A DNA stretch of 64,000 bases from an uncultured bacterium. GTDB taxonomy: Bacteria; Krumholzibacteriota; Krumholzibacteriia; JACNKJ01. Numbering within the stretch: position 1 is the stretch's first letter; every line of letters begins with the position of its first letter. The DNA is taken from the NCBI GenBank assembly GCA_963695095.1, contig CAVOFT010000001.1, positions 1,792,001-1,856,000 on the forward strand. Reading direction: 5' to 3'. The notes below the pieces were generated by a model. The model did no database searches. It had not been told where the DNA came from and saw only the letters and a list, made by a program, of their open reading frames with translations. The translations under genes were made by a program, and so were the position numbers. Of this stretch, positions 1 through 64,000 are shown in pieces.

Positions 1-1
1 G

Positions 2-169
2 CTGAGCCAGAGCCTGTTCGGTAATCTCTTCCTGTTCTGGATGAGCCGCGCCCCCGACGCTCGCCCGGGCGAGTCGGGCTTCCAGCCCAGCCTGGCCTTG
101 GCGCTGGGACTGATTCTCGTGCTCTCCTACACCTCCGCCATTCGCTACCTGGTCCGTCTCCATTCCTGA
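2..169 (+). CDS. 3' end of a membrane protein, truncated by the window start
   Basis: Open frame LSQSLFGNLFLFW...LALALGLILVLSYTSAIRYLVRLHS* ending at TGA 167-169; two hydrophobic stretches. Confidence 0.6.
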   Translation: MSQSLFGNLFLFWMSRAPDARPGESGFQPSLALALGLILVLSYTSAIRYLVRLHS

Positions 170-179
170 GCCCATCGCC

Positions 180-195
180 TGGAACGAGAGTTGCA
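180..195 (+). promoter_or_regulatory. Putative sigma54 (-24/-12) promoter of the histidine kinase gene
   Basis: TGGAAC-GAGAG-TTGCA versus consensus TGGCAC-N5-TTGCW, correct GG/GC spacing, intergenic. Confidence 0.55.
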
Positions 196-304
196 TTACG
201 CTGTGGGCCGAGGCCCACAGGGGCATGTCGGACTATCTGCTTTGATCGCTATCGATTGAACCTGATCGCTGAGGCCTGGCATGAGCAGGCCGGGAGGCGC
301 TGCC

Positions 305-1573
305 ATGGAGCAGTTGAGGGAGATCGCGCCGTCGGCCCTGCCCGAAGCGCGGAGGGATCTCGGGCGCCTGCTCGCCTGTCGGGACGCCGAGGCCCTGGCG
401 GCGGCCCTCGCTGCCGAGTTCCTGAGCCGCTTCCCGGAAGCACAGGGCCTCCTGGCCGTCTGTCCGGCCGAGACGCGGGATTGGGTGGTCTGGTCCCTGC
501 CCGAGCTCACGCAAGAGCTCTGGCCGGCCAGCCACCCCGTCGTCGAGGAGCTGCGGGAGGAAACCGAGGGCAAGCTGCTCGCCCTCGAGGGCCTGAGCCC
601 CGGGGGGGAGCTGCTGGGTCTGGCCCTGCGCGACGGTCGCCGGGCCCTCCTGGGCGCTCTGGCCTTCGTGCTGCCGGGCTCTCTGCGCCGAGAAGCGAGC
701 GAACGCCGCGCGCGCGAGGACTGGCTGGCCGAGATCGGGCCCATCGCGGCGCTGCTGCTGGAGCGGCGGGCCCAGGCCGAGCGCCTCGAGGCCCTCGAGC
801 AGGAGGTGGATGAGCTCGAATCGCTCAAGGCAGGCTTCGTCGACACGGTGACGCACGAGCTGCGCACGCCCCTGACCAGCATCCTCGGCTTCTCCTCGCT
901 GGCCCTGGATCAGCCGGGGCTCGTGCCGCACGCGCCGCTGTCGGAGTTTCTCCGCTCCATTCATGACTCGGCGCTGCAGCTCGATCGCCTGATCAGCGAA
1001 GTGCTCGTCATGAGCGAGATGGCCTCGGCCGAGGGCGTGCTCGAGCTGGAGGATCGCAGCCTCGGCTCCCTGTTTGCGGAGTACCGGGAGGGCTGGCTGG
1101 GCCGACTGGCCGGCAACGAGCGCGTGCGCTTTCCCGAGGACCCCGTCCAGTGCAGCATCCGCGTGGACCCCTATCAGTTCCACCGCATCCTGGGCCACCT
1201 GCTCAAGAACGCGCTTGCCTTCTCGCCGCCGGAGAGCGCCGTGGACCTGCGTTGCAGCTTCGTCGCCGGCCGCCGGCGCAGCGACTCCACGGATTTCCTG
1301 CGCATCGACGTGGAAGACCACGGGCCGGGCATTCCGGTGGTCGAGCAGGAGCGCATCTTCCGCAAGTTCTACCAGGTGGATCGCTCGAGCACGCGTGAAC
1401 ACGGCGGCGCCGGGCTCGGCCTCAGCGTGGCCAAGGAGTTCACGGAAGCGATGGGCGGCCGCCTCTGGCTGCGCAGCGAGGCGGGGCGCGGCTCCACCTT
1501 CTCCTTCACGGTGCCGGTGCCGCGCGATACCGGCCTGGCACCGCGCCGCCCGCCGGCGGGCTCAAAGCAATAG
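305..1573 (+). CDS. Cytoplasmic sensor histidine kinase (HisKA + HATPase_c)
   Basis: H-box THELRTPLTSI, N-box HLLKNA, G1 DHGPGI, F-box IFRKFYQ, G2 GAGLGL; GGGAGG before ATG 305 (alternative start 281). Confidence 0.92.
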   Translation: MEQLREIAPSALPEARRDLGRLLACRDAEALAAALAAEFLSRFPEAQGLLAVCPAETRDWVVWSLPELTQELWPASHPVVEELREETEGKLLALEGLSPGGELLGLALRDGRRALLGALAFVLPGSLRREASERRAREDWLAEIGPIAALLLERRAQAERLEALEQEVDELESLKAGFVDTVTHELRTPLTSILGFSSLALDQPGLVPHAPLSEFLRSIHDSALQLDRLISEVLVMSEMASAEGVLELEDRSLGSLFAEYREGWLGRLAGNERVRFPEDPVQCSIRVDPYQFHRILGHLLKNALAFSPPESAVDLRCSFVAGRRRSDSTDFLRIDVEDHGPGIPVVEQERIFRKFYQVDRSSTREHGGAGLGLSVAKEFTEAMGGRLWLRSEAGRGSTFSFTVPVPRDTGLAPRRPPAGSKQ

Positions 1574-2740
1574 CTCCGGTGTCGCCTGCAGCTCGCCGCT
1601 GACGAGCAGGCGGCCCTGCCAGTGCAGCGCATTGACCTCCGTGCGCAGGCCCCACTCCGGCGTGTAGATGCCGGGCTCCACGGAGAAGGCGACCCCCTCG
1701 ATGAGCCGCCGCTCCTCCTGCGTCTCCAGATCGTCGAGATTCGCACCCGGGCCGTGGTCCTCGCGGCCGATGCTGTGGCCGAGCCTGTGCACGAAGGCCT
1801 CGCCGTAGCCGGCGGCGGTCAAGCGCGCGCGGGCCAGGGCGTCCACCTCGCGGCCCATCGGTGCGTCCCCGGTAGCGAAGCGCTCCGCGAGGAAGGCGAG
1901 GGCCGCATCGCGCGCTTCGCGCAGGGCGTGCCAGGCGCGCTCGAGGTCCGCCGGCAGCTCGTCGCCGGCGAAGGCCATCCAGGTGAAATCGGCATAGACG
2001 GCCTCGGCAGCGCCGAGCCGCGCCCAGTAGTCCAGGAGCACGACCTGCCCCCGCGCCAGTCGCCGGGGCCGGGCGGGATCGGGGCTGTAGTGGGGGTTGC
2101 CGCTGTCCGCCGCGAAGGCCACGATGGGCGGCGCGTTGGTCTCCAGCCCCTGGGTCCGCATGGCCGCCAGCATCCAGGCCTGGAGCTCGCAATCGGTCAT
2201 CGGTGCGCCGGCAGCCAGCGCTCGGCGCAGGCGATCCAGAGCCTCGCGGCGGATGGCCTCCAGGCGCGTGGCCGCCTCGCGGTGGCTGGCGAGGGCGGCC
2301 GGGCTCCAGGGCGCCTCCAGGCGCTGGACGAGGTCGGCCGAGCTGACGATCACCAGCCCCAGCTCGCGCAGCCACTCGAGCGTGCCGCCGTCGACATGGG
2401 ACACCGTCGGCAGCGCGCCGCGCGGGGAGTACTCCATGGCGATGCGGGGCCCGCGGGGCAAGCGCTCACGGAGCAGGGCCTCCAGCTCGCGCCAGCCCTT
2501 GAAGCGCAGCTGCGCGCCGGGCAGCTGGGAGAAGTGGTGGGCCTCGACGCTGGACTGCAGGCGCAGGGGCTCGCCGGTGGCGGGGATCCAGTAGAAGAAG
2601 CGGCGCGTGAGCAGGGCGTCGGGGGGCACGGCCAGCAGCTCGCGGGCCACCGGATTGGAGCCGCGGAAGTCGTAGAGCAGCCAGCCGGCCAGCCCTTCGG
2701 CGGCGAGGGCCGCCTGCACGGTCGCCAGGGAGTGCTTCAT
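1562..2740 (-). CDS. M24 family metallopeptidase (Xaa-Pro aminopeptidase-like)
   Basis: Metal ligand motifs LLD...YADFT, HRLGHSIG, EPGIY, GLRTE; start MKHSL overlaps the upstream stop. Confidence 0.9.
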   Translation of the reverse strand: MKHSLATVQAALAAEGLAGWLLYDFRGSNPVARELLAVPPDALLTRRFFYWIPATGEPLRLQSSVEAHHFSQLPGAQLRFKGWRELEALLRERLPRGPRIAMEYSPRGALPTVSHVDGGTLEWLRELGLVIVSSADLVQRLEAPWSPAALASHREAATRLEAIRREALDRLRRALAAGAPMTDCELQAWMLAAMRTQGLETNAPPIVAFAADSGNPHYSPDPARPRRLARGQVVLLDYWARLGAAEAVYADFTWMAFAGDELPADLERAWHALREARDAALAFLAERFATGDAPMGREVDALARARLTAAGYGEAFVHRLGHSIGREDHGPGANLDDLETQEERRLIEGVAFSVEPGIYTPEWGLRTEVNALHWQGRLLVSGELQATPELLL

Positions 2741-3432
2741 CGTCCACCTTTCTCGAAGCTGATCTCGTAGGGCACCCAGCAGGCGACCGGGCGGCCGTCC
2801 AGGGTGCCGGGTGCGAAGCGCAATTCGCGGATGATGCGCTCGGCCTCGCCCCGACAGGGAGCGCAATCGAAACCACTCTCGTCGAGCAGTTCCCAGGTCG
2901 AGACGCGGCCGTCGGCCTCCACCCGCAGGCGATAGCGCAGACGGCCGCTGGACTCGAGCTCGGCCAGGAGTTCGCGGCGCGGCCAGGCCGCGTAGAGGAT
3001 GCGCGGCGAGTCGCGTCCCGGCGCGCTGGCCGCGCTGCCCGGGGCGGCGCCCGCTGCCGGAGGGGAATCCGCCGTGCCCGCGGCCGGGGCGGCTGCAGGT
3101 GGGCGCTCGGGGGCCTGCTCGCCGGAGGCGGCCGGCGGTGGTGCGGGTTCGGCAGCAGCGAGCGTTGGCTCCGCGTCGGCGGTTGGCGCCGCTGGCGCCG
3201 CCGCTGCTGCGCCGCCGGCGCGGGGATCCGCCGGATCCCAGACCACCTCCACCTGCCCCCAGTCGATGCCCGCCTCGCGCTTGCTCCAGTCCGCGCGGAA
3301 GAGGGCGCCGCCGAGGCGGGGCAGCAGCTCGAAGAGCAGCCAGGTGCCGACGACCAGGCCCAGCGCTGCGAAGACCAGCCAGCGCCGCGCGCGGGGTCCC
3401 TGTCGATGCGGTTGGATTGCTTGCGGGGTCAT
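2737..3432 (-). CDS. TonB-like protein (TM anchor, Pro/Ala linker, TonB C-terminal-like domain)
   Basis: N-terminal hydrophobic helix, low-complexity PA linker, C-terminal LRVEADGRV...RFAPGTLDGRPV...VPYEISF. Confidence 0.7.
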   Translation of the reverse strand: MTPQAIQPHRQGPRARRWLVFAALGLVVGTWLLFELLPRLGGALFRADWSKREAGIDWGQVEVVWDPADPRAGGAAAAAPAAPTADAEPTLAAAEPAPPPAASGEQAPERPPAAAPAAGTADSPPAAGAAPGSAASAPGRDSPRILYAAWPRRELLAELESSGRLRYRLRVEADGRVSTWELLDESGFDCAPCRGEAERIIRELRFAPGTLDGRPVACWVPYEISFEKGGR

Positions 3433-3486
3433 CTCCCTGGGACTTATAAGGGGAGAGCCCGCCAACCGCAAGGCAAGGGAGAAGCC

Positions 3487-4974
3487 ATGGCCGCCACCGT
3501 CGCAGAGCTTGCCGCCTGTCTCGCAGAGGAGCCGGGCGCGCCGCTGCGCCTGGAGGGGCTGCGCCTGCGCCGGGGCGATGGGGGACCGCTGCTGGCCGAG
3601 TCCGTCCAGATCGCCGGCGGCCGCTTCGTCCCGGTGACGGGCGAGGCGCGCGGCCTCGATCTCGGGGGCTGGGTGCTCCTGCCCGGCCTCTGCGACGCGC
3701 ATCTGCACCTCTTCCACGAGGCGCGCCGCCGCCTGCGCGTGGATCTGTCGGGGATCGTCCGGCGAGCAGAGCTCTGGGAGCGGCTGGAGGCCGGCGCCCG
3801 GAACGAGGGCCCCTTGATCGGCGTCGGCTGGGACGAGAGCGCCTGGGACGAGCCCCGCTTCCCCAGCCAGGCCGAGCTGGATGATCGTTTCCCCGGGCGT
3901 CCGGTGGGGCTGATCCGCGTCTGCGGGCACCTGGCTGTCGCCAGCGGCGAGGCCTTGCGCCTCCTGGGCAAGGCGGCCCCAGCGGGTCTGCTCCTGGAGG
4001 CGGATGCGGTGGCCCTGGCCCGCCGCTTTCCCCTCGAGCGCAGGGCGCTGCTGGATGCCGCCGGCGAGGTGGCCCGCGCCTTCGCCCGTCACGGGCTGAC
4101 TGCGGTGACCGACATGGGGGCGGCCGAGCTGCCGGCCCTGGCGGCGGCCCTGCCGGCCGACTTCCCCCTGCGCCTCGAGTACTTCCACGCCGGCCCGCTG
4201 GCCGAACTGCCCGCGCCCAGCGCCGGGGCCGCCGGGCGCCCGCTGGGCCGCAAGTTCTTCCTCGACGGTTCGATCGGCGGCCGGACGGCCGCGGTGGCGG
4301 CGCCCTACGCCGAAGGTGGCCGGGGCAGCCTGCTCATCGCCGATGCCGACCTGCGCGCGCAGGTGGAAGCGGCCCTCGGCGCAGGCTGGAGCGTCGCGCT
4401 GCACGCCATCGGCGAGCGGGCGCTGGCCCAGGCCCTCGAGGTCCTCGCCGCCCTGCGGCCGCCGGCCGGCCGCGCGCGGCTCGAGCACGTGGAGATGCTC
4501 GCGCCCGGACAGGCCGAGCGCGCCGCGGCCCTGGGCGCCGCCGTCTGCATGCAGCCCAACTTCATGGACCGCTGGGGACGCCCGGGGGGCCTCTATGCGC
4601 GCGCCCTGGGCGAGGATTACCGGGCCCGCTTCGGCGGCCCCGCCGACTGGCGGCGGGCCGGGGTCTGTCTCGCCTACGGTACCGATGGCATGCCCGCCGC
4701 GCTCTGGCCGGCCTTGCGGGCCGCCGTGGACGCCGAGCTCTTCGGCGCGGCCCGCGACGAGCCCGCCGCCGCCCTGGCGGCCGTGACCGGCGATGCGGCC
4801 CGCGCCGCGGGTCGGGAGGGCGCCTGGGGGAGCGTCGTGCCCGGCTGTTCCGCGGACTTTTGCCTTGTGGAGCGGGATCCCTGTGCCGATTACTTCAAGG
4901 ACGATGTGGAGGCGGCGCTCACCGTGCGTGCGGGCCGTCCCACCTGGCTCGCCCCCCCGCCCCAAGGACGGTGA
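3487..4974 (+). CDS. Amidohydrolase family 3 (YtcJ-like) metal-dependent hydrolase
   Basis: PGLCDAHLH, KFFLDGSIGGRTAA, HAIGERA, RLEHVE, GTDG motifs. Confidence 0.9.
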   Translation: MAATVAELAACLAEEPGAPLRLEGLRLRRGDGGPLLAESVQIAGGRFVPVTGEARGLDLGGWVLLPGLCDAHLHLFHEARRRLRVDLSGIVRRAELWERLEAGARNEGPLIGVGWDESAWDEPRFPSQAELDDRFPGRPVGLIRVCGHLAVASGEALRLLGKAAPAGLLLEADAVALARRFPLERRALLDAAGEVARAFARHGLTAVTDMGAAELPALAAALPADFPLRLEYFHAGPLAELPAPSAGAAGRPLGRKFFLDGSIGGRTAAVAAPYAEGGRGSLLIADADLRAQVEAALGAGWSVALHAIGERALAQALEVLAALRPPAGRARLEHVEMLAPGQAERAAALGAAVCMQPNFMDRWGRPGGLYARALGEDYRARFGGPADWRRAGVCLAYGTDGMPAALWPALRAAVDAELFGAARDEPAAALAAVTGDAARAAGREGAWGSVVPGCSADFCLVERDPCADYFKDDVEAALTVRAGRPTWLAPPPQGR

Positions 4975-7691
4975 CCGTGATCTCCACTGCCGCCCAGCAC
5001 CTGCCGCGCCGGCGCCTCGCGCTCGGACTGCTGGTCCTGCTGCTTCTGGTCGCCGCCTGCGAGAAGGACAGCGAAGTTCTGGACATCGTTCCGCCCGGAG
5101 CGCCCATCGCGGCCCTGATCCGCGTCTCCGCGCCGGACGGCGGGGGTCTGCTCACCGTGACCGGCCAGGCGGGGGCGGTGGAGGCGGGCGCCACCGTGCG
5201 CGCGACCAACGTGACCGCCGCCGGGACGAGCGTCAGCGCGACGGCCGGTGGCAACGGCGCCTTCACCCTGCGCCTCGCCGGGAGCCTGCTCGACATCGTG
5301 CGCCTGCGCGCGCTGGACGCCGCCGGCAACCAGAGCAGCTTCACGGACATCGTCGCCGGTGCGCCCTTCACGCTCGCGGCGGTGAGCGGCGATGCGCAGA
5401 GCGGCGGCGTCGGGGAGACCCTGCCGGCGCCGCTCGTCTTTGCCCTCAGGGATGGCGAGGGCGAAGCGGTAGCGGGCGTCGGCATCGTCTTCGCGCTGGC
5501 GGCCGGCGCCGGCAGCTTCAGTCCCGCCACGGGCACGACGGCTGCGAGCGGCGAGGTCAGCACCCAGCTCACCCTGGGCACCGTTGCCGACACGCTGATC
5601 ATCCTGCCGCGCGGCGCCAGCCTGGCCATTGACGTGGTGGAGGCGATGGGCGCACGCGCCCTGCCGGGGCCGCCGGCGGCCCTGGCCTGGACAGCGGGCA
5701 GCGGCCAGAAGGACGCGCCCGGCCAGACCCTGCTGGCCACGCTGCTCGTGCAAGCGCAGGACGCCTACGGCAACGGCGTGGCGGGCGTGGCGATCGGCCT
5801 CGCCGCCAGCGGGGGCGGCAGCGCACTGCCCGCTGCGGGCGAGAGCGGCGCGGACGGCAAGCTGGGTTGCGCCTGGACCCTGGGCGCCGGCCTGGGCAGC
5901 CAGACCCTGACGGCCAGCGCCGCCGGCCTCCCCGATGCGGTGGCGACGGCCGAAGCCGATGACCCGCCCTCGATCAGCGCGGTCAATCCGATCACGCCCG
6001 TCGATCCCGGGGACCTGCTCGCCGTCGACGGCGACAACTTCTGCGCGACCCCCGCCTACAACGACCTGCGTCTCGATGCCCTGCCGCTCGCAGTGGTGGC
6101 CGCCAGCGAGACCCACCTGGGGGCCCGCGTGCCGGCGGGGACGCCGGCGGGCGTCTACACGCTGAGCCTGCGCGTCGGCCACCAGGAGGCCGCCGAGACC
6201 TTCCTCGTCGAGGTGGTCCAGCCCCTGGGCCTGGTCGAGGATCATCCCCTGGTCGCGGGCAGCGCGACGATCGAGCTGGCCCTCGCCGAGACGACCAGCC
6301 GCTACGCGCTCATTCCCTACAATCTCGACTACTGGCAGCCGGGCCAGCCCAACTACAGCTATGCTCAGGAGGGCTACGGCATCGGGGCAGCGGCCTTCGC
6401 GCGCAGCGCGCGCGAGGCGGCCGCCGATCCGGCGGGGGACTTCCACCGCCGCCTGCTCGCCTACCGCGGCGAGGGCGCCTACACGGGCGCGCGGGCCGAG
6501 CGCGGCGCGGCGCCGGACCTCGGCGATCAGGAGCCCTTCTTCTGCCTGAAAACGGCTTCCGGCTGGACGACGGACCCGGCTAGTTATGCCGCGATCACGG
6601 CCACGCTGCGCTACATCGGCGCCCACACGCTGATCTACGTGGACAATGCGACGCCGGCCGCCAACCTGCCCGCGGCGAACCTGAACGCGCTGGGCAACCG
6701 CTTCGACCAGACCGACTACGGCATCGATGTCGCCGCCTTCGGCCAGCCCAGCGACGAGGACGAGAATGGCAAGGTGATCATCCTGCTCAGCCCGGTCGTC
6801 AACGCGATGACGACCTGGAACGACGGCTCCTACATCGGCGGCTTCTTCAATTCCATCGACCTGGACATCTGGTACAACATCAACGGCACGAGCAACCATG
6901 GCGAGTTCTTCTACGCCATCGTGCCCGATCCGAGCGGCCAGTTCAGCCCGGTCGCCCATCCGATCGCCGACACGATCAGCTCCCTGCAGAGCATCTTCGC
7001 GCACGAGTTCCAGCACATGATCAACACCGGCCAGCGCTACATCATCCAGGGCGACCTGAACAGCCCCGGCGAGGAGCTCTGGCTGAACGAAGGGCTCAGT
7101 CACCTGGGCGAGAATCTCTGCGGTTACGATGCCCAGAACACCGCGCGCGTGAAGCTCTATCTTCAAGGTGGAGTCCATGCGGCGACCAGTCTGATCCAGG
7201 GCCCGGCCACTCTCGCCGAGCGCGGGGCGGCCTACCTCTTCTGTCGCTACCTGGCCGATCGCTGGCCGGGCGTCGCCTTCACGCGCAGCCTGATCGGCGG
7301 CCCCGCGGCCGGCCCGGCCAACGTGGCCCAGGCGACGGGCGCGAGCTTCAACCAGCTGTTCAAGGACTGGACGGCGGCGATCTACCTGGACGACCGCGAT
7401 CTGGACGGCGACGGGCAGCCCGACGATCTGGGCGCGGCCTACCGCTTCACGAGCCACAACATCCGCACGGACTTTCCCTACCCGGGCGGCCCGGCCGAAG
7501 CGCTCAGCGTGCCCACGCTCTACGCCCACGCGCCGAGCTGGTCGGATGCCCTGGCTCCGAGCGCGATGGACTTCCTGCACGTGGCCGTCGGACCCGGTCA
7601 GCAGCCGCCTGCGGGCGGCATCCTGGCGCTGCGCGTCACGGGTTCGGCCAGCGGCGGCATGGGCGTGCTCAGCATCCGGGTGGCGCACTGA
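4971..7691 (+). CDS. Lipoprotein zinc metalloprotease with Ig-like/IPT domains (M30/hyicolysin-like)
   Basis: Lipobox LVAA-C after a hydrophobic stretch; Big-like SGDAQSG and DAYGNGV repeats; AHEFQHMIN...WLNEGLSH zinc motif; GTG start overlaps the upstream TGA. Confidence 0.8.
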   Translation: MTVISTAAQHLPRRRLALGLLVLLLLVAACEKDSEVLDIVPPGAPIAALIRVSAPDGGGLLTVTGQAGAVEAGATVRATNVTAAGTSVSATAGGNGAFTLRLAGSLLDIVRLRALDAAGNQSSFTDIVAGAPFTLAAVSGDAQSGGVGETLPAPLVFALRDGEGEAVAGVGIVFALAAGAGSFSPATGTTAASGEVSTQLTLGTVADTLIILPRGASLAIDVVEAMGARALPGPPAALAWTAGSGQKDAPGQTLLATLLVQAQDAYGNGVAGVAIGLAASGGGSALPAAGESGADGKLGCAWTLGAGLGSQTLTASAAGLPDAVATAEADDPPSISAVNPITPVDPGDLLAVDGDNFCATPAYNDLRLDALPLAVVAASETHLGARVPAGTPAGVYTLSLRVGHQEAAETFLVEVVQPLGLVEDHPLVAGSATIELALAETTSRYALIPYNLDYWQPGQPNYSYAQEGYGIGAAAFARSAREAAADPAGDFHRRLLAYRGEGAYTGARAERGAAPDLGDQEPFFCLKTASGWTTDPASYAAITATLRYIGAHTLIYVDNATPAANLPAANLNALGNRFDQTDYGIDVAAFGQPSDEDENGKVIILLSPVVNAMTTWNDGSYIGGFFNSIDLDIWYNINGTSNHGEFFYAIVPDPSGQFSPVAHPIADTISSLQSIFAHEFQHMINTGQRYIIQGDLNSPGEELWLNEGLSHLGENLCGYDAQNTARVKLYLQGGVHAATSLIQGPATLAERGAAYLFCRYLADRWPGVAFTRSLIGGPAAGPANVAQATGASFNQLFKDWTAAIYLDDRDLDGDGQPDDLGAAYRFTSHNIRTDFPYPGGPAEALSVPTLYAHAPSWSDALAPSAMDFLHVAVGPGQQPPAGGILALRVTGSASGGMGVLSIRVAH

Positions 7692-7718
7692 TCGCCGCGG
7701 GGCTACGGAGCTGCCAAG

Positions 7719-7750
7719 GAAAAGGCCCCCTCCCGGGGAGGGGGCCTTTC
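7719..7750. terminator. Bidirectional intrinsic terminator between convergent genes
   Basis: AAAGGCCCCCTCC...GGAGGGGGCCTTT inverted repeat flanked by A and T runs. Confidence 0.85.
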
Positions 7751-7793
7751 GTCATCGTCGAGTCGCCGTTGCCGCTGCTAGAGGCGAAGCCTT

Positions 7794-8441
7794 CTAGTAG
7801 AGCGCCCGGATCCGGCTCATGTTGCTGGATTCCGTGGCGACGGTCTCCGTCGTGAAGATCCGGCCGGCCCAGCGCGTGTGATAGCCGGGGGGCACCTGCA
7901 CGCTCGCATTGGCGCTGATCCCGTTGAAGATCTGCCACTCGAGCATGGCCAGGTCGCCCAGTTCGGCCAGCCGGCTGCCGCCCGTGAAGGTGCAGTAGCC
8001 GTTGATGGTCCCGACGTCGGTCAGCGTGTTGAACAGGATGACCGCCGAGGAGAGGGTTCCGGTCAGGGCCGCCGTGCCGTCGCTGCCGGTGGCGATACCC
8101 GTGGCCGGGCTCGCCCCGTAGTCCAGGTCGAAGTCGGCATCCTCGTAGATCCCGATCGTGCCGCCGGCGAACTGATAGTTCTCGAAGATGCTCACCTGCG
8201 AGTAGCTCGTCAGCACCATGTCGGTGATGACCCAGGTGACCTCGTAACCCACGTAGTCGAAGTCGAAGGGGGGATTCTCCGGCTGCAGGGGCTCGAAGAG
8301 CCCGACGCCGCCGGCCATGTCCCCGGGTGTCGTCCCCTCGAGGTAGCCGTAGCCCTGCTTCAGGAAGTTGTAGATCGTGTCAGCGGAGGCAGGGACCGCC
8401 ATCAGGAGGAGGAGAACCACCCCGATGATCGCTTTTCTCAT
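7794..8441 (-). CDS. Secreted hypothetical protein with conserved C-terminal tail (..VATESSNMSRIRALY)
   Basis: Signal peptide MRKAIIGVVLLLLMAVPASA; AAGGAG RBS; paralog of 8481-9143. Confidence 0.85.
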   Translation of the reverse strand: MRKAIIGVVLLLLMAVPASADTIYNFLKQGYGYLEGTTPGDMAGGVGLFEPLQPENPPFDFDYVGYEVTWVITDMVLTSYSQVSIFENYQFAGGTIGIYEDADFDLDYGASPATGIATGSDGTAALTGTLSSAVILFNTLTDVGTINGYCTFTGGSRLAELGDLAMLEWQIFNGISANASVQVPPGYHTRWAGRIFTTETVATESSNMSRIRALY

Positions 8442-8480
8442 GCTGTGTCTCCTTAGCTGTAGTGTCACGGCCTCTGCTCC

Positions 8481-9143
8481 CTAGTAGAGGGCCTTGATCT
8501 GGCTCAGGCTGGAGTTATCGACTGCAATGTACTCCACCCAGACTTCGCCGTCGAGGGAGAGCTCGTAGCCGGCGGGGATGCCCGGATTGTGGGGCGGAAT
8601 CAGCGAGCCGCCGAAGGTGTAGGCTTCCTCGGTGAAGTAGGCGATCGCGCTGCCGCCCGTGAGCGAGATGTGTCCTTCGAAGACGCCCATGCCCAGATCG
8701 CGCCAGATCGTCATCGCGAAATCGGTGAAGGGCCCGGTAAGCCACGCCGTGCCGTCAAAGAAGCTCGGCGGCGGGGTGGGGATGCTCGGATACTCGTTCC
8801 AGTCCGAGTTCATGGCGGCATCCTCGTAGATGGCGAAGCTGCCGAGATTGTAGACGATCGTCGATACACCGGAGTTGACGATCTCGCCGTTGGAGATCAG
8901 CCCCGTGACGACGAGCGTGTACTCGAAGTCGGCGGGGAAGTAGGGGAGCGCGCCAGGGGCATCGATGCTGGTGACGCGCGAAATGAGGTGGATTTCGTCG
9001 CCGGGATCCGAGAACTCGAAGCCACCCACCTCGTAGCCGTATCCCGAGAAGTGGATGATGATGTTGCCTTGGGCCAGCAGCGACGTTGCTCCCAAGGCGA
9101 GTACCGCGGCAGCGGCAAGAGCAATCATGAGCGATTTCTTCAA
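8481..9143 (-). CDS. Secreted hypothetical protein with conserved C-terminal tail (..IAVDNSSLSQIKALY)
   Basis: TTG start after GGGAGG; signal peptide KKSLMIALAAAAVLALGATSLLA; shares GYGY, IYED, DGTAxLTG and TGGS motifs with its neighbour. Confidence 0.85.
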   Translation of the reverse strand: MKKSLMIALAAAAVLALGATSLLAQGNIIIHFSGYGYEVGGFEFSDPGDEIHLISRVTSIDAPGALPYFPADFEYTLVVTGLISNGEIVNSGVSTIVYNLGSFAIYEDAAMNSDWNEYPSIPTPPPSFFDGTAWLTGPFTDFAMTIWRDLGMGVFEGHISLTGGSAIAYFTEEAYTFGGSLIPPHNPGIPAGYELSLDGEVWVEYIAVDNSSLSQIKALY

Positions 9144-9331
9144 CAGACGACCTCCCGAGTTGAGCTGCTCCGTGAGCCTAGGCGAGGCGAGGGGTAGCAC
9201 CAGTTGTCTCGCTCGGCTCGCTGTTATCCACAGGCCGCAGGTCCGAAGCCAGGGCCGCCACATTGACGGCCAGCATCCAGAGCCACGTGCTCGATGAAAC
9301 CCAGAGAAAGCTCGCGGTGCACGCAGGGACG

Positions 9332-9360
9332 ATTATACCCTTGCCGCCGGCGCTGTACAA
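9332..9360 (-). promoter_or_regulatory. sigma70-type promoter for the tandem secreted-protein genes
   Basis: Minus strand TTGTAC-N17-TATAAT. Confidence 0.65.
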
Positions 9361-9538
9361 CAGCATTTGCGGCCCTCCGCGGGTTCCAGGGCAAGATCCT
9401 TGCGTTTAGTTCGAATTGTCTCATTCTGGTGTCAACACTCGGCTTCCGGGCCGCCTTTCGACTTGACAGTGCGCGGAGACGGACCCTAGATGGTGAGCGG
9501 GCGCCTGCCGCCCTCTCCTGGTCGCCTGCGAGCGGGGA

Positions 9539-11305
9539 ATGCACCGCATGTTCATGTCAATCAAGCGGATGGGCCTGGGCTCCCTCCTGGCGACCGCGAG
9601 CCTCCTCTGCGCGGCCCCGGGCCTGGCCGCGCCCAGCTTCGTCGGCGCCCCCGACTACCTGCGCGCCTTTTCCCCCAACGGCGACGGCAGCCGGGACAGC
9701 TGCCGCATCCAGTTCAGCGCGGAAGGCCAGAGCCTGCCGCTGGATCTGATCCAGCTCGGGATCTACGCCGACGCCGCCGTGCCGCCCGGGCCGGCCTCGC
9801 TGCTCGCCGCTCCGGCCCCCGACAGCGTGAACACCAGCGGCCTGCTCAGCCGCGCCTACTACACCTGGCACGGCCGAGGCGGCGACGATAGCGCGGGCCA
9901 GCCGCTCTTACCGGACGGCTTCTACTATCTCCATATCATGCTTCAAGAGGGTAGCGATCCCAATCAACGCGCCAATTTCCTTTGGCTCAATCCGCCGATC
10001 CAGCTCGAGCTGAACACCGCCGGGCCAAGCCTCGCTGCCCTCGCGCTGGAGCCCTCCTTCTATTTCACGCCCCTGCAGAGCGACGCGGACACGCTGCTGC
10101 AGCTGCTCTTCTACTCGACCGACTTCGACACGCTCACGGATGAGGCCCGGGCCACCGTCAGCCGGCAGGGCGAGGGCGGCCTGTGGACGCCGATCGCCCA
10201 GATCGAGCGGGATCCTCGCTACTTCAACCCGAACGACGGCCTCGGGGGCTTCCGGCTGCTCTGGAACGGGAGGGACGGCGAGGGCGCCATCGTCGACGGC
10301 AGCTACCGCCTCGCCCTGCGCGTCGACGACGACGCGGGCAATCCCGGCGCGGACGGCCTGCTCGCCTGCAACCTCGACGCCAAGGCGCCCGCGTTCACCC
10401 TGGTCGACTTCGGCGGGCCCGTCGAGGGCGGAGTCAACTTCACGCTGCAGTCGGATTCCCTGCCGGATTCCCTGGTGGTCAAGCTCACCGACCGCAACGG
10501 CGTTGCCAGCTGCGTGGGCGCGCTGGACAGCACGGCCGTCTTCGATCAGGTCGGCCGGCTGCTGCCCGAGTCCGTCGCCGGTGAGCACTACTACGCCTTC
10601 GACCTGCCGGCGGGCTGGGGCGGGGCCGGCGATCCGCTCAGCACGCACCATTTCTACCTCGACGGCGCCGATCTCGCAGGCAATCTGCGCAGCGACCTCA
10701 ACAGTCCGATCAACATCAGCATTACCCTGGACGATCTGGCGCCCCCCGTGCCGAGCCTGGATCCGATGCCCAGCGAGCACATCCAGCCGGTGGTCACCCT
10801 TCGCGGCAGCTGCAGCGAGTTCGCGGTGACCATCGAGCTCGCCGAGGACGGCGCCGTCCGGGCGAGCACGGTCACCGACATCAACGGGCGTTTCATGATG
10901 CCGGTCCCCTTGAACCCGGGCAGCCACGTCTGGACCGCTAGCAGCGTTGACGGCGCCGGCAACCGCTCGGCGCCGTCGACGGGACTCACCCTCGTCTACA
11001 GCCCGGGGCCGGCGCAGCGGATCCCCGGCAGGCTGCGCGGCGGCGGCGACGAACCCTTCCAGATCAACACCCACGCGCCGGCGCGGGCCGTCATCCTGCG
11101 CTTCTACAGCCTGGAGGGCGAACTGCTGCGCCGGCTCGATGCGCAGGGCGGTCCCCTCCAGTTCAGCGCGAACTGGGACCTCAAGGACGCCGGCGGGCGA
11201 GCGATCATGGACGGCCTGTGCGTGCTCACCCTCGAGATCGACTACCTCAGCGGCGAACGCGATCTCGAGCGAAAGGTGGTGGCCGTTGTCCGCGCCACGC
11301 ACTAG
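9539..11305 (+). CDS. Secreted protein with multiple FlgD-Ig / T9SS-CTD-like domains
   Basis: Signal peptide; FSPNGDG, WHG..PDGFY, WNGRDG..DGSY, DxAGN Ig repeats, C-terminal WDLKDAGG...RKVVAVVR; exact start (9539/9548/9554/9569) uncertain. Confidence 0.8.
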   Translation: MHRMFMSIKRMGLGSLLATASLLCAAPGLAAPSFVGAPDYLRAFSPNGDGSRDSCRIQFSAEGQSLPLDLIQLGIYADAAVPPGPASLLAAPAPDSVNTSGLLSRAYYTWHGRGGDDSAGQPLLPDGFYYLHIMLQEGSDPNQRANFLWLNPPIQLELNTAGPSLAALALEPSFYFTPLQSDADTLLQLLFYSTDFDTLTDEARATVSRQGEGGLWTPIAQIERDPRYFNPNDGLGGFRLLWNGRDGEGAIVDGSYRLALRVDDDAGNPGADGLLACNLDAKAPAFTLVDFGGPVEGGVNFTLQSDSLPDSLVVKLTDRNGVASCVGALDSTAVFDQVGRLLPESVAGEHYYAFDLPAGWGGAGDPLSTHHFYLDGADLAGNLRSDLNSPINISITLDDLAPPVPSLDPMPSEHIQPVVTLRGSCSEFAVTIELAEDGAVRASTVTDINGRFMMPVPLNPGSHVWTASSVDGAGNRSAPSTGLTLVYSPGPAQRIPGRLRGGGDEPFQINTHAPARAVILRFYSLEGELLRRLDAQGGPLQFSANWDLKDAGGRAIMDGLCVLTLEIDYLSGERDLERKVVAVVRATH

Positions 11306-12230
11306 CCGAGCGGTCGGCGCCCTCCTGCTGGCCCTGGCCCTGCCCTCCTCGGCCGGCGCGGCCTCCCAGGGCGGCAGCTTCCGGCTCTGGCCGCACGCCG
11401 CTCGCGACCTGGCCATGGCCGAAGCCGCCACGCTCCTGGCGCCGGGCGCCGAAGCGCTCTTCAGCCAGCCGGCCTCGCTGGTCGGCATGGACGGCTGGGA
11501 GGCCGGGGCCAGCCTGCAGCGGCCCGCCGGCCTGCCGGGGCTCGCTCTCGGCTCCTTCGTCATCGGCGCCGGCAGCGGCCGGCGGCTGGCCGGCCCCGGG
11601 GAGCGGACGCCGACCAGCCGGCACGCCGCGGCGCTGGGCTACCAGCACCTGGGGGCGGAGCTGGCGGACGGCTCGGGCTGGGGCGAATGGACGGCGGCGC
11701 TGGGCCTGGCCTGGAGCCCGCAGCGCTGGCTCTCGCTGGGCGCGCGCGGGGACTACAGCCGCGGCGGCAGCGAGGACGGCGAGGATCGGGGCCGGGCCGT
11801 CGCCCTGAGTCTGGGCCTGCGGGCGGTCGTGCTCAATCCGGGCCTGGAGTTCGGCTGGCTGGCGGGAGACGTCCATCAGCGCTTTCACTGGGAGGCGACG
11901 CCGGAGGATCAGCGGCGGCGGGCGGGCAGCCAGGTCTTCGCCCTCGCCGCGCGGCTGCCCGGCCAGCTCAGCGCGGAGCTGCAGGGCCTCTGGCGCTACC
12001 GCAGCCTGGAGCGGGCGGCCCTCGGCATGGAGTGGCTGCCCTTGGGGCCGAGCTTCGCCCTGCGCGGGGGACTGCTGCTCCATCGCCGCATCGAGGAGAG
12101 CCTCAGCCCCGCCTTCGGCGCCGGCTTCGCCCGGGGCTCCCTGCGCATCGACTACGGCTTCCGCTTCGAGCGCGCCGAGGGGCCGGGCTCGCAGCACCGG
12201 CTTTCCCTGCGCTGGGTGGACGGGCGCTGA
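11286..12230 (+). CDS. PorV/PorQ-like outer-membrane beta-barrel protein
   Basis: AARDLAMAEAAT...AEALFSQPASL (PorV/FadL-type N-terminal motif); C-terminal GAGF..LRIDYGF...GSQHRLSLRW; TTG start inferred. Confidence 0.75.
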   Translation: MSAPRTSRAVGALLLALALPSSAGAASQGGSFRLWPHAARDLAMAEAATLLAPGAEALFSQPASLVGMDGWEAGASLQRPAGLPGLALGSFVIGAGSGRRLAGPGERTPTSRHAAALGYQHLGAELADGSGWGEWTAALGLAWSPQRWLSLGARGDYSRGGSEDGEDRGRAVALSLGLRAVVLNPGLEFGWLAGDVHQRFHWEATPEDQRRRAGSQVFALAARLPGQLSAELQGLWRYRSLERAALGMEWLPLGPSFALRGGLLLHRRIEESLSPAFGAGFARGSLRIDYGFRFERAEGPGSQHRLSLRWVDGR

Positions 12231-12811
12231 TGGCGGCGCGCCTCGCCCCGTGGGCCGCCGTTCTGCTCGCGGGCGGCTTCGCGCTGACGGGGAGCGGCCC
12301 GGCGGCAGCGAGCGCGGCCGCGCCGTCGGGCGCGGCGATCGAGGGCAGCTACCTCCTGGCGGGCGGCGGGGCCGCCTGGCTCTTCGAGCCCGGCCGCGGC
12401 TCGCGGAGTTTCGTGGCGGAGGCCCTCTTCCATCCCGATGCCGTGGGGCAGTTCTCGGCCCGCCTCGCCCGCCTGCGCCTGGGCCTCTGCCTGCGCTACA
12501 CTCGCAGCCTGGTGGTGGACCGGCTGGACAGCCAGGGCGCCGAAGTCGCCGTCCGCCGCGGGCTCGGGCGAGAGGGCCTGCGCCTGGCGCCCTTCGTGGA
12601 ACTGGGCCTGGGCCAGTACCGGGTGGATGACAGGCGCCAGGCCGGCGCCCGCTCGACCTGGAGCGCGGTCCTCGGCCTCGGGGCCGAGCGCTCGCTGGGC
12701 GGGCGCTGGCTCATTGCCGGAGCCGTCCAGCTGCGCAGCCTCGAGTTCGCCGAGGAGGGCCTCAGCCACGCGGGCTTCACTCTGACTCTTGGCGGAAGGA
12801 TCGATTCGTGA
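12230..12811 (+). CDS. Small outer-membrane beta-barrel protein
   Basis: Signal peptide; amphipathic strands (LAPFVELGLG, LGLGAE, HAGFTLTLG); coupled to both neighbours. Confidence 0.65.
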   Translation: MAARLAPWAAVLLAGGFALTGSGPAAASAAAPSGAAIEGSYLLAGGGAAWLFEPGRGSRSFVAEALFHPDAVGQFSARLARLRLGLCLRYTRSLVVDRLDSQGAEVAVRRGLGREGLRLAPFVELGLGQYRVDDRRQAGARSTWSAVLGLGAERSLGGRWLIAGAVQLRSLEFAEEGLSHAGFTLTLGGRIDS

Positions 12812-13608
12812 ACGCCTATCGACGGCGGCGTGACGGCCTGCCCTTCGGCGACAGTCCCTACCCCTGGACCCTGCGCCTGGTCGCGATCAACGTGCTGGTC
12901 TTCGTGCTCATGCTGCTCGCGATCCGGACGAGCTGGGGCATCGGCCTCTTCAACGAGCTGCTGCTCGTCCCCGGCCAGGTGCTGCGCGGCCACGTCTGGC
13001 AGCTCTTCACCTACATGTTCCTGCACAGCCCCAGCCTCGAGCGCTTCCTCTTCCTGCCGCTGCCGACGCACCTCGTCTTCAACATGCTCATCCTCTGGAT
13101 GATGGGCCGCGAGGTCGAGCTCAGCCTGGGTAGCGCCACCTTCCTGCGCCTCTACTTCCTCTGCGGCCTGGCGGCGGGCCTGTGCAGCCTCTTCATGGGC
13201 AGCCCGGTGCTCGGCGCCTCGGGGGCGGTGCTTGGCATCCTGGCGGTCTACGGCAGCCTCTTCCCCGATCGCATCATCCTGGCCTTCTTCTTCATTCCGA
13301 TGAAGGTGAAGTACTTCATCTGGGTGGTGGCGGCCATCGATCTGCTCGGGGCCATCCAGGGCGGGGGCAACATCGCCCACCTGGCCCATATCGGCGGCCT
13401 CTTCACCGGCATCCTCCTGATGCGCACCGGCTGGTATCGCCACCGCTGGCTGGACCTCGGCAGCTGGCAGCGCCGCCGGGCCCTGCACCAGCAGCGCGAT
13501 CGGCATCGCCGGGTGGATGAGATCCTCGAGAAGGTGAGCCGGGAGGGGATCCACTCCCTGTCGGCCCAGGAGCGGAGCTTCCTGGAGCAGGCGCGGCGCG
13601 AGCGCTGA
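12808..13608 (+). CDS. Rhomboid intramembrane serine protease with C-terminal DUF6576-like domain
   Basis: WQLFTYMFLH, HLVFNM, GASG catalytic Ser, AHIGG His; tail VDEILEKVSREGIHSLS. Confidence 0.92.
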   Translation: MNAYRRRRDGLPFGDSPYPWTLRLVAINVLVFVLMLLAIRTSWGIGLFNELLLVPGQVLRGHVWQLFTYMFLHSPSLERFLFLPLPTHLVFNMLILWMMGREVELSLGSATFLRLYFLCGLAAGLCSLFMGSPVLGASGAVLGILAVYGSLFPDRIILAFFFIPMKVKYFIWVVAAIDLLGAIQGGGNIAHLAHIGGLFTGILLMRTGWYRHRWLDLGSWQRRRALHQQRDRHRRVDEILEKVSREGIHSLSAQERSFLEQARRER

Positions 13609-13624
13609 GCCGGCGAGTCGGCGC

Positions 13625-13678
13625 GGCGGGACGACCCTGCCCGCAGCCGACGTGCCGTCGGCGGCAGGGCCGTCCCGC
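13625..13678. repeat. Long imperfect inverted repeat in a convergent intergenic gap
   Basis: GCGGGACGACCCTGCC...GGCAGGGCCGTCCCGC with inner GCCGAC/GTCGGC stem. Confidence 0.55.
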
Positions 13679-13747
13679 CTGCCTGGGCGGGGGCCCGGTG
13701 GATCCGGACCGGATGGGGGATCGCGACGGATCCCCGGTGGGGGAGGG

Positions 13748-14719
13748 CTAGCCCCGGCGCTGGCCGTCCTTTTTCAGTTGCTTCTCCAGTTGCTCCAGCC
13801 GCTCTTCGAGCCGCTCGAGCTTCTGCTCGAGATCGCCCCGTGCGCCCTCGAGGCGGCGGATGATGCGCTGGCGCTGCGGGCCCTCATCGGCGAAGCCCTT
13901 GAAGAAGACGTTCATGTCGGACTCGGGAATCGTGACCGTCGTGCTGCGGCGCTTGCCCTGGCGCAGGTAGGCCAGCTCGCCCGGGTCCTCGCCGGCCAGG
14001 GCACCGACGGCCTCGCGCAGATCATCGGCGTCGCTCACCGTGGCACCGCCGAGGCCGACGATGACGTCGCCCGGCTCCAGGCCGGCCTTGGCGGCAGGGC
14101 TCTCTTCGTTCACGTCCAGCACGAGGGCGCCGGACGTCGCGCCGGGGAAGTAGGCGGCCAGGGGGCCCTCCAGATCGCGCACCTCGACGCCGAGGCGGCC
14201 GCCGCCCTGGTCGCCGAAGGCGTGAATCCAGTTCAGATGCTCAGAGCCGAAGCGCAGGTCCCGGAGACCGCCCTCACCGAGCAGCTGCGCGCCCTCCCGC
14301 TCGCCGAGCGTGACCTCGTAGGTCTTGACCTTGCCGTCGCGCTCGGCCTTGAGCTTCACCGTATCGCCGGGCTTGTGGGCGCGGACCTTGGCGCTCAGGT
14401 CGGCGGCATCGGCGACCGCCTTGCCCGCGAACTCGACGACGATATCGCCCGCCTGCAAGCCCGCGGCGGCGGCCGGCGTGTCCGCGAAGACCGAGCGGAG
14501 GCGCACGCCCTTGCCGGCAGCGCCGCCCTCGTCCCCGTCATCGAGATCGCCGAGGGTGACGCCGAGATAGCCGCCCTGGCCGCGCGCGCTCAGATCGGCG
14601 CCCTCGTCGATGACGATCACCTGGCGACCGTCGTCCGTCGTCCAGTGCTGCTCGCCGCCGACGGCCAGGGCCGGCAGCGCAAGGAGGGCAGCAGTCGCCA
14701 TTGCAAGCCATCGCTTCAT
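13748..14719 (-). CDS. Periplasmic tandem PDZ domain protein without a protease domain
   Basis: Signal peptide; GYLGV...TPAAAAGLQAGD and RLGV...SPAAKAGLEPGD; C-terminal coiled coil. Confidence 0.88.
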   Translation of the reverse strand: MKRWLAMATAALLALPALAVGGEQHWTTDDGRQVIVIDEGADLSARGQGGYLGVTLGDLDDGDEGGAAGKGVRLRSVFADTPAAAAGLQAGDIVVEFAGKAVADAADLSAKVRAHKPGDTVKLKAERDGKVKTYEVTLGEREGAQLLGEGGLRDLRFGSEHLNWIHAFGDQGGGRLGVEVRDLEGPLAAYFPGATSGALVLDVNEESPAAKAGLEPGDVIVGLGGATVSDADDLREAVGALAGEDPGELAYLRQGKRRSTTVTIPESDMNVFFKGFADEGPQRQRIIRRLEGARGDLEQKLERLEERLEQLEKQLKKDGQRRG

Positions 14720-14801
14720 CGTCGAAACCTCCAGGCAGGGGGGGAGAACACAGGGGCGATCTACGGCAGCTTTGCCGGGGAGTTCCAGCGCGAACGCTGC
14801 G

Positions 14802-14830
14802 TTGACCGGGGGCGCCCGCTCCCGTATCCT
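14802..14830 (+). promoter_or_regulatory. sigma70-type promoter directly upstream of dapF
   Basis: TTGACC-N17-TATCCT, ending 8 nt before ATG 14839. Confidence 0.6.
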
Positions 14831-14838
14831 CCCGCGCC

Positions 14839-15714
14839 ATGGCAATCGCAGTTCATCGCATGAGCGCCGCCGGCAACGCCTTCTACCTCGCGATCGATCT
14901 CGAGCTCGAGGCCGCCGAGGTCGCGGCACTCGCGCGCCGCGTGAGCGCCGGGCAGGACCTCGCGCCCGAGGACGATGGCCCGCGCGCGGCCCCGAGCGAC
15001 GGCTTGATCCTCTGCACGCGGCGGCCCGGCGCGCCGCCCCGGCAGTCCATGTTCAATCCCGACGGCAGCAGCGGCCACTGCGCCAACGGCCTGCGCTGTC
15101 TCGCCTGGCTGCTCGATCGCGAGGGGCGCCTGCCGGCCGACGGCATCATCGAGACCGTGGATGGGCCGGTGGCGCTCCAAGTGACCGGGGATCAGGTGGG
15201 GGCGGCGCTGGGCCCTCTGCGCCGCCTCGACGGCTTCCCCGCCCCGGACGCGCTCTGTGCGATCGCTCTCGATGAGGAGACCCTCACCGGCTATGCCGCC
15301 TTCGTCGGCAATCCGCAGTTCGTCATCTTCGGCGACGCCGCCCTGCAGGCCCGCGTCGGGGAGCTGGGGCCGCGCCTGCAGGGACATCCGCGCTTCCCGG
15401 ATGGCGTCAACGTCGAGTTCGTGCAGGCGGGAGCGGGCGCCGAGGGCGCGGACTGGACGGTGCGGGTCTGGGAGCGCGGCGTCGGCGAGACGCCGGCCTG
15501 CGGGACGGGCGCCCTCGCGGTGGCCGCCGTGGGTCCGCAAGGCATCGCCCGCGGCGAGACGCGCAGGCTCGCCTATCCGGGCGGCGCGCTGAGCGTGCGG
15601 CGCGATGGGGCGGACCGCCTGCACCTGGCCGGTCCCGTCCGCTACGAAGGTCGCTACCGGCTGACGGCCCTGGCGACGAGCCGACCGAGCACGTGGGAAG
15701 GAGAGGCTCCGTGA
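14839..15714 (+). CDS. dapF: Diaminopimelate epimerase
   Basis: GNAF, NPDGS..CANG, GNP, GVNVEF, RVWERGVGETPACGTG. Confidence 0.93.
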   Translation: MAIAVHRMSAAGNAFYLAIDLELEAAEVAALARRVSAGQDLAPEDDGPRAAPSDGLILCTRRPGAPPRQSMFNPDGSSGHCANGLRCLAWLLDREGRLPADGIIETVDGPVALQVTGDQVGAALGPLRRLDGFPAPDALCAIALDEETLTGYAAFVGNPQFVIFGDAALQARVGELGPRLQGHPRFPDGVNVEFVQAGAGAEGADWTVRVWERGVGETPACGTGALAVAAVGPQGIARGETRRLAYPGGALSVRRDGADRLHLAGPVRYEGRYRLTALATSRPSTWEGEAP

Positions 15715-16640
15715 TCGAGCTGCAAGGCGTGACGAAGCGCTACGACAAGACCATTGCCGTGGACGGCATCGACTACCGTTTCCAGCCGGGCAAGCTGACG
15801 GGCTTCCTGGGCCCCAACGGGGCGGGCAAGTCCACGACGATCCGCATGATCATGAACATCATCGCACCGGACTCCGGGCGCATCACCGCGGGTGGCCTGC
15901 CGCTCAGCGAATCCTTCCGCAACCGGCTCGGCTACCTGCCCGAGGAACGCGGGCTCTACAAGAAGATGAAGGTGATCGACCATCTCACTTTCTTCGGCAC
16001 GCTCAAGGGACTCAAGCGCGGCGAGGCGAAGCGGCGCAGCCTGGCCTGGCTGGAGAAGCTGGGCCTGGCCGAGCGCGCCCAGAGCAAGGTGGAGGACCTC
16101 TCCAAGGGCATGCAGCAGAAGATCCAGTTCGCGGGCACCTTGCTCCACGAGCCGGAGCTGGTTCTCCTCGACGAGCCCTTCAGCGGCCTCGACCCGCTCA
16201 ACGTCGATGCCTTCAAGGAGGTGCTGCTCGGCCTCAAGGCCAAGGGCTGCACGCTGATCTTCTCCACCCACATGATGGAGCAGGCCGAGCAGCTCTGCGA
16301 CGAGATCGCCCTCATCGACAAGGGCCGGCTGGTGCTCGCGGGCACCCTGCCGGCGCTGCGGGCCTCCTTCGGCCGCAGCAACCTGCGCGTGCGCTTCGCG
16401 GGGGACGCCGCCATCCTGCGCGAGGATGCGCGCGTGGCCGACTACGGCGAGCCCGCGCCGGGCCTGGCCGAACTCCGGCTCGTCGATGCCGGGCTGGTCA
16501 GCGCGGTGCTGCGCGACTGGAGCGCCCGTCTGGAGATCGAGCACTTCGAGGTGATGGTGCCCAGTCTGCACAACATCTTCGTCCACACGGTGACGGCGGC
16601 CGGCGCGGCGCGGCAGGAGGGGGCGACGTGGACAAGGTGA
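15711..16640 (+). CDS. ABC transporter ATP-binding protein
   Basis: GPNGAGKST, LSKGMQQ, LLDEPFSGLDP. Confidence 0.95.
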   Translation: MIELQGVTKRYDKTIAVDGIDYRFQPGKLTGFLGPNGAGKSTTIRMIMNIIAPDSGRITAGGLPLSESFRNRLGYLPEERGLYKKMKVIDHLTFFGTLKGLKRGEAKRRSLAWLEKLGLAERAQSKVEDLSKGMQQKIQFAGTLLHEPELVLLDEPFSGLDPLNVDAFKEVLLGLKAKGCTLIFSTHMMEQAEQLCDEIALIDKGRLVLAGTLPALRASFGRSNLRVRFAGDAAILREDARVADYGEPAPGLAELRLVDAGLVSAVLRDWSARLEIEHFEVMVPSLHNIFVHTVTAAGAARQEGATWTR

Positions 16641-17902
16641 TGGCGGTGCTCATCCGCGAATACCTGGAGCGGGTGAAGCGCAAATCCTTCGTGATCGGCC
16701 TCATCCTGGTGCCGCTCTTCATGAGCGCGGTCATCGTGCTGCCGCTCTGGCTCAGCTCGGTGGAGGAGGAGGCCGGCAGTCGGGGCCTCATCCTCGATGC
16801 CAGCGGGCTCGTCAAGGCCCCCCTGGAAGCGGCCATGACCGCCGATACCCTGAGCGGCGGGCGAGCCCGCTATCGCTTCCTCGACGCCGAGGTGGGCGAT
16901 GCGCCGTTTCTTGCCGCCAGCACGCCGGATTCGGCGCTCAATGCGCTGCTCAGCGAAGGGGCCATCGATTGGGTGCTGCGCGTGCCTGCCGATGTCCTCG
17001 AGCACGGCCGCTGCGAGTACCATGGGCGGGTGGTGAGCAACTTCACGCAGCTGGAGGGCATCCAGTCCCGGCTGACCGAGATCCTGCGCGGCGAGCGGCT
17101 GCGCCGGCTGGATCTCGATCCTGCCCTGCTGTCGGTCCTCACGGTGCGCGCCGATTTGCGCACCTTCCAGCACAAGGGCGAGGCCACCAGCGAGGCCGGC
17201 TTCGAGACGCTCTACTTCGGCACGCTCACCCTGGTGATGATCCTGTACATGACCATCCTCGTCTTCGGCACGATGATCCAGCGCAGCATCCTCGAGGACA
17301 AGAACCAGCACATCACGGAGATCGTGCTGTCGAGCATGAGCGCCACCCGCTTCTTCACGGGCAAGATCCTGGGCATCGGGGCGGTGGGTCTGACGCAGTA
17401 CCTCGCCTGGCTCCTGCTCGGGGGTCTCGCCGCCGCCTTCGGCCTGCTCAGCAGCGCGCACCTGGAGGCTTTGCCCGCCCTGCAGCCGGCCACCCTGGCC
17501 GCCTTCGTCAGCTTTTACGTGCTCGGCTTCCTGCTCTACGCCGGGCTCTTCGCGGCGGTGGGCGCCATGAGCACCACCGACCAGGAGGCGCAGCAGCTCA
17601 TGCAGCCGCTGGTGATGCTGCTCGTCGTGCCCCTGGTGATCATGATCTACATCTTCCAGAACCCGGACTCGCCGGTGTCGGTCGTGCTCAGCCTGATCCC
17701 GGTCTTCACGCCGCTGGTGATGTTCATGCGCATCAACATCAGCTCGCCGCCCCTCTGGCAGGTGGGGCTGGCCTACCTGCTGCTCGCGCTGTCGGTGGTG
17801 CTGGTCTTCGTCGTCTCGGCCCGCATCTTCCGGGTCGGCATCCTGATGACGGGCAAGAAGCTGAGCTTGGTGGAAGCCTGGCGCTGGGTGAGGCAGCCCT
17901 GA
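16628..17902 (+). CDS. ABC-2 type transporter permease (NatB/YhaP-like)
   Basis: REYLERVKRKSF, large periplasmic loop, EDK..ITEIVLSS, multiple TM helices. Confidence 0.92.
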   Translation: MDKVMAVLIREYLERVKRKSFVIGLILVPLFMSAVIVLPLWLSSVEEEAGSRGLILDASGLVKAPLEAAMTADTLSGGRARYRFLDAEVGDAPFLAASTPDSALNALLSEGAIDWVLRVPADVLEHGRCEYHGRVVSNFTQLEGIQSRLTEILRGERLRRLDLDPALLSVLTVRADLRTFQHKGEATSEAGFETLYFGTLTLVMILYMTILVFGTMIQRSILEDKNQHITEIVLSSMSATRFFTGKILGIGAVGLTQYLAWLLLGGLAAAFGLLSSAHLEALPALQPATLAAFVSFYVLGFLLYAGLFAAVGAMSTTDQEAQQLMQPLVMLLVVPLVIMIYIFQNPDSPVSVVLSLIPVFTPLVMFMRINISSPPLWQVGLAYLLLALSVVLVFVVSARIFRVGILMTGKKLSLVEAWRWVRQP

Positions 17903-18771
17903 CGACTAGCCCGGGCATCGGCGCGGCGGGCGAGGGGCCGGCAGACTACCGCATCGGTCTGCTGCAGTTCGCCCCGCGGCTGGGTTGCCGCGAGGAGAAC
18001 CTGGCGGCCATCGCCGCCGGGCTCGGCGAGGCCGAGGCAGAGCTCTTCGTCCTGCCCGAGCTGGCGACCAGCGGCTATGCCCTGCCCGGCCGGGAGGCGG
18101 CCCTCGCCCTCGCCGAGCGCCCGGAGGGCAGTCCCGGCCTGGCCGTCCTGCAGGAACTCGCCGAGCGCAAGCGTGCCGCCCTGGCCGTCGGTCTGCCGCT
18201 CGCCGAGGGCGAGCGCCTCTACAACGCCGCTGCGCTCCTGCGCCCCGGCCAAGCGCCCTCGTTCTATCGCAAGCTGCACCTCTTCGACCGCGAGCGGGAG
18301 CTCTTCGATCCCGGCGATCGCGCGCCGGCCCTGGTCGAGCACGGCGGCCTGCGCATCGGCCTCATGATCTGCTTCGACTGGGTCTTCCCCGAGTTGGCTC
18401 GCTGCCTCGCCCTGGCCGGTGCGGACCTGCTCGCGCACCCCGCCAACCTCGTGCTGCCCGGCCTGGCCCAGGCGGCGATGGTGACCCGGGCGATCGAGAA
18501 CGGCGTCTTCGCGGCAACAGCGAACCGCGTGGGGGAGGAGCGCTTCCCCGCCGCGCCGGAGCCGCTGCGCTTCACCGGCAGCAGCCAGCTCCTGGATCCC
18601 CGCGGTCGGGCCCTGCTCGCCCTGGATGCGACAGAGACGCGCTGCGCCGTGGCGGCCATCGCGCCGGCAGCGGCTCGCGACAAGCGCCTGACGACTCGCA
18701 ATCACCTCTTCGCCGACCGCCGGCCCGACTGCTACCCCGGTCTCCTGGACGAGCATGCCGGCCCGGCCTGA
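17899..18771 (+). CDS. Nitrilase / carbon-nitrogen hydrolase family protein
   Basis: LPELATSGY, YRKLHLF, ICFDW (E-K-C triad), ANRVG; start inferred at a CTG overlapping the upstream TGA. Confidence 0.88.
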   Translation: MTTSPGIGAAGEGPADYRIGLLQFAPRLGCREENLAAIAAGLGEAEAELFVLPELATSGYALPGREAALALAERPEGSPGLAVLQELAERKRAALAVGLPLAEGERLYNAAALLRPGQAPSFYRKLHLFDRERELFDPGDRAPALVEHGGLRIGLMICFDWVFPELARCLALAGADLLAHPANLVLPGLAQAAMVTRAIENGVFAATANRVGEERFPAAPEPLRFTGSSQLLDPRGRALLALDATETRCAVAAIAPAAARDKRLTTRNHLFADRRPDCYPGLLDEHAGPA

Positions 18772-19384
18772 GCCGAGCGCCGCGCGCGCGCTGGCCATGG
18801 CTCTCCGTGGCGCGCTGGCCGGTGGCGAGCCGGCGCCCGCCGACGCCGGCCTCCTGGATGCCGCCGTGCTCGTGCCCTTGCTCGATCTCGACGGTCGCCC
18901 GGCCCTGCTCTACCTGCGCCGCGCCCAGACCCTGCCCGATCACCCCGGGCAGGTGGCCTTCCCTGGCGGCCTGCGCGAAGCGGGCGACCGCGACCTCGCC
19001 GCGACGGCCCTGCGCGAGGCGGCCGAGGAGGTGGCGGTGGATCCGGCGGCCATCGAGCTGCTGGGGGCCTTGCCCCGCGTCAGCACGCTGGCGAAGTACA
19101 GCATCCAGCCCTGGCTCAGCCTCTGGCCGCCAGGCTGCTACGCGCCGGCCAGTCCGGCGGAAGTGGATCGCGTCTTCCAGGTGCCCCTGGCCTGGCTGGT
19201 GGATCCCGCCAGCAGCCGCGAGATCGAGATCGAGCTGCCCGAGCGGCGACTCAGCGCGCCGGCCTGGTGCTGGGATGGCGAAATCATCTGGGGAGCCACG
19301 AGGCGGATCACCCAGGAAGTGCTCCTGCGACTGCCGGCGAGCGGGCCCGGCTTTGGTCTTGAGAAAGGGCATGGCATGGACTAG
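18755..19384 (+). CDS. Nudix hydrolase, CoA pyrophosphatase family
   Basis: AAVLVPL, HPGQVAFPGG, TALREAAEEV, IWGAT. Confidence 0.9.
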   Translation: MPARPEPSAARALAMALRGALAGGEPAPADAGLLDAAVLVPLLDLDGRPALLYLRRAQTLPDHPGQVAFPGGLREAGDRDLAATALREAAEEVAVDPAAIELLGALPRVSTLAKYSIQPWLSLWPPGCYAPASPAEVDRVFQVPLAWLVDPASSREIEIELPERRLSAPAWCWDGEIIWGATRRITQEVLLRLPASGPGFGLEKGHGMD

Positions 19385-19441
19385 ACTGCGGAGTCCGCAT
19401 TGCAATCGATTCAGGGGCCCTGGGCTAGACGGGATCCGCAC

Positions 19442-20584
19442 ATGGACTTCCAGCTCTCCGAACAGCATCGCATGATTCGCGATCTGGCCCGCGATTTTGC
19501 GCGCGGGGAGATCGAGCCCGTCGCGGCCCGCCTCGACGCGGAAAAGGCCTTTCCGCACGAGATCCTCAGCAAGGCGGCCGGCCTCGGGCTGATGGGCATC
19601 ACCGTGCCGGCCGAGTACGGCGGGGCCGGCCTGGACATGCTGGCCTACATCCTCGTACTGGAGGAGGTCGCCAAGGCCTGTGCCTCCACCTGCGTGATCC
19701 TGTCCGTGCACAACACCCTCGCCAACGGCAGCATCCTGCGCTTCGGCAACGACGCTCAGCGGCAGCGCTGGCTGCCGGATGCGGCCGCCGGGCGCACCCT
19801 GGGCGCCTACCTGCTCACGGAGCCGGGAGCGGGCAGCGACGCCGCCAACCTGAGCTGCCGCGCCGAGACGGTGCCGGGCGGCTGGCGCCTGCGCGGGAGC
19901 AAGGCCTTCATCTCGAACGGAGCCCAGGCCGACTTCGGCATCATCTACGCCGTCACCGATGCCGGGCAGGGCGCGCGGGCCATCAGCGCCTTCATCCTCG
20001 ACCTCCACGCCGAGGGCGTCCAGCGCGGGCCCGAGGAGCGGAAGATGGGCCTGAACGCCTCTTCCACCGTGATGGTGACGCTGGAAGACGCCTTCGTGCC
20101 CAGCGATGGGCTCCTGGGCGAGCTGGGCCAGGGTCTCAAGATCGCGCTCGCCATGCTGGACGCGGGCCGCATCGGTATCGCCGCCCAGAGCCTGGGCATC
20201 GCGGAGGCCGCGCTGGACGAGTCCCGCCGCTACGCCTCCGAGCGCGAGCAATTCGGCGCGCCGATCGCCAGCTTCCAGTCCATCCAGTGGCATTTGGTGG
20301 AGATGGCCCTGCAGGTGGAGGCCTCGCGGCTGCTCACCTATCGGGCCGCCGTGGAGTACGGCGCGGGCCGGCCGATCACCAAGGGTGCGGCCATGGCCAA
20401 GCTCTTCGCCAGCCGGGCGGCCGTGTTCTGCGCCGAGAAAGCGGTGCAGGTGCACGGCGGCTACGGCTACCTCAAGGATTTCAAGGTAGAGCGGCTGTTC
20501 CGGGACGCGCGGGTGCTGGAGATCTACGAGGGCACCACAGAGGTGCAGCACCTCGTGATCGCCCGGCAACTCGCCGCCGAGTGA
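19442..20584 (+). CDS. Acyl-CoA dehydrogenase
   Basis: LTEPGAGSD, GSKAFISNG, REQFG, HGGYGY, IYEGT. Confidence 0.95.
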   Translation: MDFQLSEQHRMIRDLARDFARGEIEPVAARLDAEKAFPHEILSKAAGLGLMGITVPAEYGGAGLDMLAYILVLEEVAKACASTCVILSVHNTLANGSILRFGNDAQRQRWLPDAAAGRTLGAYLLTEPGAGSDAANLSCRAETVPGGWRLRGSKAFISNGAQADFGIIYAVTDAGQGARAISAFILDLHAEGVQRGPEERKMGLNASSTVMVTLEDAFVPSDGLLGELGQGLKIALAMLDAGRIGIAAQSLGIAEAALDESRRYASEREQFGAPIASFQSIQWHLVEMALQVEASRLLTYRAAVEYGAGRPITKGAAMAKLFASRAAVFCAEKAVQVHGGYGYLKDFKVERLFRDARVLEIYEGTTEVQHLVIARQLAAE

Positions 20585-20604
20585 TTCCAGGCGCAAGGAG
20601 GGGC

Positions 20605-21375
20605 ATGAAGATCGCGGTGATGGTGAAGCAAGTGGCCGATACTGCGGCCAAGATCGAACTCCTGCCGGACGCCAGCGCCGTCAAGCTGGCGGGCGTCCAG
20701 CTGGTGCTCAATCCCTATGACGAGTTCGCCGTGGAACAGGCCATCCGCGTGAAGGAAGCGGCCGGCGGCGAGGTGATCGTCTTCAACATCGGCCCCGCAT
20801 CGGCGGACGAGGCTGTGAAGACGGCCCTGGCCATGGGTTGCGATCGCGCCGTGATCCTGCGCGACGAGGCGGCGCTGAGTCTGGACGCTGCCGGCGTGGC
20901 GGCCGCGCTGGCGGCCATGATCGAGCGCGAGGGGGGCTGTGATCTGGTCTTCTGCGGCAAGCAGGCCACGGACGACGACAGCCACCAGGTGGGGCCGGCG
21001 GTCGCCGAACTGCTCGGCCTGCCCGCCGTCACCTTCATCACCGCTTTCGACCTGACCGGCAACGATGCCACGGTGGGGCGCGAGGCGGACGGTCAGCGGG
21101 AGACTCTCTGCGTGACGCTGCCGGCCCTCTTCAGCTGCCAGAAGGGGCTCAACGAGCCCCGCTACCCGAGCCTGCCCGGCATCATGCAGGCCGGCCGCAA
21201 GCCGCGGGTGACGCTGAGCCTCGCCGAGCTGGGCCTGAGTCCCAGCCCGCAAGTGTTGCGCCGTGCGCTCAGCGCGCCGCCCCCGCGGGCGGCGGGCAAG
21301 CTGATGGCGGGCGAGATCCCCGCTCAGGTCAAGCAGCTCGTCGAGCTGCTGCGCGGCGAAGCCAAGGCCGTCTAG
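20605..21375 (+). CDS. etfB: Electron transfer flavoprotein beta subunit
   Basis: VKQV, NPYDEFAVE, GKQATD, NEPRYPSL. Confidence 0.95.
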   Translation: MKIAVMVKQVADTAAKIELLPDASAVKLAGVQLVLNPYDEFAVEQAIRVKEAAGGEVIVFNIGPASADEAVKTALAMGCDRAVILRDEAALSLDAAGVAAALAAMIEREGGCDLVFCGKQATDDDSHQVGPAVAELLGLPAVTFITAFDLTGNDATVGREADGQRETLCVTLPALFSCQKGLNEPRYPSLPGIMQAGRKPRVTLSLAELGLSPSPQVLRRALSAPPPRAAGKLMAGEIPAQVKQLVELLRGEAKAV

Positions 21376-21416
21376 GCCCCGACATTCCCGGACCCTCGAC
21401 GAGGAGGATAGCGACG

Positions 21417-22397
21417 ATGGCAGTGATCTGGGTCTACCTGGAAACCAAGGGGCAGGCGCTCAGCAAGGGCTCCCTGGAGGCGCTGGGCGAGGCGAGGCGG
21501 CAGGCCGACGCCACGGGCGGCAGCGTGACGGCCATGCTCATCGGCGCCGGCGTGGCGCCCCTGGCGGCGACGGCGGGCGCACAGGGCGCCGACCGCGTCA
21601 TCCTGGCGGAGGATGCGGCCTACGCCGACTTCAACCTGGAGATGCACACCCAGCTGGCCGGGCGAGCGCTCGCCGGCGGCGAGGCCGAGCTGCTGCTGAT
21701 GACGGTCAGTACGCACACGCGGGAGCTGGCTGCCCGCCTGGCCGCCCAGCTCGGCACGGGCCTGGCCGCCGATTGCGTGGAGCTGATTCGCGAGGGCGAC
21801 ACGCTGCTCTTCAAGCGCCCCATCTACGCCGGCAAGGCCTTCGAGACGATCGCGCTGTCCGGCAAGCCTGCCATCGCCACCCTGCGGCCCAACAACTTCG
21901 CGGCCATGGCCCCGGAGCCCGGCCGGCAGGCGGCCGTGCAGCCGCTGGCGGGGACCCTGGATCCCGCCGGCCTGCGTCTGGTCGTGAAGGAGGCCGTGGC
22001 CGCCGCGGCCGACCGCGTGCCGCTCGCCGAGGCGAGCATCATCGTTTCGGGCGGCCGGGGCGTGAAGGGCCCTGAGCACTTCGCCCTCATCGAGGGCCTG
22101 GCCGCGGTGCTGGGGGCCGCCGTCGGCGCCAGCCGGGCGGTCGTGGACGCGGGCTGGCGCCCGCATGCGGAGCAGGTCGGTCAGACGGGCAAGACCGTCA
22201 GCCCCGTGCTCTACATCGCCTGCGGCATCTCGGGGGCCATCCAGCATCTGGCCGGCATGAGCTCGAGCCGCTTCATCGTCGCCATCAACAAGGATCCGGA
22301 AGCGCCGATCTTCAAGGTGGCCGACTATGGCATCGTGGGGGACCTCTTCGAGGTGCTGCCGCTCTTGACCGAGGAGTTCAAGCGAGTGCTCAGCTGA
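21417..22397 (+). CDS. etfA: Electron transfer flavoprotein alpha subunit
   Basis: [36 protein letters not shown]. Confidence 0.95.
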
Positions 22398-22481
22398 TCG
22401 CCGCCGGCCGGCGCCGCCATCCAGGTCCATGATCAATCGCGACCGGCGGCCTGGGCAGCGGATCGGAGAGGGCAGTGCCCG

Positions 22482-22613
22482 CAAGGAAAACGGGATGACC
22501 TTTTGGCCACCCCGTCTTCCTTGAGAGCAATCCCTATACCTAAAGAGAGAAAGGCAATGGCATAAGCCTTTCAGATGCCGCCATTTAAGTCCACGGGGGG
22601 CTTGCCTGACGAC
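22482..22613 (-). ncRNA. Candidate small RNA (~130 nt)
   Basis: Own promoter upstream; internal hairpin GAAAGGC/GCCTTTC; 19-bp terminal hairpin that pairs fully (with G-U) only on the minus strand; lower GC than flanks. Confidence 0.55.
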
Positions 22614-22619
22614 ATCGGG

Positions 22620-22648
22620 ATACTAGCACAAGGTCTGCGGGCGTGCAA
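22620..22648 (-). promoter_or_regulatory. sigma70-type promoter of the candidate sRNA
   Basis: Minus strand TTGCAC-N17-TAGTAT with extended TG. Confidence 0.65.
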
Positions 22649-22732
22649 GCGGCGCCACGGCCTTTTGACAGGACTCACGGAAAATCGCCTAACAGATTGC
22701 TAATACATAAGTTACAAGGTGGTAACGGGTCG

Positions 22733-23710
22733 ATGAAGCGGGTCTTCAGTGGCATCCAACCCTCGGGAGAGCCGCACCTGGGCAACTACGCGGGCGCCCT
22801 CCTCAACTGGGTGCGGCTGCAAGCTGAGTACGAGTGCATCTACTGCGTCGTCGACTATCACGCGATCACGCAGAGCTACGAGACAGCGGCGCTGGCGCCG
22901 CGCACCCTCGACATGGCGACGGCGATCCTCGCCGCGGGCGTCGATCCCGAACGGGCGACGCTCTTCGTGCAGTCGGCAGTGCCCGAGCACACCGAGCTGG
23001 CCTGGCTGCTGAACTGCGTGACGCCCCTGGGCGAGCTGGAGCGCATGACGCAGTTCAAGGACAAGGCGGCCCGCGACCGCAAGAACATCAACGTGGGGCT
23101 GCTGGCCTACCCGGTGCTGCAGGCGGCCGACATCGCCCTCTATCGCGGCGAGCTGGTGCCGGTGGGCGAAGACCAGGTGCAGCACCTCGAGCTGGCCCGG
23201 GAGATCGTCCGCCGCTTCAACGCCCGCTTCGGCGAGGTCTTTCCCGAACCGCAGCCCCTGCTCACGACGGCCAAGCGCATCCTGGGCCTGGACGGCCAGG
23301 CCAAGATGAGCAAGAGCCTGGGCAACACGCTCGCCATGCTGGCCGACGCCGAGGAGATCTGGGCGAAGCTGCGGCCGGCGGTGACCGACGTGCGCCGCGT
23401 CCGGCTCAGCGACCCGGGCGAGCCCGAGGACTGCAACATCTTCACGATGCACAAGGCCTTCACGGGCGAGGAGCGGCGCGCGGAACTGGCCGCCGGCTGC
23501 CGGGGCGCGACGATCGGCTGCATCGAGTGCAAGCGGGTGCTGGCGGACAATCTCGATGCCGAGCTGGCGCCCGTGCGCGAGCGCTATCTCAGCCTCAGCG
23601 CGCATCCCGAGCGGGTGCGAGAAGTGCTCGCGGCGGGCGCTGCGCGCTGCCGGGGCATCGCCCGCGAGGTGCTGGGCCAGGCACGGGCGGCCATGGGGCT
23701 CCTGGGCTGA
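22733..23710 (+). CDS. trpS: Tryptophanyl-tRNA synthetase
   Basis: SGIQPSG..HLGNY, YPVLQAADI, VPVGEDQ, KMSKS. Confidence 0.97.
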   Translation: MKRVFSGIQPSGEPHLGNYAGALLNWVRLQAEYECIYCVVDYHAITQSYETAALAPRTLDMATAILAAGVDPERATLFVQSAVPEHTELAWLLNCVTPLGELERMTQFKDKAARDRKNINVGLLAYPVLQAADIALYRGELVPVGEDQVQHLELAREIVRRFNARFGEVFPEPQPLLTTAKRILGLDGQAKMSKSLGNTLAMLADAEEIWAKLRPAVTDVRRVRLSDPGEPEDCNIFTMHKAFTGEERRAELAAGCRGATIGCIECKRVLADNLDAELAPVRERYLSLSAHPERVREVLAAGAARCRGIAREVLGQARAAMGLLG

Positions 23711-23714
23711 GCCG

Positions 23715-24635
23715 CTAGCGCCCCGCCTGATCCCTGAGGAGGGTGACGCGCAGCAGGCCGTCGCGCCCCGGGGGATTGCCCTTGAAGCTGAGTCCCTCGT
23801 ACGCGATCTGGCCGTCGGCGAGCAGCAGGCGTTCCTCCAGGCGATCCGCGAGCCACTGGGCCCGCGCCGCCGCGAGCGGGGCGCTCTCCGCGTAGGACTC
23901 CACTCGGATCGCGCGGTCGGGCGCGCTCAGGATCTCCCGCAGCAGGCGGTCGATGCGCCCCTCCGCCTCGGGCAAGGGGCGGGCTTCCCGGGTGATGAAG
24001 AACTCCGCGGCCGCCGCCTCCAGGCGGAGGTTCTTGCCCTCGCTGTAGGCCAGGGTGGGCAGGACGAAGGTGCTGCCCGCGTACTGGTAGCGGTTGGTGC
24101 CCGAATCCTCGATCGTGAAGAGGAAGGAATAGGGGAAGCCGGGCCGGAGCATCTCGCCGTGATCGCTGCGGCCGTCCCAGGCGAGTTCCAGCGGCGGCAT
24201 CCCGTCGCCGTCCAGGCGCCGGAAGCTCTCGCCGCGATAGTCCGTGATCTCCAGCCGCCAGTGCCTCACGTCCGCGCCGACCGCAAATCCCGTGCGGAAG
24301 GTGGTCACCGGCGCCCGCGTCACCGCGCGGCTGCCGAAGTCGGGGATCACCGGGCAGTCGACGCGCTCGCTGTCGAAGAGATAGGGGTTGAAGCTCTCCA
24401 GGGGCGCGTACTCGAAGAGGAGCTGCTCCACCTCGGTGCTGCCATCGTCGAGTTCCTCCGGCCGGGGGTGGAAGTCCAGCTCGGTCTTTTCCACCTGGAG
24501 GCGGAACTCGTTATCGTCGACGACCTCGAGTTGCTGGATGGCCGCGGGCGGCGGCGCGGACTCAGCCGCTGCGGCGGCCAGGGGCGTCGCCAGCAATCCC
24601 AGGACGGAGACGATCAGCGCGAGGGGCGATTTCAT
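23715..24635 (-). CDS. Secreted protein with FlgD-Ig-like domain and degenerate OmpA-C-like domain
   Basis: Signal peptide; WRLEITD...LAWDGRSDHG; C-terminal F....A.P...IRVESYAE..LAAARA. Confidence 0.7.
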   Translation of the reverse strand: MKSPLALIVSVLGLLATPLAAAAAESAPPPAAIQQLEVVDDNEFRLQVEKTELDFHPRPEELDDGSTEVEQLLFEYAPLESFNPYLFDSERVDCPVIPDFGSRAVTRAPVTTFRTGFAVGADVRHWRLEITDYRGESFRRLDGDGMPPLELAWDGRSDHGEMLRPGFPYSFLFTIEDSGTNRYQYAGSTFVLPTLAYSEGKNLRLEAAAAEFFITREARPLPEAEGRIDRLLREILSAPDRAIRVESYAESAPLAAARAQWLADRLEERLLLADGQIAYEGLSFKGNPPGRDGLLRVTLLRDQAGR

Positions 24636-24652
24636 GTGGGCCTCCACGGGCA

Positions 24653-25993
24653 TCAGCGCAGTCGGAAGACGATGGTGAGCACTCCCCACTGCTCGGCGGA
24701 GTTGCCCGCCGGCAGGGGACTGAAACGCCAGTCGGCCAGGCAGCGCTTGGCCGCCTCGTCGAGCACCTGGTGGGGGCTCGCCTGCTCGACGAACACCTTC
24801 TTGATGCTGCCGTCCGGCAGCACGGTGAAGTAGATGCTGACCGTGCCCAGCCAGCCCTGTTGCTTCGCGGCGGCCGGATACGCGGGCGCCCGCGAGCTCA
24901 GGATGTCGCGGCCCAGGATGGGCCCGCTCAGGGTCATCGAGACGCCCTTGTCGGCCTGCCCGCCGGCGGCGGCCTCGGCGGGCGCAGCCGCCGCGGCGCT
25001 CGTCGGCCGCTCGGGCTCGATACTGCGGGCGATGGCCGGGGCCGGACGCGGCTCGCTCTCGAGGCGCTTCGCCAGCGGGCCGGCGCGAGTGACTGCATCC
25101 GCACCGCCCCGGGAGATGAGGCCCGTGCCGCGGCCGGGCTCGGCGGCCCCGGCCCCGGCCAGCGCGTCGTCGCCCAGGCCGCTCGCGCCGGAGCCGACCT
25201 GCAGCGAGGCGAGGGCGGTCAGGCGCTCCCGACTGCCGTCCTTGGCGACCAGATTGCCGCGCGGCAGCTCGCCGCGATAGGCCTCCTTGCCCTCCGCGAG
25301 CGTGCCACCCACGAGATCGGGGTGGCCGCCGGCCAGTCCGCCCGCGGGCACGGCCAGCGTGAGGGCAGCGCCGGCGAGCGCGGGCCCCTCGCCGCCCTCG
25401 ACCTTGAAGAGGGCCTCATCGCCCAGGCGGGCGCTGCGCCCGACGAGCATCTGCCCCTTGAGGTTCACGTCCTCGGCGCCCATCATCACCCGGCGGGGGT
25501 TGTCGGTGAGGCCGGCGCTGAGCAGCAGCTGATCCTCGCGCAGGCGGGGGACGGCGGGGCCGTCGGTCCGGCGCTGGCGAGACTTGAGGGCCTGCGCCGC
25601 GAAGGGGTTCGTGGCATCGCGCGGCGCCGGCAGCGGCGGCGGCACCGCGCTCAGCGCGGGCGTCGCCGGCTGGGCCTGCGGCTCGCCCTTGGCGAAGAGC
25701 GAGCCCTCGAGCGCCGGCGGCTCCTGCTTGGCGGGTATCGCGTCGGGAGGGGCCAGCTTCTCGGGCGCGAGGCTGACCTGCTTCGCGACGGCTTCGCCGT
25801 AGCGGGCCTCGATGTAGGAGATCTCCGTCAGCTTCCGCGTCTCCGCGAGCTGCCGGGCGCCGAGGCCGCCCAGCAGGAGGAAGAGCAGCAGGTGCAGCCC
25901 CGCCGACAGGACGAAGCCGAGATTGGTGTCGGAAGCCAGGCGACGGCGCCAGGGGCGCGGCGGCCGGCCCTTCTGCGGGGGGTTCAGGCTCAC
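24653..25993 (-). CDS. TonB family energy transducer
   Basis: TM with SAGLH (S-x3-H) motif; long linker; PAYPAAAKQQGWLGTV..F.V..DG...LDEAA....WRF. Confidence 0.88.
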   Translation of the reverse strand: MSLNPPQKGRPPRPWRRRLASDTNLGFVLSAGLHLLLFLLLGGLGARQLAETRKLTEISYIEARYGEAVAKQVSLAPEKLAPPDAIPAKQEPPALEGSLFAKGEPQAQPATPALSAVPPPLPAPRDATNPFAAQALKSRQRRTDGPAVPRLREDQLLLSAGLTDNPRRVMMGAEDVNLKGQMLVGRSARLGDEALFKVEGGEGPALAGAALTLAVPAGGLAGGHPDLVGGTLAEGKEAYRGELPRGNLVAKDGSRERLTALASLQVGSGASGLGDDALAGAGAAEPGRGTGLISRGGADAVTRAGPLAKRLESEPRPAPAIARSIEPERPTSAAAAAPAEAAAGGQADKGVSMTLSGPILGRDILSSRAPAYPAAAKQQGWLGTVSIYFTVLPDGSIKKVFVEQASPHQVLDEAAKRCLADWRFSPLPAGNSAEQWGVLTIVFRLR

Positions 25994-26406
25994 GGCGTGG
26001 CCTCTCCCTTCTTCTGTTCGGTGGCCAGGGCGATGCGCGGCGCCCCGGCGCGCTGCACGGCGGCCAGCAGGAGCTCGATGTCGCCGTAGGCAATGCCCTC
26101 ATCGGCCTTGATCACGGCCATGCTGCTCGGCTGGCGGGCGAAGATGGCGGACAGCCTCGGTTCGAGCTGATCCAGCGTGACCGGCATCTCGTCCACGGCC
26201 AGGCTGCCGTCCCGGGCGAAGACCACCTCCACCTTGTCCTGGTCCTCGGTTTCGGTGGCGGCGGCGTCGGGCAGATCGACATCCGTCTCGCTGCGGTTGA
26301 GGAAGGGGCTGATCACCATCAGGGTCAGGACCACGACCAGGGCGACGTTGATGATCGGCACGACGTCCGCCTTCGGCGCGGGCAGACCGGAGGATTGTCT
26401 GCGCAT
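25990..26406 (-). CDS. ExbD/TolR family protein, non-canonical (Asp to Asn in the TM)
   Basis: ADVVPIINVALVVVLTLMV TM, VDLP, IKAD..I.YG. Confidence 0.88.
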   Translation of the reverse strand: MRRQSSGLPAPKADVVPIINVALVVVLTLMVISPFLNRSETDVDLPDAAATETEDQDKVEVVFARDGSLAVDEMPVTLDQLEPRLSAIFARQPSSMAVIKADEGIAYGDIELLLAAVQRAGAPRIALATEQKKGEATP

Positions 26407-26408
26407 GG

Positions 26409-26837
26409 CTACTGCTCCTTCGCGCGACCCAGCAGGGCGAGGCCTTCGGCCCCGTTCTGCTTGAGGATGTCCATCACCGTGACCACGTTGCCCAGGCGCA
26501 CCTCCGGCTCGGGCACGATGATCACGGTGCGATCGTTGCTGGACGCCAGACGCGTGCGTGTCAGGTCCGCCAGCTCCGTGAGATTCACCAGCCGTCCATC
26601 GACCTGGATGCTCTCGGCCGTGACCAGCACGGTGAGCTTGTCGACGGCGCTGTTCTCCTTGCGGGTGACTTCCGACGTCGTCGCCGCCCGCGTGGCGTTG
26701 ACCTGGATGCCCGACCACAGCAGGGCCGGCATGGTCATCAGAAAGACGACAATCAGCGTGGTCACCACATCCGCGAGGGGAACGATGTTCGCCTCGGCGA
26801 TGCTGTCCAGTCGAGCGCGGCGCGTGCGGGCCATCAC
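26409..26837 (-). CDS. ExbD/TolR family protein, canonical
   Basis: EANIVPLADVVTTLIVVFLM TM; VTVMDILK..G. Confidence 0.88.
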   Translation of the reverse strand: MMARTRRARLDSIAEANIVPLADVVTTLIVVFLMTMPALLWSGIQVNATRAATTSEVTRKENSAVDKLTVLVTAESIQVDGRLVNLTELADLTRTRLASSNDRTVIIVPEPEVRLGNVVTVMDILKQNGAEGLALLGRAKEQ

Positions 26838-27460
26838 TCCACCGGCCGGCTGTTGACGTACTTCCAGAACTCGTTGCGCGCGTCGTCAGCGTCCATGGCC
26901 CGCACGCGGATGCTGCGCGTGAAGGCGTTGTAGCAGATGGTGGCGATGACGGCGACCACGATGCCGGCCGCTGTCGTCAGCAGGGCCTCGGAGACGCCCA
27001 TCGCGATCACCGACGAGCCGCCGCTGCCCGTGACGGCGATGTCGCGGAAGGCGCGGATGATGCCGATCACCGTGCCGAAGAGCCCGAGCAGGGGCGCGAT
27101 GTTCGCCAGCGTGCCCAGCACGACGAGGTGCTTCTCCAGCTTGAGCTGCTCCTTCTCGATCTCCGTGTCCATGATCTGGTCGACCTGCTCACGGCCGGCG
27201 CTGAGATTCTCCACCGCGGCGCTCATGATGCGGCCGAGCGAGCCGCCGCCCTTCTCGCAGTAGCGCGCGAACTCGCCGAGCTGGTTGCGCGAAAGGTGCT
27301 TGCGCATGGCGGCCTTGAATTCGCGGGTCGAGTAGCGCGTGCGCAGAAAGTAGATCCAGCGCTCGAAGGCAAAAGTGACCACGACGATGCTGCAGGCGAT
27401 CAGCACCAGCATCGTCTGGCTCTTGAAGAACATCGCCATCATGTTGTTGTCCGAGAGCAT
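26834..27460 (-). CDS. ExbB/TolQ/MotA family proton channel
   Basis: APLLGLFGTVIGII.AF, GVSEALLTTAAG; AAGGAG RBS. Confidence 0.93.
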   Translation of the reverse strand: MLSDNNMMAMFFKSQTMLVLIACSIVVVTFAFERWIYFLRTRYSTREFKAAMRKHLSRNQLGEFARYCEKGGGSLGRIMSAAVENLSAGREQVDQIMDTEIEKEQLKLEKHLVVLGTLANIAPLLGLFGTVIGIIRAFRDIAVTGSGGSSVIAMGVSEALLTTAAGIVVAVIATICYNAFTRSIRVRAMDADDARNEFWKYVNSRPVE

Positions 27461-27487
27461 TCCCACTCCTTTGCGGATCCGTCCGGG

Positions 27488-30484
27488 CTACTGGGCGCCG
27501 GCCTGTCGCAGTTCCTGGTCCAGGGTTGCCATGCGCTCGCGGGCGAGCGCCGCCCACTCGGCATTGTGAGGATTGTCGGCGATGCGCCGGTAAGCCTGGC
27601 GTGCAGAAGCCAGGTCGCCTGCCTCCTCTTGCAGCGAGGCGATGCGCGCCAGCGCGGCGATTCCGTGATCGTCGGCAAGCGCATTGGGAGCGGCCGCCGC
27701 GGCCTGGTAGGCCGCGAGGGCATCGTCGGCGCGGCCGAGCTTGCTCAGGCACTCGCCGCGCTGGTAGTGGATCTGCACGATGGGAACGCCGGGCTGCCCG
27801 GCGAGCGCCTCGTAGCGGGCGAGGGCCGCCGCCGCGTCGCCGGTCTCGTTCTGGCAGACGTCGGCCATCTGCAACTCGAGTTCCAGCCGGCGCTCATGCT
27901 GGGGGTAGCGCTTCAGGAAGTCCTCGCCGTTGCTGAGGAAGGTGGGCCACTGCTCGAGCTGCCGGTAGCAAAGGCCGGCGTTGAAGAGCCCGAGCGGAGC
28001 AAGTTCGTCCGTTGCGTACTGATCGGCGAGGATCAGGAAGTGCCCCGCGGCCTCGCTGTACTTCTCCTGGGCGTAGAGGATGTGCCCCGCCTTGAGCAGG
28101 GCCGCCGTGGCGAGCGGGCGATCGGGGTAGGTGGCCGTGAAATTCTCGAAGCTGACGCGGGCGCCTTCCAGGTCGCCGAGGGCGAAGCGGCACTCGGCGA
28201 GGTAGAAGAGCGCGTCCGGGGCCACGTCCGCGCTGGGGTAGCGCAGCGTGATGGCCTCCAGGCGCTGGGCCGCTTCCGCGTAGCGCTGGGCCCGGAAGGC
28301 CTCGCTGCCTTGCTCCCAGAGCACCTCGGCCGCGAAGGTGGCATTCGGATTCTGCTCGACGTAGGTCAGCATGTCGCGGCCGCTGCGCAGGAAACAGGCC
28401 TGGATGGCCTGCTGGGCATCGAGCGTGCGCAGGCCATCGGGGTGGGCCTCGACGTAGGCGCTGAAGAGCGCGGCGGCAGCATCGTAGTCGCCCTCGTTGT
28501 AGACGCAATTGGCCTGGTTGAAGAGCGCCTCCTCGGCGGGGGCGCTGTCCGGGAAACGCGCGGCGAGGTCGGTGTAGATCGCCCGCGCCGCGGCGTAGGC
28601 TTGCAGGCCGAACAGGGTGTCGGCGAGCTTGGCGAGCACGGCCGGCATGTCGGCGTAGTCCGGGTGCTCAGCGAGCACGCGCCGCCAGCGCGCCACCGCG
28701 TCTTCGTAGTACTGCAGGGCGTAGAGGCACTCGCCGGACTGGTAGAGGGCCTGGGCGCGCTCCTCGCCGGCGGGCGCGGTGGCGAGGAACTCGTCGAAGA
28801 GGCCAAGCGCCTTGCGGTGCTCCTTGCGATTGAAGTACATGCCCGCGGCCGCCAGGACATTGGCGGGATTCTCGCTGGCCTCGTTGCTGATGACGAGCAG
28901 GTAGCGCTCCTGTTCGAGGGCCGCTTTCTGGTCGTCGCCGAGCTGGCTGTAGCTCGCGGTCATGCCCTGGAGCGCGTAAGGCGCGGCGTCACTGAAGGGA
29001 TAGTCGTTCAGCACGAGCCGATAGAGATCGGCGGCATCCTGGTAGAGCCCAAGCGTGAAGTAGCTCTCCGCGATCAGATAGTAGGTGCGGGCGCGCCAGG
29101 GATTGGGCGTCGGCAGGAGCTTGCGCGCCAGGTGGCGATAGTTGGTGACGATGCGATTGTAGTCATCATCGCCGTAGAAGGACCAGGTGAGCAGGAAGAG
29201 CGCCTTCTCGCCGAGGTCGCTGCCGGTATCCTTGTCCAGGAGCTTGCCCAGTAGGTCGCGAGCGTGCTTGACGTCGTCCAGCTCCAGGTAATCGAGCGAC
29301 TGCATCAGCTGCACGCGCCCCGCCAGGGGATCGCCGGGATAGCGATCCATGAACATGTGCCCGAGGCCGATGCTCTGGTTCCAGTTCTCGTTGCGGGCGT
29401 AGTGGTGCATCATCCGGAAGAGGGCGCTGCTGCTGGTCAGGCCATCGGGGAAGGCCGTCAGGATGGCGCTGAAGGCATGATCGGCCTCGCTCTCGCGCCC
29501 GAGCTGGAAGTAGGCCAGCCCCTGCAGCATGAACACCTTCTCCCGCAGGGGGTCCGCCGGCGGCGCGTCGGCGAGCAGATCGCTCAGGCTGTCCAGGGCG
29601 CGCAGGTAGTCCTCGTCCCGGAACAGGATGGTGGCCAGCTTGAAGCGGGCCGCCAGCGCGTGGCGGCTGTCCGGGTGGGCGGCCAGCACCTCCTCGAAAG
29701 CGCTGCGGGCAAGCTGACGCTGGCCGGAGCGCAGGAAGCTCTCGGCGATGGCGAAGCGCACGTCCTCGGCCAGTGCCGTCGTCGGGTAGCGCACCAGGAG
29801 CTGGCGGTACTGCTGGATGGCCTTGAGGTACTGGCCCTCCTCGGCCAGAGTGCGCGCCGTGTAGTAGCGGGCACGCTCGGACTCCACCTGCTGGAACTGG
29901 GTGCGGGCGGTGGCCAGCTCGCCGCGCTGATAATGGTAGACGCCGTAGGCGAAGCGCAGCTCGGCGCGCTCGCCGTAGCGCGGCCAGGCCGCCACCAGGC
30001 GGTCGGCCGTCGTCTTGAAGTCCTCCCACTCGCCGAGCGCTACCCAGGTTTGCGCCAGGGCGAGCTGGGCGTCGCGCGCGAGGTAGCCGCCGTCGGCGCC
30101 CGCCACGGCCGCGAAGTGCTCGGCGGCGCGAGGGAAGTCGACGAGCGCGAAGGCGCACTGCCCGCGGCGCAGCAGGGCGGCGGCGCGCAGGAGCCCCCGG
30201 GTGCCGCTGGCACCGGGCACGCGGGCGAATTCGGCGTCGGCGGCCTTGAGGTCACCCAGCCGCCAGAGGCACTCGGCCGCCATGTAGCGCGCGCGCCCGC
30301 TGTGCTCGGAGTTCGCGAACTTCTGATCGACCGCGCGATAGGCATCCACGGCCGCCATGCTCGGACCGTCCCGGCGCAGCAGCAGATCGGCAGCATCGAT
30401 GAGCGCGCCGGCCGTCTCCTGTGCGCGGGCCGGGAAGGCCGCGATCGACAGGATGAGCAGGAGCGGCGGGAATCCTTTCCACAT
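27488..30484 (-). CDS. Large periplasmic tetratricopeptide-repeat protein (998 aa)
   Basis: Signal peptide; many TPR units ending in (Y/F)P.S..A..A.(F/Y). Confidence 0.9.
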   Translation of the reverse strand: MWKGFPPLLLILSIAAFPARAQETAGALIDAADLLLRRDGPSMAAVDAYRAVDQKFANSEHSGRARYMAAECLWRLGDLKAADAEFARVPGASGTRGLLRAAALLRRGQCAFALVDFPRAAEHFAAVAGADGGYLARDAQLALAQTWVALGEWEDFKTTADRLVAAWPRYGERAELRFAYGVYHYQRGELATARTQFQQVESERARYYTARTLAEEGQYLKAIQQYRQLLVRYPTTALAEDVRFAIAESFLRSGQRQLARSAFEEVLAAHPDSRHALAARFKLATILFRDEDYLRALDSLSDLLADAPPADPLREKVFMLQGLAYFQLGRESEADHAFSAILTAFPDGLTSSSALFRMMHHYARNENWNQSIGLGHMFMDRYPGDPLAGRVQLMQSLDYLELDDVKHARDLLGKLLDKDTGSDLGEKALFLLTWSFYGDDDYNRIVTNYRHLARKLLPTPNPWRARTYYLIAESYFTLGLYQDAADLYRLVLNDYPFSDAAPYALQGMTASYSQLGDDQKAALEQERYLLVISNEASENPANVLAAAGMYFNRKEHRKALGLFDEFLATAPAGEERAQALYQSGECLYALQYYEDAVARWRRVLAEHPDYADMPAVLAKLADTLFGLQAYAAARAIYTDLAARFPDSAPAEEALFNQANCVYNEGDYDAAAALFSAYVEAHPDGLRTLDAQQAIQACFLRSGRDMLTYVEQNPNATFAAEVLWEQGSEAFRAQRYAEAAQRLEAITLRYPSADVAPDALFYLAECRFALGDLEGARVSFENFTATYPDRPLATAALLKAGHILYAQEKYSEAAGHFLILADQYATDELAPLGLFNAGLCYRQLEQWPTFLSNGEDFLKRYPQHERRLELELQMADVCQNETGDAAAALARYEALAGQPGVPIVQIHYQRGECLSKLGRADDALAAYQAAAAAPNALADDHGIAALARIASLQEEAGDLASARQAYRRIADNPHNAEWAALARERMATLDQELRQAGAQ

Positions 30485-30485
30485 C

Positions 30486-31724
30486 TCAGTTCACCTCGAG
30501 CTGGACGGGGGTCTTCAGCGTCGGATCGTAGTCGCGGATCTCGATCGCAATTTCCTGCGACCAGGGGTCGCCGTACTCGTCGAGCACGACCACGACGACG
30601 CGGTAGTTGCCCGTGGAGACGAGGCGGCCGTGGTCATCGCGGCCATCCCATGCGTAGGTCGCCGGCGGCTCCTTGCTGCCGCGCGCGCTGTGCACCGCGT
30701 TGCCGTCACCGTCGAAGATGGCGAGCTCCCAGCCGCGAGCCTTGCCGCGGAACTGGCTCTTGAGCTCCATCTCCACCTGGTTGCGCTCGCCGCTGGGCGA
30801 GAAGCGCGCGGTGTCGCTGCTGAGGCTGATCCCCGTCGCGACCCCGAAGCGCCAGGTGAAGCTGAGCCGGTGCGAGAGCCCGATCTGGGTATCCGCGACG
30901 GCGTAGTCGAGTTGCCAGGGGCCGTTGCGGTAGCCGCCGCCGGCGCCGTAGCTGCTGCGCTGGGTATCCCAGCCGCTGCGCAGGGCGAAGCCGCCGGGCA
31001 CCCAGAGCTCCCCGCCGGCCTGGAGGCCCAGCGGGGCATCGCCGACGCGGACGACGTCCAGGGTGGCCAGCATGCGGCCGCCCCGCAGGTGCAGCGCGCC
31101 GCCGGCGCGCAGGGTGAGGGGGAAGGTCTCCGCCGTCTTGTAGAGCGTGAGCGTCGGCGGCAGCAGGTTCTGCATCATGAGCCCGAAGCTGAAGAGCCGG
31201 TGCGGCCGGTTGAAGGCCGCCAGATCGAGGCCGGAGGCGCTGGCGCTGAAGCCGGCCAGGCTCTGATTCACGTTGCGGTAACTCGCGGCCAGGCTGAGAG
31301 CGCCGAAGCGGCGGGCGAAGCTGACCTGGATGGAGTTCTGCTGTTCGTCGAAGGTCTCGTCGCTGTCGGCGAGCAGGCTGCTGCGCTCGAAACCGCCCGA
31401 GCTGAGCAGTGCGCCGGCGAGGCCGAGGGTGCCGTAAGCGCCCAGGGGCTGGACGAGGCCCACGTACTCGTAGCGCGTGCCGGTGAGCAGCTCGGCGTGG
31501 AAGAAGAGCAGCTCGGTGCCGCGCACCTGCTCGAGTCCGGCGGGATTGGCGAAGAGGGCGCTGGCGTCGTCGGCCAGACCGGTGGCCGCGCCGCCCATCG
31601 CCAGGCCGCGCGCGCTGGCGGCGAAGCGCAGGAATGAACCGGGCAAGCCGCCCGCCGCCTCCTGGGCGAAGCCCGGACGGGCCGCAAGGAGCAAGAGCGT
31701 GCTGATCAGGATGCGATTTCTCAT
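30486..31724 (-). CDS. PorV/PorQ-like beta-barrel fused to a C-terminal FlgD-Ig domain
   Basis: SARGLAMGGA..GLADDASALFANPAGL; LDYA...LSHRLSF.W.F; then FSPSG...WDGRDDHGRLVSTGNY. Confidence 0.85.
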   Translation of the reverse strand: MRNRILISTLLLLAARPGFAQEAAGGLPGSFLRFAASARGLAMGGAATGLADDASALFANPAGLEQVRGTELLFFHAELLTGTRYEYVGLVQPLGAYGTLGLAGALLSSGGFERSSLLADSDETFDEQQNSIQVSFARRFGALSLAASYRNVNQSLAGFSASASGLDLAAFNRPHRLFSFGLMMQNLLPPTLTLYKTAETFPLTLRAGGALHLRGGRMLATLDVVRVGDAPLGLQAGGELWVPGGFALRSGWDTQRSSYGAGGGYRNGPWQLDYAVADTQIGLSHRLSFTWRFGVATGISLSSDTARFSPSGERNQVEMELKSQFRGKARGWELAIFDGDGNAVHSARGSKEPPATYAWDGRDDHGRLVSTGNYRVVVVVLDEYGDPWSQEIAIEIRDYDPTLKTPVQLEVN

Positions 31725-31741
31725 GATGCTTACCTCGCCGG

Positions 31742-34700
31742 CTACTTGATCACCGCGATTTTGCGCTGCAGCAGTTGGCCGCCCGTGCGAACGGTGCACA
31801 GGTAGCCGCCATTGCCGACCACCTCACCCCGGCCGTTCCTGCCGTCCCAGGGCACCTGGTAGGTCTGGCCGGCGCCGGTCGCCAGCTCGTGGGTCCAGAC
31901 CAGATTGCCGAAATGGTCGTGGATGCGCAGAACGGCGGTGCCGTCGGCGCGGGCGATGAAGAGGATGACGGTTTCCTCGCGGCCGGCCTGGAAGGGGTTG
32001 GGCCGATTGCTCAGCGGCCGCTCCGGCGCGAGCGCCGTGCCGAACACGAGCGTCACGTGCTGCACCGCCTCCCGATTGCCGTGGATGTCCGTGGCGTAGA
32101 AGCTGAGCGTATGTTCCCCGTACTCGCTGACGCCGAGATCGGCGAAGCGAAGCAAATCGGTGTAGACGCGCGCGGGCTGCGCCTCGCCCCCGAGATCGAC
32201 GTCCCAGTAGGTCTGGTCGACGCCGATCTCGCTGGAGCTGCTCAGGCGCAGCTCCGTCTCGGGGAGCAGGAGCAGGCCCTGGTCGGTGGCGGCGCTGCTG
32301 CCCAGCACGCTGAGCGTGGTGATCGGCGGTCCGATGACGGCGATTTCCACCACGCGCGTCGGCAGCGCGCGCACGGCCACCTGCACGATGATGTCCGCGC
32401 GGCCGCCCTCGAGCACGCGGACGCTGTTGCCGGCCGTGCCCAGGTTGCCGGTGAGGACGCTGTCGGCCGCGAGCTGGCCGTCACCAGCGATCATCGTGAA
32501 GGCCACGGCCTCGGCGAGGACGCGGTTGCCGAAGAGGTCGCTGACCGTGGCGGTCAAGGTGGCCGCCTGGCCCGGTTCGAGGGACAGCGGGTTCGCGGCA
32601 ATGGTCAGGCTGGCCGGAGGACCGGCGTGCACCTGGATCGGGTCGGAGAAGACCACCAGCCCCTGATCGTCGGTGATCTGCAGGTAGATGGCCTCGGCCG
32701 CGGTATAGGACTCGGTGATCGTGACCAGGCCCTGGGCGGTGGTGCCGCCGCTGAGCGCGAGGTTGCCCGCCCCCGGCTGGCCGGTGTTGTGGTTGACGGC
32801 CGCGATCGTGAAGCTGCGATCGTCGCTGGTCACGCGCTGGCCGGTGGACGTGTCCACCAGCTCGATGGTGACGGGGAAGGTGGCCGGCGGGCCGACCGTG
32901 GCGCTGACCGGCGTCGTCACCCGGTAGGCGACCGACTCCGGCACCATGTGGATGATGCCGCTGGTGCTACTGCGGCCGCGCCCGTCGCTGACGCGAATGA
33001 CGATGTCCTCGACGACCGGGTAGGTCTGACCGACGATGGAGAGCTCGCCGGCGGCGAGCACGCCGGCCGTGACGCCGAGCGCGCCCAGCGCCGGGCCCTG
33101 ATTGGGCGCCAGGGCGGTCAGCGTGACTTCCTCGTTGGCAACCGTGATCAGGGTGCCGTCATTGCGCACCAGGCGCACCGTCATCGGCCAGCTGGCCGGG
33201 GGGCCGGCCTGGGCCTGAGCGGGCACGCTGATCTCGTAGTGGGCCTCGCCGACCGGGATGTCCACGGCGTGCGCGAGTACGACCGGATTCGCCAGGTCCT
33301 CGACGAAGAGGGTGACGTTGCCCTGGTTGTGCAGGATCAGCTCGTAGTCGCCGACGCCGCCGATGAGGGCCGTGCCGTTGTTGGTCGGGTTGCCGGCCGT
33401 CACGCTGCCCTCGGAACTGCTCAGCGTGATCGTGCCCGCGTTGAAGCCGTCGTTGAGGTTCCAGTACTGGTCCGTGGCCCGCACCTGCACCATGAAGGGC
33501 ACCTCGGCCTGCTGCAGGCGCGGCGTGCCCGTCTTGCCGGTGGGGGAGCTGGCGCCCGGCTGCGGCGTTTCGCCGGGGGCGATGAGCTGCAAGCGCTTGT
33601 AGCCGTCGGGGCGCATCACGATGCTGTTGGAGGTGCCCACCACGCCGCGCGCATCGTGAACGCGCAGGTAGATGTGGCCGGCGCCGGTGTAGGTCTGGTT
33701 GAAGTTGGCGACGCCGTCGGCGAGCACGCCGCTGCCGACGCTCCAGGCGCCGACGCCGAGCTGGCCAGTCTGGCCCGAGTAGACGTCCACGCTGAAGATC
33801 GTGTCCTGGCTGGCGACGACGAGGCCCGTGCCGAGGTCGAGCAGGCGCACCGTGACGGGGAAGTCTGCGGGTCCGCCCACCGTGGCCGTGTCGGGCACGG
33901 TCAGCGCGTAGCCGAGGCCGCCGGGCTGCATGGTGAGGATGGGCGAGTAGCCGACGCGCCCGTAGTCGTCCATCACGCGCAGGATGATGGACTCGACCCG
34001 GTCGTACTGCTGGCCGTTGATGACGCGCACGCCCGCGGCGAGCGTCTCGGCGGTGATGGCGAGATTGCCGGCCGCCACGCCGAAGTTGGGGTAGAGGGCC
34101 GCGATCGTGAAGCTCTGATTCGCGTCCGGGGCGGGGTCGCCCGTCACCGGATCGATCATCTCGACGATCATCTGGAAGCCCGGGTAGCCCGTGTGCGGCG
34201 AGAGATCGGGCAGGGTGAGCTGGAACTCGTAGCCGGGATTGACCGGGATCGACACCGTCTGGCCGGGCGGGGCCGGGTTGGCCGCGTCCCAGACGCTGAG
34301 GTCCACCTGGCCCTCGCTGTCCAGATAGATCTGGAACGTGCGGCGGCCGTTGACGAAGGGCGCGCCCATGTCGCTAGGGTTGTCGGCGCCCACCGAGTTG
34401 TCCGTGGCGCTGAAGGTGAGGGCGCCGCCGTTCGTGGCCGCGGCCAGGTTCCAGAACTGGTCCACGGCCCGTACGGTGACCGGGAAGGGGCTGCGACTGC
34501 GCTGGGTATCGGGCACGCCCTCCTTGCCGGTGGCCAGGAAGGCCTCGATGCCCGCGCGCACTTCCTCGCCGGGGGCGAGGAGCTGCAGGCGCTTGTAGCC
34601 ATCGGCGGCCACGCTGAAGATGGCGCTGTTGCCGATGAGGGCGTGGTCGTCCACGACGTGCAGGTAGACGTTCTCGGCGCGGCTGTAGGACTCATTGAAG

Positions 34701-37700
34701 ATCGCGTAGCCGGCCTCGAGGCTGGCCTGCGTGATGGCGGTCATGCCGAGGCCGGGAGCGCCCGTGGCGGCGGCCCAGATGGCGATCGTCAGCTCCCGGT
34801 CGGCGTCGATGCGGGTGCCGGTGTCCACGTCGCGCAGCTCCACCGAGACCGGGAAGCTGGCCGGCGGACCGGCGACGGGATTCGCACCCTGGCCCAGCGC
34901 GACGCGGTACTCCATGCCGTTCGTCAGCATGTGGATCGGCTGGCTGTAGGCCAGGCGCCCGGCGTTGTCGCTGACGCGAATGATGATGTCTTCCACGGTG
35001 CCGTAGGCCTGCGCGGGCAGGTTGCCGACGCCGCCGTTCAGCGTGACCTGGCCCACCCAGAGCACGCCGCTGGCCGGATCGAGGTTGCTCTTGAAGGCGG
35101 TGAGCTGCACGGTGTGGTTCGCGGCGCCCTCGGGATTGCCGAGGGAGTCGACCAGGCTCACCGCCATCGCGAAGGTCTGCGGCGGGCCGACGCGCGCGCT
35201 GTCGGGCGCCTGGATCAGGTACTGCGAACCCTGCTGCAGGTTGATGGTCACCGCCTGGGGCAGGATGTCGAGGTTGTCGAGGGGATTGGCCTCGACGGAG
35301 ACCGACCCGCTAGCGATGAGGAAGATCGGGAAGCTGATGCTGCCGCCGGCCAGATTCTGGCCCTGGTTGGGCGGGTTGATGGCGTCGAGGGCGCCGTCGC
35401 TGCTCGTGAGCCGGACGTGCTCGTCGTTGTCCGGCACGAGGTTCCAGTACTCGTCGACGCTGCGCACGATGACGGGGAACTGCAGGCTCGTCGTCTGCAG
35501 GGCGGGCGTGCCGAGCTTGCCGTCGGACTCGAAGCCGCCGGGGTTGGGCGTCTCGCCCGGTGCCACGATCTGCAGGCGCACGAAGGGGCCGGGCTCGATG
35601 GCGACGACGGAAGTGTCGGTCCGGGCCGGCCAGGTGACATCACTCACCACCAGCGGCTGATCGCCGGCGCTGCGGAAGTAGAGCTGGGCGCTGGCGCTGC
35701 CCGCGGGCGGGAGCACCAGCGGATTGGCGCTGATCATCTGGCTGTAGCCGACACTGCTCAGGACCACGGTCGGCTGCGTCGCCACCTGGTTGAAGTAGCC
35801 GTCGACGGCCAGGATGGCGGCCGTGATCGTCTCGCCGGCCGTGTGCGGGTAGGGCACGCCGGCCTTGCCGATGCCGATCCCCGGCGTGTGCAGCTCGCCG
35901 GGCAGGAGCAGGAGCAGGTCGCTGTAGGCGCCGGGCAGGACGTCGAAGGGATTGCTCTGGCCGGTGCGGGCGTAGGCGGATTCGGTGGCCGTCAGCACCA
36001 CGTCCTGGCCGGCCTTGTAGACGCGCAAGCTGCCGCGCCAGACGCCGTGCTCGCTGCCGGGCCAGGTGCCGCCGTCGGCGAAATCGACGCTGGCCGGTAG
36101 CAGCACGTCGGCGCCGTGGCTGACCGTGAGCAGCGCCGTCCCCTGGTAGGTGGGGATGTGGTTGCCGAACTGGTCGCGGGCGATGATCGTCAGGTCGTTG
36201 AGCGCCTGTCCGGCCACGAAATCGGGGATGGGCGAGAGCGGATCGTTCGCGCTCGGGTTGCTCAGCGCGTTGATGCCGAGCGTGAAATGGTCGACGACGC
36301 CGGCCTGGAGGGGCACGGCCGTGAAAGCACTCTGGCTGCCGTCGAGGTCGCGCGCCTGTACGGTCTGGAAGTTGGGGTCGGCCAGGGTGCGCAGGGTGAC
36401 CGTGTAGTTGCCGGTGGGCGTGGACTGCTGCTGGCCGCTGGCGGGCAAGGTGGCCGCCGCGTCCGAGCTGCTGAACTGGAGGCGCACCGGGAAGGTGGGG
36501 TCGTTGGTCGCGACCGGGTTCCAGAAACCGTCCGTCGCCACGACGCCGACCGCGAAGGGCACGCCGGCGTCCTGGAAGTTGGGCGTGCCCAGCTTGCCGT
36601 CCGCCTCGATGCTGTCGAAGATGCCCGGGGCGAGCGTCTCGCCGGGGGCCACCACGGCCATGCGCGCATAAGCCGCCGGCGATACCTGGATGGCGCTGCT
36701 CGTGCCGCTGACGCCCTGGGAACTGGTGATCGTCAGGCTGCGGCTCCCGCGCGTGCGGAAGATGACGCTGATGGTCGTGGCGTTGGTGACCGTGAAGTTG
36801 TTGTCGGCGTAGGCGGGGAGCTGGAAGTAGCCGTCGCCGCTGCTCGCGCCCACGAAGTGATTGCCGCCCACCATGTTGAAGTAGCGATCCACGGGTCGCA
36901 CGACGACCGGGGTCACGGTGAATCCGGCCGTCGTCGGATTCGGCGTGCCCAGGTTGCCCGTGAAGCCGGGCGTGCTCAGGCCCGGCGCGTAGGTCTGCCC
37001 GGGCAGGGTGACGAGAAAGCTCTCCAGCGGCCCCGGGTCCACCTGGAAGTAGCCGCTGGTCGAGGCGGCGCTGCCGCCGCTGTCGCAGACCAGCGCGCAG
37101 GAGAAGAAGCGTCGCGTGACCTGGATGTCGGTGTCCAGCTCGCCCGCCGTGAAGACGTTCGTGCTGCTGAGCAGGTAGTCCTCGCTCTCCTCGGCGCCGT
37201 AGCGCACGCGCAGGGATACCGCGCCGTTGAAGGGGAAGCGATTCTCATAGAAGTCGCGCGCGGTGATGCGCACGTCGAAGGGCTGGGTGGTCACCTGCAC
37301 GTCCAGGGTGTCCCAGATCGCGTAGTTGAACTCGAAGTGGTCGAGGCTCTGCGGCTGGACCGTCAGGTAGCTGTTGCTGACATCCGTGATGGAGCCGCTG
37401 GCCGTGGCGCTAACGCTGTGCGTAGCGGCGGTGATCAGCCGGAAGACCTGATCGGCGAGCATGTTGTCGCTCATCAGGCCGCCCGGGGGCAGCTGCACCG
37501 CGGCGTGGCCGTCCGAACTGGCGTAGCTGACCGTGAAGGGCAGGCCGGGGTCCGTCTCCCGCACCGGATTCCACCAGGGGTCCACCGCGTAGACCGTGCC
37601 GCTGAAGGGGATGCCGGCGAGCTGCGCCGTGGGGCTGCCGCTCTTGCCGGGCGGCACGCCGGGAGTGAGCGTTTCGCCCGGGAGCACGATCACGATGCCC

Positions 37701-38452
37701 TCCAGCGCGGCCGGCCAGAGCGGGGTCACCGCGGCCGTGCCCTGGGGGTAGGCGCTCTGGCCCGGGTAGATGCGGCCCCCCGTCGCCGTCAAGGTGTTCG
37801 ACTGGGTGAGCTGGTGCGTGCCCAGGAACTGCACGGGCACCACGGCCTGGCCGTGGTCGAAGAGGCTGCCGCTGATGAGCTGGCTGGGACCGGGTCCCAG
37901 GTTGCCCACCGCCGCGCGCAGGGTGACGTCGTCGGCGAAGTTGGCGATGGCGACGCCGTAGGTGTCCACGGCGGTGAGCGTGATGGGGATGTCCTGGCCC
38001 ACCCACTTGTCGCCGCCCGGAACGCCGATGTTGAAGTGGTCGACGAAGGGGTAGCAGTTGATCCACTCGTAGCCCTTGGGCGCGGTGATGTCGTCGGCCG
38101 CGCGGGCCTCGAGCTGGATGCCGCTGCCGGGGGCATTGAAGACGACGTTGTCGAACTGGACCTCGCCGTTGACGATGTAGCGCGCCGGGGGCAGCGTGGC
38201 ATTGTGCGTCGCGTAGAGCTCGAAGAGCAGGGCGTTGACGCTGGTGTCCACCGTGCCGCCGGCGTTCATGGCGCGCACGCGGACGCTGAAGCCCTGTCCG
38301 ATGGTGACCGCCGGGTTGCCGTCGACCATCACGGCATCGACGACGGTGAGTTCCGTGTAGCTCCAGGCAGCGGCGCCGCCCGCGGCCAGGGCCGTCATCA
38401 GGAAGGCCAGGAGCGCGGCCTGCACGGGGCGAGCCGGGATGAACTGCGGCAT
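31742..38452 (-). CDS. Giant secreted Ig-like repeat protein (~2236 aa) with a T9SS/FlgD-like C-terminal domain; putative adhesin
   Basis: Signal peptide; seven PG[EQ]...G.P....G....V...D..[WF]N repeats; six GPP..FP.... repeats; C-terminus NRPNPF...WDGRN..G..V.NGGY...RKIAVIK. Confidence 0.88.
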   Translation of the reverse strand: MPQFIPARPVQAALLAFLMTALAAGGAAAWSYTELTVVDAVMVDGNPAVTIGQGFSVRVRAMNAGGTVDTSVNALLFELYATHNATLPPARYIVNGEVQFDNVVFNAPGSGIQLEARAADDITAPKGYEWINCYPFVDHFNIGVPGGDKWVGQDIPITLTAVDTYGVAIANFADDVTLRAAVGNLGPGPSQLISGSLFDHGQAVVPVQFLGTHQLTQSNTLTATGGRIYPGQSAYPQGTAAVTPLWPAALEGIVIVLPGETLTPGVPPGKSGSPTAQLAGIPFSGTVYAVDPWWNPVRETDPGLPFTVSYASSDGHAAVQLPPGGLMSDNMLADQVFRLITAATHSVSATASGSITDVSNSYLTVQPQSLDHFEFNYAIWDTLDVQVTTQPFDVRITARDFYENRFPFNGAVSLRVRYGAEESEDYLLSSTNVFTAGELDTDIQVTRRFFSCALVCDSGGSAASTSGYFQVDPGPLESFLVTLPGQTYAPGLSTPGFTGNLGTPNPTTAGFTVTPVVVRPVDRYFNMVGGNHFVGASSGDGYFQLPAYADNNFTVTNATTISVIFRTRGSRSLTITSSQGVSGTSSAIQVSPAAYARMAVVAPGETLAPGIFDSIEADGKLGTPNFQDAGVPFAVGVVATDGFWNPVATNDPTFPVRLQFSSSDAAATLPASGQQQSTPTGNYTVTLRTLADPNFQTVQARDLDGSQSAFTAVPLQAGVVDHFTLGINALSNPSANDPLSPIPDFVAGQALNDLTIIARDQFGNHIPTYQGTALLTVSHGADVLLPASVDFADGGTWPGSEHGVWRGSLRVYKAGQDVVLTATESAYARTGQSNPFDVLPGAYSDLLLLLPGELHTPGIGIGKAGVPYPHTAGETITAAILAVDGYFNQVATQPTVVLSSVGYSQMISANPLVLPPAGSASAQLYFRSAGDQPLVVSDVTWPARTDTSVVAIEPGPFVRLQIVAPGETPNPGGFESDGKLGTPALQTTSLQFPVIVRSVDEYWNLVPDNDEHVRLTSSDGALDAINPPNQGQNLAGGSISFPIFLIASGSVSVEANPLDNLDILPQAVTINLQQGSQYLIQAPDSARVGPPQTFAMAVSLVDSLGNPEGAANHTVQLTAFKSNLDPASGVLWVGQVTLNGGVGNLPAQAYGTVEDIIIRVSDNAGRLAYSQPIHMLTNGMEYRVALGQGANPVAGPPASFPVSVELRDVDTGTRIDADRELTIAIWAAATGAPGLGMTAITQASLEAGYAIFNESYSRAENVYLHVVDDHALIGNSAIFSVAADGYKRLQLLAPGEEVRAGIEAFLATGKEGVPDTQRSRSPFPVTVRAVDQFWNLAAATNGGALTFSATDNSVGADNPSDMGAPFVNGRRTFQIYLDSEGQVDLSVWDAANPAPPGQTVSIPVNPGYEFQLTLPDLSPHTGYPGFQMIVEMIDPVTGDPAPDANQSFTIAALYPNFGVAAGNLAITAETLAAGVRVINGQQYDRVESIILRVMDDYGRVGYSPILTMQPGGLGYALTVPDTATVGGPADFPVTVRLLDLGTGLVVASQDTIFSVDVYSGQTGQLGVGAWSVGSGVLADGVANFNQTYTGAGHIYLRVHDARGVVGTSNSIVMRPDGYKRLQLIAPGETPQPGASSPTGKTGTPRLQQAEVPFMVQVRATDQYWNLNDGFNAGTITLSSSEGSVTAGNPTNNGTALIGGVGDYELILHNQGNVTLFVEDLANPVVLAHAVDIPVGEAHYEISVPAQAQAGPPASWPMTVRLVRNDGTLITVANEEVTLTALAPNQGPALGALGVTAGVLAAGELSIVGQTYPVVEDIVIRVSDGRGRSSTSGIIHMVPESVAYRVTTPVSATVGPPATFPVTIELVDTSTGQRVTSDDRSFTIAAVNHNTGQPGAGNLALSGGTTAQGLVTITESYTAAEAIYLQITDDQGLVVFSDPIQVHAGPPASLTIAANPLSLEPGQAATLTATVSDLFGNRVLAEAVAFTMIAGDGQLAADSVLTGNLGTAGNSVRVLEGGRADIIVQVAVRALPTRVVEIAVIGPPITTLSVLGSSAATDQGLLLLPETELRLSSSSEIGVDQTYWDVDLGGEAQPARVYTDLLRFADLGVSEYGEHTLSFYATDIHGNREAVQHVTLVFGTALAPERPLSNRPNPFQAGREETVILFIARADGTAVLRIHDHFGNLVWTHELATGAGQTYQVPWDGRNGRGEVVGNGGYLCTVRTGGQLLQRKIAVIK

Positions 38453-38579
38453 CGAAGGCCTCCACAGGGCGATGCGGTTGGAACCTCGCGCATCCGGGTC
38501 GGCGAGGAGTGACCACCTGCTTCCAGCGCTGCCCGCTGGCGGCGACGAGGCCGCGGAACGGGCGCTCGACCGGCTGGAC

Positions 38580-38595
38580 TGCAACAGGTATGCCA
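38580..38595 (-). promoter_or_regulatory. sigma54 promoter of the giant-protein/Ton operon
   Basis: Minus strand TGGCAT-ACCTG-TTGCA, near consensus, ~130 nt upstream of the start. Confidence 0.75.
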
Positions 38596-38814
38596 TCGGG
38601 GAAGTCGCGTTCTTGCAAGGCCTTGCGCGGGATGATTCGGAGGGATCAGAAGTGCCAGGGTCGGCTGGGGCCCGCTGACGCCGCCCTCGCCGCCGGCGGT
38701 GCCGCTCTCCATTTGCACGATGGCGCCGAATCCTCTGGACCCGCGGCTGCATCCGATCGAGCGTGCGTGGGCGCGGCGGCCGCCCGCGCTGGGCCCTATC
38801 GAGAAGGAAGCCTC

Positions 38815-39729
38815 ATGCCGACACCGTCGCTTGCCGTCTTGGGACGCCTGCTGCTCGCAGCCGGCCTGCTGCTGGCCGGCGGACCGGCCGCCGCCGCTCT
38901 GATCCAGGCGCCGGGAGCGGCGGGCTCGCTGCAGGGGGCCCTGGACAGCGCCGTCGCCGGCGATGTCGTGCTCGTCGCGGCGGGGCACCATGCGGAGGGC
39001 GCGGCGCTGGTCCTGCGCGAGGGGATCACCCTGCGGGGCGCGGGCAGCAAGCCCGCGGACACGGTGCTGTCAGGGGCCTACATGCACCAGATCCTCAGCG
39101 TCGGCGGCGAGGGCTCGGTCGGCATCGAGAATCTCACGCTGGCGGACGGCTTCGCCCTCAGGGGCGCCGGTCTTTCGGTGTCCGGCGCCGAGCTGCGTCT
39201 CGATGGCGTGCACTTCCTGCGCAACGCTGCGGCCGGCGACGGCGGCGCCGTCTACGCCGTCGGCGCGGGCCTGCAGATCACGAATTGCCTCTTCTTCGCC
39301 AACTATGCCTCCAGCGGCAGCGGCGCGGCCCTGCACATCCAGGGCTCGGGGCCGGCGGGCAGCCTGCAGCGCATCGAGTACTCGACCTTCGCCGCCAATG
39401 CCGGTTGCTGCGGCGGGCGCTCGCTGGTCCTGGCCGACTGCCAGGTGGAGATTTCGCACAGCATCCTGGAGGACGTGGCCTGCCTGGCGGGCGGCGCGCC
39501 CGTGATGAGCTGCAACAACGGCAGCGTCTGCGGCACGGACGCGGGCGGCAACTTCATCGCCGACCCGCGCTACTGCGGCTTTGAAGAGGCGGATTGCCGC
39601 CTGGAGCCCGACTCGCCCTGCCTGGCCGTCAACAACCCCGAGTGCGGCCAGATCGGCGCCTTCGGCGCCTGCGCGCTGACGGCCGTCGCGCCCAGCAGCT
39701 TCAGCGCCATCAAGTCGCTGTACCGCTAG
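38815..39729 (+). CDS. Secreted parallel beta-helix (pectin-lyase-fold / Pmp-like) protein with conserved C-terminal tail (..TAVAPSSFSAIKSLYR)
   Basis: Signal peptide; GD.V.V..G; FxxN and GGA repeats; GNFIADP..C...L...SPC. Confidence 0.8.
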   Translation: MPTPSLAVLGRLLLAAGLLLAGGPAAAALIQAPGAAGSLQGALDSAVAGDVVLVAAGHHAEGAALVLREGITLRGAGSKPADTVLSGAYMHQILSVGGEGSVGIENLTLADGFALRGAGLSVSGAELRLDGVHFLRNAAAGDGGAVYAVGAGLQITNCLFFANYASSGSGAALHIQGSGPAGSLQRIEYSTFAANAGCCGGRSLVLADCQVEISHSILEDVACLAGGAPVMSCNNGSVCGTDAGGNFIADPRYCGFEEADCRLEPDSPCLAVNNPECGQIGAFGACALTAVAPSSFSAIKSLYR

Positions 39730-40309
39730 CCGCAGCGCGCGCCGCCGCGCCCGCCGCGCTCAGGCGCAGGCGGGGCGAGCGCCGGCCCAGCCATTCCATC
39801 CCCAGCGCGAGCGCCATTCCCCAGGCCCAGCCGGCCGCGACGTCCAGCGGGTAGTGCACCCCGACGTGCACGCGGCTATAGGCGACGAGGATGGGCAGCG
39901 CCAGCGCGGCCCAGCGGCGGCGCCAGCCGGCCAGGCCGAGGGCGAGGAAGCTGCCGGCGGCGCCCATGTTGGCGGCATGCGAGCTGGGGAAGCTGAAGCC
40001 CGGGCCGCAGTCGACGAGGAGGCGCAGGCCTGGCAGCGCATCGTGGCAGGGCCGGGCGCGCGCGAAGGCGTCCTTGAGCCACTGGCTGGCGCTCCAGTCG
40101 CTGAGGGCGATGAGGGGCAGCAGCCAGAGCGCGCGCAGGCGCCAGCGGGGCCCGCAGAAAAGGAGGATGAGCAACCAGAGCGCGAGCAGCGGTATGCGCA
40201 GGGGCTCGTCGCGGGTGATGAAGACGAAGAAGGCGTCGAGCCAGCGCGGCCAGTGCGGCGCATTGAGCAACTCGAACAGGGCACGATCGAGGGCGAGCAG
40301 CCGCTCCAC
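39710..40309 (-). CDS. PAP2 family phosphatase
   Basis: K...R.RP, SFPSSHA, SRVHVGVHYP.D. Confidence 0.92.
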   Translation of the reverse strand: MERLLALDRALFELLNAPHWPRWLDAFFVFITRDEPLRIPLLALWLLILLFCGPRWRLRALWLLPLIALSDWSASQWLKDAFARARPCHDALPGLRLLVDCGPGFSFPSSHAANMGAAGSFLALGLAGWRRRWAALALPILVAYSRVHVGVHYPLDVAAGWAWGMALALGMEWLGRRSPRLRLSAAGAAARAAASGTAT

Positions 40310-40367
40310 GGGCAGCCTCTCCGGGCTTGATCATGAGGGGCGAGGCGCCCGCCTGCTGCGGGTCAGG

Positions 40368-40451
40368 TGCCGGAGGTCGGGCTCGAACCGACATGACCTT
40401 GCGGCCGGGGGATTTTGAGTCCCCTGCGTCTACCGATTTCACCACTCCGGC
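40368..40451 (-). tRNA. tRNA-Leu (CAA)
   Basis: GCCGGAG acceptor stem, CT-CAA-AA anticodon loop, long variable arm, GGTTCGAG T-loop; CCA not encoded. Confidence 0.96.
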
Positions 40452-40460
40452 GGTGGGCCG

Positions 40461-40488
40461 AGCATAGCAGTCCCGCCCCTGCTGTCAA
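40461..40488 (-). promoter_or_regulatory. sigma70 promoter of tRNA-Leu
   Basis: TTGACA-N16-TATGCT. Confidence 0.65.
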
Positions 40489-40497
40489 GCCGGGGCG

Positions 40498-41082
40498 CTA
40501 GGCGCCGCCGCTCTCTCGCCAGGGGGCGAGGGCGCGCGGCGGCCCCAGCACTTCGGCCAGCACCACGGCGCGCCGCCAGCCCCGGCTGCCGGGTGGAATG
40601 AAATGGCTCGGCTGCCGCCGCGTGACGGTGGGCACCGCCGCCAGCTTCCGCACCACCGGCTGCTCGATGGCTTGCTCGCGGTCGCGCAGGATGGAGGCTG
40701 CGGCGGCGCGCTGCTGCTCCTCATCGGCGAGGAAGCGTTGCCAGTCGGCACCCGGCGAGACGTCCCAGGTGCCGCGCTCGGCGGGACTGCCCTCGACGAG
40801 TTCCGGCCGCGCCTCGGCGTCGGTGAGGCCCTCCTCGGCGAAGCTGGGCCGGCGCGTGCTCGCCGGCGCCGGAGGGGGCGCCGGCGAACTCGTGGGGGCG
40901 CCGAGCTTCTCGGCGAGGCTCTCGAGCCAGGGCGGCAGTTCCTGCTCGGCCACCGGCGGCGGAGCCTCGGCGCTCCGGCGGCGCTGGGGCGCCGCCGGAG
41001 CTGCGGGTTTGCCCTGCTTGGCCAGGCGCCGGATGATGCCGGGCAGGGCCAAGATGAGGAGCAGGAAGAGGATCTGCTCCAC
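40498..41082 (-). CDS. Membrane-anchored hypothetical protein (YqfB-like position after floA)
   Basis: N-terminal TM; C-terminal WRRAVVLAEVLGPPRA. Confidence 0.75.
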   Translation of the reverse strand: MEQILFLLLILALPGIIRRLAKQGKPAAPAAPQRRRSAEAPPPVAEQELPPWLESLAEKLGAPTSSPAPPPAPASTRRPSFAEEGLTDAEARPELVEGSPAERGTWDVSPGADWQRFLADEEQQRAAAASILRDREQAIEQPVVRKLAAVPTVTRRQPSHFIPPGSRGWRRAVVLAEVLGPPRALAPWRESGGA

Positions 41083-41085
41083 GGC

Positions 41086-42099
41086 CTAGGCTCCGGGCTT
41101 CTTGTCGCTGTCGGGCTTCTCGTCGCCGGCGATGGAGTCGCGCATGGCCGTGTCGCTCTGGATGTTCTTCATCCGGTAGTAGTCCATGATGCCCAGGTTG
41201 CCGTTCCGGAAGGCCTCGGCCATGGCCCGCGGCACCTCGGCCTCGGCCTCGACCACGTGGGCCCGCATCTCGACCACGCGGGCGCGCATCTCCTGCTCGA
41301 CGGCCACGGCCATCGCGCGGCGCTCCTCGGCCTTGGCCTGGGCGATGCGCTTGTCCGCCTCGGCCTGATCGGTCTGCAGCTGGGCGCCGATGTTCTTGCC
41401 CACGTCCACGTCCGCGATGTCGATCGAGAGGATCTCGAAGGCGGTGCCCGAGTCCAGACCCTTGGCGAGCACGGTCTTGGAGATGTTGTCCGGGTTCTCG
41501 AGCACGGCCTTGTGGCTGGCCGCGGAGCCGATGGTGGAGACGATGCCCTCGCCCACGCGGGCGAGGATGGTCTCCTCGCCGGCGCCGCCGACGAGCCGGT
41601 CGATGTTGGCGCGCACGGTGACGCGGGCGATGGCGATCAGCTGGATGCCGTCCTTGGCCATCGCGGCCACCTTCGGCGTCGTGATCACCTTGGGGTTGAC
41701 GCTCACCTGCACGGCCTCGAGCACGTTGCGGCCGGCCAGGTCGATGGCGGTGGCCCGCTTGAAGCCGAGCTCGATGTTGGCCTTGTCGGCGCTGATCAGG
41801 GCGTTGACCACCAGGGTCACGTTGCCGCCGGCCAGGTAGTGGCTCTCCAGGTCGTTGACCTGCAGGCTGAGGCCGGCCTTGGTGGCGGCGATCAGGGGCC
41901 GGATGATGTCCGGCGGACTCACCTTGCGCAGGCGCATGCCGACGAGGGTGAAGAGATTCACCCGGACGCCGCTGAAGAAGGCCGTGATCCACAGGCCGAC
42001 CGGAATGAAGTAGGTGAACAGGATCAGGCCGACGATGATGAGGCCGACCACGAGGAAGAGCATCAGCTCGGTCGCGATCGCGAAGAGGGGCAGGAACAT
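41086..42099 (-). CDS. floA: Flotillin-like protein FloA (YqfA)
   Basis: [47 protein letters not shown]. Confidence 0.95.
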
Positions 42100-42128
42100 C
42101 ACGCTCCTTTGCTTGGGTAGGGGCGAGC

Positions 42129-43551
42129 CTAGGCCTCGCCGGTTTCGAGGCGTTCGACGACGACGCGGTTGCCCTTGATCTCGATCACCTTCACCTGCGC
42201 GCCGCGGGCGATGTAGTCGCCGGAAGTGATGACGTCCAGACGCCGGCCCTCGAGTTCGATGACGCCGGCCGGGCGCAGATCCGTCAGGCTGCGGCCCACC
42301 TTGCCCAGGAGGGGCTCGCCCTCGTGGCTGTCGGCATGGTAGCCGATCGGCGTGATCCTGGCGATCTTCCAGCACGATGGCGCCCATCCAGCGGGCCTGG
42401 GGCAGGAACTTGAGCAGGCTGAGGAAGAGGCCCAGGGTGACGGCGAAGGAGATGATCGAGCAGCATCAAGGCGGCCCGGATCTCCGGCATGCCGCCGTGC
42501 GGGGAGACGCGACTGAGCAGCAAGTCCGGCGACGAGCATCACGATGCCGGCGATGCCGGTGACGCCGAAGCCGGGGATGACGAAGATCTCGAGCACGATC
42601 AGGAGCAGCCCGCCGAGGAAGAGGAGCAGCTCGACATTGCCGGCCATGCTGACCAGGTAGTGGCTGCCGAAGTAGAGCGCGAGGCAGATGACCCCGATCA
42701 GGCCGGGGATGCCCAGGCCCGGCGTGCGCAGCTCGAGCAGGAGGGCGAGGCCGCCGATCGATAGCAGCAGGCCGGCCAGGATGGGATGGGTCAGGAAGCG
42801 CACGAGCCCCTCGGACCAGGTCGGGCTGGCGCGCACGACGCGGCGCTCTTCCCAGCCCATCAGCCTCGAGCAGCGCGCCGCGGTCGGCGACGATGCTGTC
42901 GGCGATGCCCAGCTCCAGGGCCTCGTGCCCGGTGAGCGTGAGCAGCTTGCCGGCGGCCACCACATCCGCGATTGCGATGTCGGCGTCCACCATGGCCTCG
43001 GCGATGCGGGGGTCGCGGCCCGTGGCCTCGGCGGTGGCGCGCATCTCGCCGCGCATGTAGGAGACGGTCTTCTCGCCGGTGGGCGTGCTCTCGCCGCCGG
43101 GACCGATCTGCACGGGCTGGGCGGCGCCGATGGACGCGCCTTCGCTCATGATCAGCGTGCGCGCCGCCAGGCTGATCAGCGCGCCGGCGCTGATCGCCCG
43201 CCCCGAGACCCAGGCCACCGTGGGCAGCTCGCTGGCGAGGATGGCGTCGCGGATGCGCACGGCGGCGTCGATGCGGCCGCCGAAGGTGTCCACGCGCAGG
43301 AGGACGGCGTCGGCGCCGCCCGCCTCGGCCTCGGCGATGGCCCGCTCGACGAAGGGCGCGAGGCCCATCTCGATGGTGCCGGTGATGGGGATCTCGGTCA
43401 CGCGCAGGGCGCCGTAGCCTGGCGGCCGGCTCTCCTCAGCGCGCGCTGCGCCGAAGACGCCGGCGCCGATGGCGAGCAGGGCGACGGCGATCCGCGCGAG
43501 GTAGCTGCACCGGCGACGCGCTCGCGGGCGCTCAAGGATACCGGTTGGCAT
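42129..43551 (-). pseudogene. nfeD: NfeD/YqeZ family membrane serine protease, frameshifted (pseudogene or sequencing error)
   Basis: DTFGG, AISAGALI, GAAQP, LLTLT, C-terminal TDLRPAG; reading frame broken by four apparent +1 insertions. Confidence 0.85.
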
Positions 43552-43570
43552 TCCAAACCCCCTTGGCCTC

Positions 43571-43599
43571 TTGACTTTGCACCGGACGCTGCCTACTCT
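43571..43599 (+). promoter_or_regulatory. sigma70 promoter of tRNA-Ala
   Basis: TTGACT-N17-TACTCT. Confidence 0.65.
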
Positions 43600-43611
43600 G
43601 CAAGCCGTTTC

Positions 43612-43684
43612 GGGGCCGTAGCTCAGCTGGGAGAGCGCATGACTGGCAGTCATGAGGTCAGGGGTTCGATCCCCCTCGGCTCCA
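43612..43684 (+). tRNA. tRNA-Ala (GGC)
   Basis: GGGGCCG acceptor with G3:U70, CT-GGC-AG anticodon loop, GGTTCGATCC; CCA not encoded. Confidence 0.97.
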
Positions 43685-43955
43685 CCCGCTTCATCGACGA
43701 GGTTCTTCCGCGAGGCGTGTGCGGATGGACCTCTTTTCATTGCTAGCCGGCCGCGGCGATTCCAGGTAACAGCGCCCTTACCGCCGGCTCGGGGTCGCAT
43801 TCACTTCGCGAGTGCAAACTCCTGCTCCAGACCGAGAATCGCCCACGGAGGGCTTCGGCGCGCCCGATCCCAGGGAATCGCGGCGAGGCCCTGCTTGCAT
43901 CCGGCAGCCGCCTCGCCTAGGCTCCCGAGCGCCGCCAGCCCGCGCAAGGAGGCCC

Positions 43956-45191
43956 ATGTCCGCAGCGACCCCGCCGCTCATCCTGTTCGAAGCAGCCGGC
44001 ATCGAGGCCTTCGGCCCGCCCGTTGCCCTCAGGCCCGTCTGGGAGCTGCGCCTCGGCGCGCGCACACTCGCCGAGCGCTGCGCGGCGATCTGGCCGGCGG
44101 GGGCGCTCTACTACTGGCCGCGGCCGCGCTTGCGCGGCCTCTGTCCCGAAGCGCCCGCTGCTGTCTTCGCGGCGCCGCGCGTCCTGCTCCTCGCCGGCAA
44201 TCAGATGATGACCGCTCCGGAGGCGGCCAGCCTGCTCGCCGGCTTGGGGCCGGGCGAGAGCCTGCGCGCGGGGGAGCGCGAGGTCGCGCTCTGCCTCAGC
44301 GGCGCCGAGGCCAGGGAGTGGCTCGGCGCTCTCGCCGATGGGGCGGCCGTCTGGCCGGCGCCCGCCGCCGAGCCGCGGGAGAGCGCCCTGGGTCCGCTCG
44401 TCGACTACTGGTGGGAGCTCTATGCCCTCGCGCCGCGCGCGATGGCCGACGACCAGATCTCGCTGCTGGCTGCGGGCGACTGGCAGCGGTGCGCGGCTTC
44501 CGGCGGGGGCGAGTGCTATCTGGCCCCGGGCGCCGAGCTGGGCCCCGGGGCCGTCATCGATGCCGGCGCCGGCCCCGTGCTCCTGGATCGCGACGTGAAG
44601 GTGGGCGCGCTCAGCGTCGTGGCGGGCCCCTGCTACCTGGGCCCCGGCACGCGGACGAAGCCGCACACGCAGCTGCACGGCGTCTTTGCCGGCCCCCAGT
44701 GCCGGCTGGGCGGCGAGGTCGAGGAGACGCAGCTGCAGGGCTACGCCAACAAGCAGCACCACGGCTTCCTCGGCCACGCCGTGGTCGGCGAATGGGTGAA
44801 CCTGGGCGCCGGGGCCACGAACAGCGATCTAAAGAACAACTACTCCGGCGTGCGCGTGGAGCAGGGCGGCCGCCGGCTGGAGAGCCAGCAGCGCTTCCTC
44901 GGCAGCTGCCTGGGCGATCACGTGAAGATCGGGATCCAGGCGCGGCTGAGCACGGGCACCGTGCTCGAGCCCTTCACCAACTGGTTCGGCGGCGACTTCC
45001 CGCCCAAGGGGCTGCCGCCCTTCAGCTGGGGCGGCGACGGCCTGCTCGTGGAGCACGCGCTCGACAAGGCCCTGGCCACGGCGGCCATCGCCATGGGCCG
45101 GCGGGGCGTGGAATTGAGCCCGGCCGCCGCGGCCGTGGCGCAGTCGCTCTTCGCGGCCAGCGCCCCCTGGCGGCGCGAGCGCCTCGGCTGA
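43956..45191 (+). CDS. Putative sugar nucleotidyltransferase-like protein with hexapeptide repeats (GlmU-related)
   Basis: RPVWELRLG..TL.ER, GPV.L, GGEVE, NK.H.GFLGH, NLGAG.TNSDLKNNY. Confidence 0.85.
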   Translation: MSAATPPLILFEAAGIEAFGPPVALRPVWELRLGARTLAERCAAIWPAGALYYWPRPRLRGLCPEAPAAVFAAPRVLLLAGNQMMTAPEAASLLAGLGPGESLRAGEREVALCLSGAEAREWLGALADGAAVWPAPAAEPRESALGPLVDYWWELYALAPRAMADDQISLLAAGDWQRCAASGGGECYLAPGAELGPGAVIDAGAGPVLLDRDVKVGALSVVAGPCYLGPGTRTKPHTQLHGVFAGPQCRLGGEVEETQLQGYANKQHHGFLGHAVVGEWVNLGAGATNSDLKNNYSGVRVEQGGRRLESQQRFLGSCLGDHVKIGIQARLSTGTVLEPFTNWFGGDFPPKGLPPFSWGGDGLLVEHALDKALATAAIAMGRRGVELSPAAAAVAQSLFAASAPWRRERLG

Positions 45192-45545
45192 GGAGCCGGC
45201 GGCAAGCTCTGCGCAGCCCCGTCGCAAAATGCCAGACCCCGGTGGATGCGCGCCGGCGCCGGGCGCCGCGCGCCAGCGCGGCGCTCCGGCTTCAAGTCCA
45301 TTGTCGATAAGAGCTTGCTTCGCCCGGGCAGGGACTGGGCGCCGCCGGCCGGGGACGGGTCCGCCCTGGCCCTGGATTTGATAAGACGCCTGCGAACGCA
45401 TTGCCCTGCCCAGTGCGAGAAAGCCAGACCGGGGGCCCAATCTCACTTCTCGTGTGCTGCGCTTCTCCGTGTTTGGTGCTACGCCGTGGGCGGGGTTTTT
45501 CATTGCCGGCGGCCTGGCGCCGGCTTTTCTCATTCCGCTTAGGGT

Positions 45546-45574
45546 TTGACAAACGCAAGTCCGGCTGATACCTT
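45546..45574 (+). promoter_or_regulatory. sigma70 promoter of the HU/IHF gene
   Basis: TTGACA-N17-TACCTT. Confidence 0.7.
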
Positions 45575-45649
45575 GGGTTGCGTCTTTCGGATGGAGGGGC
45601 CCAACGCGGTGAGACCGCCGCGGCCACGGGTGCCTCGAGAAGGGGGAGC

Positions 45650-45952
45650 ATGACCAAGGCCGACCTCGTGGAGGAAATCTCCGCTCGCGTCAATCTGAGT
45701 AAGAAAGACACCGGGATCGTGGTCAACCTGGTCCTCGACAACATCAGTATGGCGCTCTCGCGCGGAGACAAAGTGGAATTACGCGGCTTCGGCAGTTTCC
45801 GGGTGAAGCAGCGCCGCAGCCGGCGCGCCCGCAATCCGCGCACCGGCACCTCCGTCTCCGTGCCCGCCAAACTCGTGCCCTTCTTCAAGGCCTCCAACGA
45901 GTTGAAGACCCTCGTCAACGGCGACGACGCGGGCGCCGGGGGCGCCAACTAG
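45650..45952 (+). CDS. HU/IHF family DNA-binding protein
   Basis: MTKADLV, VELRGFGSF, ARNPRTG, VPFFK. Confidence 0.95.
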   Translation: MTKADLVEEISARVNLSKKDTGIVVNLVLDNISMALSRGDKVELRGFGSFRVKQRRSRRARNPRTGTSVSVPAKLVPFFKASNELKTLVNGDDAGAGGAN

Positions 45953-46052
45953 GCTCCAGCCCCTCACATCCGCATCGATCGGGACTCATCGCATTTCCGG
46001 GAACGCTCCTCCGGTTGGAGGACGATCTCTGCTCAAGAGAGGTAGCCACGCC

Positions 46053-46142
46053 ATGCCCAACGGCAGGAAGCGCAAGCGCAAGAAGATCGCCACGCACAAG
46101 CGCAAGAAGCGCATGCGCAAGGACCGGCACAAGAAGAAGTAA
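46053..46142 (+). CDS. Small basic protein, ribosomal bS22 / AURKAIP1-COX24 family (29 aa; below the ORF-track cutoff)
   Basis: MPNGRKRKRKKIATHKRKKRMRKDRHKKK*, AGAGG RBS. Confidence 0.9.
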   Translation: MPNGRKRKRKKIATHKRKKRMRKDRHKKK

Positions 46143-46150
46143 GTCAGCTC

Positions 46151-48028
46151 GTGGGTGACTGGACCCGCGCCTTCCTCGCGTTGCTGCAGCGGCATCCGGG
46201 CGGGCTGACCTTGCGGCGCGCAGCCCGCCTCCTCGGCATACCCCGGGAGGACTATCGCCATTTCAGGCGCGAAGTGCTGCTCGTGCTGCGCACTGACCGC
46301 GTCCACCGCGTGCGCGGCCGTTTCCTGCTGCCCGGCACTGTCGGTGCCGGCAGCCCCCGCCCAGCCAGGCCGCTAGCGCCGCCGCCGGTGCTGCCGACGG
46401 CCTTCCGGCCCGCCAGCGTCGAAAGCGAGCGGGCGCAGGCAATGGCGGCGCTGCTTGCCGAGCACGGTCTCGAGCCGCGCTTCCCGCCGGCAGCCCTCGG
46501 CGAAGCCGAGGGGCAGGCGGCGGCCCAGCCCGCGGCAGCCGCCCATCGTCGAGATCTCGGCGGCCTGTGCATCCTGTGCATCGATCCAGCGGATGCGCGG
46601 GACCACGACGATGCCATCAGCCTGGAGCCCGGCGAGCGCGGCGGCTGGCGGCTCGGCGTGCACATCGCCGACGTCGCCGCCTTCGTGCCGGAAGATGGCG
46701 AGCTCGACCGCGAGGCCAGGCGCCGCGGCAATTCCACCTATTTCTACCTCGACACCGTGCCCATGCTGCCGCGAGCGCTGTCGGCGGAAGCCTGTTCGCT
46801 GCTGCCCGGCCAGGATCGCGCGGCGCTGTCGGTCTTCATCGAGTTCGACGCGGCTGTCCAGCCGCTCAGCGTGGAGCTCGTGGAGAGCCGCCTGCGCGTG
46901 AGCCACAGCCTGAGCTACGAAGAGGCGGAGGCCGCTCTCGCCGGCGAATCAGGGGACGAGCCCGCGCGCAGCCTGCAGGCGATGCAGGCGCTGGCCGAGC
47001 GGCTGGCGGCGGAGCGAGCCGCTGCGGGGGCGCTGCAATTCGAGCTGCCCGAGATCCGGCCCGTGGACGAGGGGGAGGGCGTTCAGGCTTTTCGGCCCGC
47101 GCCCGTCCTGCGCAGCCACCACATCGTCGAGGAGTTCATGCTGGCGGCCAACCACGCCGTGGGTCGCCTGCTGCGCGAGCGGGGGCGACCGGCGCTGTAT
47201 CGCATTCACCCGCCGCCGGCCGACGAGGATCTCGCCGAGCTGCTGCTCGCGCTCCGGCGCCGGCGCGTGAACTGGCGCCCGTCGCCCCAGCCGCGCAGCG
47301 CGGACTTCCAGCGTCTGGCGGCCCTGCTCGCGGAGCGACCGGATCGCGAGCTCCTGCTGATGAAACTGCTGCGCGCCCTGGCGAAGGCGGTCTACAGCGT
47401 GCATGACGAGGGGCACTTCGGCCTGGCCTGGTGGGACTATCTCCACTTCACCAGCCCGATCCGCCGCTACGCGGATCTCTGGGTGCACCGGGAGCTGAAA
47501 GACCTGCTCCAGGCGGAACAGGCGCGTGCGGCCGGCGAGCAGCGCTGGCTCCGCCACCGCTTCGCCGAGCTGCCCCGCCGCCCGCGTGCGGCGGCCCTGC
47601 GCCCCCAGCGCCGGCGCGCCCTGGAGGCCCTGGCGCGGGAGATCAGCGACTGCGAGGTCAACTCGCTCAAGGCCGAGCGGGCCGGCCTGCGCCTGGAGAT
47701 GATCCTCTGGGCGCGCCAGCGGCTGGGCGAGCGCTTCACCGCCGATCTGGTGGCGGTCTTTCCGACGGGGATCCTGCTCCGCCTGCCGGATTCCGGGGTG
47801 GAGGGCTTCCTGCCCGCCCAGTTCCTGGGCCGCGAGTACTTCGTCTACCACGAAGAGCGCGAGGAACTGCGGGGGGAGCGCAGCGGGCGCCTCTTTGCCG
47901 CCGGCCAGACCCTGGCCGTGCGGCTGGTGGACGCCAACCTCTTCTCGCGCCGGCTGCAGTTTTTGCTTGAGGATGAGCTGGAGGCAGACGACACTGAGAA
48001 AGCAGCGGGCAAGTCCCGAAGGAGTTGA
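46151..48028 (+). CDS. rnr: Ribonuclease R / RNase II family exoribonuclease
   Basis: IDPADARDHDDA, VHIADV, EEFMLAAN, HFGL, HFTSPIRRYADL, C-terminal S1. Confidence 0.9.
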   Translation: MGDWTRAFLALLQRHPGGLTLRRAARLLGIPREDYRHFRREVLLVLRTDRVHRVRGRFLLPGTVGAGSPRPARPLAPPPVLPTAFRPASVESERAQAMAALLAEHGLEPRFPPAALGEAEGQAAAQPAAAAHRRDLGGLCILCIDPADARDHDDAISLEPGERGGWRLGVHIADVAAFVPEDGELDREARRRGNSTYFYLDTVPMLPRALSAEACSLLPGQDRAALSVFIEFDAAVQPLSVELVESRLRVSHSLSYEEAEAALAGESGDEPARSLQAMQALAERLAAERAAAGALQFELPEIRPVDEGEGVQAFRPAPVLRSHHIVEEFMLAANHAVGRLLRERGRPALYRIHPPPADEDLAELLLALRRRRVNWRPSPQPRSADFQRLAALLAERPDRELLLMKLLRALAKAVYSVHDEGHFGLAWWDYLHFTSPIRRYADLWVHRELKDLLQAEQARAAGEQRWLRHRFAELPRRPRAAALRPQRRRALEALAREISDCEVNSLKAERAGLRLEMILWARQRLGERFTADLVAVFPTGILLRLPDSGVEGFLPAQFLGREYFVYHEEREELRGERSGRLFAAGQTLAVRLVDANLFSRRLQFLLEDELEADDTEKAAGKSRRS

Positions 48029-48031
48029 GCC

Positions 48032-48400
48032 GTGCAGGAGCGTCGCCGCGCCCCCCGCCTGAAAGTCGAGCTACCCGTCATGCTGCGCATGCCGGGCAGC
48101 GCGGTCGCCCCCCTCGGCGAGACCCTGGACCTGAGCCGCAACGGCGCCTATTTCACGAGCGAGTATTTCATGAGCGAGGGCACCCGGCTGCCCGTCACGC
48201 TCGAGTTGCCCGGAGACGAGGGCCACCCCGCCGCCGCCATCCATCCGGACGGCATCGTCGTGCGCTGCCTGCCCGAAGAGGAAGATCCCGCCGTGCGCAG
48301 CTACGAGGTGGCGGTCTTCTTCATGGATCTGATCAAGGACGAGCAGCTCCTGCTCGATGCCTTCCTCGAGCGCCGCCTCGGTCGGGCCACCGCCCGCTAA
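48032..48400 (+). CDS. PilZ domain protein
   Basis: ERRRAPR (RxxxR) and DLSRNG (DxSxxG). Confidence 0.88.
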   Translation: MQERRRAPRLKVELPVMLRMPGSAVAPLGETLDLSRNGAYFTSEYFMSEGTRLPVTLELPGDEGHPAAAIHPDGIVVRCLPEEEDPAVRSYEVAVFFMDLIKDEQLLLDAFLERRLGRATAR

Positions 48401-48426
48401 CCGCCGGCTTCCCGCCTGAATCCCCC

Positions 48427-48453
48427 TCAAGCGCCGTCCTCGGGTGCCGATAA
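48427..48453 (+). promoter_or_regulatory. sigma28 (FliA) promoter
   Basis: TCAA-N15-GCCGATAA. Confidence 0.8.
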
Positions 48454-48495
48454 CCTTGCCGAGCCTTCGTGCACTCGGAAAAGGAGCACCTGCAC

Positions 48496-49386
48496 ATGCC
48501 CGACAGTCCTTCCATCGCCGGCCTGGTGGAGATCAAGACGCTGCAGAAGCGAGTCCTGGCGCAGACCGAGAGCCTGCCCAGCCTGTCCACCGTCGTCGGT
48601 GAGTTCCTGCAGCTCTCGGCCAAGGAGTACTTCACAGCCCTGGACTTCGAGAAGGTGCTGATCAAGGACCAGGCCCTCGTGGCTCGCCTGCTCAAGGTGG
48701 CCAACAGCAGCTTCTTCGGCAGCTCGCGGCCCATCCAGACGGTCCACGAGGCCGTGGTCCTGATCGGCATGGACAATCTGAAGAACATCGTCTACGCGGT
48801 CAGCTCCAGCGGCCTCCTGCGGCGGAAGCTGAAGAGCTACCGCTATCCGGAGGCCGGCTTCTGGCTGCATTCCATGGCCGTGGGCATGACCTGCCGCGCG
48901 CTCATGGAGGGCCTGCGCGAGGGGCCCCTGGGCAGCGAGGAGGCCTTCGTCGCCGGGCTGATGCACGACATCGGCAAGCTGATCATCGACGACTACCTCG
49001 AGCCCACCGGTGGCAAGAACGGCATCTACAGCCTGGATGAGGAGCGGGAGGCCGCCGGTTTCGATCACGCGGAGCTCGGCGAGAAGATCCTCGAGCGCTG
49101 GCGGATTCCGGGCCACATCCGCGAGGCCCTGCGCTATCACCACGATCCCTTCGCTGGCGGCGAGTTCCAGGGCGGGGCTGCCGTGGTGAACCTGGCCGAT
49201 CGCATCTGCAACGCCTGGTGCGTCGGCACGCGCCCGCTCATGGACCTGGGCCGCGAGATCAACGAGGACGACTATGCGGACATCCTGGCCGCCCTCGCCT
49301 ACCCCGCGGGCAGCTTCCTGCCGCTGCTCTGGGAGCTGCGCCAGAAGCTCGCCGTCGTCGGCAGCTATTACGCCGAGGACGAATGA
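48496..49386 (+). CDS. HDOD domain protein
   Basis: LPSL, DQAL.ARLLKVANS, FWLHS, AGLMHDIGK, DHAELG, YHH. Confidence 0.92.
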   Translation: MPDSPSIAGLVEIKTLQKRVLAQTESLPSLSTVVGEFLQLSAKEYFTALDFEKVLIKDQALVARLLKVANSSFFGSSRPIQTVHEAVVLIGMDNLKNIVYAVSSSGLLRRKLKSYRYPEAGFWLHSMAVGMTCRALMEGLREGPLGSEEAFVAGLMHDIGKLIIDDYLEPTGGKNGIYSLDEEREAAGFDHAELGEKILERWRIPGHIREALRYHHDPFAGGEFQGGAAVVNLADRICNAWCVGTRPLMDLGREINEDDYADILAALAYPAGSFLPLLWELRQKLAVVGSYYAEDE

Positions 49387-50963
49387 GCTCTGCGCTGATC
49401 GCAGGAGATGATCTGGCGCTGCTGGACCTCTACGGCGCCGAGGATCGGGCCGAGTTTCAGCGCGTGCTGGCTGCCATTCTCGGCGATCGCTTCGGTGTGC
49501 GGGACTTCGCCGTACACCTGGTCGACCGCCGCCGCCGGCACTTCCTCGAGCTGGAATCCGCGCCCGGGGCGGTCGAGCGCCTGGTTGCGGCGACCGCGCT
49601 GCCCTTGCGCGTCCAGGGCGCCGAGCTGGGCCGGCTGAGCCTGCCCGGCGGCGTCCCCGAGAGCGCAGAGCTGTCCACCTTCAGCAACCACGTCGCGCTG
49701 GCCCTCTATTTCCAGAAGTTCATCGATCAGCAGGGGCGATTGATGGAGGAGAGTCTGTCGCACGTGCAGGCGCTCAAGGCGATGGGCGATCTGCTGGGCG
49801 AGCTGGAGCCGGAGCTCGTCCTCAACAAGACGCTGAAGTTCTTCGTCGACCTGGTGGGCGCCGAGGTGGGCGCGGCGCGCCTCCTGGCCGAGGACCGCTG
49901 CCTGCACGAGGCGCGCTGGGGCCTGCCGGCCGAAATCCTCAGCGAGCTGGTGGGGGTCGCGGGCGGCGGCGTGGGCGAAGGCAGCGGTTGGCTGCAGCGC
50001 ATCGCGCTGCCTCGCGAGCGCTTCGCCGGCTTCTCCCTGGGCGCGGTGCTCTACCTGCCCTTCGAGCTGAGGCCGCCCCACACGGCTCAGGTCTTCCTGC
50101 TCTCCGGTGAGGAGATCGAAATCGGACAGCATCGCGCCGAGCTGGTGGGCTCCTGCCACGCCATCGGCGGCATCGCGCTGCAGAAGTCGCTCGATCACCT
50201 GGAGCAGATCCGCCAGCATCGGCTGAGCGAGCAGCTCAGTGTCGCCAAGGAGATCCAGGCGAAACTCCTGCCCAGCGTGCTGCCCAGCCGCGCCGGGCTG
50301 GACATCGCGGGCCTGAGCCTGCCGGCCCAGGCCGTGGGCGGGGACTACTTCGATGTCCTCGAATTGCCGGGGGGCGATCTGCTCGCGATCGTCGCCGATG
50401 TCTCGGGCAAGGGCATCCAGGCCGCCATCCGCATGAGCGGCCTGCAGGCGATGGTGCACAGCCTCGGCTTCCAGGATCTGCAGCCGGAGCAGGTGCTCGT
50501 GCGGCTGAACGAAGTCCTGGGCCGCGGCGGCCTCAGCGGGCACTTCGTGACGGCCTGCGTGCTGCGCGTCGGCGCCGACGGCCGCCGGGTGCGCTTCGCC
50601 TCGGCGGGCCATGAATCGGCGCTCATCGCGCGCGCGACCGGCGGCTGCGCCGGCATCGAGCGCCCGGGCGGCCTGCCGCTCGGCCTGCGCGCCGACCAGC
50701 GCTACCCCGAGACCGAGCTCACGCTCGCGCCGGGGGACCGCTTGCTCGTCTACACCGACGGCATCACCGACACCCGCAACAGCGCCGGCGAGCTCTATGG
50801 GCTCGATCGCCTGCAGGCCCGCCTGGCGGCCGCGGACGCGGCAGGCGCTCAGGCCTGGCTGGACGGCCTGGTCGCCGATCTCGAGCGCTGGCGCGGTCAG
50901 ACCCCCTGGTCCGACGACCTGACCGCCCTCACCTTTCACCACCACGCAGAAGGGACTCACTGA
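49383..50963 (+). CDS. SpoIIE/RsbU-type PP2C serine phosphatase
   Basis: A.EIQ..LLP, VGGDYFD, ADVSGKG, SAGH, YTDG.TD, DDLT. Confidence 0.92.
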   Translation: MSSALIAGDDLALLDLYGAEDRAEFQRVLAAILGDRFGVRDFAVHLVDRRRRHFLELESAPGAVERLVAATALPLRVQGAELGRLSLPGGVPESAELSTFSNHVALALYFQKFIDQQGRLMEESLSHVQALKAMGDLLGELEPELVLNKTLKFFVDLVGAEVGAARLLAEDRCLHEARWGLPAEILSELVGVAGGGVGEGSGWLQRIALPRERFAGFSLGAVLYLPFELRPPHTAQVFLLSGEEIEIGQHRAELVGSCHAIGGIALQKSLDHLEQIRQHRLSEQLSVAKEIQAKLLPSVLPSRAGLDIAGLSLPAQAVGGDYFDVLELPGGDLLAIVADVSGKGIQAAIRMSGLQAMVHSLGFQDLQPEQVLVRLNEVLGRGGLSGHFVTACVLRVGADGRRVRFASAGHESALIARATGGCAGIERPGGLPLGLRADQRYPETELTLAPGDRLLVYTDGITDTRNSAGELYGLDRLQARLAAADAAGAQAWLDGLVADLERWRGQTPWSDDLTALTFHHHAEGTH

Positions 50964-51283
50964 TGGACATCGGCTGCAGCGAGCAAGGGGCGCAGGTGAT
51001 CCTCAGCGTCAAGGGCGAGATCGAGGTCTATTCCCTGCCCGAGTTCTCGCGCCTGGCGGAATCCTATCTGGGCGGCCCGGCGGAACTCGTCCTGGATCTC
51101 GAGGGCCTCGAGTACATCGATAGCTCGGGGCTCGGCTTTCTCGTCACCCTGCACGAACGCATGGAGCGCCAGGGCCAGCGGCTGGTGCTCGCCCACTTGC
51201 GCAGCCACGTCAGCCGCGTCTTCAAGATCACGCGCCTGGATCAGATCCTCGACATCCGCAGCGAGGAGGCGCCGACGCGCTGA
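50963..51283 (+). CDS. STAS anti-sigma factor antagonist
   Basis: LDL..LEYIDSSGLG, VF.ITRLD. Confidence 0.92.
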   Translation: MDIGCSEQGAQVILSVKGEIEVYSLPEFSRLAESYLGGPAELVLDLEGLEYIDSSGLGFLVTLHERMERQGQRLVLAHLRSHVSRVFKITRLDQILDIRSEEAPTR

Positions 51284-51424
51284 GGCAGGCTGAGGCAGCC
51301 GGCGGCAGGAAGGGGAAGAACTTGCCCCTCGCGGGCGTTCACTCTTGCCCACCGCTGTCCGCTCCCGATCCCTAAGCTCCCCAGGAACAAGGCCCTGTCG
51401 CCGCCGTCGGCGGCCGGAGGCGCG

Positions 51425-51440
51425 TGGCACGCGCCTTGAT
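51425..51440 (+). promoter_or_regulatory. sigma54 promoter of the flgF operon
   Basis: TGGCAC-GCGCC-TTGAT. Confidence 0.65.
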
Positions 51441-51507
51441 GTGCCACTGCCGGACGCTGCCCGACGCCCGGGAGAAGCGGCGGTCGCGTCCAGGGAGAAG
51501 CGGTTCC

Positions 51508-52230
51508 ATGATCAAGGCGCTCGCGAGCAGCGGGCAGGCGATGCAGGTCCAGCAGCGCCGCCACGAGCTGATCGCCAATAATCTCGCCAACGCCAACACG
51601 CCCGGCTTCCAGAAGCTGGTCAGTCGCGTCGAGCTGGGCGCGCCCAGCGGGGTCGGCCCGGCGGCGGCGACGAAGGGCCGCGCCCTCAGCGTCGGCATCT
51701 TCACCTCGACGGCGCAGGGGCCGCTCGAAAGCACCGGCAATCCCCTGGATGTCGCGCTGATGGGGGAGGGCTACTTCCTCATCGAGACGCCGGACGGGCC
51801 GCGCTTGAGCCGCGACGGCGCCTTCTCATTGAGCGCCGAAGGCGAGCTGCTGCATGGCTCCGGCTATCCGGTCCTGGCCGATGGCAGCGCCCTGCGCATC
51901 GAGGGCATCCCCAGCATCCTGCCCGACGGCACCGTCATGGACGGCAGCCGCGCCAGCGGCCGCCTCAGCGTCGTACGCCCGGTGGCCGGCACGGCGCTCT
52001 TGCGCCAGGGCGACAACCTGCTCGAGGCCCCGGGCGGCGTCGAGGAGGTGCCCGGCGAAGAGGTCACGGTGCAGGCGGGCCGCCGCGAGGGCTCGAATGT
52101 CGAACCGATCGAGGAGATGGTGGCGATGATCCGCGCCTTCCGCAGCTACGAGATGGCGCAGAAGGCGGCCCAGGCCGCAGACGACTTGCTGCGCGTGGCC
52201 GTCGAGCGGGTCGGGGTGCTGCGCGCCTAG
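51508..52230 (+). CDS. flgF: Flagellar basal-body rod protein FlgF
   Basis: ANNLANANTPGF, TGNPLDVAL.G.G.F, RDG.F, EGSNV. Confidence 0.9.
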   Translation: MIKALASSGQAMQVQQRRHELIANNLANANTPGFQKLVSRVELGAPSGVGPAAATKGRALSVGIFTSTAQGPLESTGNPLDVALMGEGYFLIETPDGPRLSRDGAFSLSAEGELLHGSGYPVLADGSALRIEGIPSILPDGTVMDGSRASGRLSVVRPVAGTALLRQGDNLLEAPGGVEEVPGEEVTVQAGRREGSNVEPIEEMVAMIRAFRSYEMAQKAAQAADDLLRVAVERVGVLRA

Positions 52231-52309
52231 GTCCGCGAGCGGCGCGTGAAGCGCCGATCGGCCACCGCCAAACCGGGCGCCGCGGCGCTCAGAGCAGGGA
52301 GAAGCAACC

Positions 52310-53092
52310 ATGATGCGAGCCATGTCCACTTCAGCCAGCGGCATGCGGGCCCAGCAGCTCTACGTGGACACCATCGCCAACAACCTCGCCAACGTGAACA
52401 CCACGGCCTTCAAGGCCGCGCGGGCGGAGTTCCAGGACCTGCTCTACCAAACGGTCTCGCCCAATCAGCGCCAGGCCGCTGCCGCCGGGATCCAGCCGAT
52501 CCAGATCGGCCACGGCGTGCGCCTGGCCGCGGTGCGCCGCGACTTCAGCCAGGGCTCGACGATGGTCACCGGCAGCGCGCTCGACCTGGCGCTCACGGGC
52601 GAGGGCTTCTTCCGCATCGAGCAGGCGGACGGCAGCTTCGCCTATACCCGCGACGGCAGCTTCTCATTGGATGGCGAGGGGAGCCTGGTCACCTCGGCCG
52701 GCATGCGGGTCGCCCCCGGCTTCAGCTTCCCGGAGGGAACGAGCGAGGTGGGCGTGGAGCAGAACGGCCGCATCCTCGTGCGGGCCGACGGCGCCGAGGA
52801 GTCCACCGAACTGGGACGCCTCGATGTCTATCGCTTCGCCAATCCCGCGGGACTGCGGGCGCTGGGCGGCAATCTCTTCGCGGAGACCGAGGCCAGCGGA
52901 CAGGCCCAGCTCGGCGAGGCCGGCCAGGACGGGCTCGGCAGCGTCGAGGCCGGCCTGCTCGAGGCCAGCAACGTCAGCGTCGTCGAGGAGATGATCCGCC
53001 TCATCGAAGCGCAGCGCGCCTACGAGTTGAACTCCAAGGCCATTCAAACGGCCGAGGACATGCTTGCCCTCACCAGCCAGATCAAGCGCTAG
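52310..53092 (+). CDS. flgG: Flagellar distal rod protein FlgG
   Basis: ANNLANVNT..FK, FQDLLYQ, LEASNV.VVEEM..LI.AQRAYE.NSK. Confidence 0.95.
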   Translation: MMRAMSTSASGMRAQQLYVDTIANNLANVNTTAFKAARAEFQDLLYQTVSPNQRQAAAAGIQPIQIGHGVRLAAVRRDFSQGSTMVTGSALDLALTGEGFFRIEQADGSFAYTRDGSFSLDGEGSLVTSAGMRVAPGFSFPEGTSEVGVEQNGRILVRADGAEESTELGRLDVYRFANPAGLRALGGNLFAETEASGQAQLGEAGQDGLGSVEAGLLEASNVSVVEEMIRLIEAQRAYELNSKAIQTAEDMLALTSQIKR

Positions 53093-53099
53093 GCCGGCG

Positions 53100-54047
53100 A
53101 TGCGCAGCACCCTGCTGCTTCTCGCTCTCCTCGCGGCGGCGGTGGCCCCCGCCGCGGCGCCGGCGGCCGTGCTCACCTTGCGCGAGGTGGTCGCCTGCCA
53201 GGGGCCGAGCGTGAAGCTGGGCGAGCTGTTCGCGCTGGGCAGCGCCGGCGCGCTCGATGAGCGGCGCATCGCCGCCAGCCCCGCCCCCGGCGCCGGCAGC
53301 GTGCTGGAGCGCAGCCGCCTCGCGCGGCAGCTCGCCGACTGGGGCTGGCACGGTGAACTCAAGGGTCCGGCCCAGATCCGCTTGCGCACGCCGGGCGTCG
53401 TGGTCGCCACGGCGCCCTTGGAGGCAGCCGTAGCCGCGAACCTGGCCGCGCGCCTGGATTCCCTGGGCCTGCGCTTGAGCGCGGGCCCGGTCGGCTGGCC
53501 GGCGGAGCTGGTCTGCGGCAACGCACGCCTGCAGTGGCGACTGACCCTGCTCGGCGACGCGCCCCGCCCGGAGGGCCGGGCGCGCCTCACGCTGATCGAT
53601 GCCGCCGGCTTCGAGCAGCATCTGGAGTTGAGCTACAGCTGCCAGCAACCCCGTCAAGTCGGGGTCGCAAGCGTGGATCAGCCGCGGGGCGCGGTGCTCA
53701 GCGGATGGCAGGTCGAGGAGCGGGACGCGTTCGCGATCCGGGGCGAGCCGCTGACGCCGGCAGCCCTGGCGGGTGCCCTGCTCACGGAGCCGCTGCGGGC
53801 GGGCGCGGTGCTCACGCGGCGCAACGCGAAGCCGGCACCGCTCGTGCGGGCCGGGCGCGAGGTGGACGTGCGCCTGACGCGTGGTGCCGTCAGCGTCAGC
53901 CTGCGTGGGATCGCCCGCGAAGATGGCGCGCTCGGGGATCTGGTCACCGTGCGCCATCTCGACGGCCGCCTGCAACGCCGCTACCGCGTGGCGGGTGAGG
54001 GGCTCGTGGAACCCAGCTATGTGACGACCAAGGGAGGCTCTACATGA
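53100..54047 (+). CDS. flgA: P-ring assembly chaperone FlgA
   Basis: Signal peptide; C-terminal LV..G..V...V...G.A..DG..GD.V.V; lies between flgG and flgH. Confidence 0.85.
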   Translation: MRSTLLLLALLAAAVAPAAAPAAVLTLREVVACQGPSVKLGELFALGSAGALDERRIAASPAPGAGSVLERSRLARQLADWGWHGELKGPAQIRLRTPGVVVATAPLEAAVAANLAARLDSLGLRLSAGPVGWPAELVCGNARLQWRLTLLGDAPRPEGRARLTLIDAAGFEQHLELSYSCQQPRQVGVASVDQPRGAVLSGWQVEERDAFAIRGEPLTPAALAGALLTEPLRAGAVLTRRNAKPAPLVRAGREVDVRLTRGAVSVSLRGIAREDGALGDLVTVRHLDGRLQRRYRVAGEGLVEPSYVTTKGGST

Positions 54048-54622
54048 TCGGCAAGCGCATTGGCGTCGGCCTCGTCCTCTTCGCCCTGGCGGCGCCATCG
54101 GCTGCGGTCGAGCCGCTCTGGGACAGCGATGCCGGCGGCAGTCTCTACGCGAATGTCAAAGCCCATCGGCCGGGCGATCTGCTCACGGTGATCATCGTCG
54201 AGAACTCCAGCGCCAGCAGCGACGCCAAGACGGCCACCGAGAACGAGCATGACACGGCCGGCGGCCCGGGCGAGGGCGCCCTCAACTTCATCCCGCTCTG
54301 GGGATTCAAGCAGAAGACCAGCTACGACGGGAAGGGCAATACGACGCGCAAGGGCCAGCTGAGCGCCGTCATGAGCGCGCGCATCATGGAAGAGCTTCCC
54401 GGCGGCATGTTCCGCATCGAAGGCCATCGGGAGATCAAGCGCAATGGCGAGACCGAGGAGATGACGCTCAGCGGCATCATTCGCAGCCGGGACATCATGC
54501 CGGACAACACGATCAACTCGGCCGCCATCGCCGACGCCGTGATCCACTACGACGGCACGGGCGATGTGGCCAATGGCAACGAGCCCGGGTTCCTGACCCG
54601 GCTCATCAACTGGTTCTTCTAG
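54044..54622 (+). CDS. flgH: Flagellar L-ring protein FlgH
   Basis: GDLLTV.I.E, LSGIIR..DI..DNTI.S..IADA. Confidence 0.92.
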   Translation: MIGKRIGVGLVLFALAAPSAAVEPLWDSDAGGSLYANVKAHRPGDLLTVIIVENSSASSDAKTATENEHDTAGGPGEGALNFIPLWGFKQKTSYDGKGNTTRKGQLSAVMSARIMEELPGGMFRIEGHREIKRNGETEEMTLSGIIRSRDIMPDNTINSAAIADAVIHYDGTGDVANGNEPGFLTRLINWFF

Positions 54623-54625
54623 GAG

Positions 54626-55741
54626 ATGACCATGTGGCATCGCAGCGCGCGGCACGCTCTTCTCATGCTGCTCACCCTCGCCCTGCCGGGTCCGGCGGGC
54701 GCGGCGCGCATCAAGGACATCGCCAGCGTCGACGGCAGCCTGGGTGAACACCTGATCGGCTACGGGATCATCGTCGGCCTGAGCGGCAGCGGCGACGGCG
54801 GCAAGACCGGCTTCACCGCCCACTCGGTGGCCGGGATGATGGAGAAGTTCGGCCACACGCTCGATCCGGCCGAGCTCAAGCTGAAGAATGTGGCGGCCGT
54901 GATGGTCACCGCAACACTGATGCCCTACAGCAAGAGCGGCGGATCGCTGGACGTCACGGTGTCCAGCCTCGGCGACGCCACCAGTCTCGAGGGCGGCATC
55001 CTCTTGATGACGCCGCTGATCCGGCAGGCCGATGGCGTCCAGTACGCCATCGCCCAGGGGCCGGTGTCGATCGGCGGCTTCAACATCGATGCCGGCAAGG
55101 GCAACAGCCTGCGCCAGAACCACAGCACGGTCGGCCGCATCCCTGCCGGCGGCCAGCTCATCCGCGACTGGGACGGCCAGCTGCTGCGCGACAATCGCGT
55201 CGAGCTGAGCCTGCACAATCCGGACTTCACGACGGCCGATAACATCGCCCGCCGCATCAACGCCGCCATCGGCACCGAGGCCGCGCGCGTGTTCGGCGCC
55301 GGCCGCGTGTCGGTATGGATTCCCGCCGAGCGCGAGCGGGACCGCTTCGGCTTCATCGCGCAGGTGGAGAACCTGAGCGTCGACACCGATCTGCCCGCCC
55401 GCGTCGTGATCAACGAGCGCACCGGCACCGTGGTGGTGGGCGAGCACGTCACCATTCACGATGTCGCGATCGCGCACGGCAACCTGCGGGTCGAGATCCG
55501 GACCGACTATCGCGCCAGTCAACCCGCGCCCTTCGGGGAAGGGGAGAGCCTGCTCATCCCCGAAGTGAATGCCAGCGTCGCCAGCGGCGAGGGTCAGCTG
55601 GCCGTGTTCGGGCTCACGAATACGGTGGAGCAGGTGGCGCGCGCTCTCAACGAGCTGGGGGTCACCCCGCGGGACATGGTGGCGATCTTTCAAGCCCTCA
55701 AGTCGGCCGGCGCTCTCGAGGCCGAACTGGTGATCATGTAG
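54626..55741 (+). CDS. flgI: Flagellar P-ring protein FlgI
   Basis: RIKDI, GYG..VGL.G.GD, NVAAVMVTA, INERTGT. Confidence 0.96.
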   Translation: MTMWHRSARHALLMLLTLALPGPAGAARIKDIASVDGSLGEHLIGYGIIVGLSGSGDGGKTGFTAHSVAGMMEKFGHTLDPAELKLKNVAAVMVTATLMPYSKSGGSLDVTVSSLGDATSLEGGILLMTPLIRQADGVQYAIAQGPVSIGGFNIDAGKGNSLRQNHSTVGRIPAGGQLIRDWDGQLLRDNRVELSLHNPDFTTADNIARRINAAIGTEAARVFGAGRVSVWIPAERERDRFGFIAQVENLSVDTDLPARVVINERTGTVVVGEHVTIHDVAIAHGNLRVEIRTDYRASQPAPFGEGESLLIPEVNASVASGEGQLAVFGLTNTVEQVARALNELGVTPRDMVAIFQALKSAGALEAELVIM

Positions 55742-55752
55742 GAGGTCCGCTC

Positions 55753-56190
55753 ATGGCGGTCGACGGAATCAAAAGGATGCCGATGGCGGCGACGCCCAGG
55801 CTGCAAGCCGCCTCCGGCGGCCCCGCAGCGCCGGCAGCGCTGCCGACGGCGGCGGCGCTGCGGCCGCTGGCGGCCGCGTCGGGCAAAGGCATCGGCGGGG
55901 CGACCGCGCCCTGGCAGCCGCTGGCGGCATCGGCCGGCGGCAGCCAGCGGCAGGCCATCGCGGCAGTCAAGGACTTCGAGGCGGTCTTCCTGCGCCAGCT
56001 GGCCGGCGTGATGACGCGCAGCGCCAGCGGCCTGGCCGCGGGCAGCGAGGGCGCGGCCTTCTATCAGGGCATGATCGAGGAACAACTGGGCCGTCTGCTT
56101 GCCGAACGCGGAGGCGGCATGGGCCTGCAATCTGCACTGCTGGCGCGCCTGGCGGGCCAGAGCGAAGGAGCGGCCGATGTTGCGCGCTGA
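55753..56190 (+). CDS. flgJ: Rod-binding protein (short FlgJ)
   Basis: FEAVFL.Q....M, Y..M, GG.GL...L; no muramidase domain. Confidence 0.75.
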   Translation: MAVDGIKRMPMAATPRLQAASGGPAAPAALPTAAALRPLAAASGKGIGGATAPWQPLAASAGGSQRQAIAAVKDFEAVFLRQLAGVMTRSASGLAAGSEGAAFYQGMIEEQLGRLLAERGGGMGLQSALLARLAGQSEGAADVAR

Positions 56191-56665
56191 AGACCTGGAC
56201 TCGCTCGCCACGCTGCTCGCCGACGAGACGGCGGCTTACGCCGCGCTGCTTGACGCGACGGGCGCGCAGCACGCGGCGCTGCTCGCCGGGGCGCCCCCCG
56301 CTATCGAGGCCAGCCTCCTGGCGCAGGTGGCCGCGCTGGCCACTTGCCGGCGGGCGAGCGACGCTCGGGCCTCGCGCACACAGGAACTCGCCCAGGCGCT
56401 AACGCTCGGGCGGCCCTGCAGCACGGGGCGGCTGCTGGGCGCCCTGCCCGCAGCGCGCGACTTGCAGGCCGCCTATGCCCGGCTGCGGAGCTGCGGCGAC
56501 GAACTCCGCGAACTGAACGCCGCCAACCGGCGGCTCGACGAACACCGGCTGGATCTCATGCAGGGCGATGTCGCCGCGCTGCAGGCCATGCTCACGGGTG
56601 CCGCCGGCGGGACGACCGCCGATGGCGAGCCGACGACCGGCAGCTTCCTGTCCCTACGCGCCTGA
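56177..56665 (+). CDS. flgN: Flagellar export chaperone FlgN
   Basis: Helical; L...N..N..L motif; directly before flgK. Confidence 0.75.
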   Translation: MLRAEDLDSLATLLADETAAYAALLDATGAQHAALLAGAPPAIEASLLAQVAALATCRRASDARASRTQELAQALTLGRPCSTGRLLGALPAARDLQAAYARLRSCGDELRELNAANRRLDEHRLDLMQGDVAALQAMLTGAAGGTTADGEPTTGSFLSLRA

Positions 56666-56674
56666 AGGAGGACC

Positions 56675-58066
56675 ATGTCCGGGCTCTTCGGCCTCTTGCA
56701 GACCACCAAGCTGACGATCTTCGCCCAGGAGATGTCGCTGGGGATCATCAATCACAACATCGCCAACGCCGGCACCGCCGGCTATCACCGGCAGCGGCTG
56801 AACGTTTCGGCCCGGGGCAGCTTGGTCGGCCTCGGGGGCAGCTTCGGCGGGGGCATCAACATCGACGGCGTCGAGCGGCTGGGCGATCGCTTCGTGCAGA
56901 ATCAGCTCGGCCGCGTCGGCGCACAGCGGGCGGAGCAGTCGGCGCTGGCCGACGCCTACGGCGTGCTGGAGACGATCTTCGGCGAGCCCGTCGACGACAC
57001 GCTCGGCGAGCAGGGCCTGGGCGATGCCCTGGACACCTTCCTGAACGCCTGGCAGCCGGTCATCAATCCGGAGATGAACTCCGATGATGCCGATACGCGC
57101 GGCCTGATCCTGGAAGCGGCCAGGAACCTGACCCATCGCTTCCGGGATGTCGCCGGCAACGTGCTCGACGAGGCGGCGACGCTGCGTGAGCGCGTGGGCG
57201 CCACCGTCGCCGAGGTGAACCGCCTGCTCGGCGATGTGGCGGATCTGAACCTCGCTCTCAGCAGCGGTTCGCTCAATGACAGCGCGCGGGGGGACTTCGA
57301 AGATGCCCGGGACGTCAAGCTGCAACGGCTGGCGACACTGGTCGGCGCGGAATGGCAGTTCACGGAGCAGGGGCAGCTCAAGGTCTACAGCGGCGGCCGC
57401 GTGCTCGTGGACCACGTCACGCCGCACGAAATCGAGGTCCAGAGCGTCGGCGGCGAGCGCGTGGATTCGCTGCGGCTGACGCCGGCCGGGGACAGCCATC
57501 CCCTGACGCCGGCCGGCGGCGAGCTCAAGGGCCTGCTCACGATGCTGGACAGCGAGCTGCCGGCCATCCTCGATCGCCTTGACACCCTGGCCCTCCGCCT
57601 GATGGAGCGCGTGAACGCGATCCACCAGGCCGCCACGGGCGACGGCGGCGGCGGCATCGACTTCTTCACGGGCAGCGACGCCAGCAGCATCGCCGTCAAT
57701 CCGGCCCTGATCGCCCACCCGGAGCAGGTCTCGCTGAGCGGGCTGCTCCCCGACGGTCGGGACATCGCGTCGGCCATCTTCGACCTGCATACGGAAACGG
57801 TGGACCCGGTGCGCGGCCTCACCCTGCAGGGGCTCTACGCGGGCATGATCGGCCGTCTCGGCGCCCGCAGCGCCACTGCCACCCAGCTCAGCACCGCCGC
57901 GGGGCGCCTGGAGGCGGGTCTGGCCGAGAAGCTGGAGTCGACTGCCGGCGTGAACATGGACGAGGAACTGGCCGAGATGATGATCGTGCAGAGGACATAC
58001 CAGGCGGCGTCCAAAGTGATCTCCGCCATCGATGAACTGCTGGATGTGCTGATGGGCATCCTCTAG
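56675..58066 (+). CDS. flgK: Hook-associated protein FlgK
   Basis: HNIANA.T.GY.RQ; GVN.DEE.......Y.A..KV. Confidence 0.94.
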   Translation: MSGLFGLLQTTKLTIFAQEMSLGIINHNIANAGTAGYHRQRLNVSARGSLVGLGGSFGGGINIDGVERLGDRFVQNQLGRVGAQRAEQSALADAYGVLETIFGEPVDDTLGEQGLGDALDTFLNAWQPVINPEMNSDDADTRGLILEAARNLTHRFRDVAGNVLDEAATLRERVGATVAEVNRLLGDVADLNLALSSGSLNDSARGDFEDARDVKLQRLATLVGAEWQFTEQGQLKVYSGGRVLVDHVTPHEIEVQSVGGERVDSLRLTPAGDSHPLTPAGGELKGLLTMLDSELPAILDRLDTLALRLMERVNAIHQAATGDGGGGIDFFTGSDASSIAVNPALIAHPEQVSLSGLLPDGRDIASAIFDLHTETVDPVRGLTLQGLYAGMIGRLGARSATATQLSTAAGRLEAGLAEKLESTAGVNMDEELAEMMIVQRTYQAASKVISAIDELLDVLMGIL

Positions 58067-58075
58067 GAGGCAGCC

Positions 58076-59593
58076 ATGCGCGTGACCCAGAAGATGTGGC
58101 AGGACAACCTGCTCGGCAGCATCAACCGCTCCTATGACCGGCTGGCGAGCATCGACCTGCAACGGCGCATCACGAAACCCAGCGACGATCCCAGCGGCAC
58201 CGAGCAGCTGGTGCGCCTGCGTTCGCTGCTGGCTCGCAACGGGCAGTACCAGGCGAACGTCGCCAGCGCATCGCGCTGGCTGACCTACTCGGAAACGGCG
58301 CTCTCCGGCGCCGCCAACGGCATCCGCGAGGCGCATGGCTTGGCACTGACGGCCGCGGACGACGCCAACACGCTCGAGGGCATCGCCGAGAGCCTGGACT
58401 CCCTGATCGACGACCTGCTCAACCAGGCCAACGCCGAGCATGGTGGCCGCTACCTCTTCGGCGGCTCACGCGGCGCGACGCCGCCCTTCGTGCGCAGCGG
58501 CGACATCGTCACCTACCACGGCGACAACAACGAGCTGAGCACGGCCATCAGCAGCGGGCTCTCGCTGCGCTACAACCTGCCCGGCAGCGCGGTCTTCGGC
58601 GAGCAGGCCGCCAGCTTCACCAGCACCCTGGACTGGGACCGGGCGGCGGAGTGGAGCACGGCCCTCGGCGAGCTGTTCGACGGAGAGGGGATGGCGGGCG
58701 GGCGCGTGCGCATCACCGATGGCGCCGGCGTCTCGGTGGTCGTCGACCTGCGCGGCGCGGCCACGCTGGGTGATATTCGCGATCGCATCGAGGCGGCCCT
58801 GCCGAACCTGGACGTCAACCTGGTCGATGGCTCGCGGCTCGAGCTCCGCGACACGGTGAACAGCGGCGGCCGGGTGAGCATGGTCGACGTGCAGGGGGGC
58901 ACCACGGCGACGCTGCTCGGTTTCGGAGCGCCGGGTATCGGCGGCACGCTGCTCAGCCGGGACCTCGATCCGGTGCTGACCGCGACGACGCCGCTCACGG
59001 CACTGCGCGGCATCAGCTTGCCGCTGGGCCAGGTGGCGGTCTCCGTGGCGGGCGCGGTGCCGACGACGGTCGATCTTAGTGGCGCCACCACGGTCGGCGA
59101 GCTGCGCAATCTGTTCGGTGCGCTGCCCGGGGTGAGCGCGAGCATCGCGCCCGGGGGCAATCGGCTGACGGTGGTGGGCGACGGCCTGCAGAGCGTGGCG
59201 ATCAGCGATGCGGACGGCGACGGCACGGCGACTCTCCTCGGGCTCACGGGATCGGCAGTGCCGATCCGGCCCTTCGGAGCGCTCATCGACCTGCGCGCCG
59301 CCGTCGCCGCCGGCGATCGCGCGCAGGTGCGCGCGCTCTTGCCGGAGCTGGAGGCGCTCGAGGACCACTTCACGTCCGCGCGGGCGACGGCGGGCAATCG
59401 CCTCAATCTGGCCGAGGGCGCCCTGGCCACTCTGGAGGCCCGCAACTTCACGATGACGGCGGCGCTGTCCGAGATCGGCGACGCCGACATGACCGAGGCC
59501 CTCATCCAGTACCAGAGCGCGGAGTCGATCTATCAGGCCTCGCTCGTGATGGCGGCCAATATCTTCCAACTGACCCTGGCCAACTACCTCTAA
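58076..59593 (+). CDS. flgL: Hook-associated protein FlgL
   Basis: MRVT, RI.KPSDDP, G.YLFGG, C-terminal L.NYL. Confidence 0.93.
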   Translation: MRVTQKMWQDNLLGSINRSYDRLASIDLQRRITKPSDDPSGTEQLVRLRSLLARNGQYQANVASASRWLTYSETALSGAANGIREAHGLALTAADDANTLEGIAESLDSLIDDLLNQANAEHGGRYLFGGSRGATPPFVRSGDIVTYHGDNNELSTAISSGLSLRYNLPGSAVFGEQAASFTSTLDWDRAAEWSTALGELFDGEGMAGGRVRITDGAGVSVVVDLRGAATLGDIRDRIEAALPNLDVNLVDGSRLELRDTVNSGGRVSMVDVQGGTTATLLGFGAPGIGGTLLSRDLDPVLTATTPLTALRGISLPLGQVAVSVAGAVPTTVDLSGATTVGELRNLFGALPGVSASIAPGGNRLTVVGDGLQSVAISDADGDGTATLLGLTGSAVPIRPFGALIDLRAAVAAGDRAQVRALLPELEALEDHFTSARATAGNRLNLAEGALATLEARNFTMTAALSEIGDADMTEALIQYQSAESIYQASLVMAANIFQLTLANYL

Positions 59594-59610
59594 GAAAGGA
59601 GCAACAAGCC

Positions 59611-60117
59611 ATGCGCTTGTTCGGAACCCGTTTCGGAACTGTCGATTACGCGGAGCAGGATGTGCTCCAGCTCAGCGAGGGCCTGGTGGGCCTGCCCCAG
59701 CTCGAGCGCTTCCTGATCATGGAGTTCGCGGAGCAGGCGCCCTTCCGCTGGCTGCAGTCCCTGGACGACCCGGCGATCGGCTTTCTGATCGCCGACCCCG
59801 TGCTCTTCGATTCCAGTTTCAACCTGGCCCTCGATGAACACGATCTGCGCGGCCTCGATGTCAGCGCGCCCGAGGACTTGACGATCTTCGTGCTCTGCAC
59901 GCGGCGCGGGCCCTGGGCGGCGACGACCGGCAACCTGCTGGGGCCGATCATCGTGCATACGAGCGCCCGGCGCGGCCGCCAGATCATCGTCGAAGACGCC
60001 GGCTACTCCACGCATGCCCCGCTGCGCAAGGCGCTGCGTGTGCCCGGCGCGGACCGGCAGCGCGCTGCCGGCGCCGGCGCCGGCGCCGAGGACGGCGTGC
60101 GCGAGAGCAGCGGCTAG
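59611..60117 (+). CDS. fliW: Flagellar assembly factor FliW
   Basis: TRFG, GL.G, F.WLQS.D, NL.GPI. Confidence 0.92.
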   Translation: MRLFGTRFGTVDYAEQDVLQLSEGLVGLPQLERFLIMEFAEQAPFRWLQSLDDPAIGFLIADPVLFDSSFNLALDEHDLRGLDVSAPEDLTIFVLCTRRGPWAATTGNLLGPIIVHTSARRGRQIIVEDAGYSTHAPLRKALRVPGADRQRAAGAGAGAEDGVRESSG

Positions 60118-60138
60118 GCACAAGCGGAAGGAGCCACT

Positions 60139-60408
60139 GTGCTGGTACTCAGTCGGAAGCGTGACCAGAGCATCATCGTGGGGGATGCGATCAAGATCAC
60201 GGTCGTCGACGTGCGCGGCGACACCGTGCAACTCGGGATCGAGGCCCCGCGCGAGATCGGCATCTATCGGGAAGAGATCTATCACGCCATTCGCGAGGCG
60301 AATCGGGAAGCCATCGATCGCGAAGGCGGCAATGGCGACGCGGCTCGCGGCGCCGGCGAACGGCCCGACCCCGGCCATGGGCACCGCGATGCCGGGGATG
60401 GCCGGTAG
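60139..60408 (+). CDS. csrA: Carbon storage regulator CsrA
   Basis: MLVLSRK...SI.VGD.I, LGIEAP..I.IYREE. Confidence 0.95.
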   Translation: MLVLSRKRDQSIIVGDAIKITVVDVRGDTVQLGIEAPREIGIYREEIYHAIREANREAIDREGGNGDAARGAGERPDPGHGHRDAGDGR

Positions 60409-60471
60409 GGGCCCCAGCGGCGCGACGGGGCCCCAGGCGGCCCCATCGGGGGCGGGCGCGGTAAAAAGGGC

Positions 60472-60498
60472 TCAAGTGCTACCGCGTGATGCCGATGA
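60472..60498 (+). promoter_or_regulatory. sigma28 promoter of flagellin 1
   Basis: TCAA-N15-GCCGATGA. Confidence 0.8.
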
Positions 60499-60621
60499 AC
60501 GGAGCGGACGGCCATCTACGGCCGCAAACAAGAGCGAATGGGATCGCGATCCGCGACGAGGGAGCGGGGCGGATCCAAGACGTAGACGCCGCCAACGGCG
60601 AAGATGCAAGGAGAAGCAGCA

Positions 60622-62073
60622 ATGGCATTCCGTATCAATCACAACATCGCCTCGATGAACGCGTACCGGAACCTGGCGCGCAACGACATGGGCTTCTCCG
60701 AGTCGCTCGAGCGCCTGAGTTCCGGCCTGCGCATCAACAAGGCTGGCGACGACCCGGCGGGCCTGGTCGTCTCCGAGAACATGCGCGCGCAGATCGCCGG
60801 CCTCGGCCAGGCGATCGAGAACAGCGAACTGGCCACGGCCATGGTGCAGACCGCCGAGGGCGCGCTCACCGAAGTGCACGCGCTGCTGACCAGCATGCGC
60901 GAGCTGGCCATCCACGCCGCGAACGAAGGCGCCAACAGCGCCGCCGACCTCGCGGCCGACCAGTCGGAAATCACCAACGCCCTGGCCACCATCGATCGTA
61001 TCGCGCAGCACACGCAATTCGGCACGAAGCGTTTGCTGGACGGCACGAACGGCGTCACCGGCACGGTGACCTCGGGCACGGTGACCTTCCTGAGCGGCAC
61101 CGGGGATACCCAGACCGGCACCTACGACGTCGTGGTGACGACCCAGGCCGAGAAGGCCACCTTCACGACGGCGAACACCGGGGCGATCGCTGGCATCACG
61201 GCCGCCGAGACCTTGACCGTGACCAACGACAGCACCGGCGTCAGCGTGACGGTGAATCTCGAGGCCGGCGACAACCGGCAGACGATCATCGACAAGATCA
61301 ATGCGTACACGGATGTGACCGATGTGGTGGCTTCGACGAACGGCGCCAACAACATCACCGTGACCAGCGCGGTCTGGGGCCGGGCGGGCGATTTCACGAT
61401 CGTCTCCAGCCTGGAGGCGGTGGACGGCACGCAGAGCGGCTTCGCCGACGGGGCGGGCAACTCGGATGACGGCGTGGACATCGCCGGCAGCTTCAACGTC
61501 GGCGCCACGGCGTATCAGGCCGACGGCCTGGGCGCCATCCTCACGGGCCGGGCGGGCAGCGTGGTCGAGGGGCTGCGCGTGTCCACGACGGTCGCGGCGG
61601 GCACGGCGGGCACGGTGACGGTGCGCAACGACAGCCTGGTCTTCCAGGTGGGCGCCAACGCCGGCCAGCAGGTGTCGCTGGCGATCAGCAACATGGCCGC
61701 CGCCACTCTGGGGCGGGGCCTGGACCTGGCCAACGGCGGCACGAACCAGTTCGGTAGCCTGACGGAGATCAGCGTACTGGACGCGGAGAAGGCGGCCGAC
61801 TCCCTGGCGGTGATCGACAAGGCGATCGAGGAAGTGAGCACGGTCCGCGGCACGCTGGGCGCCTTCCAGAGCAACACGCTGGAGAGCGGCGTCAACAACC
61901 TGCGCGTGGCCGAGGAGAACCTGGTCGCCGCCGAGTCGACGATCCGCGACACGGACATGGCCGCCGAGATGGCGACCTTCACCCGCAACCAGATCATGCT
62001 GCAGGCGGCCACGGCGATGCTTGCGCACGCCAACGCCGCGCCGCAGGTGGTGCTGCAGCTCCTGGGCGGCTAA
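60622..62073 (+). CDS. fliC: Flagellin, copy 1 (483 aa)
   Basis: RINHNI, LSSGLRIN.A.DD, QVGAN, IRDTDMA.EM. Confidence 0.97.
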   Translation: MAFRINHNIASMNAYRNLARNDMGFSESLERLSSGLRINKAGDDPAGLVVSENMRAQIAGLGQAIENSELATAMVQTAEGALTEVHALLTSMRELAIHAANEGANSAADLAADQSEITNALATIDRIAQHTQFGTKRLLDGTNGVTGTVTSGTVTFLSGTGDTQTGTYDVVVTTQAEKATFTTANTGAIAGITAAETLTVTNDSTGVSVTVNLEAGDNRQTIIDKINAYTDVTDVVASTNGANNITVTSAVWGRAGDFTIVSSLEAVDGTQSGFADGAGNSDDGVDIAGSFNVGATAYQADGLGAILTGRAGSVVEGLRVSTTVAAGTAGTVTVRNDSLVFQVGANAGQQVSLAISNMAAATLGRGLDLANGGTNQFGSLTEISVLDAEKAADSLAVIDKAIEEVSTVRGTLGAFQSNTLESGVNNLRVAEENLVAAESTIRDTDMAAEMATFTRNQIMLQAATAMLAHANAAPQVVLQLLGG

Positions 62074-62107
62074 GCCCGCTCGCGAGCGCCGCGCGTTTCC
62101 ATTCGCT

Positions 62108-62133
62108 GGCCCCGCCCCCGGGCGGGGCCTTTT
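62108..62133 (+). terminator. Intrinsic terminator after flagellin 1
   Basis: GGCCCCGCCC-CC-GGGCGGGGCC-TTTT. Confidence 0.85.
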
Positions 62134-62291
62134 GCTTGCCCGGCGACGCGGCAAAATGAGCGACTCCGTGCGCAGACTCAGGGTGCGGCGGGGAAATCGG
62201 CGGGACAGAGCGGGATGCAGCCGGCCGTCGGGAGGCGGGATGGGATGCGCTGGGCACTGGCGCAGCGCAGCCGGCGGGGGGGCAGCGGCCT

Positions 62292-62306
62292 TGGCACCAG
62301 CTCTGC
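62292..62306 (+). promoter_or_regulatory. Putative sigma54 promoter of flagellin 2
   Basis: TGGCAC-CAGCT-CTGC with correct -24/-12 spacing; no sigma28 motif seen upstream. Confidence 0.55.
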
Positions 62307-62415
62307 GAAGGGGGGAGAGCTCATGTTCCGGCGGCGTTTCGGACGGGCGGCGACCTGACCGCCAGACGGAACCACGGAGGTTCCCCTGCGGGGGAGTTCA
62401 AGGAGGATCGCAGCA

Positions 62416-63867
62416 ATGGCATTCCGCATCAATCACAACATCGCCTCGATGAACGCGTACCGGAATTTGACGCGCAACGACATGGGCTTCTCCGAGTCGC
62501 TCGAGCGCCTGAGTTCCGGCCTGCGTATCAACAAGGCTGGCGACGACCCGGCGGGCCTGGTCGTCTCCGAGAACATGCGCGCGCAGATCGCCGGCCTCGG
62601 CCAGGCGATCGAGAACAGCGAACTGGCCACGGCCATGGTGCAGACCGCCGAGGGCGCCCTGACCGAAGTGCACGCGCTGCTGACCAGCATGCGCGAGCTG
62701 GCCATCCACGCCGCGAACGAGGGCGCCAACAGCGCCGCCGACCTCGCGGCCGACCAGTCGGAAATCACCAACGCCCTGGCCACCATCGACCGTATCGCCG
62801 GCCAGACCCAGTTCGGCACCAAGAAGCTGCTGGACGGCTCCAACGGCGTCACCGGCACGGTGACCTCGGGCACGGTGTCCTTCCTCAGCGGCACCGGCGC
62901 CACCACGGCCGGCACCTACGACGTCGTGGTGACGACCCAGGCCGAGAAGGCCACCTTCACGACCACGAACACCGGGGCGATCGCGGGTATCACGGCCGAC
63001 GAGACCTTGACCGTGACCAATGACGCGACCGGCGTCAGCGTGACGGTCAACCTCGAGGCCGGCGACAACCGGCAGACGATCATCGACAAGATCAACGCTT
63101 ACAGCGACGAGACGCAGGTCGTGGCGACGACGAACGGCGCCAACAACATCAGCCTGACCAGCGCGGTCTGGGGCCGGGCCGGCGACTTCACGATCGTCTC
63201 CAGCCTGGAAGCGGTGGACGGCACGCAGAGCGGCTTCGCCGACGGGGCGGGCAACTCGGATGACGGCGTCAACATCGTGGGCACTTTCAACGTCGGCGCG
63301 ACGGCGTATCAGGCGGACGGCCTGGGCGCCATCCTCACGGGCCGGGCGGGCAGCGTGGTCGAGGGCCTGCGGGTGCAGACCACGGCCGCGGCGGGCACGG
63401 CGGGCACGGTGACGGTGCGCAACAACAGCCTGGTCTTCCAGGTGGGCGCCAATGCCGGGCAGCAGGTGACGCTGGCGATCAGCAACATGGCCGCCAGCAT
63501 GGTGGGCACCGGCCTGGACGCTGCCAACGGCGGCGCCAACCAGTTCACCAGCCTGGCCGAGATCGACATCCTGGACGCCGCCAAGGCGGCCGACTCGCTG
63601 GCCGTGATCGACAGGGCCATCGAGCAGGTGAGCACGATCCGCGGCACGCTGGGCGCCTTCCAGAGCAACACGCTGGAGAGCGGCGTCAACAACCTGCGCG
63701 TGGCCGAGGAGAACCTGGTCGCCGCCGAGTCGGCGGTCCGCGACACGGACATGGCCGCCGAGATGGCGACCTTCACCCGCAACCAGATCATGCTGCAGGC
63801 GGCCACGGCGATGCTCGCGCACGCCAACTCCGCCCCCCAGGTGGTGCTCCAGCTGATGACGGCCTAG
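62416..63867 (+). CDS. fliC: Flagellin, copy 2 (483 aa)
   Basis: Same motifs; near-identical termini to copy 1. Confidence 0.97.
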   Translation: MAFRINHNIASMNAYRNLTRNDMGFSESLERLSSGLRINKAGDDPAGLVVSENMRAQIAGLGQAIENSELATAMVQTAEGALTEVHALLTSMRELAIHAANEGANSAADLAADQSEITNALATIDRIAGQTQFGTKKLLDGSNGVTGTVTSGTVSFLSGTGATTAGTYDVVVTTQAEKATFTTTNTGAIAGITADETLTVTNDATGVSVTVNLEAGDNRQTIIDKINAYSDETQVVATTNGANNISLTSAVWGRAGDFTIVSSLEAVDGTQSGFADGAGNSDDGVNIVGTFNVGATAYQADGLGAILTGRAGSVVEGLRVQTTAAAGTAGTVTVRNNSLVFQVGANAGQQVTLAISNMAASMVGTGLDAANGGANQFTSLAEIDILDAAKAADSLAVIDRAIEQVSTIRGTLGAFQSNTLESGVNNLRVAEENLVAAESAVRDTDMAAEMATFTRNQIMLQAATAMLAHANSAPQVVLQLMTA

Positions 63868-64000
63868 GGGCCGGCACCCCATGGCGGTTGAGAGGGGCCC
63901 CGGCCATCTGGCGGGGCCCCACTCGTCCCGGGCAGGCGCGTCCGCGGTGGCGGCGGTTTGGAACTGGCAAGGGGCACCCGCTAAAGTCGCTGCATTCCGC

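Follow-up and report, generated by a model that had tools for sequence, protein, structure and literature searches.

A short C-terminal tail shared by many exported-looking proteins of Krumholzibacteriota and related phyla: a candidate localisation tag

Three genes in a 64,000-nucleotide stretch of DNA from an uncultured member of the Krumholzibacteriota (the window) encode proteins that end in the same short tail. What such a shared ending does is the question raised by this locus. The original prediction saw in it a minimal export or surface-anchoring signal, carried as a portable module by unrelated secreted proteins. Here we describe the three genes, the other carriers of the tail in the same genome (G000, 3.64 Mb) and its range among lineages, and weigh what the tail may be for.

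The three open reading frames (ORFs) and their ends are all as first described. Tail protein 1 (7794..8441, minus strand) is about 215 aa long from an in-frame ATG at 8441 of ORF 7794-8468, with a GTG at 8468 as the alternative start. It ends ...TVATESSNMSRIRALY and has no Pfam family. Its tail is the last 15 codons (7797..7841, minus strand; ...VATESSNMSRIRALY), and the stop at 7794-7796 follows immediately; R replaces K at position -4, which makes it one of 2 such tails among the 66 of the genome. Tail protein 2 (8481..9143, minus strand; ORF 8481-9263) has 220 aa from a TTG at 9143, matches no Pfam or NCBIfam family and ends ...YIAVDNSSLSQIKALY. Its last 15 codons (8484..8528, minus strand; ...IAVDNSSLSQIKALY) form row L035 of the tail alignment. 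Protein 2 is a paralogue of protein 1, with 28% identity (E 2e-12). Tail protein 3 (38815..39729, plus strand; ORF 38509-39729, ATG at 38815) has 304 aa and ends ...LTAVAPSSFSAIKSLYR, the tail being the last 16 codons (39679..39726, plus strand; ...TAVAPSSFSAIKSLYR). It had been called an unrelated beta-helix protein, and it is one: it belongs to a right-handed beta-helix family, with a weak Pfam Beta_helix match (E 0.0042), is unrelated to proteins 1 and 2, and clusters with 11 further beta-helix tail proteins (12 tail-bearing members in the genome). Its tail is placed after the Cys...Cys motif of the family, where homologues elsewhere carry a T9SS C-terminal domain (CTD). Each of the three proteins has a hydrophobic, signal-peptide-like N-terminus, and none matches a T9SS type A CTD model (TIGR04183, PF18962 or PF13860) anywhere along its length.

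The tail genes also lie divergent from two PorV-like loci, as had been noticed, with an operon of a CTD protein and a PorV/PorQ-family barrel at both. Divergent from tail genes 1 and 2 is the gene for a 588-aa Big_13 protein (g1237; 9539..11305, plus strand) with a FlgD_ig-type, T9SS type-A-like CTD. The PorV/PorQ-like ORF at this locus (10914..12230, plus strand) probably has its true start downstream of 11305, and its match is weak and confined to the C-terminal third (NF033709, 23.6 bits, E 3.3e-5). Divergent from tail gene 3 is a surface-protein-like ORF of 2336 aa with a FlgD_ig CTD (31742..38752, minus strand). The barrel of this locus (30489..31823, minus strand; Pfam UPF0164) has a fused FlgD_ig and passes the NF033709 cut-off of 90 with 91.2 bits. 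The window's single rhomboid looks GlpG-like (46 bits); with rhombosortase it reaches 17.8 bits, where the cut-off is 84.

The tail is a feature of the whole genome. It stands at the end of 66 ORFs, about 2.5% of called genes (66/~2,533), with the consensus T-[AP]-[TV]-E-x-x-[ST]-[WF]-[SG]-x-[IV]-K-[SA]-L-Y. A tight pattern, [ST]-x-[IVL]-[KR]-[AS]-L-[YF], was scanned in 29,146 stop-to-stop ORFs of at least 60 aa. It occurs 34 times within two residues of the stop and 8 times elsewhere; since its internal rate predicts 0.12 terminal hits, the tail is far above chance. Two checks had been proposed, strict C-terminal position and co-occurrence with signal peptides, and both came out in favour of a sorting role. 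A 22-residue HMM (at least 12 bits, genome-wide) gave 64 matches within four residues of the stop and 3 further inside, and these 64, with two added by the pattern, make up the 66 tails. By a crude hydrophobicity rule of our own, 63 of the 66 proteins have a signal-peptide-like N-terminus; 8 are lipoprotein-like. Across the 66 tails, S or G at -7 and I, V or L at -5 are found in all, K at -4 in 64 (R in 2), S or T at -9 in 61, Y at -1 in 60 and L at -2 in 59. Judged from the aligned residues, conservation at these positions is far in excess of what general amphipathicity would need. The tail aromatic is followed by no residue in 54 proteins, one in 8, two in 3 and three in 1. The region upstream of the tail helix is acidic.

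Portability, too, is borne out. Without their tails the 66 proteins fall into 40 BLAST clusters, and in L038 the tail is placed after a complete plastocyanin-type domain. Pfam, applied to 37 of the 66, assigned Beta_helix to 8, PPC, DUF7901 and Copper-bind to 1 each, and no family to 23. The fold of one tail-bearing family is that of a cohesin (Z 12.8 to 2vo8_A), and a CTD-bearing protein of 1051 aa contains two cohesin-fold modules like those of that family. Homologues with source names are called 'hypothetical', or are named for the passenger domain only or by a generic JGI label. The tail itself is covered by no characterised model, in keeping with the original prediction: NCBIfam models match 0 of 40 tails at E<=10, and Pfam models match 1 of 40, spuriously (Matrilin_ccoil, E 0.098).

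We compared the tail with known C-terminal signals. The tripartite signals (LPXTG, PEP-CTERM, GlyGly-CTERM, PGF-CTERM, MYXO-CTERM and relatives) are likewise short, C-terminal, portable, multicopy and lineage-restricted, and follow a low-complexity Thr/Ala/Pro-rich linker. They consist of a motif, a TM helix and a basic cluster, whereas the tail has neither a hydrophobic segment nor a basic cluster and ends 0-3 residues past its motif in the 40-tail alignment and the 66-tail logo; on this architecture we reject the class. Like the tail, outer-membrane beta-signals place an aromatic residue last, or nearly so, in an exported protein. The barrels of G000, however, show alternation in their last residues (for example ...HRFSFEMLF and ...HRWAIRVDF), whereas the tail is predicted to be helical and sits on beta-helix, cohesin-fold and cupredoxin domains, not on barrels. 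At 180 degrees its hydrophobic moment reaches its minimum of 0.22, where shuffles average 0.29, and this class is also rejected. A PDZ-type or carboxylate-anchored ligand does not fit either, as the distance to the free carboxylate varies (0-3 residues in G000, and up to 15 and 39 among the 143 tails located in the best 150 of 322 database hits). In cellulosome-type assemblies, diverse proteins are plugged into a scaffold through dockerin modules, likewise helical and appended at the C-terminus, and a cohesin-fold tail family exists. Dockerins, however, are calcium-binding modules of about 70 residues, and the tail helix has about 9.

The closest likeness to set beside the tail is the T9SS type A CTD (Por_Secre_tail/FlgD_ig-type). 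Both are strictly C-terminal, occur in dozens of copies per genome on Sec-exported carriers of many folds, take the same position on homologous passengers and are found in the same lineages. The CTD, however, folds into a seven-strand Ig-like domain of roughly 70-100 residues (PMC4804311), while the tail consists of a linker and about 8 further residues. It has no match to PF13860, PF18962 or any NCBIfam family, and is rejected as a type A CTD on that ground. An Ig-like beta-sandwich is likewise rejected on AlphaFold2 models of two unrelated families. These show a confident core and then, over the last ~20 residues, a low-pLDDT linker and a terminal helix of 7 residues, which stands free of the core and has low confidence itself (pLDDT 50-67). 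The tail had been described as a short amphipathic segment without a TM helix, far shorter than a T9SS CTD and unlike LPXTG, PEP-CTERM or GlyGly-CTERM. Its alignment, free of hydrophobic stretches and basic clusters, agrees on all but amphipathicity, which is borne out weakly: at 100 degrees this low-confidence helix has a moment of 0.37, and shuffles have 0.32 +/- 0.14, with 34% of them reaching 0.37. The moment peaks at 120 degrees (0.52).

The range of the tail is broad among related phyla. It occurs in 146 of 151 genomes of the window's own phylum, Krumholzibacteriota, and in 32 of 41 Eisenbacteria; one Coatesbacteria genome has 17 matches. Variants are found in Fermentibacteria and Poribacteria, the latter keeping [ST]WGxIK with variable residues past K (SLK, AQR, SRK). 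The '(S/T)WGxIKxLY' ends that the original prediction ascribed to FCB candidate phyla are real. Among controls, neither tail model found the tail in any of 61 Bacteroidota; 1 of 61 genomes of a second control phylum has it, and 0 of 5 unrelated genomes at E<=0.001. A search of 1.84 billion representatives gave 322 tail hits. Among the best 150 of these the pattern located the tail in 143, and it lies within six residues of the C-terminus in 136, one extra residue being commonest (69/143). One metagenomic lipoprotein (P0232) has four tail-like repeats in tandem.

What, then, could the tail do? We infer a candidate export or anchoring signal from the fact that the tail is strictly C-terminal, goes with signal peptides, changes places with CTDs and has the lineage range described above. 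We consider it about an even call that the tail serves to localise its carriers, as a portable tag confined to the C-terminus and read by docking onto a conserved envelope protein. The tail, some 16-22 residues long, begins with a flexible linker rich in Thr, Ala and Glu (T-[AP]-[TV]-E-x-x); a Ser/Thr cap follows, and then a predicted helix of about 8 residues, [WF]-[SG]-x-[IV]-K-[SA]-L-Y, sometimes with 1-4 residues more. Its carriers are mostly small, Sec-exported-looking proteins of many unrelated folds. A conserved envelope protein of T9SS-bearing lineages would dock the helix by its invariant basic residue, the small residues at -7 and -3 and the W, I, L and Y around them. Docking would fix the protein at a defined site of the envelope and so provide a non-covalent alternative to CTD-dependent sorting. 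We likewise infer that something reads the tail, that it does so by docking, and where tail proteins finally reside. The four tandem repeats of P0232 make a binding module a better fit than a one-shot translocation signal.

An alternative is that the tail is itself an outer-membrane export signal, defining a minimal third class of T9SS cargo that is recognised by SprA or a PorV/PorQ-family shuttle paralogue and secreted or displayed without an Ig-like CTD. G000 has a complete T9SS core (SprA 424 bits, PorU 438 bits, PorV adjoining PorU) and at least 6 further PorV/Q paralogues. An SprA-like match is present in G000 and in three further sets of tail-bearing or related genomes, 5/5, 41/41 and 5/5 (the last set with two matches that fall short of the curated cut-off), thus in all tail-bearing genomes tested; it was absent from the named control genomes (0/14). 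This co-occurrence is confounded by shared ancestry because most of these phyla are closely related. The tail and the CTD also trade places. Past the same Cys...Cys motif, some homologues of the beta-helix protein L003 have the tail and others a FlgD_ig/Por_Secre_tail CTD, and for 20 of the 66 G000 tail proteins half or more of the body aligns with a paralogue that bears a CTD. On homologous passenger domains the two are interchangeable at the same position; the swap is equally compatible with tail versions that could remain periplasmic. CTD proteins number 141 in G000 against the 66 tail proteins, with a median length of 687 aa against 224 aa. Adjacency of their genes is modest. Among 50 mapped tail genes (16 of the 66, unmapped, were left out), a CTD gene is the immediate neighbour of 9 (random mean 5.2) and lies within two genes of 18 (random mean 9.6, random maximum 18).

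Flavobacterium type B signals have dedicated shuttle paralogues whose genes stand beside the cargo (PMC12618676). At the two tail loci of the window, and at a further locus (g185 to g187), a PorV/Q-like barrel and a CTD gene are found next to the tail gene. This proximity was, however, spotted after the fact and involves 3 of some 8 barrels. The copy number of PorV-like genes does not follow the presence of the tail, and the tail is absent from the Bacteroidota surveyed, the reference T9SS phylum. A helix of about 9 residues shares nothing with the folded seven-strand domain that is the known T9SS signal (PMC4804311). Tandem tails and the 0-4 variable residues past the motif suit a docking peptide better. 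We regard direct reading by the T9SS as unlikely. A broader proposal we offer tentatively, as more likely wrong than right: the tail may be the address label of an undescribed sorting route in the T9SS-bearing candidate phyla (Krumholzibacteriota, Eisenbacteria, Coatesbacteria, Fermentibacteria and Poribacteria), in which a ~9-residue helix, and no folded domain, brings small folded proteins, dozens in each cell, to the surface. They would either enter the T9SS through a shuttle paralogue, independently of a CTD, or ride along with CTD cargo.

The docking proposal calls for a reader, and we looked for one around and across the genomes. Neighbour-family enrichment around the G000 tail genes gave nothing significant, the best being SpoIIE phosphatases (p 0.008, uncorrected). 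Profiling against PorV-like and protease families, suggested with the original prediction, gave no lead: counts of PorV-like barrels and of Peptidase_C25 paralogues showed no difference between Eisenbacteria with and without A1 tail matches, a contrast that is weak because 4 of the 5 'negative' genomes show weak A3 matches. The cohesin-fold family is not a general receptor, at the level of sequence detection, since none of 41 Eisenbacteria yielded it and 32 of these genomes have tails.

PorU links the new C-terminus of CTD cargo to a surface acceptor. By analogy, the tail could be a substrate for C-terminal processing or transpeptidation, in which a Peptidase_C25 (gingipain/PorU-family) paralogue cuts at the basic -4 residue, frees the last 3-7 residues and perhaps joins the new C-terminus to such an acceptor. 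The constant K or R at -4 suits this reading, as do the 6-22 C25 paralogues per genome of tail-bearing lineages. In G000, G008, G010, G025 and G163 the cohesin-fold tail-gene arrays adjoin a C25+FlgD_ig gene, a second gingipain-like gene (L133) adjoins three tail genes, and in Poribacteria the residues past K vary as those of a leaving group would. Within the window's phylum, however, these residues are strongly conserved, as the near-constant L and Y of the 66 tails show. C25 copy number does not track the tail, the synteny is limited to one cargo family, and only 2 of 10 C25-like loci of G000 lie within 3 kb of a tail gene. We regard processing as very unlikely.

We give similarly little credence to an in-plane membrane anchor, in which the helix would lie in a leaflet interface, either of the outer membrane (inner leaflet) or of the inner membrane (periplasmic face), and retain soluble periplasmic proteins. 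C-terminal amphipathic helices of some penicillin-binding proteins are anchors of this kind. The AlphaFold2 helix on its flexible linker, with Trp/Phe and Tyr as flanks and Lys within, would suit such a role; the plastocyanin-type cupredoxin cargo is typically a periplasmic electron carrier, and the repeats of P0232 would increase avidity. The helix has, however, just ~8 residues, its moment hardly departs from that of shuffles, and the upstream region is acidic. Lipid-binding helices usually lack near-invariant specific residues, so the K, L, Y and small residues kept across phyla would be unusual. Finally, a stability, oligomerisation or turnover element (a C-terminal cap or periplasmic-protease site) spread by recombination among secreted-protein genes would agree with the searches that found no machinery and with the tolerated extra residues, but is very unlikely, as one cap for 40 unrelated folds that replaces a T9SS CTD at the same position is hard to explain, AlphaFold2 leaves the tail unpacked on the core, and the tail is conserved in at least four or five phyla.

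LPXTG, PEP-CTERM, GlyGly-CTERM and the T9SS CTD each led to a sorting machine, and surface proteomes can now be read from sequence through them. The tail described here is on dozens of proteins per genome across whole uncultured phyla and is invisible to Pfam and NCBIfam. With a model of it, a large class of proteins of Krumholzibacteriota, Eisenbacteria and their relatives could be recognised as belonging to the envelope or surface. It is short enough for trial as a portable tag. The swap between tail and CTD offers a concrete entry to the sorting of exported proteins in T9SS-bearing bacteria outside Bacteroidota. If the T9SS does read the tail, the view of its signal as necessarily a folded domain would change.

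The window (contig C1, positions 1792001-1856000) belongs to a genome, G000, of 3.64 Mb and 70% G+C assembled in 2 contigs. Three of the window's proteins end in a common tail, whose consensus in the genome is [WF]-[SG]-x-[IV]-K-[SA]-L-Y behind a linker rich in threonine, alanine and glutamate. Tail protein 1 (7794-8468, minus strand) ends in ...TVATESSNMSRIRALY, tail protein 2 (8481-9263, minus strand) in ...YIAVDNSSLSQIKALY and tail protein 3 (38509-39729, plus strand) in ...LTAVAPSSFSAIKSLYR. The original prediction had given these same three ends, and they are identical to those of the translated ORFs. Behind each of its start codons, at 8441, 9143 and 38815, come a short run of basic residues and a hydrophobic core. 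Tail protein 1 is a paralogue of tail protein 2, at 28% identity (E 2e-12). Tail protein 3 had been taken for a beta-helix, and is one of the right-handed type; its Pfam match is weak (E 0.0042), but it is a member of a 12-protein beta-helix BLAST cluster.

We scanned 29,146 stop-to-stop ORFs of at least 60 aa from G000. A strict end pattern found 50 ORFs, and a 22-residue hidden Markov model (HMM) was trained on these and used with a cut-off of 12 bits. At or above that cut-off, 64 matches lie no more than four residues from the stop, against three that lie deeper, as expected of a strictly C-terminal element. Two more were found by pattern, giving 66 tail proteins. A tight version of the pattern matches at 34 ORF ends and at 8 positions elsewhere; from the internal rate, 0.12 terminal matches would be expected. 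The aromatic residue closes the protein in 54 of the 66 and is followed by one residue in 8, two in 3 and three in 1. Putative export signals accompany the tail as predicted: a crude in-house hydrophobicity rule finds a signal-peptide-like N-terminus in 63/66, and 8/66 have a lipobox-like site. The proteins have a median length of 224 aa (range 50-460). The shortest, a 50-aa ORF at C1:736712-736906 on the minus strand, is a signal peptide with little beyond the tail (...DEPLAASSFSAIRALY); it may encode a free tail peptide or else be spurious.

Conservation is concentrated in the last residues. Counting backward from the aromatic residue, position -1 is tyrosine in 60/66, -2 is leucine in 59/66 and -3 is serine or alanine in 59/66. 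Position -4 is lysine in 64/66 and arginine in the remaining 2, -5 is always isoleucine, valine or leucine (66/66), and -7 is always serine or glycine (66/66). Upstream of these, tryptophan or phenylalanine occupies -8 in 51/66 and serine or threonine -9 in 61/66. The linker is looser, with glutamate at -12 (29/66), threonine or valine at -13 (53/66), alanine at -14 (39/66) and threonine at -15 (43/66). What stands out is the invariant basic residue, together with small residues at both -7 and -3, a spacing of four.

The tail extends well beyond this genome. Its closest relatives with a name are Candidatus Krumholzibacteriia (PorV 84% identical, other proteins 51-52%), so that G000 probably belongs to Krumholzibacteriota. 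A 26-column tail alignment, A1, matched 41/41 relatives of G000 at E ≤ 0.01. At E ≤ 0.001 it matched 146/151 genomes in a sample of the phylum itself, several families of which have dozens of matches per genome, and 32/41 Eisenbacteria, or 31/40 once the unpublished genome G178 is left out. At the same threshold it matched 0/61 Bacteroidota, 0/5 unrelated genomes and 1/61 in the phylum of a Desulfovibrio MAG, where the lone match is interrupted by an in-frame TGA. At E ≤ 0.01, one Coatesbacteria genome had 17 matches.

Searching 185,579 species genomes with a degenerate DNA pattern (W-G-x-I-K-[AS]-[LF]-Y-stop) gave at least 72 loci. Among the 72 listed, 45 are open frames of at least 56 aa with a true stop, 4 read through via TGG and 23, in short frames, look like chance; the 49 in the first two groups include no named isolate. 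The residue ahead of the tryptophan, which the pattern leaves unspecified, is serine or threonine in 42/45 of the open frames listed. By record title these frames come from Eisenbacteria, Krumholzibacteriota, Poribacteria, Coatesbacteria, Fermentibacteraceae/Sabulitectum, UBP1 and others. The cross-phylum alignment built from the pattern loci, A3, matched 0/61 Bacteroidota and 35/41 genomes of the window's own phylum, in a sample drawn around genome G264 that also takes in G025, G008, G002 and G007. In single genomes searched with A3 at E ≤ 0.01 there were 8 matches in Poribacteria, 4 in Fermentibacteria and 5 in a MAG labelled 'Gemmatimonas', and weak A3 matches occur in 19/31 Poribacteria. 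Records labelled Fibrobacteraceae (e.g. locus L046 of G264) fall in the window's GTDB phylum and do not count as evidence of the tail in Fibrobacterota. Poribacterial tails (L137-L142) read ...VEPxDKLTTTWGxIK followed by SLK, AQR, SRK or SLY, and lie 0-2 residues from the stop of signal-peptide proteins of 220-290 aa. They differ in the last three residues, which leaves [ST]-W-G-x-I-K as the common core.

When 1.84 billion protein representatives were searched by profile, 322 matched at E ≤ 0.001. In 143 of the best 150 of these the motif could be located by pattern; it ends at the last residue in 26, one residue before it in 69, two in 30, three to six in 11 and seven or more in 7. The 7 missed by pattern among the best 150 comprise 6 C-terminal variants and one false match to a tandem repeat (P0229). 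Three representatives (P0235, P0252 and P0288) have a copy inside the protein as well as one at its end, and look like fusions of two tail proteins. In P0232, a lipoprotein-like metagenomic protein of 272 aa, four tail-like repeats stand in tandem at the C-terminus.

The carriers are diverse, in keeping with the portable module originally proposed. Clustered by BLAST (E ≤ 1e-4) without their last 22 residues, the 66 proteins form 40 groups, the largest being the 12-member beta-helix cluster and the next a 6-member family. Pfam was run on 37 of the 66, giving Beta_helix in 8, PPC, DUF7901 and plastocyanin-type Copper-bind in 1 each, 3 weak matches, and no family in 23. In the cupredoxin (L038) the Pfam domain stops at residue 119 of 137, ahead of the tail. 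AlphaFold2 models were made for two unrelated families. The model of the 6-member family (A2) has a mean pLDDT of 89.6, with residues 25-165 above 92; its final three 10-residue blocks fall to 67, 63 and 50, with a helix at 184-190. The beta-helix model (A5) has a mean of 93.0, final two blocks of 60 and 59, and a helix at 357-363. In both, the tail is predicted to be a flexible linker and a 7-residue terminal helix unpacked against the core.

On every sequence criterion testable here, the tail behaves like a sorting tag. Its function we infer, and we put at about even the chance that it is a docking tag for an envelope partner, which would read the tail by docking. This reading is favoured by the residue-level conservation, the few trailing residues tolerated, the four tandem tails of P0232 and the predicted free helix.

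The architecture is unlike any described class of C-terminal sorting tags. Tripartite signals require a basic cluster as well as a segment that spans the membrane (10.1101/2023.06.07.544157), and for type IX secretion systems (T9SS) the signal consists of a folded Ig-like domain (PMC4804311); the tail matches neither. That no characterised sorting HMM covers it was confirmed with 40 tails, 0/40 of which match any NCBIfam model at E ≤ 10; their single Pfam match is spurious. The three whole window proteins gave no sorting-domain match either. Names of homologues are equally bare. All but one of the 70 homologues of L009, a member of the 6-member family, among the matches listed are named 'hypothetical protein', the exception bearing the generic JGI label 'opacity protein-like surface antigen'. 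Beta-helix homologues are named for the passenger domain or by the generic JGI label 'predicted outer membrane repeat protein'. An ESM Atlas search with the tail region found only 'hypothetical protein' clusters (scores 0.89-0.90). We found no description of the tail in the literature on the motif, on T9SS in these phyla or on sorting-signal discovery, supplementary sorting-domain tables lying outside that scope; passages of PMC11495043 mention Krumholzibacteriota and not the tail.

The genome has a T9SS core: SprA (424 bits against TIGR04189), PorU (438 bits against NF033707) and a PorV that adjoins PorU (Pfam PorV E 4.6e-20). At least 6 further PorV/Q-family barrels are present. An in-house HMM finds 141 proteins (median 687 aa) with a FlgD_ig-type T9SS C-terminal domain (CTD). 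Beside the 66 tail proteins, these give G000 two classes of C-terminal module. Behind the same Cys...Cys motif, some homologues of the beta-helix protein L003 have the tail and others a FlgD_ig/Por_Secre_tail CTD, and for 20/66 tail proteins a paralogue with a CTD aligns to half of the body or more. Judged from such alignments, tail and CTD are interchangeable on homologous passengers. Every tail-bearing genome tested has a SprA-like match (5/5, 41/41 Eisenbacteria and 5/5, two of the matches under the curated cut-off), and 0/14 named control genomes have one; this nesting of the tail within SprA-bearing genomes is suggestive and confounded by kinship. Adjacency was tested for the 50 tail genes that could be mapped to gene calls, leaving out 16. 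A CTD gene is the immediate neighbour of 9/50 (random mean 5.2) and lies within two genes of 18/50 (random mean 9.6, random maximum 18), only modestly above random. The tail might be a minimal signal for export through the T9SS, with a shuttle paralogue as its reader; type B signals and their PorP/SprF shuttles would be the analogue (PMC12618676). The Ig-like fold of the known T9SS signal is not matched by the tail, and we regard such a minimal signal as rather unlikely.

Around the window's tail genes the gene order is as originally described: both tail loci lie divergent from a block with a CTD protein and a PorV/Q-family barrel, an arrangement found a third time beside a tail gene at g184-g187 of G000. 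The block at 24656-38752 (minus strand) is operon-like, in the order TonB, ExbD, ExbB, TPR protein, PorQ-like barrel and FlgD_ig-CTD protein. The TPR protein, at 27491-30490, is 1000 aa and YbgF/BamD-like (PorW/SprE 86.7 bits, under cut-off), the barrel is fused to a FlgD_ig domain and the CTD protein is 2336 aa. It is unusual for a proton-motive-force transducer to stand beside a barrel of shuttle-like type and a giant adhesin-like cargo. Immediately upstream of tail genes 1 and 2, a large ORF at 3885-7691 (plus strand; 943 aa from TTG at 4860) has a Big_1 domain and, in its translation, a HEFQH zinc-metalloprotease-like motif, and neither CTD nor tail. A rhomboid protease with a DUF6576 tail (12631-13608, plus strand) lies 3.5 kb from the same two genes; it was rejected as a sorting enzyme, scoring as GlpG-like and not as a rhombosortase. 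An ordinary flagellar block at 51376-63867 (plus strand), with rod proteins, FlgA, FlgH, FlgI, FlgN, FlgK, a FlgL-like protein and two tandem flagellin genes of ~500 aa each, indicates that the organism is probably motile.

A search for a reader of the tail gave nothing convincing. Recurrent neighbours of tail genes are CTD proteins and cytoplasmic regulators (SpoIIE, HD-GYP, aldehyde dehydrogenase), with no family significantly enriched. Neither the number of PorV-like paralogues, nor that of Peptidase_C25 proteins, nor the presence of SprA separates Eisenbacteria with A1 matches from those without. The A1-negative group is not clean, because 4/5 show weak A3 matches. Peptidase_C25 paralogues number 2-22 per genome (G000, G008, G010, G025, G160, G163 and 41 Eisenbacteria); most are 800-2000 aa and several have a FlgD_ig CTD. 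The tail could serve as a processing site for such an enzyme at the invariant lysine, which we hold to be improbable.

One tail family has a fold of interest. The 6-member family (proteins of ~190 aa) is predicted to have a cohesin fold: its model aligns with 2vo8_A in VIA-align over 123 residues (Z 12.8, rmsd 2.7), the top 17 rows are all cohesins, and Foldseek gives E 4.8e-5. A PDB sequence-profile search found nothing, so the relationship is detected by fold comparison only. In G000 three of the genes (L019, L009 and L026) lie at C1:2529256-2531464; others are L001 and L030. Arrays of 2-3 such genes stand beside a Peptidase_C25+FlgD_ig gene in G000, G008, G010, G025 and G163, which span three families of the phylum, and a 1051-aa CTD protein of G000 (g2350) contains two cohesin-fold modules. 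These features are a hint that a candidate phylum of Gram-negative type may have a surface assembly based on cohesins, and the arrays suggest the idea of the tail as a 'mini-dockerin'. As a general tail receptor the family was rejected, because the cohesin-fold domain alone (A7) matches 0/41 Eisenbacteria.

The tail could also lie in the plane of the membrane as an anchor. It had been described as an amphipathic segment; the helix is indeed predicted, but the amphipathicity is weak, with a hydrophobic moment of 0.37 at 100 degrees against 0.32 +/- 0.14 for shuffles (0.52 at 120 degrees, 0.22 at 180 degrees), and we think an anchor of this kind has little likelihood. There is a similarly slim chance that the tail is a non-sorting element. 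A PDZ-like reading was rejected since the distance to the carboxylate varies, and an outer membrane protein beta-signal on periodicity and carrier folds.

The tail is thus a real, abundant and lineage-wide C-terminal module, without a Pfam or NCBIfam model and not found in print by our searches. It is immediately testable, and with a model of it much of the exported proteome in several uncultured phyla would gain an annotation.

Follow-up and report, generated by a model that had tools for sequence, protein, structure and literature searches.

Organisation of the locus

The locus lies at positions 23715–38595 of the window (the whole stretch of DNA analysed, 64,000 nucleotides), on the minus strand, in the genome of a Krumholzibacteriota bacterium. 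Its eight genes encode a giant surface protein, an outer-membrane barrel, a TPR protein, an ExbB/TolQ-type subunit, two ExbD/TolR paralogs, a TonB-type transducer and a further periplasmic protein, here called the last protein (Table 1). The preliminary description had reported eight packed genes in one orientation; all of them were recovered, with the gene content as described. The gaps between the genes measured 17, 1, 21, −4, 2, 0 and 17 nt. Start positions were refined for the giant gene (38452), the barrel gene (31724), the second ExbD gene (26406) and the last gene (24635).

Table 1. Features of the locus. Positions refer to the window.
Feature	Position	Strand	Characteristics
Sigma54-type −24/−12 motif	38580..38595	−	TGGCAT-N5-TTGCA; ~130 nt 5′ of the ATG of the giant gene
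Giant surface protein, 2236 aa	31742..38452	−	Signal peptide, Ig-like repeats, C-terminal T9SS-type domain
PorV/PorQ-like outer-membrane barrel with C-terminal FlgD_ig	30486..31724	−	PorV_fam, fold matches
TPR protein, 998 aa, periplasmic	27488..30484	−	Signal peptide, without lipobox; TPR families
ExbB/TolQ-type proton channel subunit	26834..27466	−	MotA_ExbB, 109 bits
ExbD/TolR paralog 1	26409..26837	−	ExbD, 66.9 bits; transmembrane Asp retained (PLADV)
ExbD/TolR paralog 2	25990..26406	−	ExbD, 73.7 bits; Asn at the transmembrane Asp position (PIINV)
TonB-type transducer	24653..25993	−	N-terminal membrane helix with SxxxH, ~330-aa linker, TonB_C
Last protein, 306 aa, periplasmic	23715..24635	−	Signal peptide; FlgD_ig-like sandwich (111–190); OmpA-like fold (195–300)

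The sigma54-type motif noted earlier was recovered as the sequence TGGCATACCTGTTGCA, the sole match within the window. By chance, 0.08 matches were expected in the window, and 7 of 100 shuffles contained at least one. About 10 of the 20 relatives had a similar motif between positions −92 and −146, and the host genome encodes rpoN. The sequence GGAGG precedes the ATG of the giant gene by 7 nt. A scan of the 45 ORFs of the window detected no TonB-dependent receptor, TolB, Pal, GldK/L/M/N or SprA family, in agreement with the preliminary description. Outside the window, the genome encodes SprA, PorU–PorV, a canonical Tol-Pal cluster and eight Plug-domain receptors over the cut-off. In four DNA sequencing runs from one study, 6–8% of the sampled words were present.

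The giant surface protein and its barrel

The giant protein contained seven Ig-like modules of the form APGE...D.(Y/F)WN and a weak Big_1 match. Residues 2167–2222 were assigned to FlgD_ig (32.8 bits, cut-off 27), and residues 2111–2222 matched the C-terminal part of the PorU model. TIGR04183 did not match the giant protein at E ≤ 0.01.

In the second protein, a beta-barrel at residues ~26–305 was followed by FlgD_ig at 344–404. Its match to PorV_fam (NF033709) was a marginal pass (91.3 bits, cut-off 90) and the weakest of the seven places in the genome over this cut-off. The barrel scored below the cut-off in each of the PorQ, PorV2 and PorV equivalog models. The predicted structure (pLDDT 81.6) had as top Foldseek matches 8gl6_F (E 1e-11) and 6h3i_F (E 6e-10), both PorV chains of the Flavobacterium translocon complex, ahead of FadL/TodX. 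In many relatives, the barrel was fused to TPR repeats. Additionally, a 775-aa database protein (P0056, a single sequence on a 2.4-kb contig) fuses a PorV-like barrel, an FlgD_ig domain, a second FlgD_ig domain and a canonical OmpA domain, and its second FlgD_ig domain matched the profile of the last gene (hhalign probability 96%).

The fold matches after PorV were the uptake channels FadL, TodX and TbuX, and in the barrel model an N-terminal stretch (~26–66) precedes the first strand, at the place of the hatch in FadL. The Ton set of the block is complete (ExbB, ExbD, a TonB that has SxxxH and TonB_C), and no plug-type receptor accompanies it. The operon could thus be read as a nutrient importer, an analogue of the pair of surface lipoprotein and TonB-dependent transporter, in which the giant protein would bind the substrate and the FadL/PorV-like barrel would be the TonB-energised channel. 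We consider this unlikely, as the nearest relatives of the barrel in both sequence and fold are PorV/PorQ and not FadL, and FadL-family channels operate, to our knowledge, without TonB. The giant protein encoded upstream carries a T9SS C-terminal domain, which is a ligand of PorV-type barrels, and the conserved block contains no inner-membrane permease or catabolic gene.

The motor, its transducer and the periplasmic proteins

The 5:2 proton-driven motors that make up the ExbB/TolQ/MotA class are known to energise the import of nutrients, the maintenance of the envelope, flagella, gliding in Myxococcus and, via GldLM, the T9SS. The ExbB of the operon was about equidistant from solved TolQ (66 bits) and ExbB (59 bits). 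The best NCBIfam names for the motor genes were tolQ (115 bits, cut-off 221) and tolR, below the equivalog cut-offs; tolA_full reached 15.4 bits (cut-off 59.45) and the AgmX/PglI tail 17.8 bits (cut-off 40). Since all equivalog cut-offs were missed, membership of the Ton system was assigned at the family level only. In a phylogenetic tree, 16 operon ExbB sequences were split from all 23 other ExbB/TolQ sequences of five genomes (SH-aLRT 93). The 23 paralogs included one adjoining a TonB-dependent-receptor-like gene, and the canonical TolQ, which formed its own clade. The preliminary description had considered that the motor might group with nutrient-uptake ExbBD; the operon ExbB was instead placed apart from the ExbB/TolQ of the same genomes.

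Two ExbD ORFs were present in all 20 relatives' loci. In the second paralog, Asn replaced the transmembrane Asp here and in nine close loci, whereas 11 distant loci had Asp. TonB_C was located at residues 369–445 of the transducer (59.5 bits), S30 and H34 were invariant among 20 sequences, and Pfam detected no FHA domain in the protein. A co-fold of the barrel (26–412) and the last protein (105–306) with TonB_C (352–446) as the partner scored 0.00 against a mark of 0.32, which weighs neither way.

The tol_pal_ybgF model matched the TPR protein in eight stretches. Its identification as PorW/SprE (86 bits, cut-off 250), GltC (24.7 bits, cut-off 450) or BamD was rejected, the matches being limited to likeness between repeats, below the cut-offs (far below for PorW/SprE and GltC) or spread over multiple stretches of repeats.

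The last protein had been described as FlgD/OmpA-like, which held for the fold of the predicted model and not for sequence families. Because neither Pfam nor NCBIfam returned a match, this likeness derives from the model only. The model had a pLDDT near 90 at residues 110–300, and Foldseek retrieved OmpA-like domains (4b62, E 2e-6; MotB, PomB, OmpA-C). The last protein shared 42% identity over 43 aa with the C-terminal domain of the barrel, and it has no lipobox. The usual peptidoglycan-binding residues were not conserved in alignment A1; since a Pfam OmpA match is lacking too, a role as a cell-wall brace is uncertain. In the ESM Atlas, look-alikes of the last gene formed clusters in Elusimicrobiota and WOR-3 with scores of 0.97–0.99, which we regard as a lead only.

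Conservation and distribution

The order of the eight genes was constant in 20 of 20 relatives' loci, which represented eight of nine sampled families at protein identities of 25–79%. Flanking genes were shared in just three of these loci, all from the same family as the host. Some genomes carried two copies of the operon, and the three second copies examined were all complete eight-gene blocks of a second lineage with a short cargo. A search with a single WOR-3 protein (P0051) returned three full-length relatives; 16 further loci from this query (Spirochaetota and others) matched the FlgD_ig domain only. In two of the three WOR-3/Stahlbacteria loci, cargo, barrel, TPR, ExbB/ExbD, TonB and last gene occurred in unchanged order. 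The third (L118) had cargo, barrel and TPR genes and no motor genes next to them. The preliminary description had foreseen that motor, barrel and cargo might not be syntenic in relatives; apart from L118, they were syntenic in every locus compared. The eight genes form one conserved block, which is duplicated as a block. This conserved order is evidence of a common function and not of the nature of that function.

The synteny bears on whether two unrelated units merely share one transcript, the first consisting of a T9SS cargo and its barrel, the second of an ordinary Ton system accompanied by a TPR gene. The L118 locus fits such a division, as does another locus of the host genome (L020), in which TPR-ExbB-ExbD-ExbD-TonB occur without a barrel. 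The reading is nevertheless clearly improbable: the block was whole in every one of the 20 loci, down to 25% identity, has been duplicated whole and is retained in two phyla. The operon has an ExbB lineage of its own, and fusion proteins of barrel and OmpA and of barrel and TPR exist.

The profile of the last gene matched 100 of 151 genomes of the phylum, and the operon was not found in the other 51. Because this family occurs in 100 of the 151, we consider the operon accessory. The operon-negative genomes included assemblies of 96–100% completeness, and nearly all had SprA. Strong full-length matches to the barrel occurred in the same genomes as the last gene, except for three fragmented assemblies (compared by hand). 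In at least 72 genomes, barrel and last gene shared a contig and a strand, with 6–12 kb between them (compiled by hand).

The distribution also bears on resemblances to Tol-Pal. The motor is best named tolQ and tolR, the TPR protein has repeats of the CpoB/YbgF type, and the fold of the last protein resembles OmpA. The operon might accordingly encode a second Tol-Pal-like system, whose TolQ/R-like motor, TolA-like transducer, CpoB-like TPR protein and Pal-like protein would link the cell wall to the outer membrane and to a coat formed by the giant protein. However, all Tol scores were far below the equivalog cut-offs given above, the block has neither a TolB propeller nor a lipoprotein Pal, and the last protein lacks both a lipobox and a Pfam OmpA match. 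A canonical TolQ..TolA-TolB-Pal-YbgF cluster is located elsewhere in the same genome, at 3.577 Mb, and its TolQ belongs to a separate clade. Since 51 of 151 genomes yielded no such operon, its function is not an essential one of the envelope. We therefore regard a second Tol-Pal-like system as improbable.

Type IX secretion in the genome and phylum

In a whole-genome search, as called for in the preliminary description, SprA was located at C1:2434110-2438801 (532 bits, with neighbours). SprA was present in 150 of 151 genomes of the phylum and in all three WOR-3 carriers. A PorU gene (438 bits, cut-off 420) adjoins the best PorV_fam match of the genome, and ~45 ORFs of the genome, that of the giant protein included, matched the C-terminal part of the PorU model. 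Given SprA in 150 of the 151 genomes, the PorU–PorV pair and these ~45 ORFs, the giant protein would most simply be exported by the resident T9SS. Of the T9SS-like machine proposed earlier, gene content and synteny support the machine, whereas self-sufficient secretion is unlikely with SprA, PorU–PorV and ~45 C-terminal domains encoded elsewhere.

GldL (TIGR03513) had no match in the host genome and exceeded the cut-off in 0 of 151 genomes of the phylum; a Bacteroidia genome, used as the positive control, gave 254 bits. GldM (TIGR03517, PF12081) was not found in the host genome, in a search without a positive control. The GldK model matched only FGE-sulfatase proteins (≤84 bits, cut-off 350), which are probably not GldK. 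No gldLMN-like gene was detected among the scanned neighbours of three of these genes.

The presence of SprA with GldL undetected, the failure to find GldM in the host genome and the weak likeness of the TPR protein to PorW/SprE are compatible with the operon motor being the general T9SS energiser of the phylum in place of the missing GldLM/PorLM, the giant protein being merely a neighbouring substrate. This is very improbable. SprA is nearly always present in the 51 genomes in which the operon was not found, some genomes carry two operon copies, and a near-universal second set (ExbB-ExbD-ExbD-TonB beside a PorV-family gene, 147 of 151 genomes) is a better candidate.

Proposed function

With moderate confidence, we propose that the operon is an accessory, self-contained eight-gene unit, in which the giant protein is exported by the T9SS and held by its own barrel, and a dedicated Ton-type motor acts on the assembly. 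The giant protein would cross the inner membrane via Sec and the outer membrane via the resident T9SS, whose SprA, PorV and PorU are encoded elsewhere. The PorV/PorQ-like barrel would then bind the C-terminal domain of the giant protein and retain it on the surface, comparable to PorQ–PorZ and SprF–SprB. The ExbB–ExbD1–ExbD2 motor may convert proton flow into a pull, which the TonB-type transducer would pass on to the barrel assembly at its periplasmic face. The 998-aa TPR protein would be a periplasmic scaffold, and the FlgD_ig/OmpA-like protein would partner the barrel in the periplasm or brace it against the cell wall. The transfer of force from TonB to the barrel by way of the TPR protein, as suggested in the preliminary description, is putative. 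Against the proposal stand the narrow margin by which the barrel passes PorV_fam and the failure to identify a TonB box; nor is a TonB requirement known for barrels of the PorV family. Candidate outputs of the force are movement, altered exposure or release of the adhesin.

A wider reading is that Krumholzibacteriota and WOR-3 run T9SS-style outer-membrane machinery on Ton-type motors and not on GldLM/PorLM, the operon being a cargo-dedicated branch whose motor pulls on the barrel to hand over, anchor or propel a giant adhesin. We regard this as possible, if doubtful.

A Ton-type motor is evolutionarily fixed here to outer-membrane parts of the T9SS (PorV-like barrel, CTD cargo), in phyla with SprA and with GldL undetected. 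If the coupling is physical, it would be a new output for TonB-type transducers and would bear on how type IX translocons outside Bacteroidota obtain energy. The small unit encodes cargo, barrel and motor together, which makes the question of T9SS energisation testable. If the wider reading is true, the operon would provide a third independent inner-membrane drive of a surface adhesin, beside GldLM–SprB and AglRQS–Glt–CglB, and possibly a gliding or active-adhesion device.

Comparison with known systems

The operon shares the ExbB, ExbD and TonB_C families, and SxxxH in the membrane helix of the transducer, with the Ton system. It differs in that the block lacks a plug-type TonB-dependent transporter and has two ExbD paralogs, of which one carries, in this lineage, Asn in place of the transmembrane Asp. 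Its ExbB also branches separately from those of other Ton-like sets in the same genomes.

Pairs of a T9SS CTD protein and a cognate PorV-like barrel are known from the T9SS literature (PorU–PorV, PorZ–PorQ, SprB–SprF and other PorP-like anchors; PMC9143113, PMC10947112, PMC10994853). As in these pairs, a large CTD surface protein is encoded next to a PorV/PorQ-family barrel. Unlike in these pairs, the barrel has an extra C-terminal FlgD_ig domain, and the same unit also includes a TPR protein, TonB, an OmpA-fold protein and a motor of the Ton type. The undetectable GldL also sets the phylum apart from the Bacteroidota-type T9SS.

In Myxococcus, aglR, aglQ, aglS, gltG, gltC, gltD and gltE are listed as an Agl-Glt 'core complex' of unknown function (Luciano et al. 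2011, PMC3169522). The layout that the preliminary description had attributed to Agl-Glt (one TolQ-like and two TolR-like subunits, a TonB-like transducer and TPR proteins) agrees with Table 1 of that paper. Both systems have one TolQ-like and two different TolR-like subunits, a TonB_C transducer, a signal-peptide TPR protein of ~1000 aa or more, and a surface adhesin served by outer-membrane barrels. While GltG combines FHA and TonB_C, the operon transducer has no FHA domain. The outer-membrane part of the operon is of the PorV type and not GltA/B/H/K, and its cargo carries a T9SS domain.

No description of the operon was found in a search of open full texts. The combination of motor, barrel and giant T9SS-type protein is thus one for which we found no description, and the function that we assign to it from sequence is putative. 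In PVC bacteria, clusters of TPR, tolQ-like, two tolR-like and vWA-transducer genes of unknown function have been described (Mol Biol Evol 2025, PMC12204202). PorV does not occur in that text. The head of the transducer is vWA in the PVC clusters, whereas it is TonB_C in the operon.

Organization of the operon

The genome of the Krumholzibacteriota bacterium (G000) comprised 3.64 Mb on two contigs and was rated 93.5% complete; the window corresponds to C1:1792001–1856000 and had a G+C content of approximately 70%. Eight open reading frames (ORFs) were located on the minus strand at 23715–38452, with intergenic gaps of 17, 1, 21, −4, 2, 0 and 17 nt. In the family scan, residues 2111–2222 of the giant repeat protein aligned with the C-terminal region of the PorU model, and an 'APGE...D.(Y/F)WN' module occurred in seven copies. 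The barrel protein additionally matched UPF0164.

Predicted products of the eight operon genes, with window coordinates and family matches
Gene	Coordinates	Strand	Length (aa)	Features and matches
1 (giant, cargo)		−	2236	signal peptide; FlgD_ig at 2167–2222 (32.8 bits, cut-off 27)
2 (barrel)		−	412	PorV_fam (91.3 bits, cut-off 90); FlgD_ig at 344–404
3		−	998	TPR over whole length; YbgF model matched in eight stretches
4 (ExbB)		−		MotA_ExbB (109 bits)
5 (ExbD1)		−		ExbD (66.9 bits)
6 (ExbD2)	25990–26406	−		ExbD (73.7 bits)
7 (transducer)		−	446	TonB_C at 369–445 (59.5 bits)
8		−	306	no family matched in family scans

The sequence TGGCATACCTGTTGCA at 38580–38595(−) was the sole match to TGGCAY-N5-TTGCW in the window, with 0.08 expected; at least one match arose in 7 of 100 shuffles. 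It was located approximately 130 nt upstream of the giant gene's ATG, which was preceded at 7 nt by GGAGG. An rpoN gene was found in the genome. With a loose pattern requiring GG, GC and a minimum of 8 of the 11 consensus positions, about 10 of 20 relatives' loci had a promoter-like motif between −92 and −146. A stricter pattern retained five of these 20 loci, each match being unique within its 20-kb locus.

Conservation and distribution

Close homologs of the barrel were named Candidatus Krumholzibacteriia or Krumholzibacteriota in NCBI. From a 151-genome phylum sample, 20 kb around the barrel ortholog were fetched for 20 genomes, picked for long contigs and spread over eight of the nine families; family f7, with no strong barrel match, was omitted. 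All 20 loci had the order repeat protein, barrel, TPR, ExbB, ExbD, ExbD, TonB and gene 8, and all 20 repeat proteins carried the C-terminal domain of the giant. Protein identities ranged from 25 to 79%. The flanking trpS, etfA and divergent upstream gene were retained in only two to three loci, within the own family, and the conserved unit therefore consists of exactly eight genes. In genus g32 (L070 and L040-type loci; G070:C70, G040:C101), the barrel and the last gene were separated, by hand comparison, by approximately 12 kb rather than approximately 7 kb; the operon of this genus contains an insertion.

Two operon lineages were distinguished, one with a cargo of approximately 2240 aa (G000 and nine loci) and one with a cargo of approximately 1000 aa (11 loci). 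Both co-occurred in some genomes, and the three second copies fetched were all complete short-cargo blocks.

A gene 8 profile matched 100 of the 151 phylum genomes (79 of 117 high-quality genomes, 5/9 in the own family, 0/6 in family f7); thus, the operon is accessory and patchy even within genera. By hand comparison, these were the genomes whose full-length barrel match was better than about 1e-30, apart from the fragmented assemblies G103, G119 and G120. In the hand comparison, at least 72 genomes had barrel and gene 8 in the same orientation on one contig at a distance of 6–12 kb; in the remainder, the two genes were on separate short contigs.

With the WOR-3 barrel P0051 as the query, three full-length loci were obtained outside Krumholzibacteriota. 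The operon order was kept in two, one from Candidatus Stahlbacteria and one from WOR-3 UBA3073, with cargo, barrel, TPR, duplicated ExbB/ExbD, TonB-like and gene-8-like ORFs. The third (L118, JAGMCI010000020.1) contained cargo, barrel and TPR genes alone; adjacent ExbB, ExbD and TonB genes were absent, and the TPR gene was followed by approximately 800 bp without a long ORF.

Several database proteins fused operon-type domains. In P0056, barrel and FlgD_ig were followed by an FlgD_ig resembling that of gene 8 and by a canonical OmpA domain, and P0053 combined the barrel with TPR and a CsgG/LpoB/TolB_N-like domain. Barrel–TPR fusions of 600–700 aa were numerous. In G000, a barrel match at C1:3033470–3034387 was located within an 853-aa open frame.

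Predicted folds and conserved residues

The structure model of gene 2 (pLDDT 81.6) showed a barrel followed by a C-terminal sandwich. Its top fold matches were PorV chains of Flavobacterium translocon complexes (8gl6_F, E 1e-11; 6h3i_F, E 6e-10), with FadL, TbuX and TodX ranking after them. The gene 8 model, built from 21 aligned orthologs, had a pLDDT near 90 for residues 110–300 and consisted of a beta-sandwich (111–190) and an alpha/beta domain. Foldseek placed the latter with OmpA-like peptidoglycan-binding domains (T6SS TagL 4b62, E 2e-6; further matches MotB, PomB, OmpA-C and PorE-C). The residues that usually mediate binding in such domains were not conserved in the gene 8 ortholog alignment, and gene 8 had no lipobox. 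Between gene 2 and gene 8, the sandwich domains shared 42% identity over 43 residues, and they were nearer to each other than to the C-terminal domain of the giant.

In the membrane helix of the transducer, S30 and H34 (SxxxH) were invariant in 20 of 20 sequences; the transducer had no FHA domain. ExbD1 retained the transmembrane Asp. Across G000 and loci L065–L084, the corresponding position of ExbD2 was Asn in G000 and nine close loci, which form the long-cargo lineage, and Asp in the 11 distant loci of the short-cargo lineage. A motor with the Asn-type ExbD2 would, judged by this residue, contain a single protonatable ExbD.

Type IX secretion background and motor lineages

SprA was detected in G000 (532 bits with neighbours), in 150 of the 151 phylum genomes (147 over the cut-off) and in all three WOR-3 carriers. 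PorU was also encoded in G000 (438 bits, cut-off 420), adjoining the best of 11 PorV_fam matches; approximately 45 ORFs, the giant included, matched the PorU model over its C-terminal part. GldL had no match in G000 and exceeded the cut-off in none of the 151 phylum genomes, with a Bacteroidia control genome scoring 254 bits. GldM had no match in G000 in a model search run without a positive control. GldK-like matches were FGE-sulfatase proteins below the cut-off, and the three such loci scanned had no gldLMN-like neighbours.

Eight MotA/ExbB/TolQ loci were present in G000: the operon, a canonical Tol-Pal cluster, MotAB, L020, L019 and three others. L020 (G000:C1:259500–279499) encoded a 617-aa TPR protein, ExbB, ExbD, ExbD, TonB and a 423-aa Por_Secre_tail protein, equalling the operon in motor order but lacking the barrel. 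L019 (G000:C1:2383000–2402999), outside the window, was a second PorV-plus-motor cluster. It encoded a TonB-dependent-receptor-like protein (1016 aa), an 841-aa protein whose C-terminus was PorZ-like, a PorV_fam barrel (185 bits), a GWxTD protein, an N-extended ExbB, ExbD, ExbD, TonB, TolC, an ABC ATPase and another GWxTD protein. The L019-type ExbB was single-copy in 147 of the 151 phylum genomes, and in G000 it was located approximately 40 kb from SprA.

The operon motor might be regarded as a general T9SS energiser. This is argued against by the 51 of 151 genomes in which the operon was not found, nearly all of which had SprA, and by the near-universal L019-type ExbB set beside another PorV-family gene. 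The L019 motor represents the better candidate for a general T9SS-linked motor.

An ExbB/TolQ tree of 40 rows was constructed with all such proteins of five genomes and the operon copies. A branch with an SH-aLRT of 93 split 23 non-operon proteins from 16 operon ExbB, and the Tol-Pal TolQ formed their own starred clade. Compared with solved structures, the operon ExbB was about equally near to TolQ (66 bits) and ExbB (59 bits). For the operon, an uptake function and a Tol-Pal-like function are possible but less probable alternatives to the function proposed below.

Proposed function

Gene order, whole-block duplication, the private motor lineage and fusion proteins argue that the eight operon products would work together. 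Since the cargo has its C-terminal domain and SprA, PorU and PorV are encoded elsewhere in the genome, the resident T9SS would, on gene content, be the simplest export route for the giant. By analogy with PorQ for PorZ, the cargo's own anchor is most likely the operon barrel. The OmpA fusion in P0056 implies that the C-terminal domain of the barrel faces the periplasm, where it would be within reach of TonB_C, the TPR protein and gene 8. A motor acting at the barrel could move, expose or release the giant protein.

The cargo and barrel part of the operon is of the kind of a T9SS pair. The motor, TPR and TonB part is composed like the Agl-Glt core complex described by Luciano et al. (2011, PMC3169522), but the operon lacked the orthology features tested here. 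A full-text literature search found no description of this combination of parts, and part of the text of a survey of force transducers in the periplasm, published in 2025 (PMC12204202), neither mentions PorV nor describes the combination.

Other genes in the window

A run of flagellar genes at 51376–63867(+) encoded FlgF/G-like rods, FlgA, FlgH, FlgI, FlgN, FlgK, an FlgL-like protein and two flagellins, and MotAB was encoded elsewhere in the genome; the organism is probably flagellated. Ig-like matches were found in a 1268-aa frame at 3885–7688(+) (Big_1) and a 602-aa frame at 9497–11302(+) (Big_13).

Follow-up and report, generated by a model that had tools for sequence, protein, structure and literature searches.

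A conserved Asp/Asn pair of ExbD subunits encoded beside one ExbB in Krumholzibacteriota, a candidate single-Asp Ton-type motor

The window, a 64,000-nt stretch from the genome of an uncultured sediment bacterium of the Krumholzibacteriota (GCA_963695095.1, CAVOFT010000001.1, 1,792,001-1,856,000), carries on its minus strand a gene cluster in which one ring-subunit gene is followed by two different ExbD genes and a TonB-family gene. Read in the direction of the genes, the features are as follows:

31742..38752, minus strand, 2336-aa protein with a C-terminal FlgD_ig-like domain (PF13860 at residues 2267-2322), probably the first gene of the cluster
30486..31799, minus strand, 437-aa protein, outer-membrane-barrel-like (UPF0164 PF03687, 26.6 bits; FlgD_ig PF13860, 30.2 bits)
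27488..30484, minus strand, TPR protein of 998 aa directly upstream of ExbB (TPR_6, TPR_16 and YfiO matches)
26834..27466, minus strand, ExbB/TolQ-type ring subunit, 210 aa (PF01618, 109 bits)
26409..26837, minus strand, ExbD-1, Asp-bearing axle subunit, 142 aa from the GTG at 26837 (PF02472, 66.9 bits; motif ANIVPLADV)
25990..26406, minus strand, ExbD-2, Asn-bearing axle subunit, 138 aa (PF02472, 76.0 bits; motif ADVVPIINV)
24653..25993, minus strand, TonB-family protein of 446 aa containing a long linker (PF03544 TonB_C, 59.5 bits; TIGR01352, 60.7 bits)
23715..24689, minus strand, conserved 324-aa protein of no known family and the last gene of the operon (no Pfam match)

Both ExbD-1 and ExbD-2 pass the curated cut-off of the ExbD/TolR family PF02472, which is 25.4 bits. 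The ExbB stop overlaps the ExbD-1 start, the ExbD-2 start lies 2 nt beyond the ExbD-1 stop, and the TonB start and ExbD-2 stop overlap by 4 nt. Orthologs suggest that the true start of ExbD-1 is the ATG at 26834.

Motors of the 5:2 type normally carry two Asp-bearing helices. The ExbD-1 translation contains IAEANIVPLADVVTT and that of ExbD-2 MRRQSSGLPAPKADVVPIINVALVV, and ANIVPLADV of the former pairs with ADVVPIINV of the latter in BLASTP. Comparison with solved structures using phmmer placed Asn20 of ExbD-2 on D23 of TolR (9ddm_Y) and D25 of ExbD (7ajq_F), and Asp14, six residues earlier, on N17/N19 of the same chains. These alignments bear out what a sequence-only reading of the locus had noticed, namely a canonical motif in ExbD-1 and Asn at the site of the essential Asp in ExbD-2. 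The residues concerned are:

26769..26771, minus strand, Asp23 of ExbD-1, the canonical protonatable residue (codon GAT; column invariant in alignment A2, 42 rows)
26347..26349, minus strand, Asn20 of ExbD-2, aligned with D25 of E. coli ExbD and D23 of TolR (codon AAC, gtt on the plus strand)
26365..26367, minus strand, Asp14 of ExbD-2, the Asp at position -6 (codon GAC)

The transmembrane protonatable Asp is thus present in ExbD-1 and absent from ExbD-2, in the alignment as well as across orthologous loci. Orthologs from Krumholzibacteriota genomes were aligned and the asymmetry proved to be conserved, ExbD-1 having Asp and ExbD-2 having Asn at all 43 loci, with no ortholog keeping Asp in ExbD-2. 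Among database homologs of ExbD-2, 78 of 79 have Asn, the exception being P0023 (62% identical), which has Asp. A representative with 42% identity (P0085) likewise has Asp; from these two cases, the wider clade does not depend absolutely on Asn. The codons vary synonymously across the 43 loci, both for Asn (AAC in 41, AAT in 2) and for Asp (GAC in 27, GAT in 16), which points to selection for the residue. Reading frames are intact at 41 of the 43 loci. Two loci that are probably misassembled, L054 with a 100-aa frame and L055 whose 568-aa frame continues into TonB, were left out of alignments A2 and A3; their motifs still show Asn and Asp.

ExbD-2 was never found without ExbD-1 at the 43 loci, and two different ExbD/TolR-type genes always lie beside one ring gene (43/43); ExbB itself is present in 42, the single miss being a contig end. 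Based on heuristically chosen starts, the exbD-1/exbD-2 junction is a 4-nt overlap or a gap of at most 3 nt at every locus. Such tight junctions, together with the overlaps between ExbB and ExbD-1 and between ExbD-2 and TonB, fit co-translated subunits of one complex. A TonB homolog was identified at 40 loci, a homolog of the 324-aa protein after TonB at 39 (the four misses are contig ends), the 998-aa TPR homolog upstream at 37, and a homolog of the 437-aa protein at 27, many contigs ending before its place is reached.

Asp-less ExbDs are not confined to this locus. Three of the five tandem ExbD pairs in the genome, counting ExbD-1/ExbD-2, are Asp/Asn pairs, both solitary ExbDs (L001 and L002) have Asp in a canonical motif, and the Asp-less members always adjoin an Asp-bearing ExbD. 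The two other Asp/Asn pairs belong to ExbB-ExbD(Asn)-ExbD(Asp) operons with the Asn subunit first, and in one of these operons two TonB_C-domain proteins come next. Their proteins are very distant from ExbD-2, scoring about 20 bits on the TolR model versus 64 bits for ExbD-2, and they fall apart from ExbD-2 in a weakly supported tree; the Asn of ExbD-2 probably represents an independent loss of Asp relative to those operons. In a sister lineage whose genes follow the same TPR-ExbB-ExbD1-ExbD2 order, Ser occupies the Asp position and ExbD1 has Asp. A metagenome scan with the four-sequence alignment A5 recovered three short loci. On the tree, the Asp/non-Asp state changes at least 13 times, at least five of these on well-supported branches.

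The transmembrane helix is the most conserved part of both subunits, with a mean majority-residue frequency of 0.95 vs 0.66 elsewhere in ExbD-1 and 0.90 vs 0.65 elsewhere in ExbD-2 (42 rows). This near-invariance extends to all faces of the helix, as expected of a helix enclosed in a pore and not of a decaying or lipid-exposed anchor. In the D23-V-T-T-T stretch of ExbD-1, T26 is invariant and T27 is conserved in at least 90% of sequences, and in ExbD-2 the same holds for T28 (invariant) and S22 (at least 90%). The ExbB subunit retains the equivalents of T148, E176, and T181 when aligned to E. coli ExbB (5sv0_B). A complex prediction for ExbD-1 with ExbD-2 (alignments A2 and A3, 42 rows each) gave no verdict (score 0.24 against a mark of 0.32, no controls) and is evidence neither for nor against binding.

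We consider it somewhat better than an even chance, roughly 55%, that the cluster encodes an obligate ExbB5-ExbD1-ExbD2 complex, a motor having just one protonatable Asp. ExbB, ExbD-1, ExbD-2, and TonB would together make up one Ton-type proton-driven motor of putative 5:1:1 assembly, whose two-helix axle would be a fixed heterodimer of ExbD-1 (Asp23) and ExbD-2 (Asn20) within the ExbB pentamer. Proton uptake and release would fall to ExbD-1 only, and the Asn of ExbD-2, always neutral, may take the place of a protonated Asp and could still hydrogen-bond the conserved ExbB threonines. With one proton site and not two, such a motor would take a powered step as the Asp helix comes to face the ExbB channel; the step in which the Asn helix faces it would be unpowered or driven in some other way. 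The periplasmic domains, which differ between the two subunits, could in addition present a single TonB with an asymmetric docking surface. The heterodimeric stator with one canonical site suggested earlier from the sequence fits an asymmetry conserved at 43 of 43 loci, its physical heteromer remaining putative. What the motor drives is probably the outer-membrane and surface proteins encoded in this operon, not a classical TonB-dependent importer; no match to a TonB-dependent transporter family was found among the operon proteins scanned.

In a preprint on E. coli ExbD (bioRxiv 10.1101/2022.09.26.509584), the D25N variant is reported to lack activity and to be dominant negative, which makes a naturally conserved Asn partner a surprise. 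That result suggests that a mixed Asp/Asn dimer is dead in the canonical motor, and activity of the complex proposed here would then need compensating changes, and none was identified.

A serious alternative, although one we think rather unlikely, is that ExbD-2 shares no pore with ExbD-1, forming non-conducting ExbB5-ExbD2(2) complexes of its own or sitting outside the pore, and that ExbD-1 homodimers do all the proton work. ExbD-2 could then serve as a scaffold, a regulator, a brake, or an adaptor between TonB, peptidoglycan, and the outer-membrane proteins of the operon. An Asn subunit acting as a natural inhibitor, or kept apart from its partner, would agree with the dominant-negative behavior described in that preprint text, and the periplasmic domains of ExbD-1 and ExbD-2, being merely 25% identical, would allow separate roles. 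However, the near-invariant faces of the ExbD-2 helix are easier to reconcile with enclosure in the pore than with an anchor facing lipid, tight 1:1 gene coupling at 43 of 43 loci would be odd for an inhibitor, and the constant adjacency of Asp-less to Asp-bearing ExbDs in this genome likewise speaks against separate pores.

It is also conceivable, at distinctly long odds, that both helices still contribute to ion passage and that Asn20 takes part in a different coupling chemistry, for instance by binding a different ion, or a water wire, jointly with S22/T28 and ExbD-1's Thr cluster. The conserved hydroxyls flanking the site (T26 and T27 in ExbD-1, S22 and T28 in ExbD-2) are compatible with this, as is the Ser that replaces Asn in the sister lineage, a small polar side chain being kept in both cases. 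Neither Asn nor Ser is titratable at physiological pH, however, and we know of no precedent for such coupling via Asn.

The proposal that the motif had been swapped, moving the ion-binding site so that Asp14 of ExbD-2 carries the proton, did not hold up and is now very improbable. In the window, D14/N20 mirrors the canonical N-x-x-P-x-x-D, and among nearest 50%-identity representatives an acidic residue at position -6 occurs in 15 of 27 Asp-less vs 5 of 118 Asp-bearing ExbDs (Fisher p 1.8e-9). Once phylogeny is taken into account through independent contrasts, of which there are only six pairs, the enrichment loses significance (median p 0.5). Moreover, the -6 residue varies across the 43 loci (T in 26, D in 9, N in 8) while Asn20 is invariant, so Asp14 is not a relocated ion site, and on this variability the shifted-site reading was rejected. 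Asp is found there in just 26 of the 79 homologs, the others having N (31), T (20), or S (1), with one truncated. An acidic -6 residue also coexists with a normal Asp in IDMTPMVDV of L003 and L004 from the same genome. Based on the alignment to E. coli ExbD, position -6 of ExbD-2 presumably lies before the helix-start Pro at the cytoplasmic edge, outside the membrane core.

GAC and AAC differ by a single G-to-A change, but a sequencing error near 26347-26349, a possibility raised at the outset, or a degenerating duplicate has a negligible probability and was dismissed on conservation, given Asn at all 43 loci (in both of its codons) and in 78 of 79 homologs, intact frames, and a strongly conserved ExbD-2 helix. 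Three public runs, each from a different study, yielded contigs (X1, X3, and X4) that cover the Asn codon and agree with it, showing no alternative letter; their low depth makes this weak support alone. A search of public sequencing runs found only small shares (0.10 or less), and the organism itself was in none of them.

Ton, Tol, and flagellar stator motors are currently modeled with two identical Asp-bearing helices alternating in proton binding, and in E. coli exchanging the Asp for Asn reportedly kills the motor even in mixed populations. A strictly conserved natural Asp/Asn pair is a ready-made test of the need for both sites. An active ExbB5-ExbD1-ExbD2 complex would constrain the rotary mechanism, including how many protons are used per turn and which of the steps is powered, and an inactive one would reveal a built-in regulator. 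Being small and having its own ExbB gene alongside, the pair should suit co-expression and cryo-EM. More tentatively, and with a slight lean toward doubt, we suggest that these operons encode a working 5:2-type motor on a single protonatable site with the Asn (or Ser) helix as an obligatory neutral partner, that a two-Asp cycle is not required, and that Asp/non-Asp pairs, having arisen several times, constitute a distinct and widespread mechanical class. In that case the architecture of ExbBD, TolQR, and MotAB would not demand the cycle of two alternating Asp residues that is assumed for them, and Asp/non-Asp pairs may give up speed in return for a tighter coupling or a fixed, asymmetric hold on a single TonB.

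In the literature outside subscription journals we found no description of an ExbD paralog lacking the Asp, and the portions available of PMC12965293, PMC11658791, PMC6434023, PMC3551730, and PMC12215075 do not mention one. The subunits scored far below the NCBIfam equivalog cut-offs for ExbD (TIGR02803, TIGR02804) and ExbB (TIGR02797), none of which was reached; ExbD-2 scored 47.7 on TIGR02803 (cut-off 152.95) and ExbB 75.5 on TIGR02797 (cut-off 206.2). The Tol equivalogs gave 115.3 for TolQ (cut-off 221) and, for TolR (cut-off 127.3), 64.4 with ExbD-2 and 46.9 with ExbD-1. As in the ExbB5-ExbD2 Ton motor of E. coli, Pseudomonas savastanoi, and Serratia marcescens (6tyi, 7ajq, 6ye4), PF01618, PF02472, and TonB_C proteins share one operon, ExbB has the T148/E176/T181 equivalents, and ExbD-1 has the Asp and N-x-x-P-x-x-D. 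Where that motor has a single ExbD gene, the present operon has two that differ, and one of these carries the Asn that, by the preprint cited above, inactivates E. coli ExbD; the operon also includes TPR, UPF0164-like, and giant proteins.

The best matches among solved chains came from the TolQ5-TolR2 Tol-Pal motor (9ddm, 8odt, 9kpz), at 65.8 bits for ExbB and 30.7 bits for ExbD-2, and both systems have a long periplasm-spanning partner protein. TolR, however, is a homodimer with D23 in both helices, and this genome has separate solitary canonical ExbD/TolR genes (the L001 and L002 noted above). No TolB or Pal family match was found among the flanking operon proteins.

Two different axle-type subunits with one ring subunit, as encoded here, also occur in Agl-like motors, the AglR-AglQ-AglS gliding motor having one ring subunit and two different TolR/ExbD-type subunits, and Xanthomonas reportedly has a tandem tonB-exbB-exbD1-exbD2 Ton system. 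The GldLM/PorLM motor of type IX secretion, also of 5:2 type, drives a process at the outer membrane or cell surface although neither of its two central helices has the Asp. The FlgD_ig-type C-terminal domains and barrel-like UPF0164 protein of the present operon recall it, but there is no sequence relation to GldL/GldM, one helix keeps the canonical Asp, and a TonB is present. The Ton-Oar system of Myxococcus xanthus likewise combines one ExbB, two adjacent ExbD paralogs, and a TonB, and in the available text of its report, which does not give the Asp state, deletion of either exbD1 or exbD2 phenocopies deletion of exbB1 (PMC6434023), indicating that tandem ExbDs can be non-redundant.

The window spans G000:C1:1792001-1856000 of a 3.64-Mb genome, whose relatives carry the label Candidatus Krumholzibacteriota, and contains the two ExbD genes in a minus-strand operon with the following layout.

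Features of the operon and its boundary (coordinates, strand, description)
31742-38752, -, 2336-aa protein with an FlgD_ig-like C-terminal domain
30486-31799, -, UPF0164/FlgD_ig protein of 437 aa, matching the outer-membrane family PF03687
27488-30484, -, TPR protein of 998 aa
26834-27466, -, ExbB
26409-26837, -, ExbD-1 (PF02472, 66.9 bits)
25990-26406, -, ExbD-2 (PF02472, 76.0 bits)
24653-25993, -, TonB-family protein of 446 aa
23715-24689, -, 324-aa protein with no Pfam match, closing the operon
22643-23710, +, tRNA-synthetase gene (PF00579), marking the operon boundary

ExbB and ExbD-1 overlap at the stop of the former and the start of the latter, 2 nt separate the ExbD-1 stop from the ExbD-2 start, and TonB starts 4 nt ahead of the ExbD-2 stop. 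ExbB, ExbD, and TonB were assigned by family membership, none reaching an NCBIfam equivalog cut-off, and ExbB contains equivalents of Escherichia coli T148, E176, and T181.

The best-known functional feature of the ExbD/TolR family, the transmembrane Asp, is missing from ExbD-2. BLASTP pairs the motif EANIVPLADV of ExbD-1 with KADVVPIINV of ExbD-2, and alignment to solved structures places ExbD-2 N20 in the column of TolR D23 (9ddm_Y) and ExbD D25 (7ajq_F), with D14 in the column of the Asn of their N-x-x-P-x-x-D motif. Both alignments support the claim of the sequence-only reading that ExbD-1 is canonical and ExbD-2 has Asn at the D25 position. Retention of Asp by the orthologues, which that reading named as contrary evidence, was looked for and not found: in a scan with each species represented by one genome, all 43 loci have Asn in ExbD-2 and Asp in the adjoining ExbD-1. 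Codon use varies synonymously at both positions, with Asn encoded by AAC in 41 loci and AAT in 2, and Asp by GAC in 27 and GAT in 16. A word-indexed search returned 79 proteins including the query, with identity down to 46%; Asn is present in 78 of them and Asp in P0023 alone. P0023 (62% identity to ExbD-2) comes from a 1761-base contig, and no other member of the set has the canonical N-x-x-P-x-x-D motif, here INVVPIIDV; it may have retained the ancestral state or reverted to it.

Gene order is conserved across the 43 loci as far as the contigs extend, with homologues of ExbD-1 and ExbD-2 in all 43, ExbB in 42, TonB in 40, the 324-aa protein downstream of TonB in 39, the TPR protein in 37, and the UPF0164-like protein in 27. 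In the ~3.4 to 4.7 kb 5' of ExbB at four loci (L043, L044, L051, and L052), the TPR and UPF0164-like proteins gave no match or a short fragment only; the upstream part of the cluster is different in this sub-lineage. Of 201 genomes sampled from the phylum, 76 have an ExbD-2 orthologue (E ≤1e-20); among the 125 of high quality the figure is 50. These orthologues are concentrated in four families, none being found in five others. Two metagenome-assembled loci have odd ExbD-2 frames that keep the Asn motif, shortened to 100 aa in L054 (5962-6264) and continuing into TonB for 568 aa in L055 (5971-7677), probably through assembly indels rather than true fusions.

With these two loci left out, paired-orthologue alignments (42 rows) placed the highest conservation of both ExbDs in the transmembrane helices, where almost all positions are fixed, as expected of a helix packed within a protein pore. 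Mean majority-residue frequency is 0.95 in the helix versus 0.66 downstream in ExbD-1, and 0.90 versus 0.65 in ExbD-2. After its Asp, ExbD-1 has a cluster of Thr (residues 23-27, D-V-V-T-T in the window, D-V-T-T-T in most orthologues; T26 invariant, T27 at least 90%) where canonical ExbD/TolR proteins have hydrophobic residues, and this cluster may contribute to an altered polar path.

According to PMC12965293, ExbB5-ExbD2, TolQ5-TolR2, and MotA5-MotB2 motors each carry two Asp-bearing helices, non-equivalent in the pentamer, and E. coli ExbD D25N is described as inactive and dominant negative in bioRxiv 10.1101/2022.09.26.509584. We infer, with a probability of roughly 0.55, that ExbD-1 and ExbD-2 form a fixed heterodimer carrying one proton site, the model that best fits these data; the ExbD-2 Asn would act as a permanent mimic of protonated Asp. 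The main alternative, that ExbD-2 is a scaffold or brake working separately from ExbD-1, we regard as rather unlikely.

The sequence-only reading had also proposed a swapped or shifted ion site at D14, six residues upstream of N20, and this does not hold. Across the 43 loci that position has T 26 times, D 9 times, and N 8 times; the 79 homologues have N in 31 cases, D in 26, T in 20, and S in 1, with one protein truncated. Because the position varies, the D...N mirror image is confined to the window's nearest relatives. An acidic residue there also accompanies a normal Asp in two further ExbDs of the same genome. When the 150 top-ranked 50%-identity representatives are compared, it occurs in 15 of 27 Asp-less and 5 of 118 Asp-bearing proteins; six independent contrasts on supported branches gave no significance for the association with Asp loss. 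The shifted site is effectively excluded, as is, on the conservation data, an artefactual Asn. Three contigs from three studies cover the Asn codon (AAC, 26347-26349) with no differing letter, the organism itself being found in no public sequencing run (run shares ≤0.10).

Asp-less ExbDs recur within the genome, which has 12 ExbD-family genes in five tandem pairs and two solitary copies, both with Asp. Three pairs, the studied one and two in distant operons, are Asp/Asn, and two are Asp/Asp. Both distant operons run ExbB-ExbD(Asn)-ExbD(Asp), the Asn subunit coming first: G000:C1:774958-776560 (L056 6944-8560; MLPLMNIF and MTSMMDIF) and G000:C1:2143134-2144826 (L057 7114-8826; IIPVLNMF and LTSLVDMM), the latter followed by two TonB_C-domain proteins, one with a CarboxypepD_reg match. 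In the D25 column, the best 150 representatives and the query together have D in 119 rows, N in 18, S and G in 5 each, A and C in 1 each, and a gap in 2. A FastTree of 155 rows, a weak tree resting on a short alignment, has at least 13 state changes in this column, at least five on well-supported branches, and places ExbD-2, with branch support, among 15 rows of which 14 lack the Asp. A sister-group metagenome contig (L058 1707-3136) encodes TPR, ExbB, ExbD-1, and ExbD-2 in the order of the window, and a second (L059 11-1578) encodes ExbD-2 then TonB. The sister-lineage ExbD-2 has Ser at the Asp position (DLMPLTSMAL), and its ExbD-1 keeps Asp with Ser replacing the motif Pro (NVLSLTDS). Since either Asn or Ser occupies the position, what ExbD-2-like proteins keep is a residue that is small, polar, and non-titratable. 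The literature searched, which covers a minority of subscription journals, yielded no account of ExbD paralogues without the Asp.

A family scan of the operon proteins found no recognised TonB-dependent transporter. The operon also encodes the TPR, UPF0164-like, and giant proteins, and the FlgD_ig-like ends of the 2336-aa and 437-aa proteins, with the UPF0164 match, suggest that the motor drives some process at the cell surface or outer membrane and not TonB-dependent import of the classical kind. The L057 operon, in its two TonB_C proteins and CarboxypepD_reg match, resembles Agl/Glt-type envelope motors. The window's operon has the ExbB, ExbD, and TonB families in common with the Ton-type motor but differs in that its ExbD-2 lacks the transmembrane Asp, and we regard it as a variant of the Ton-type motor.
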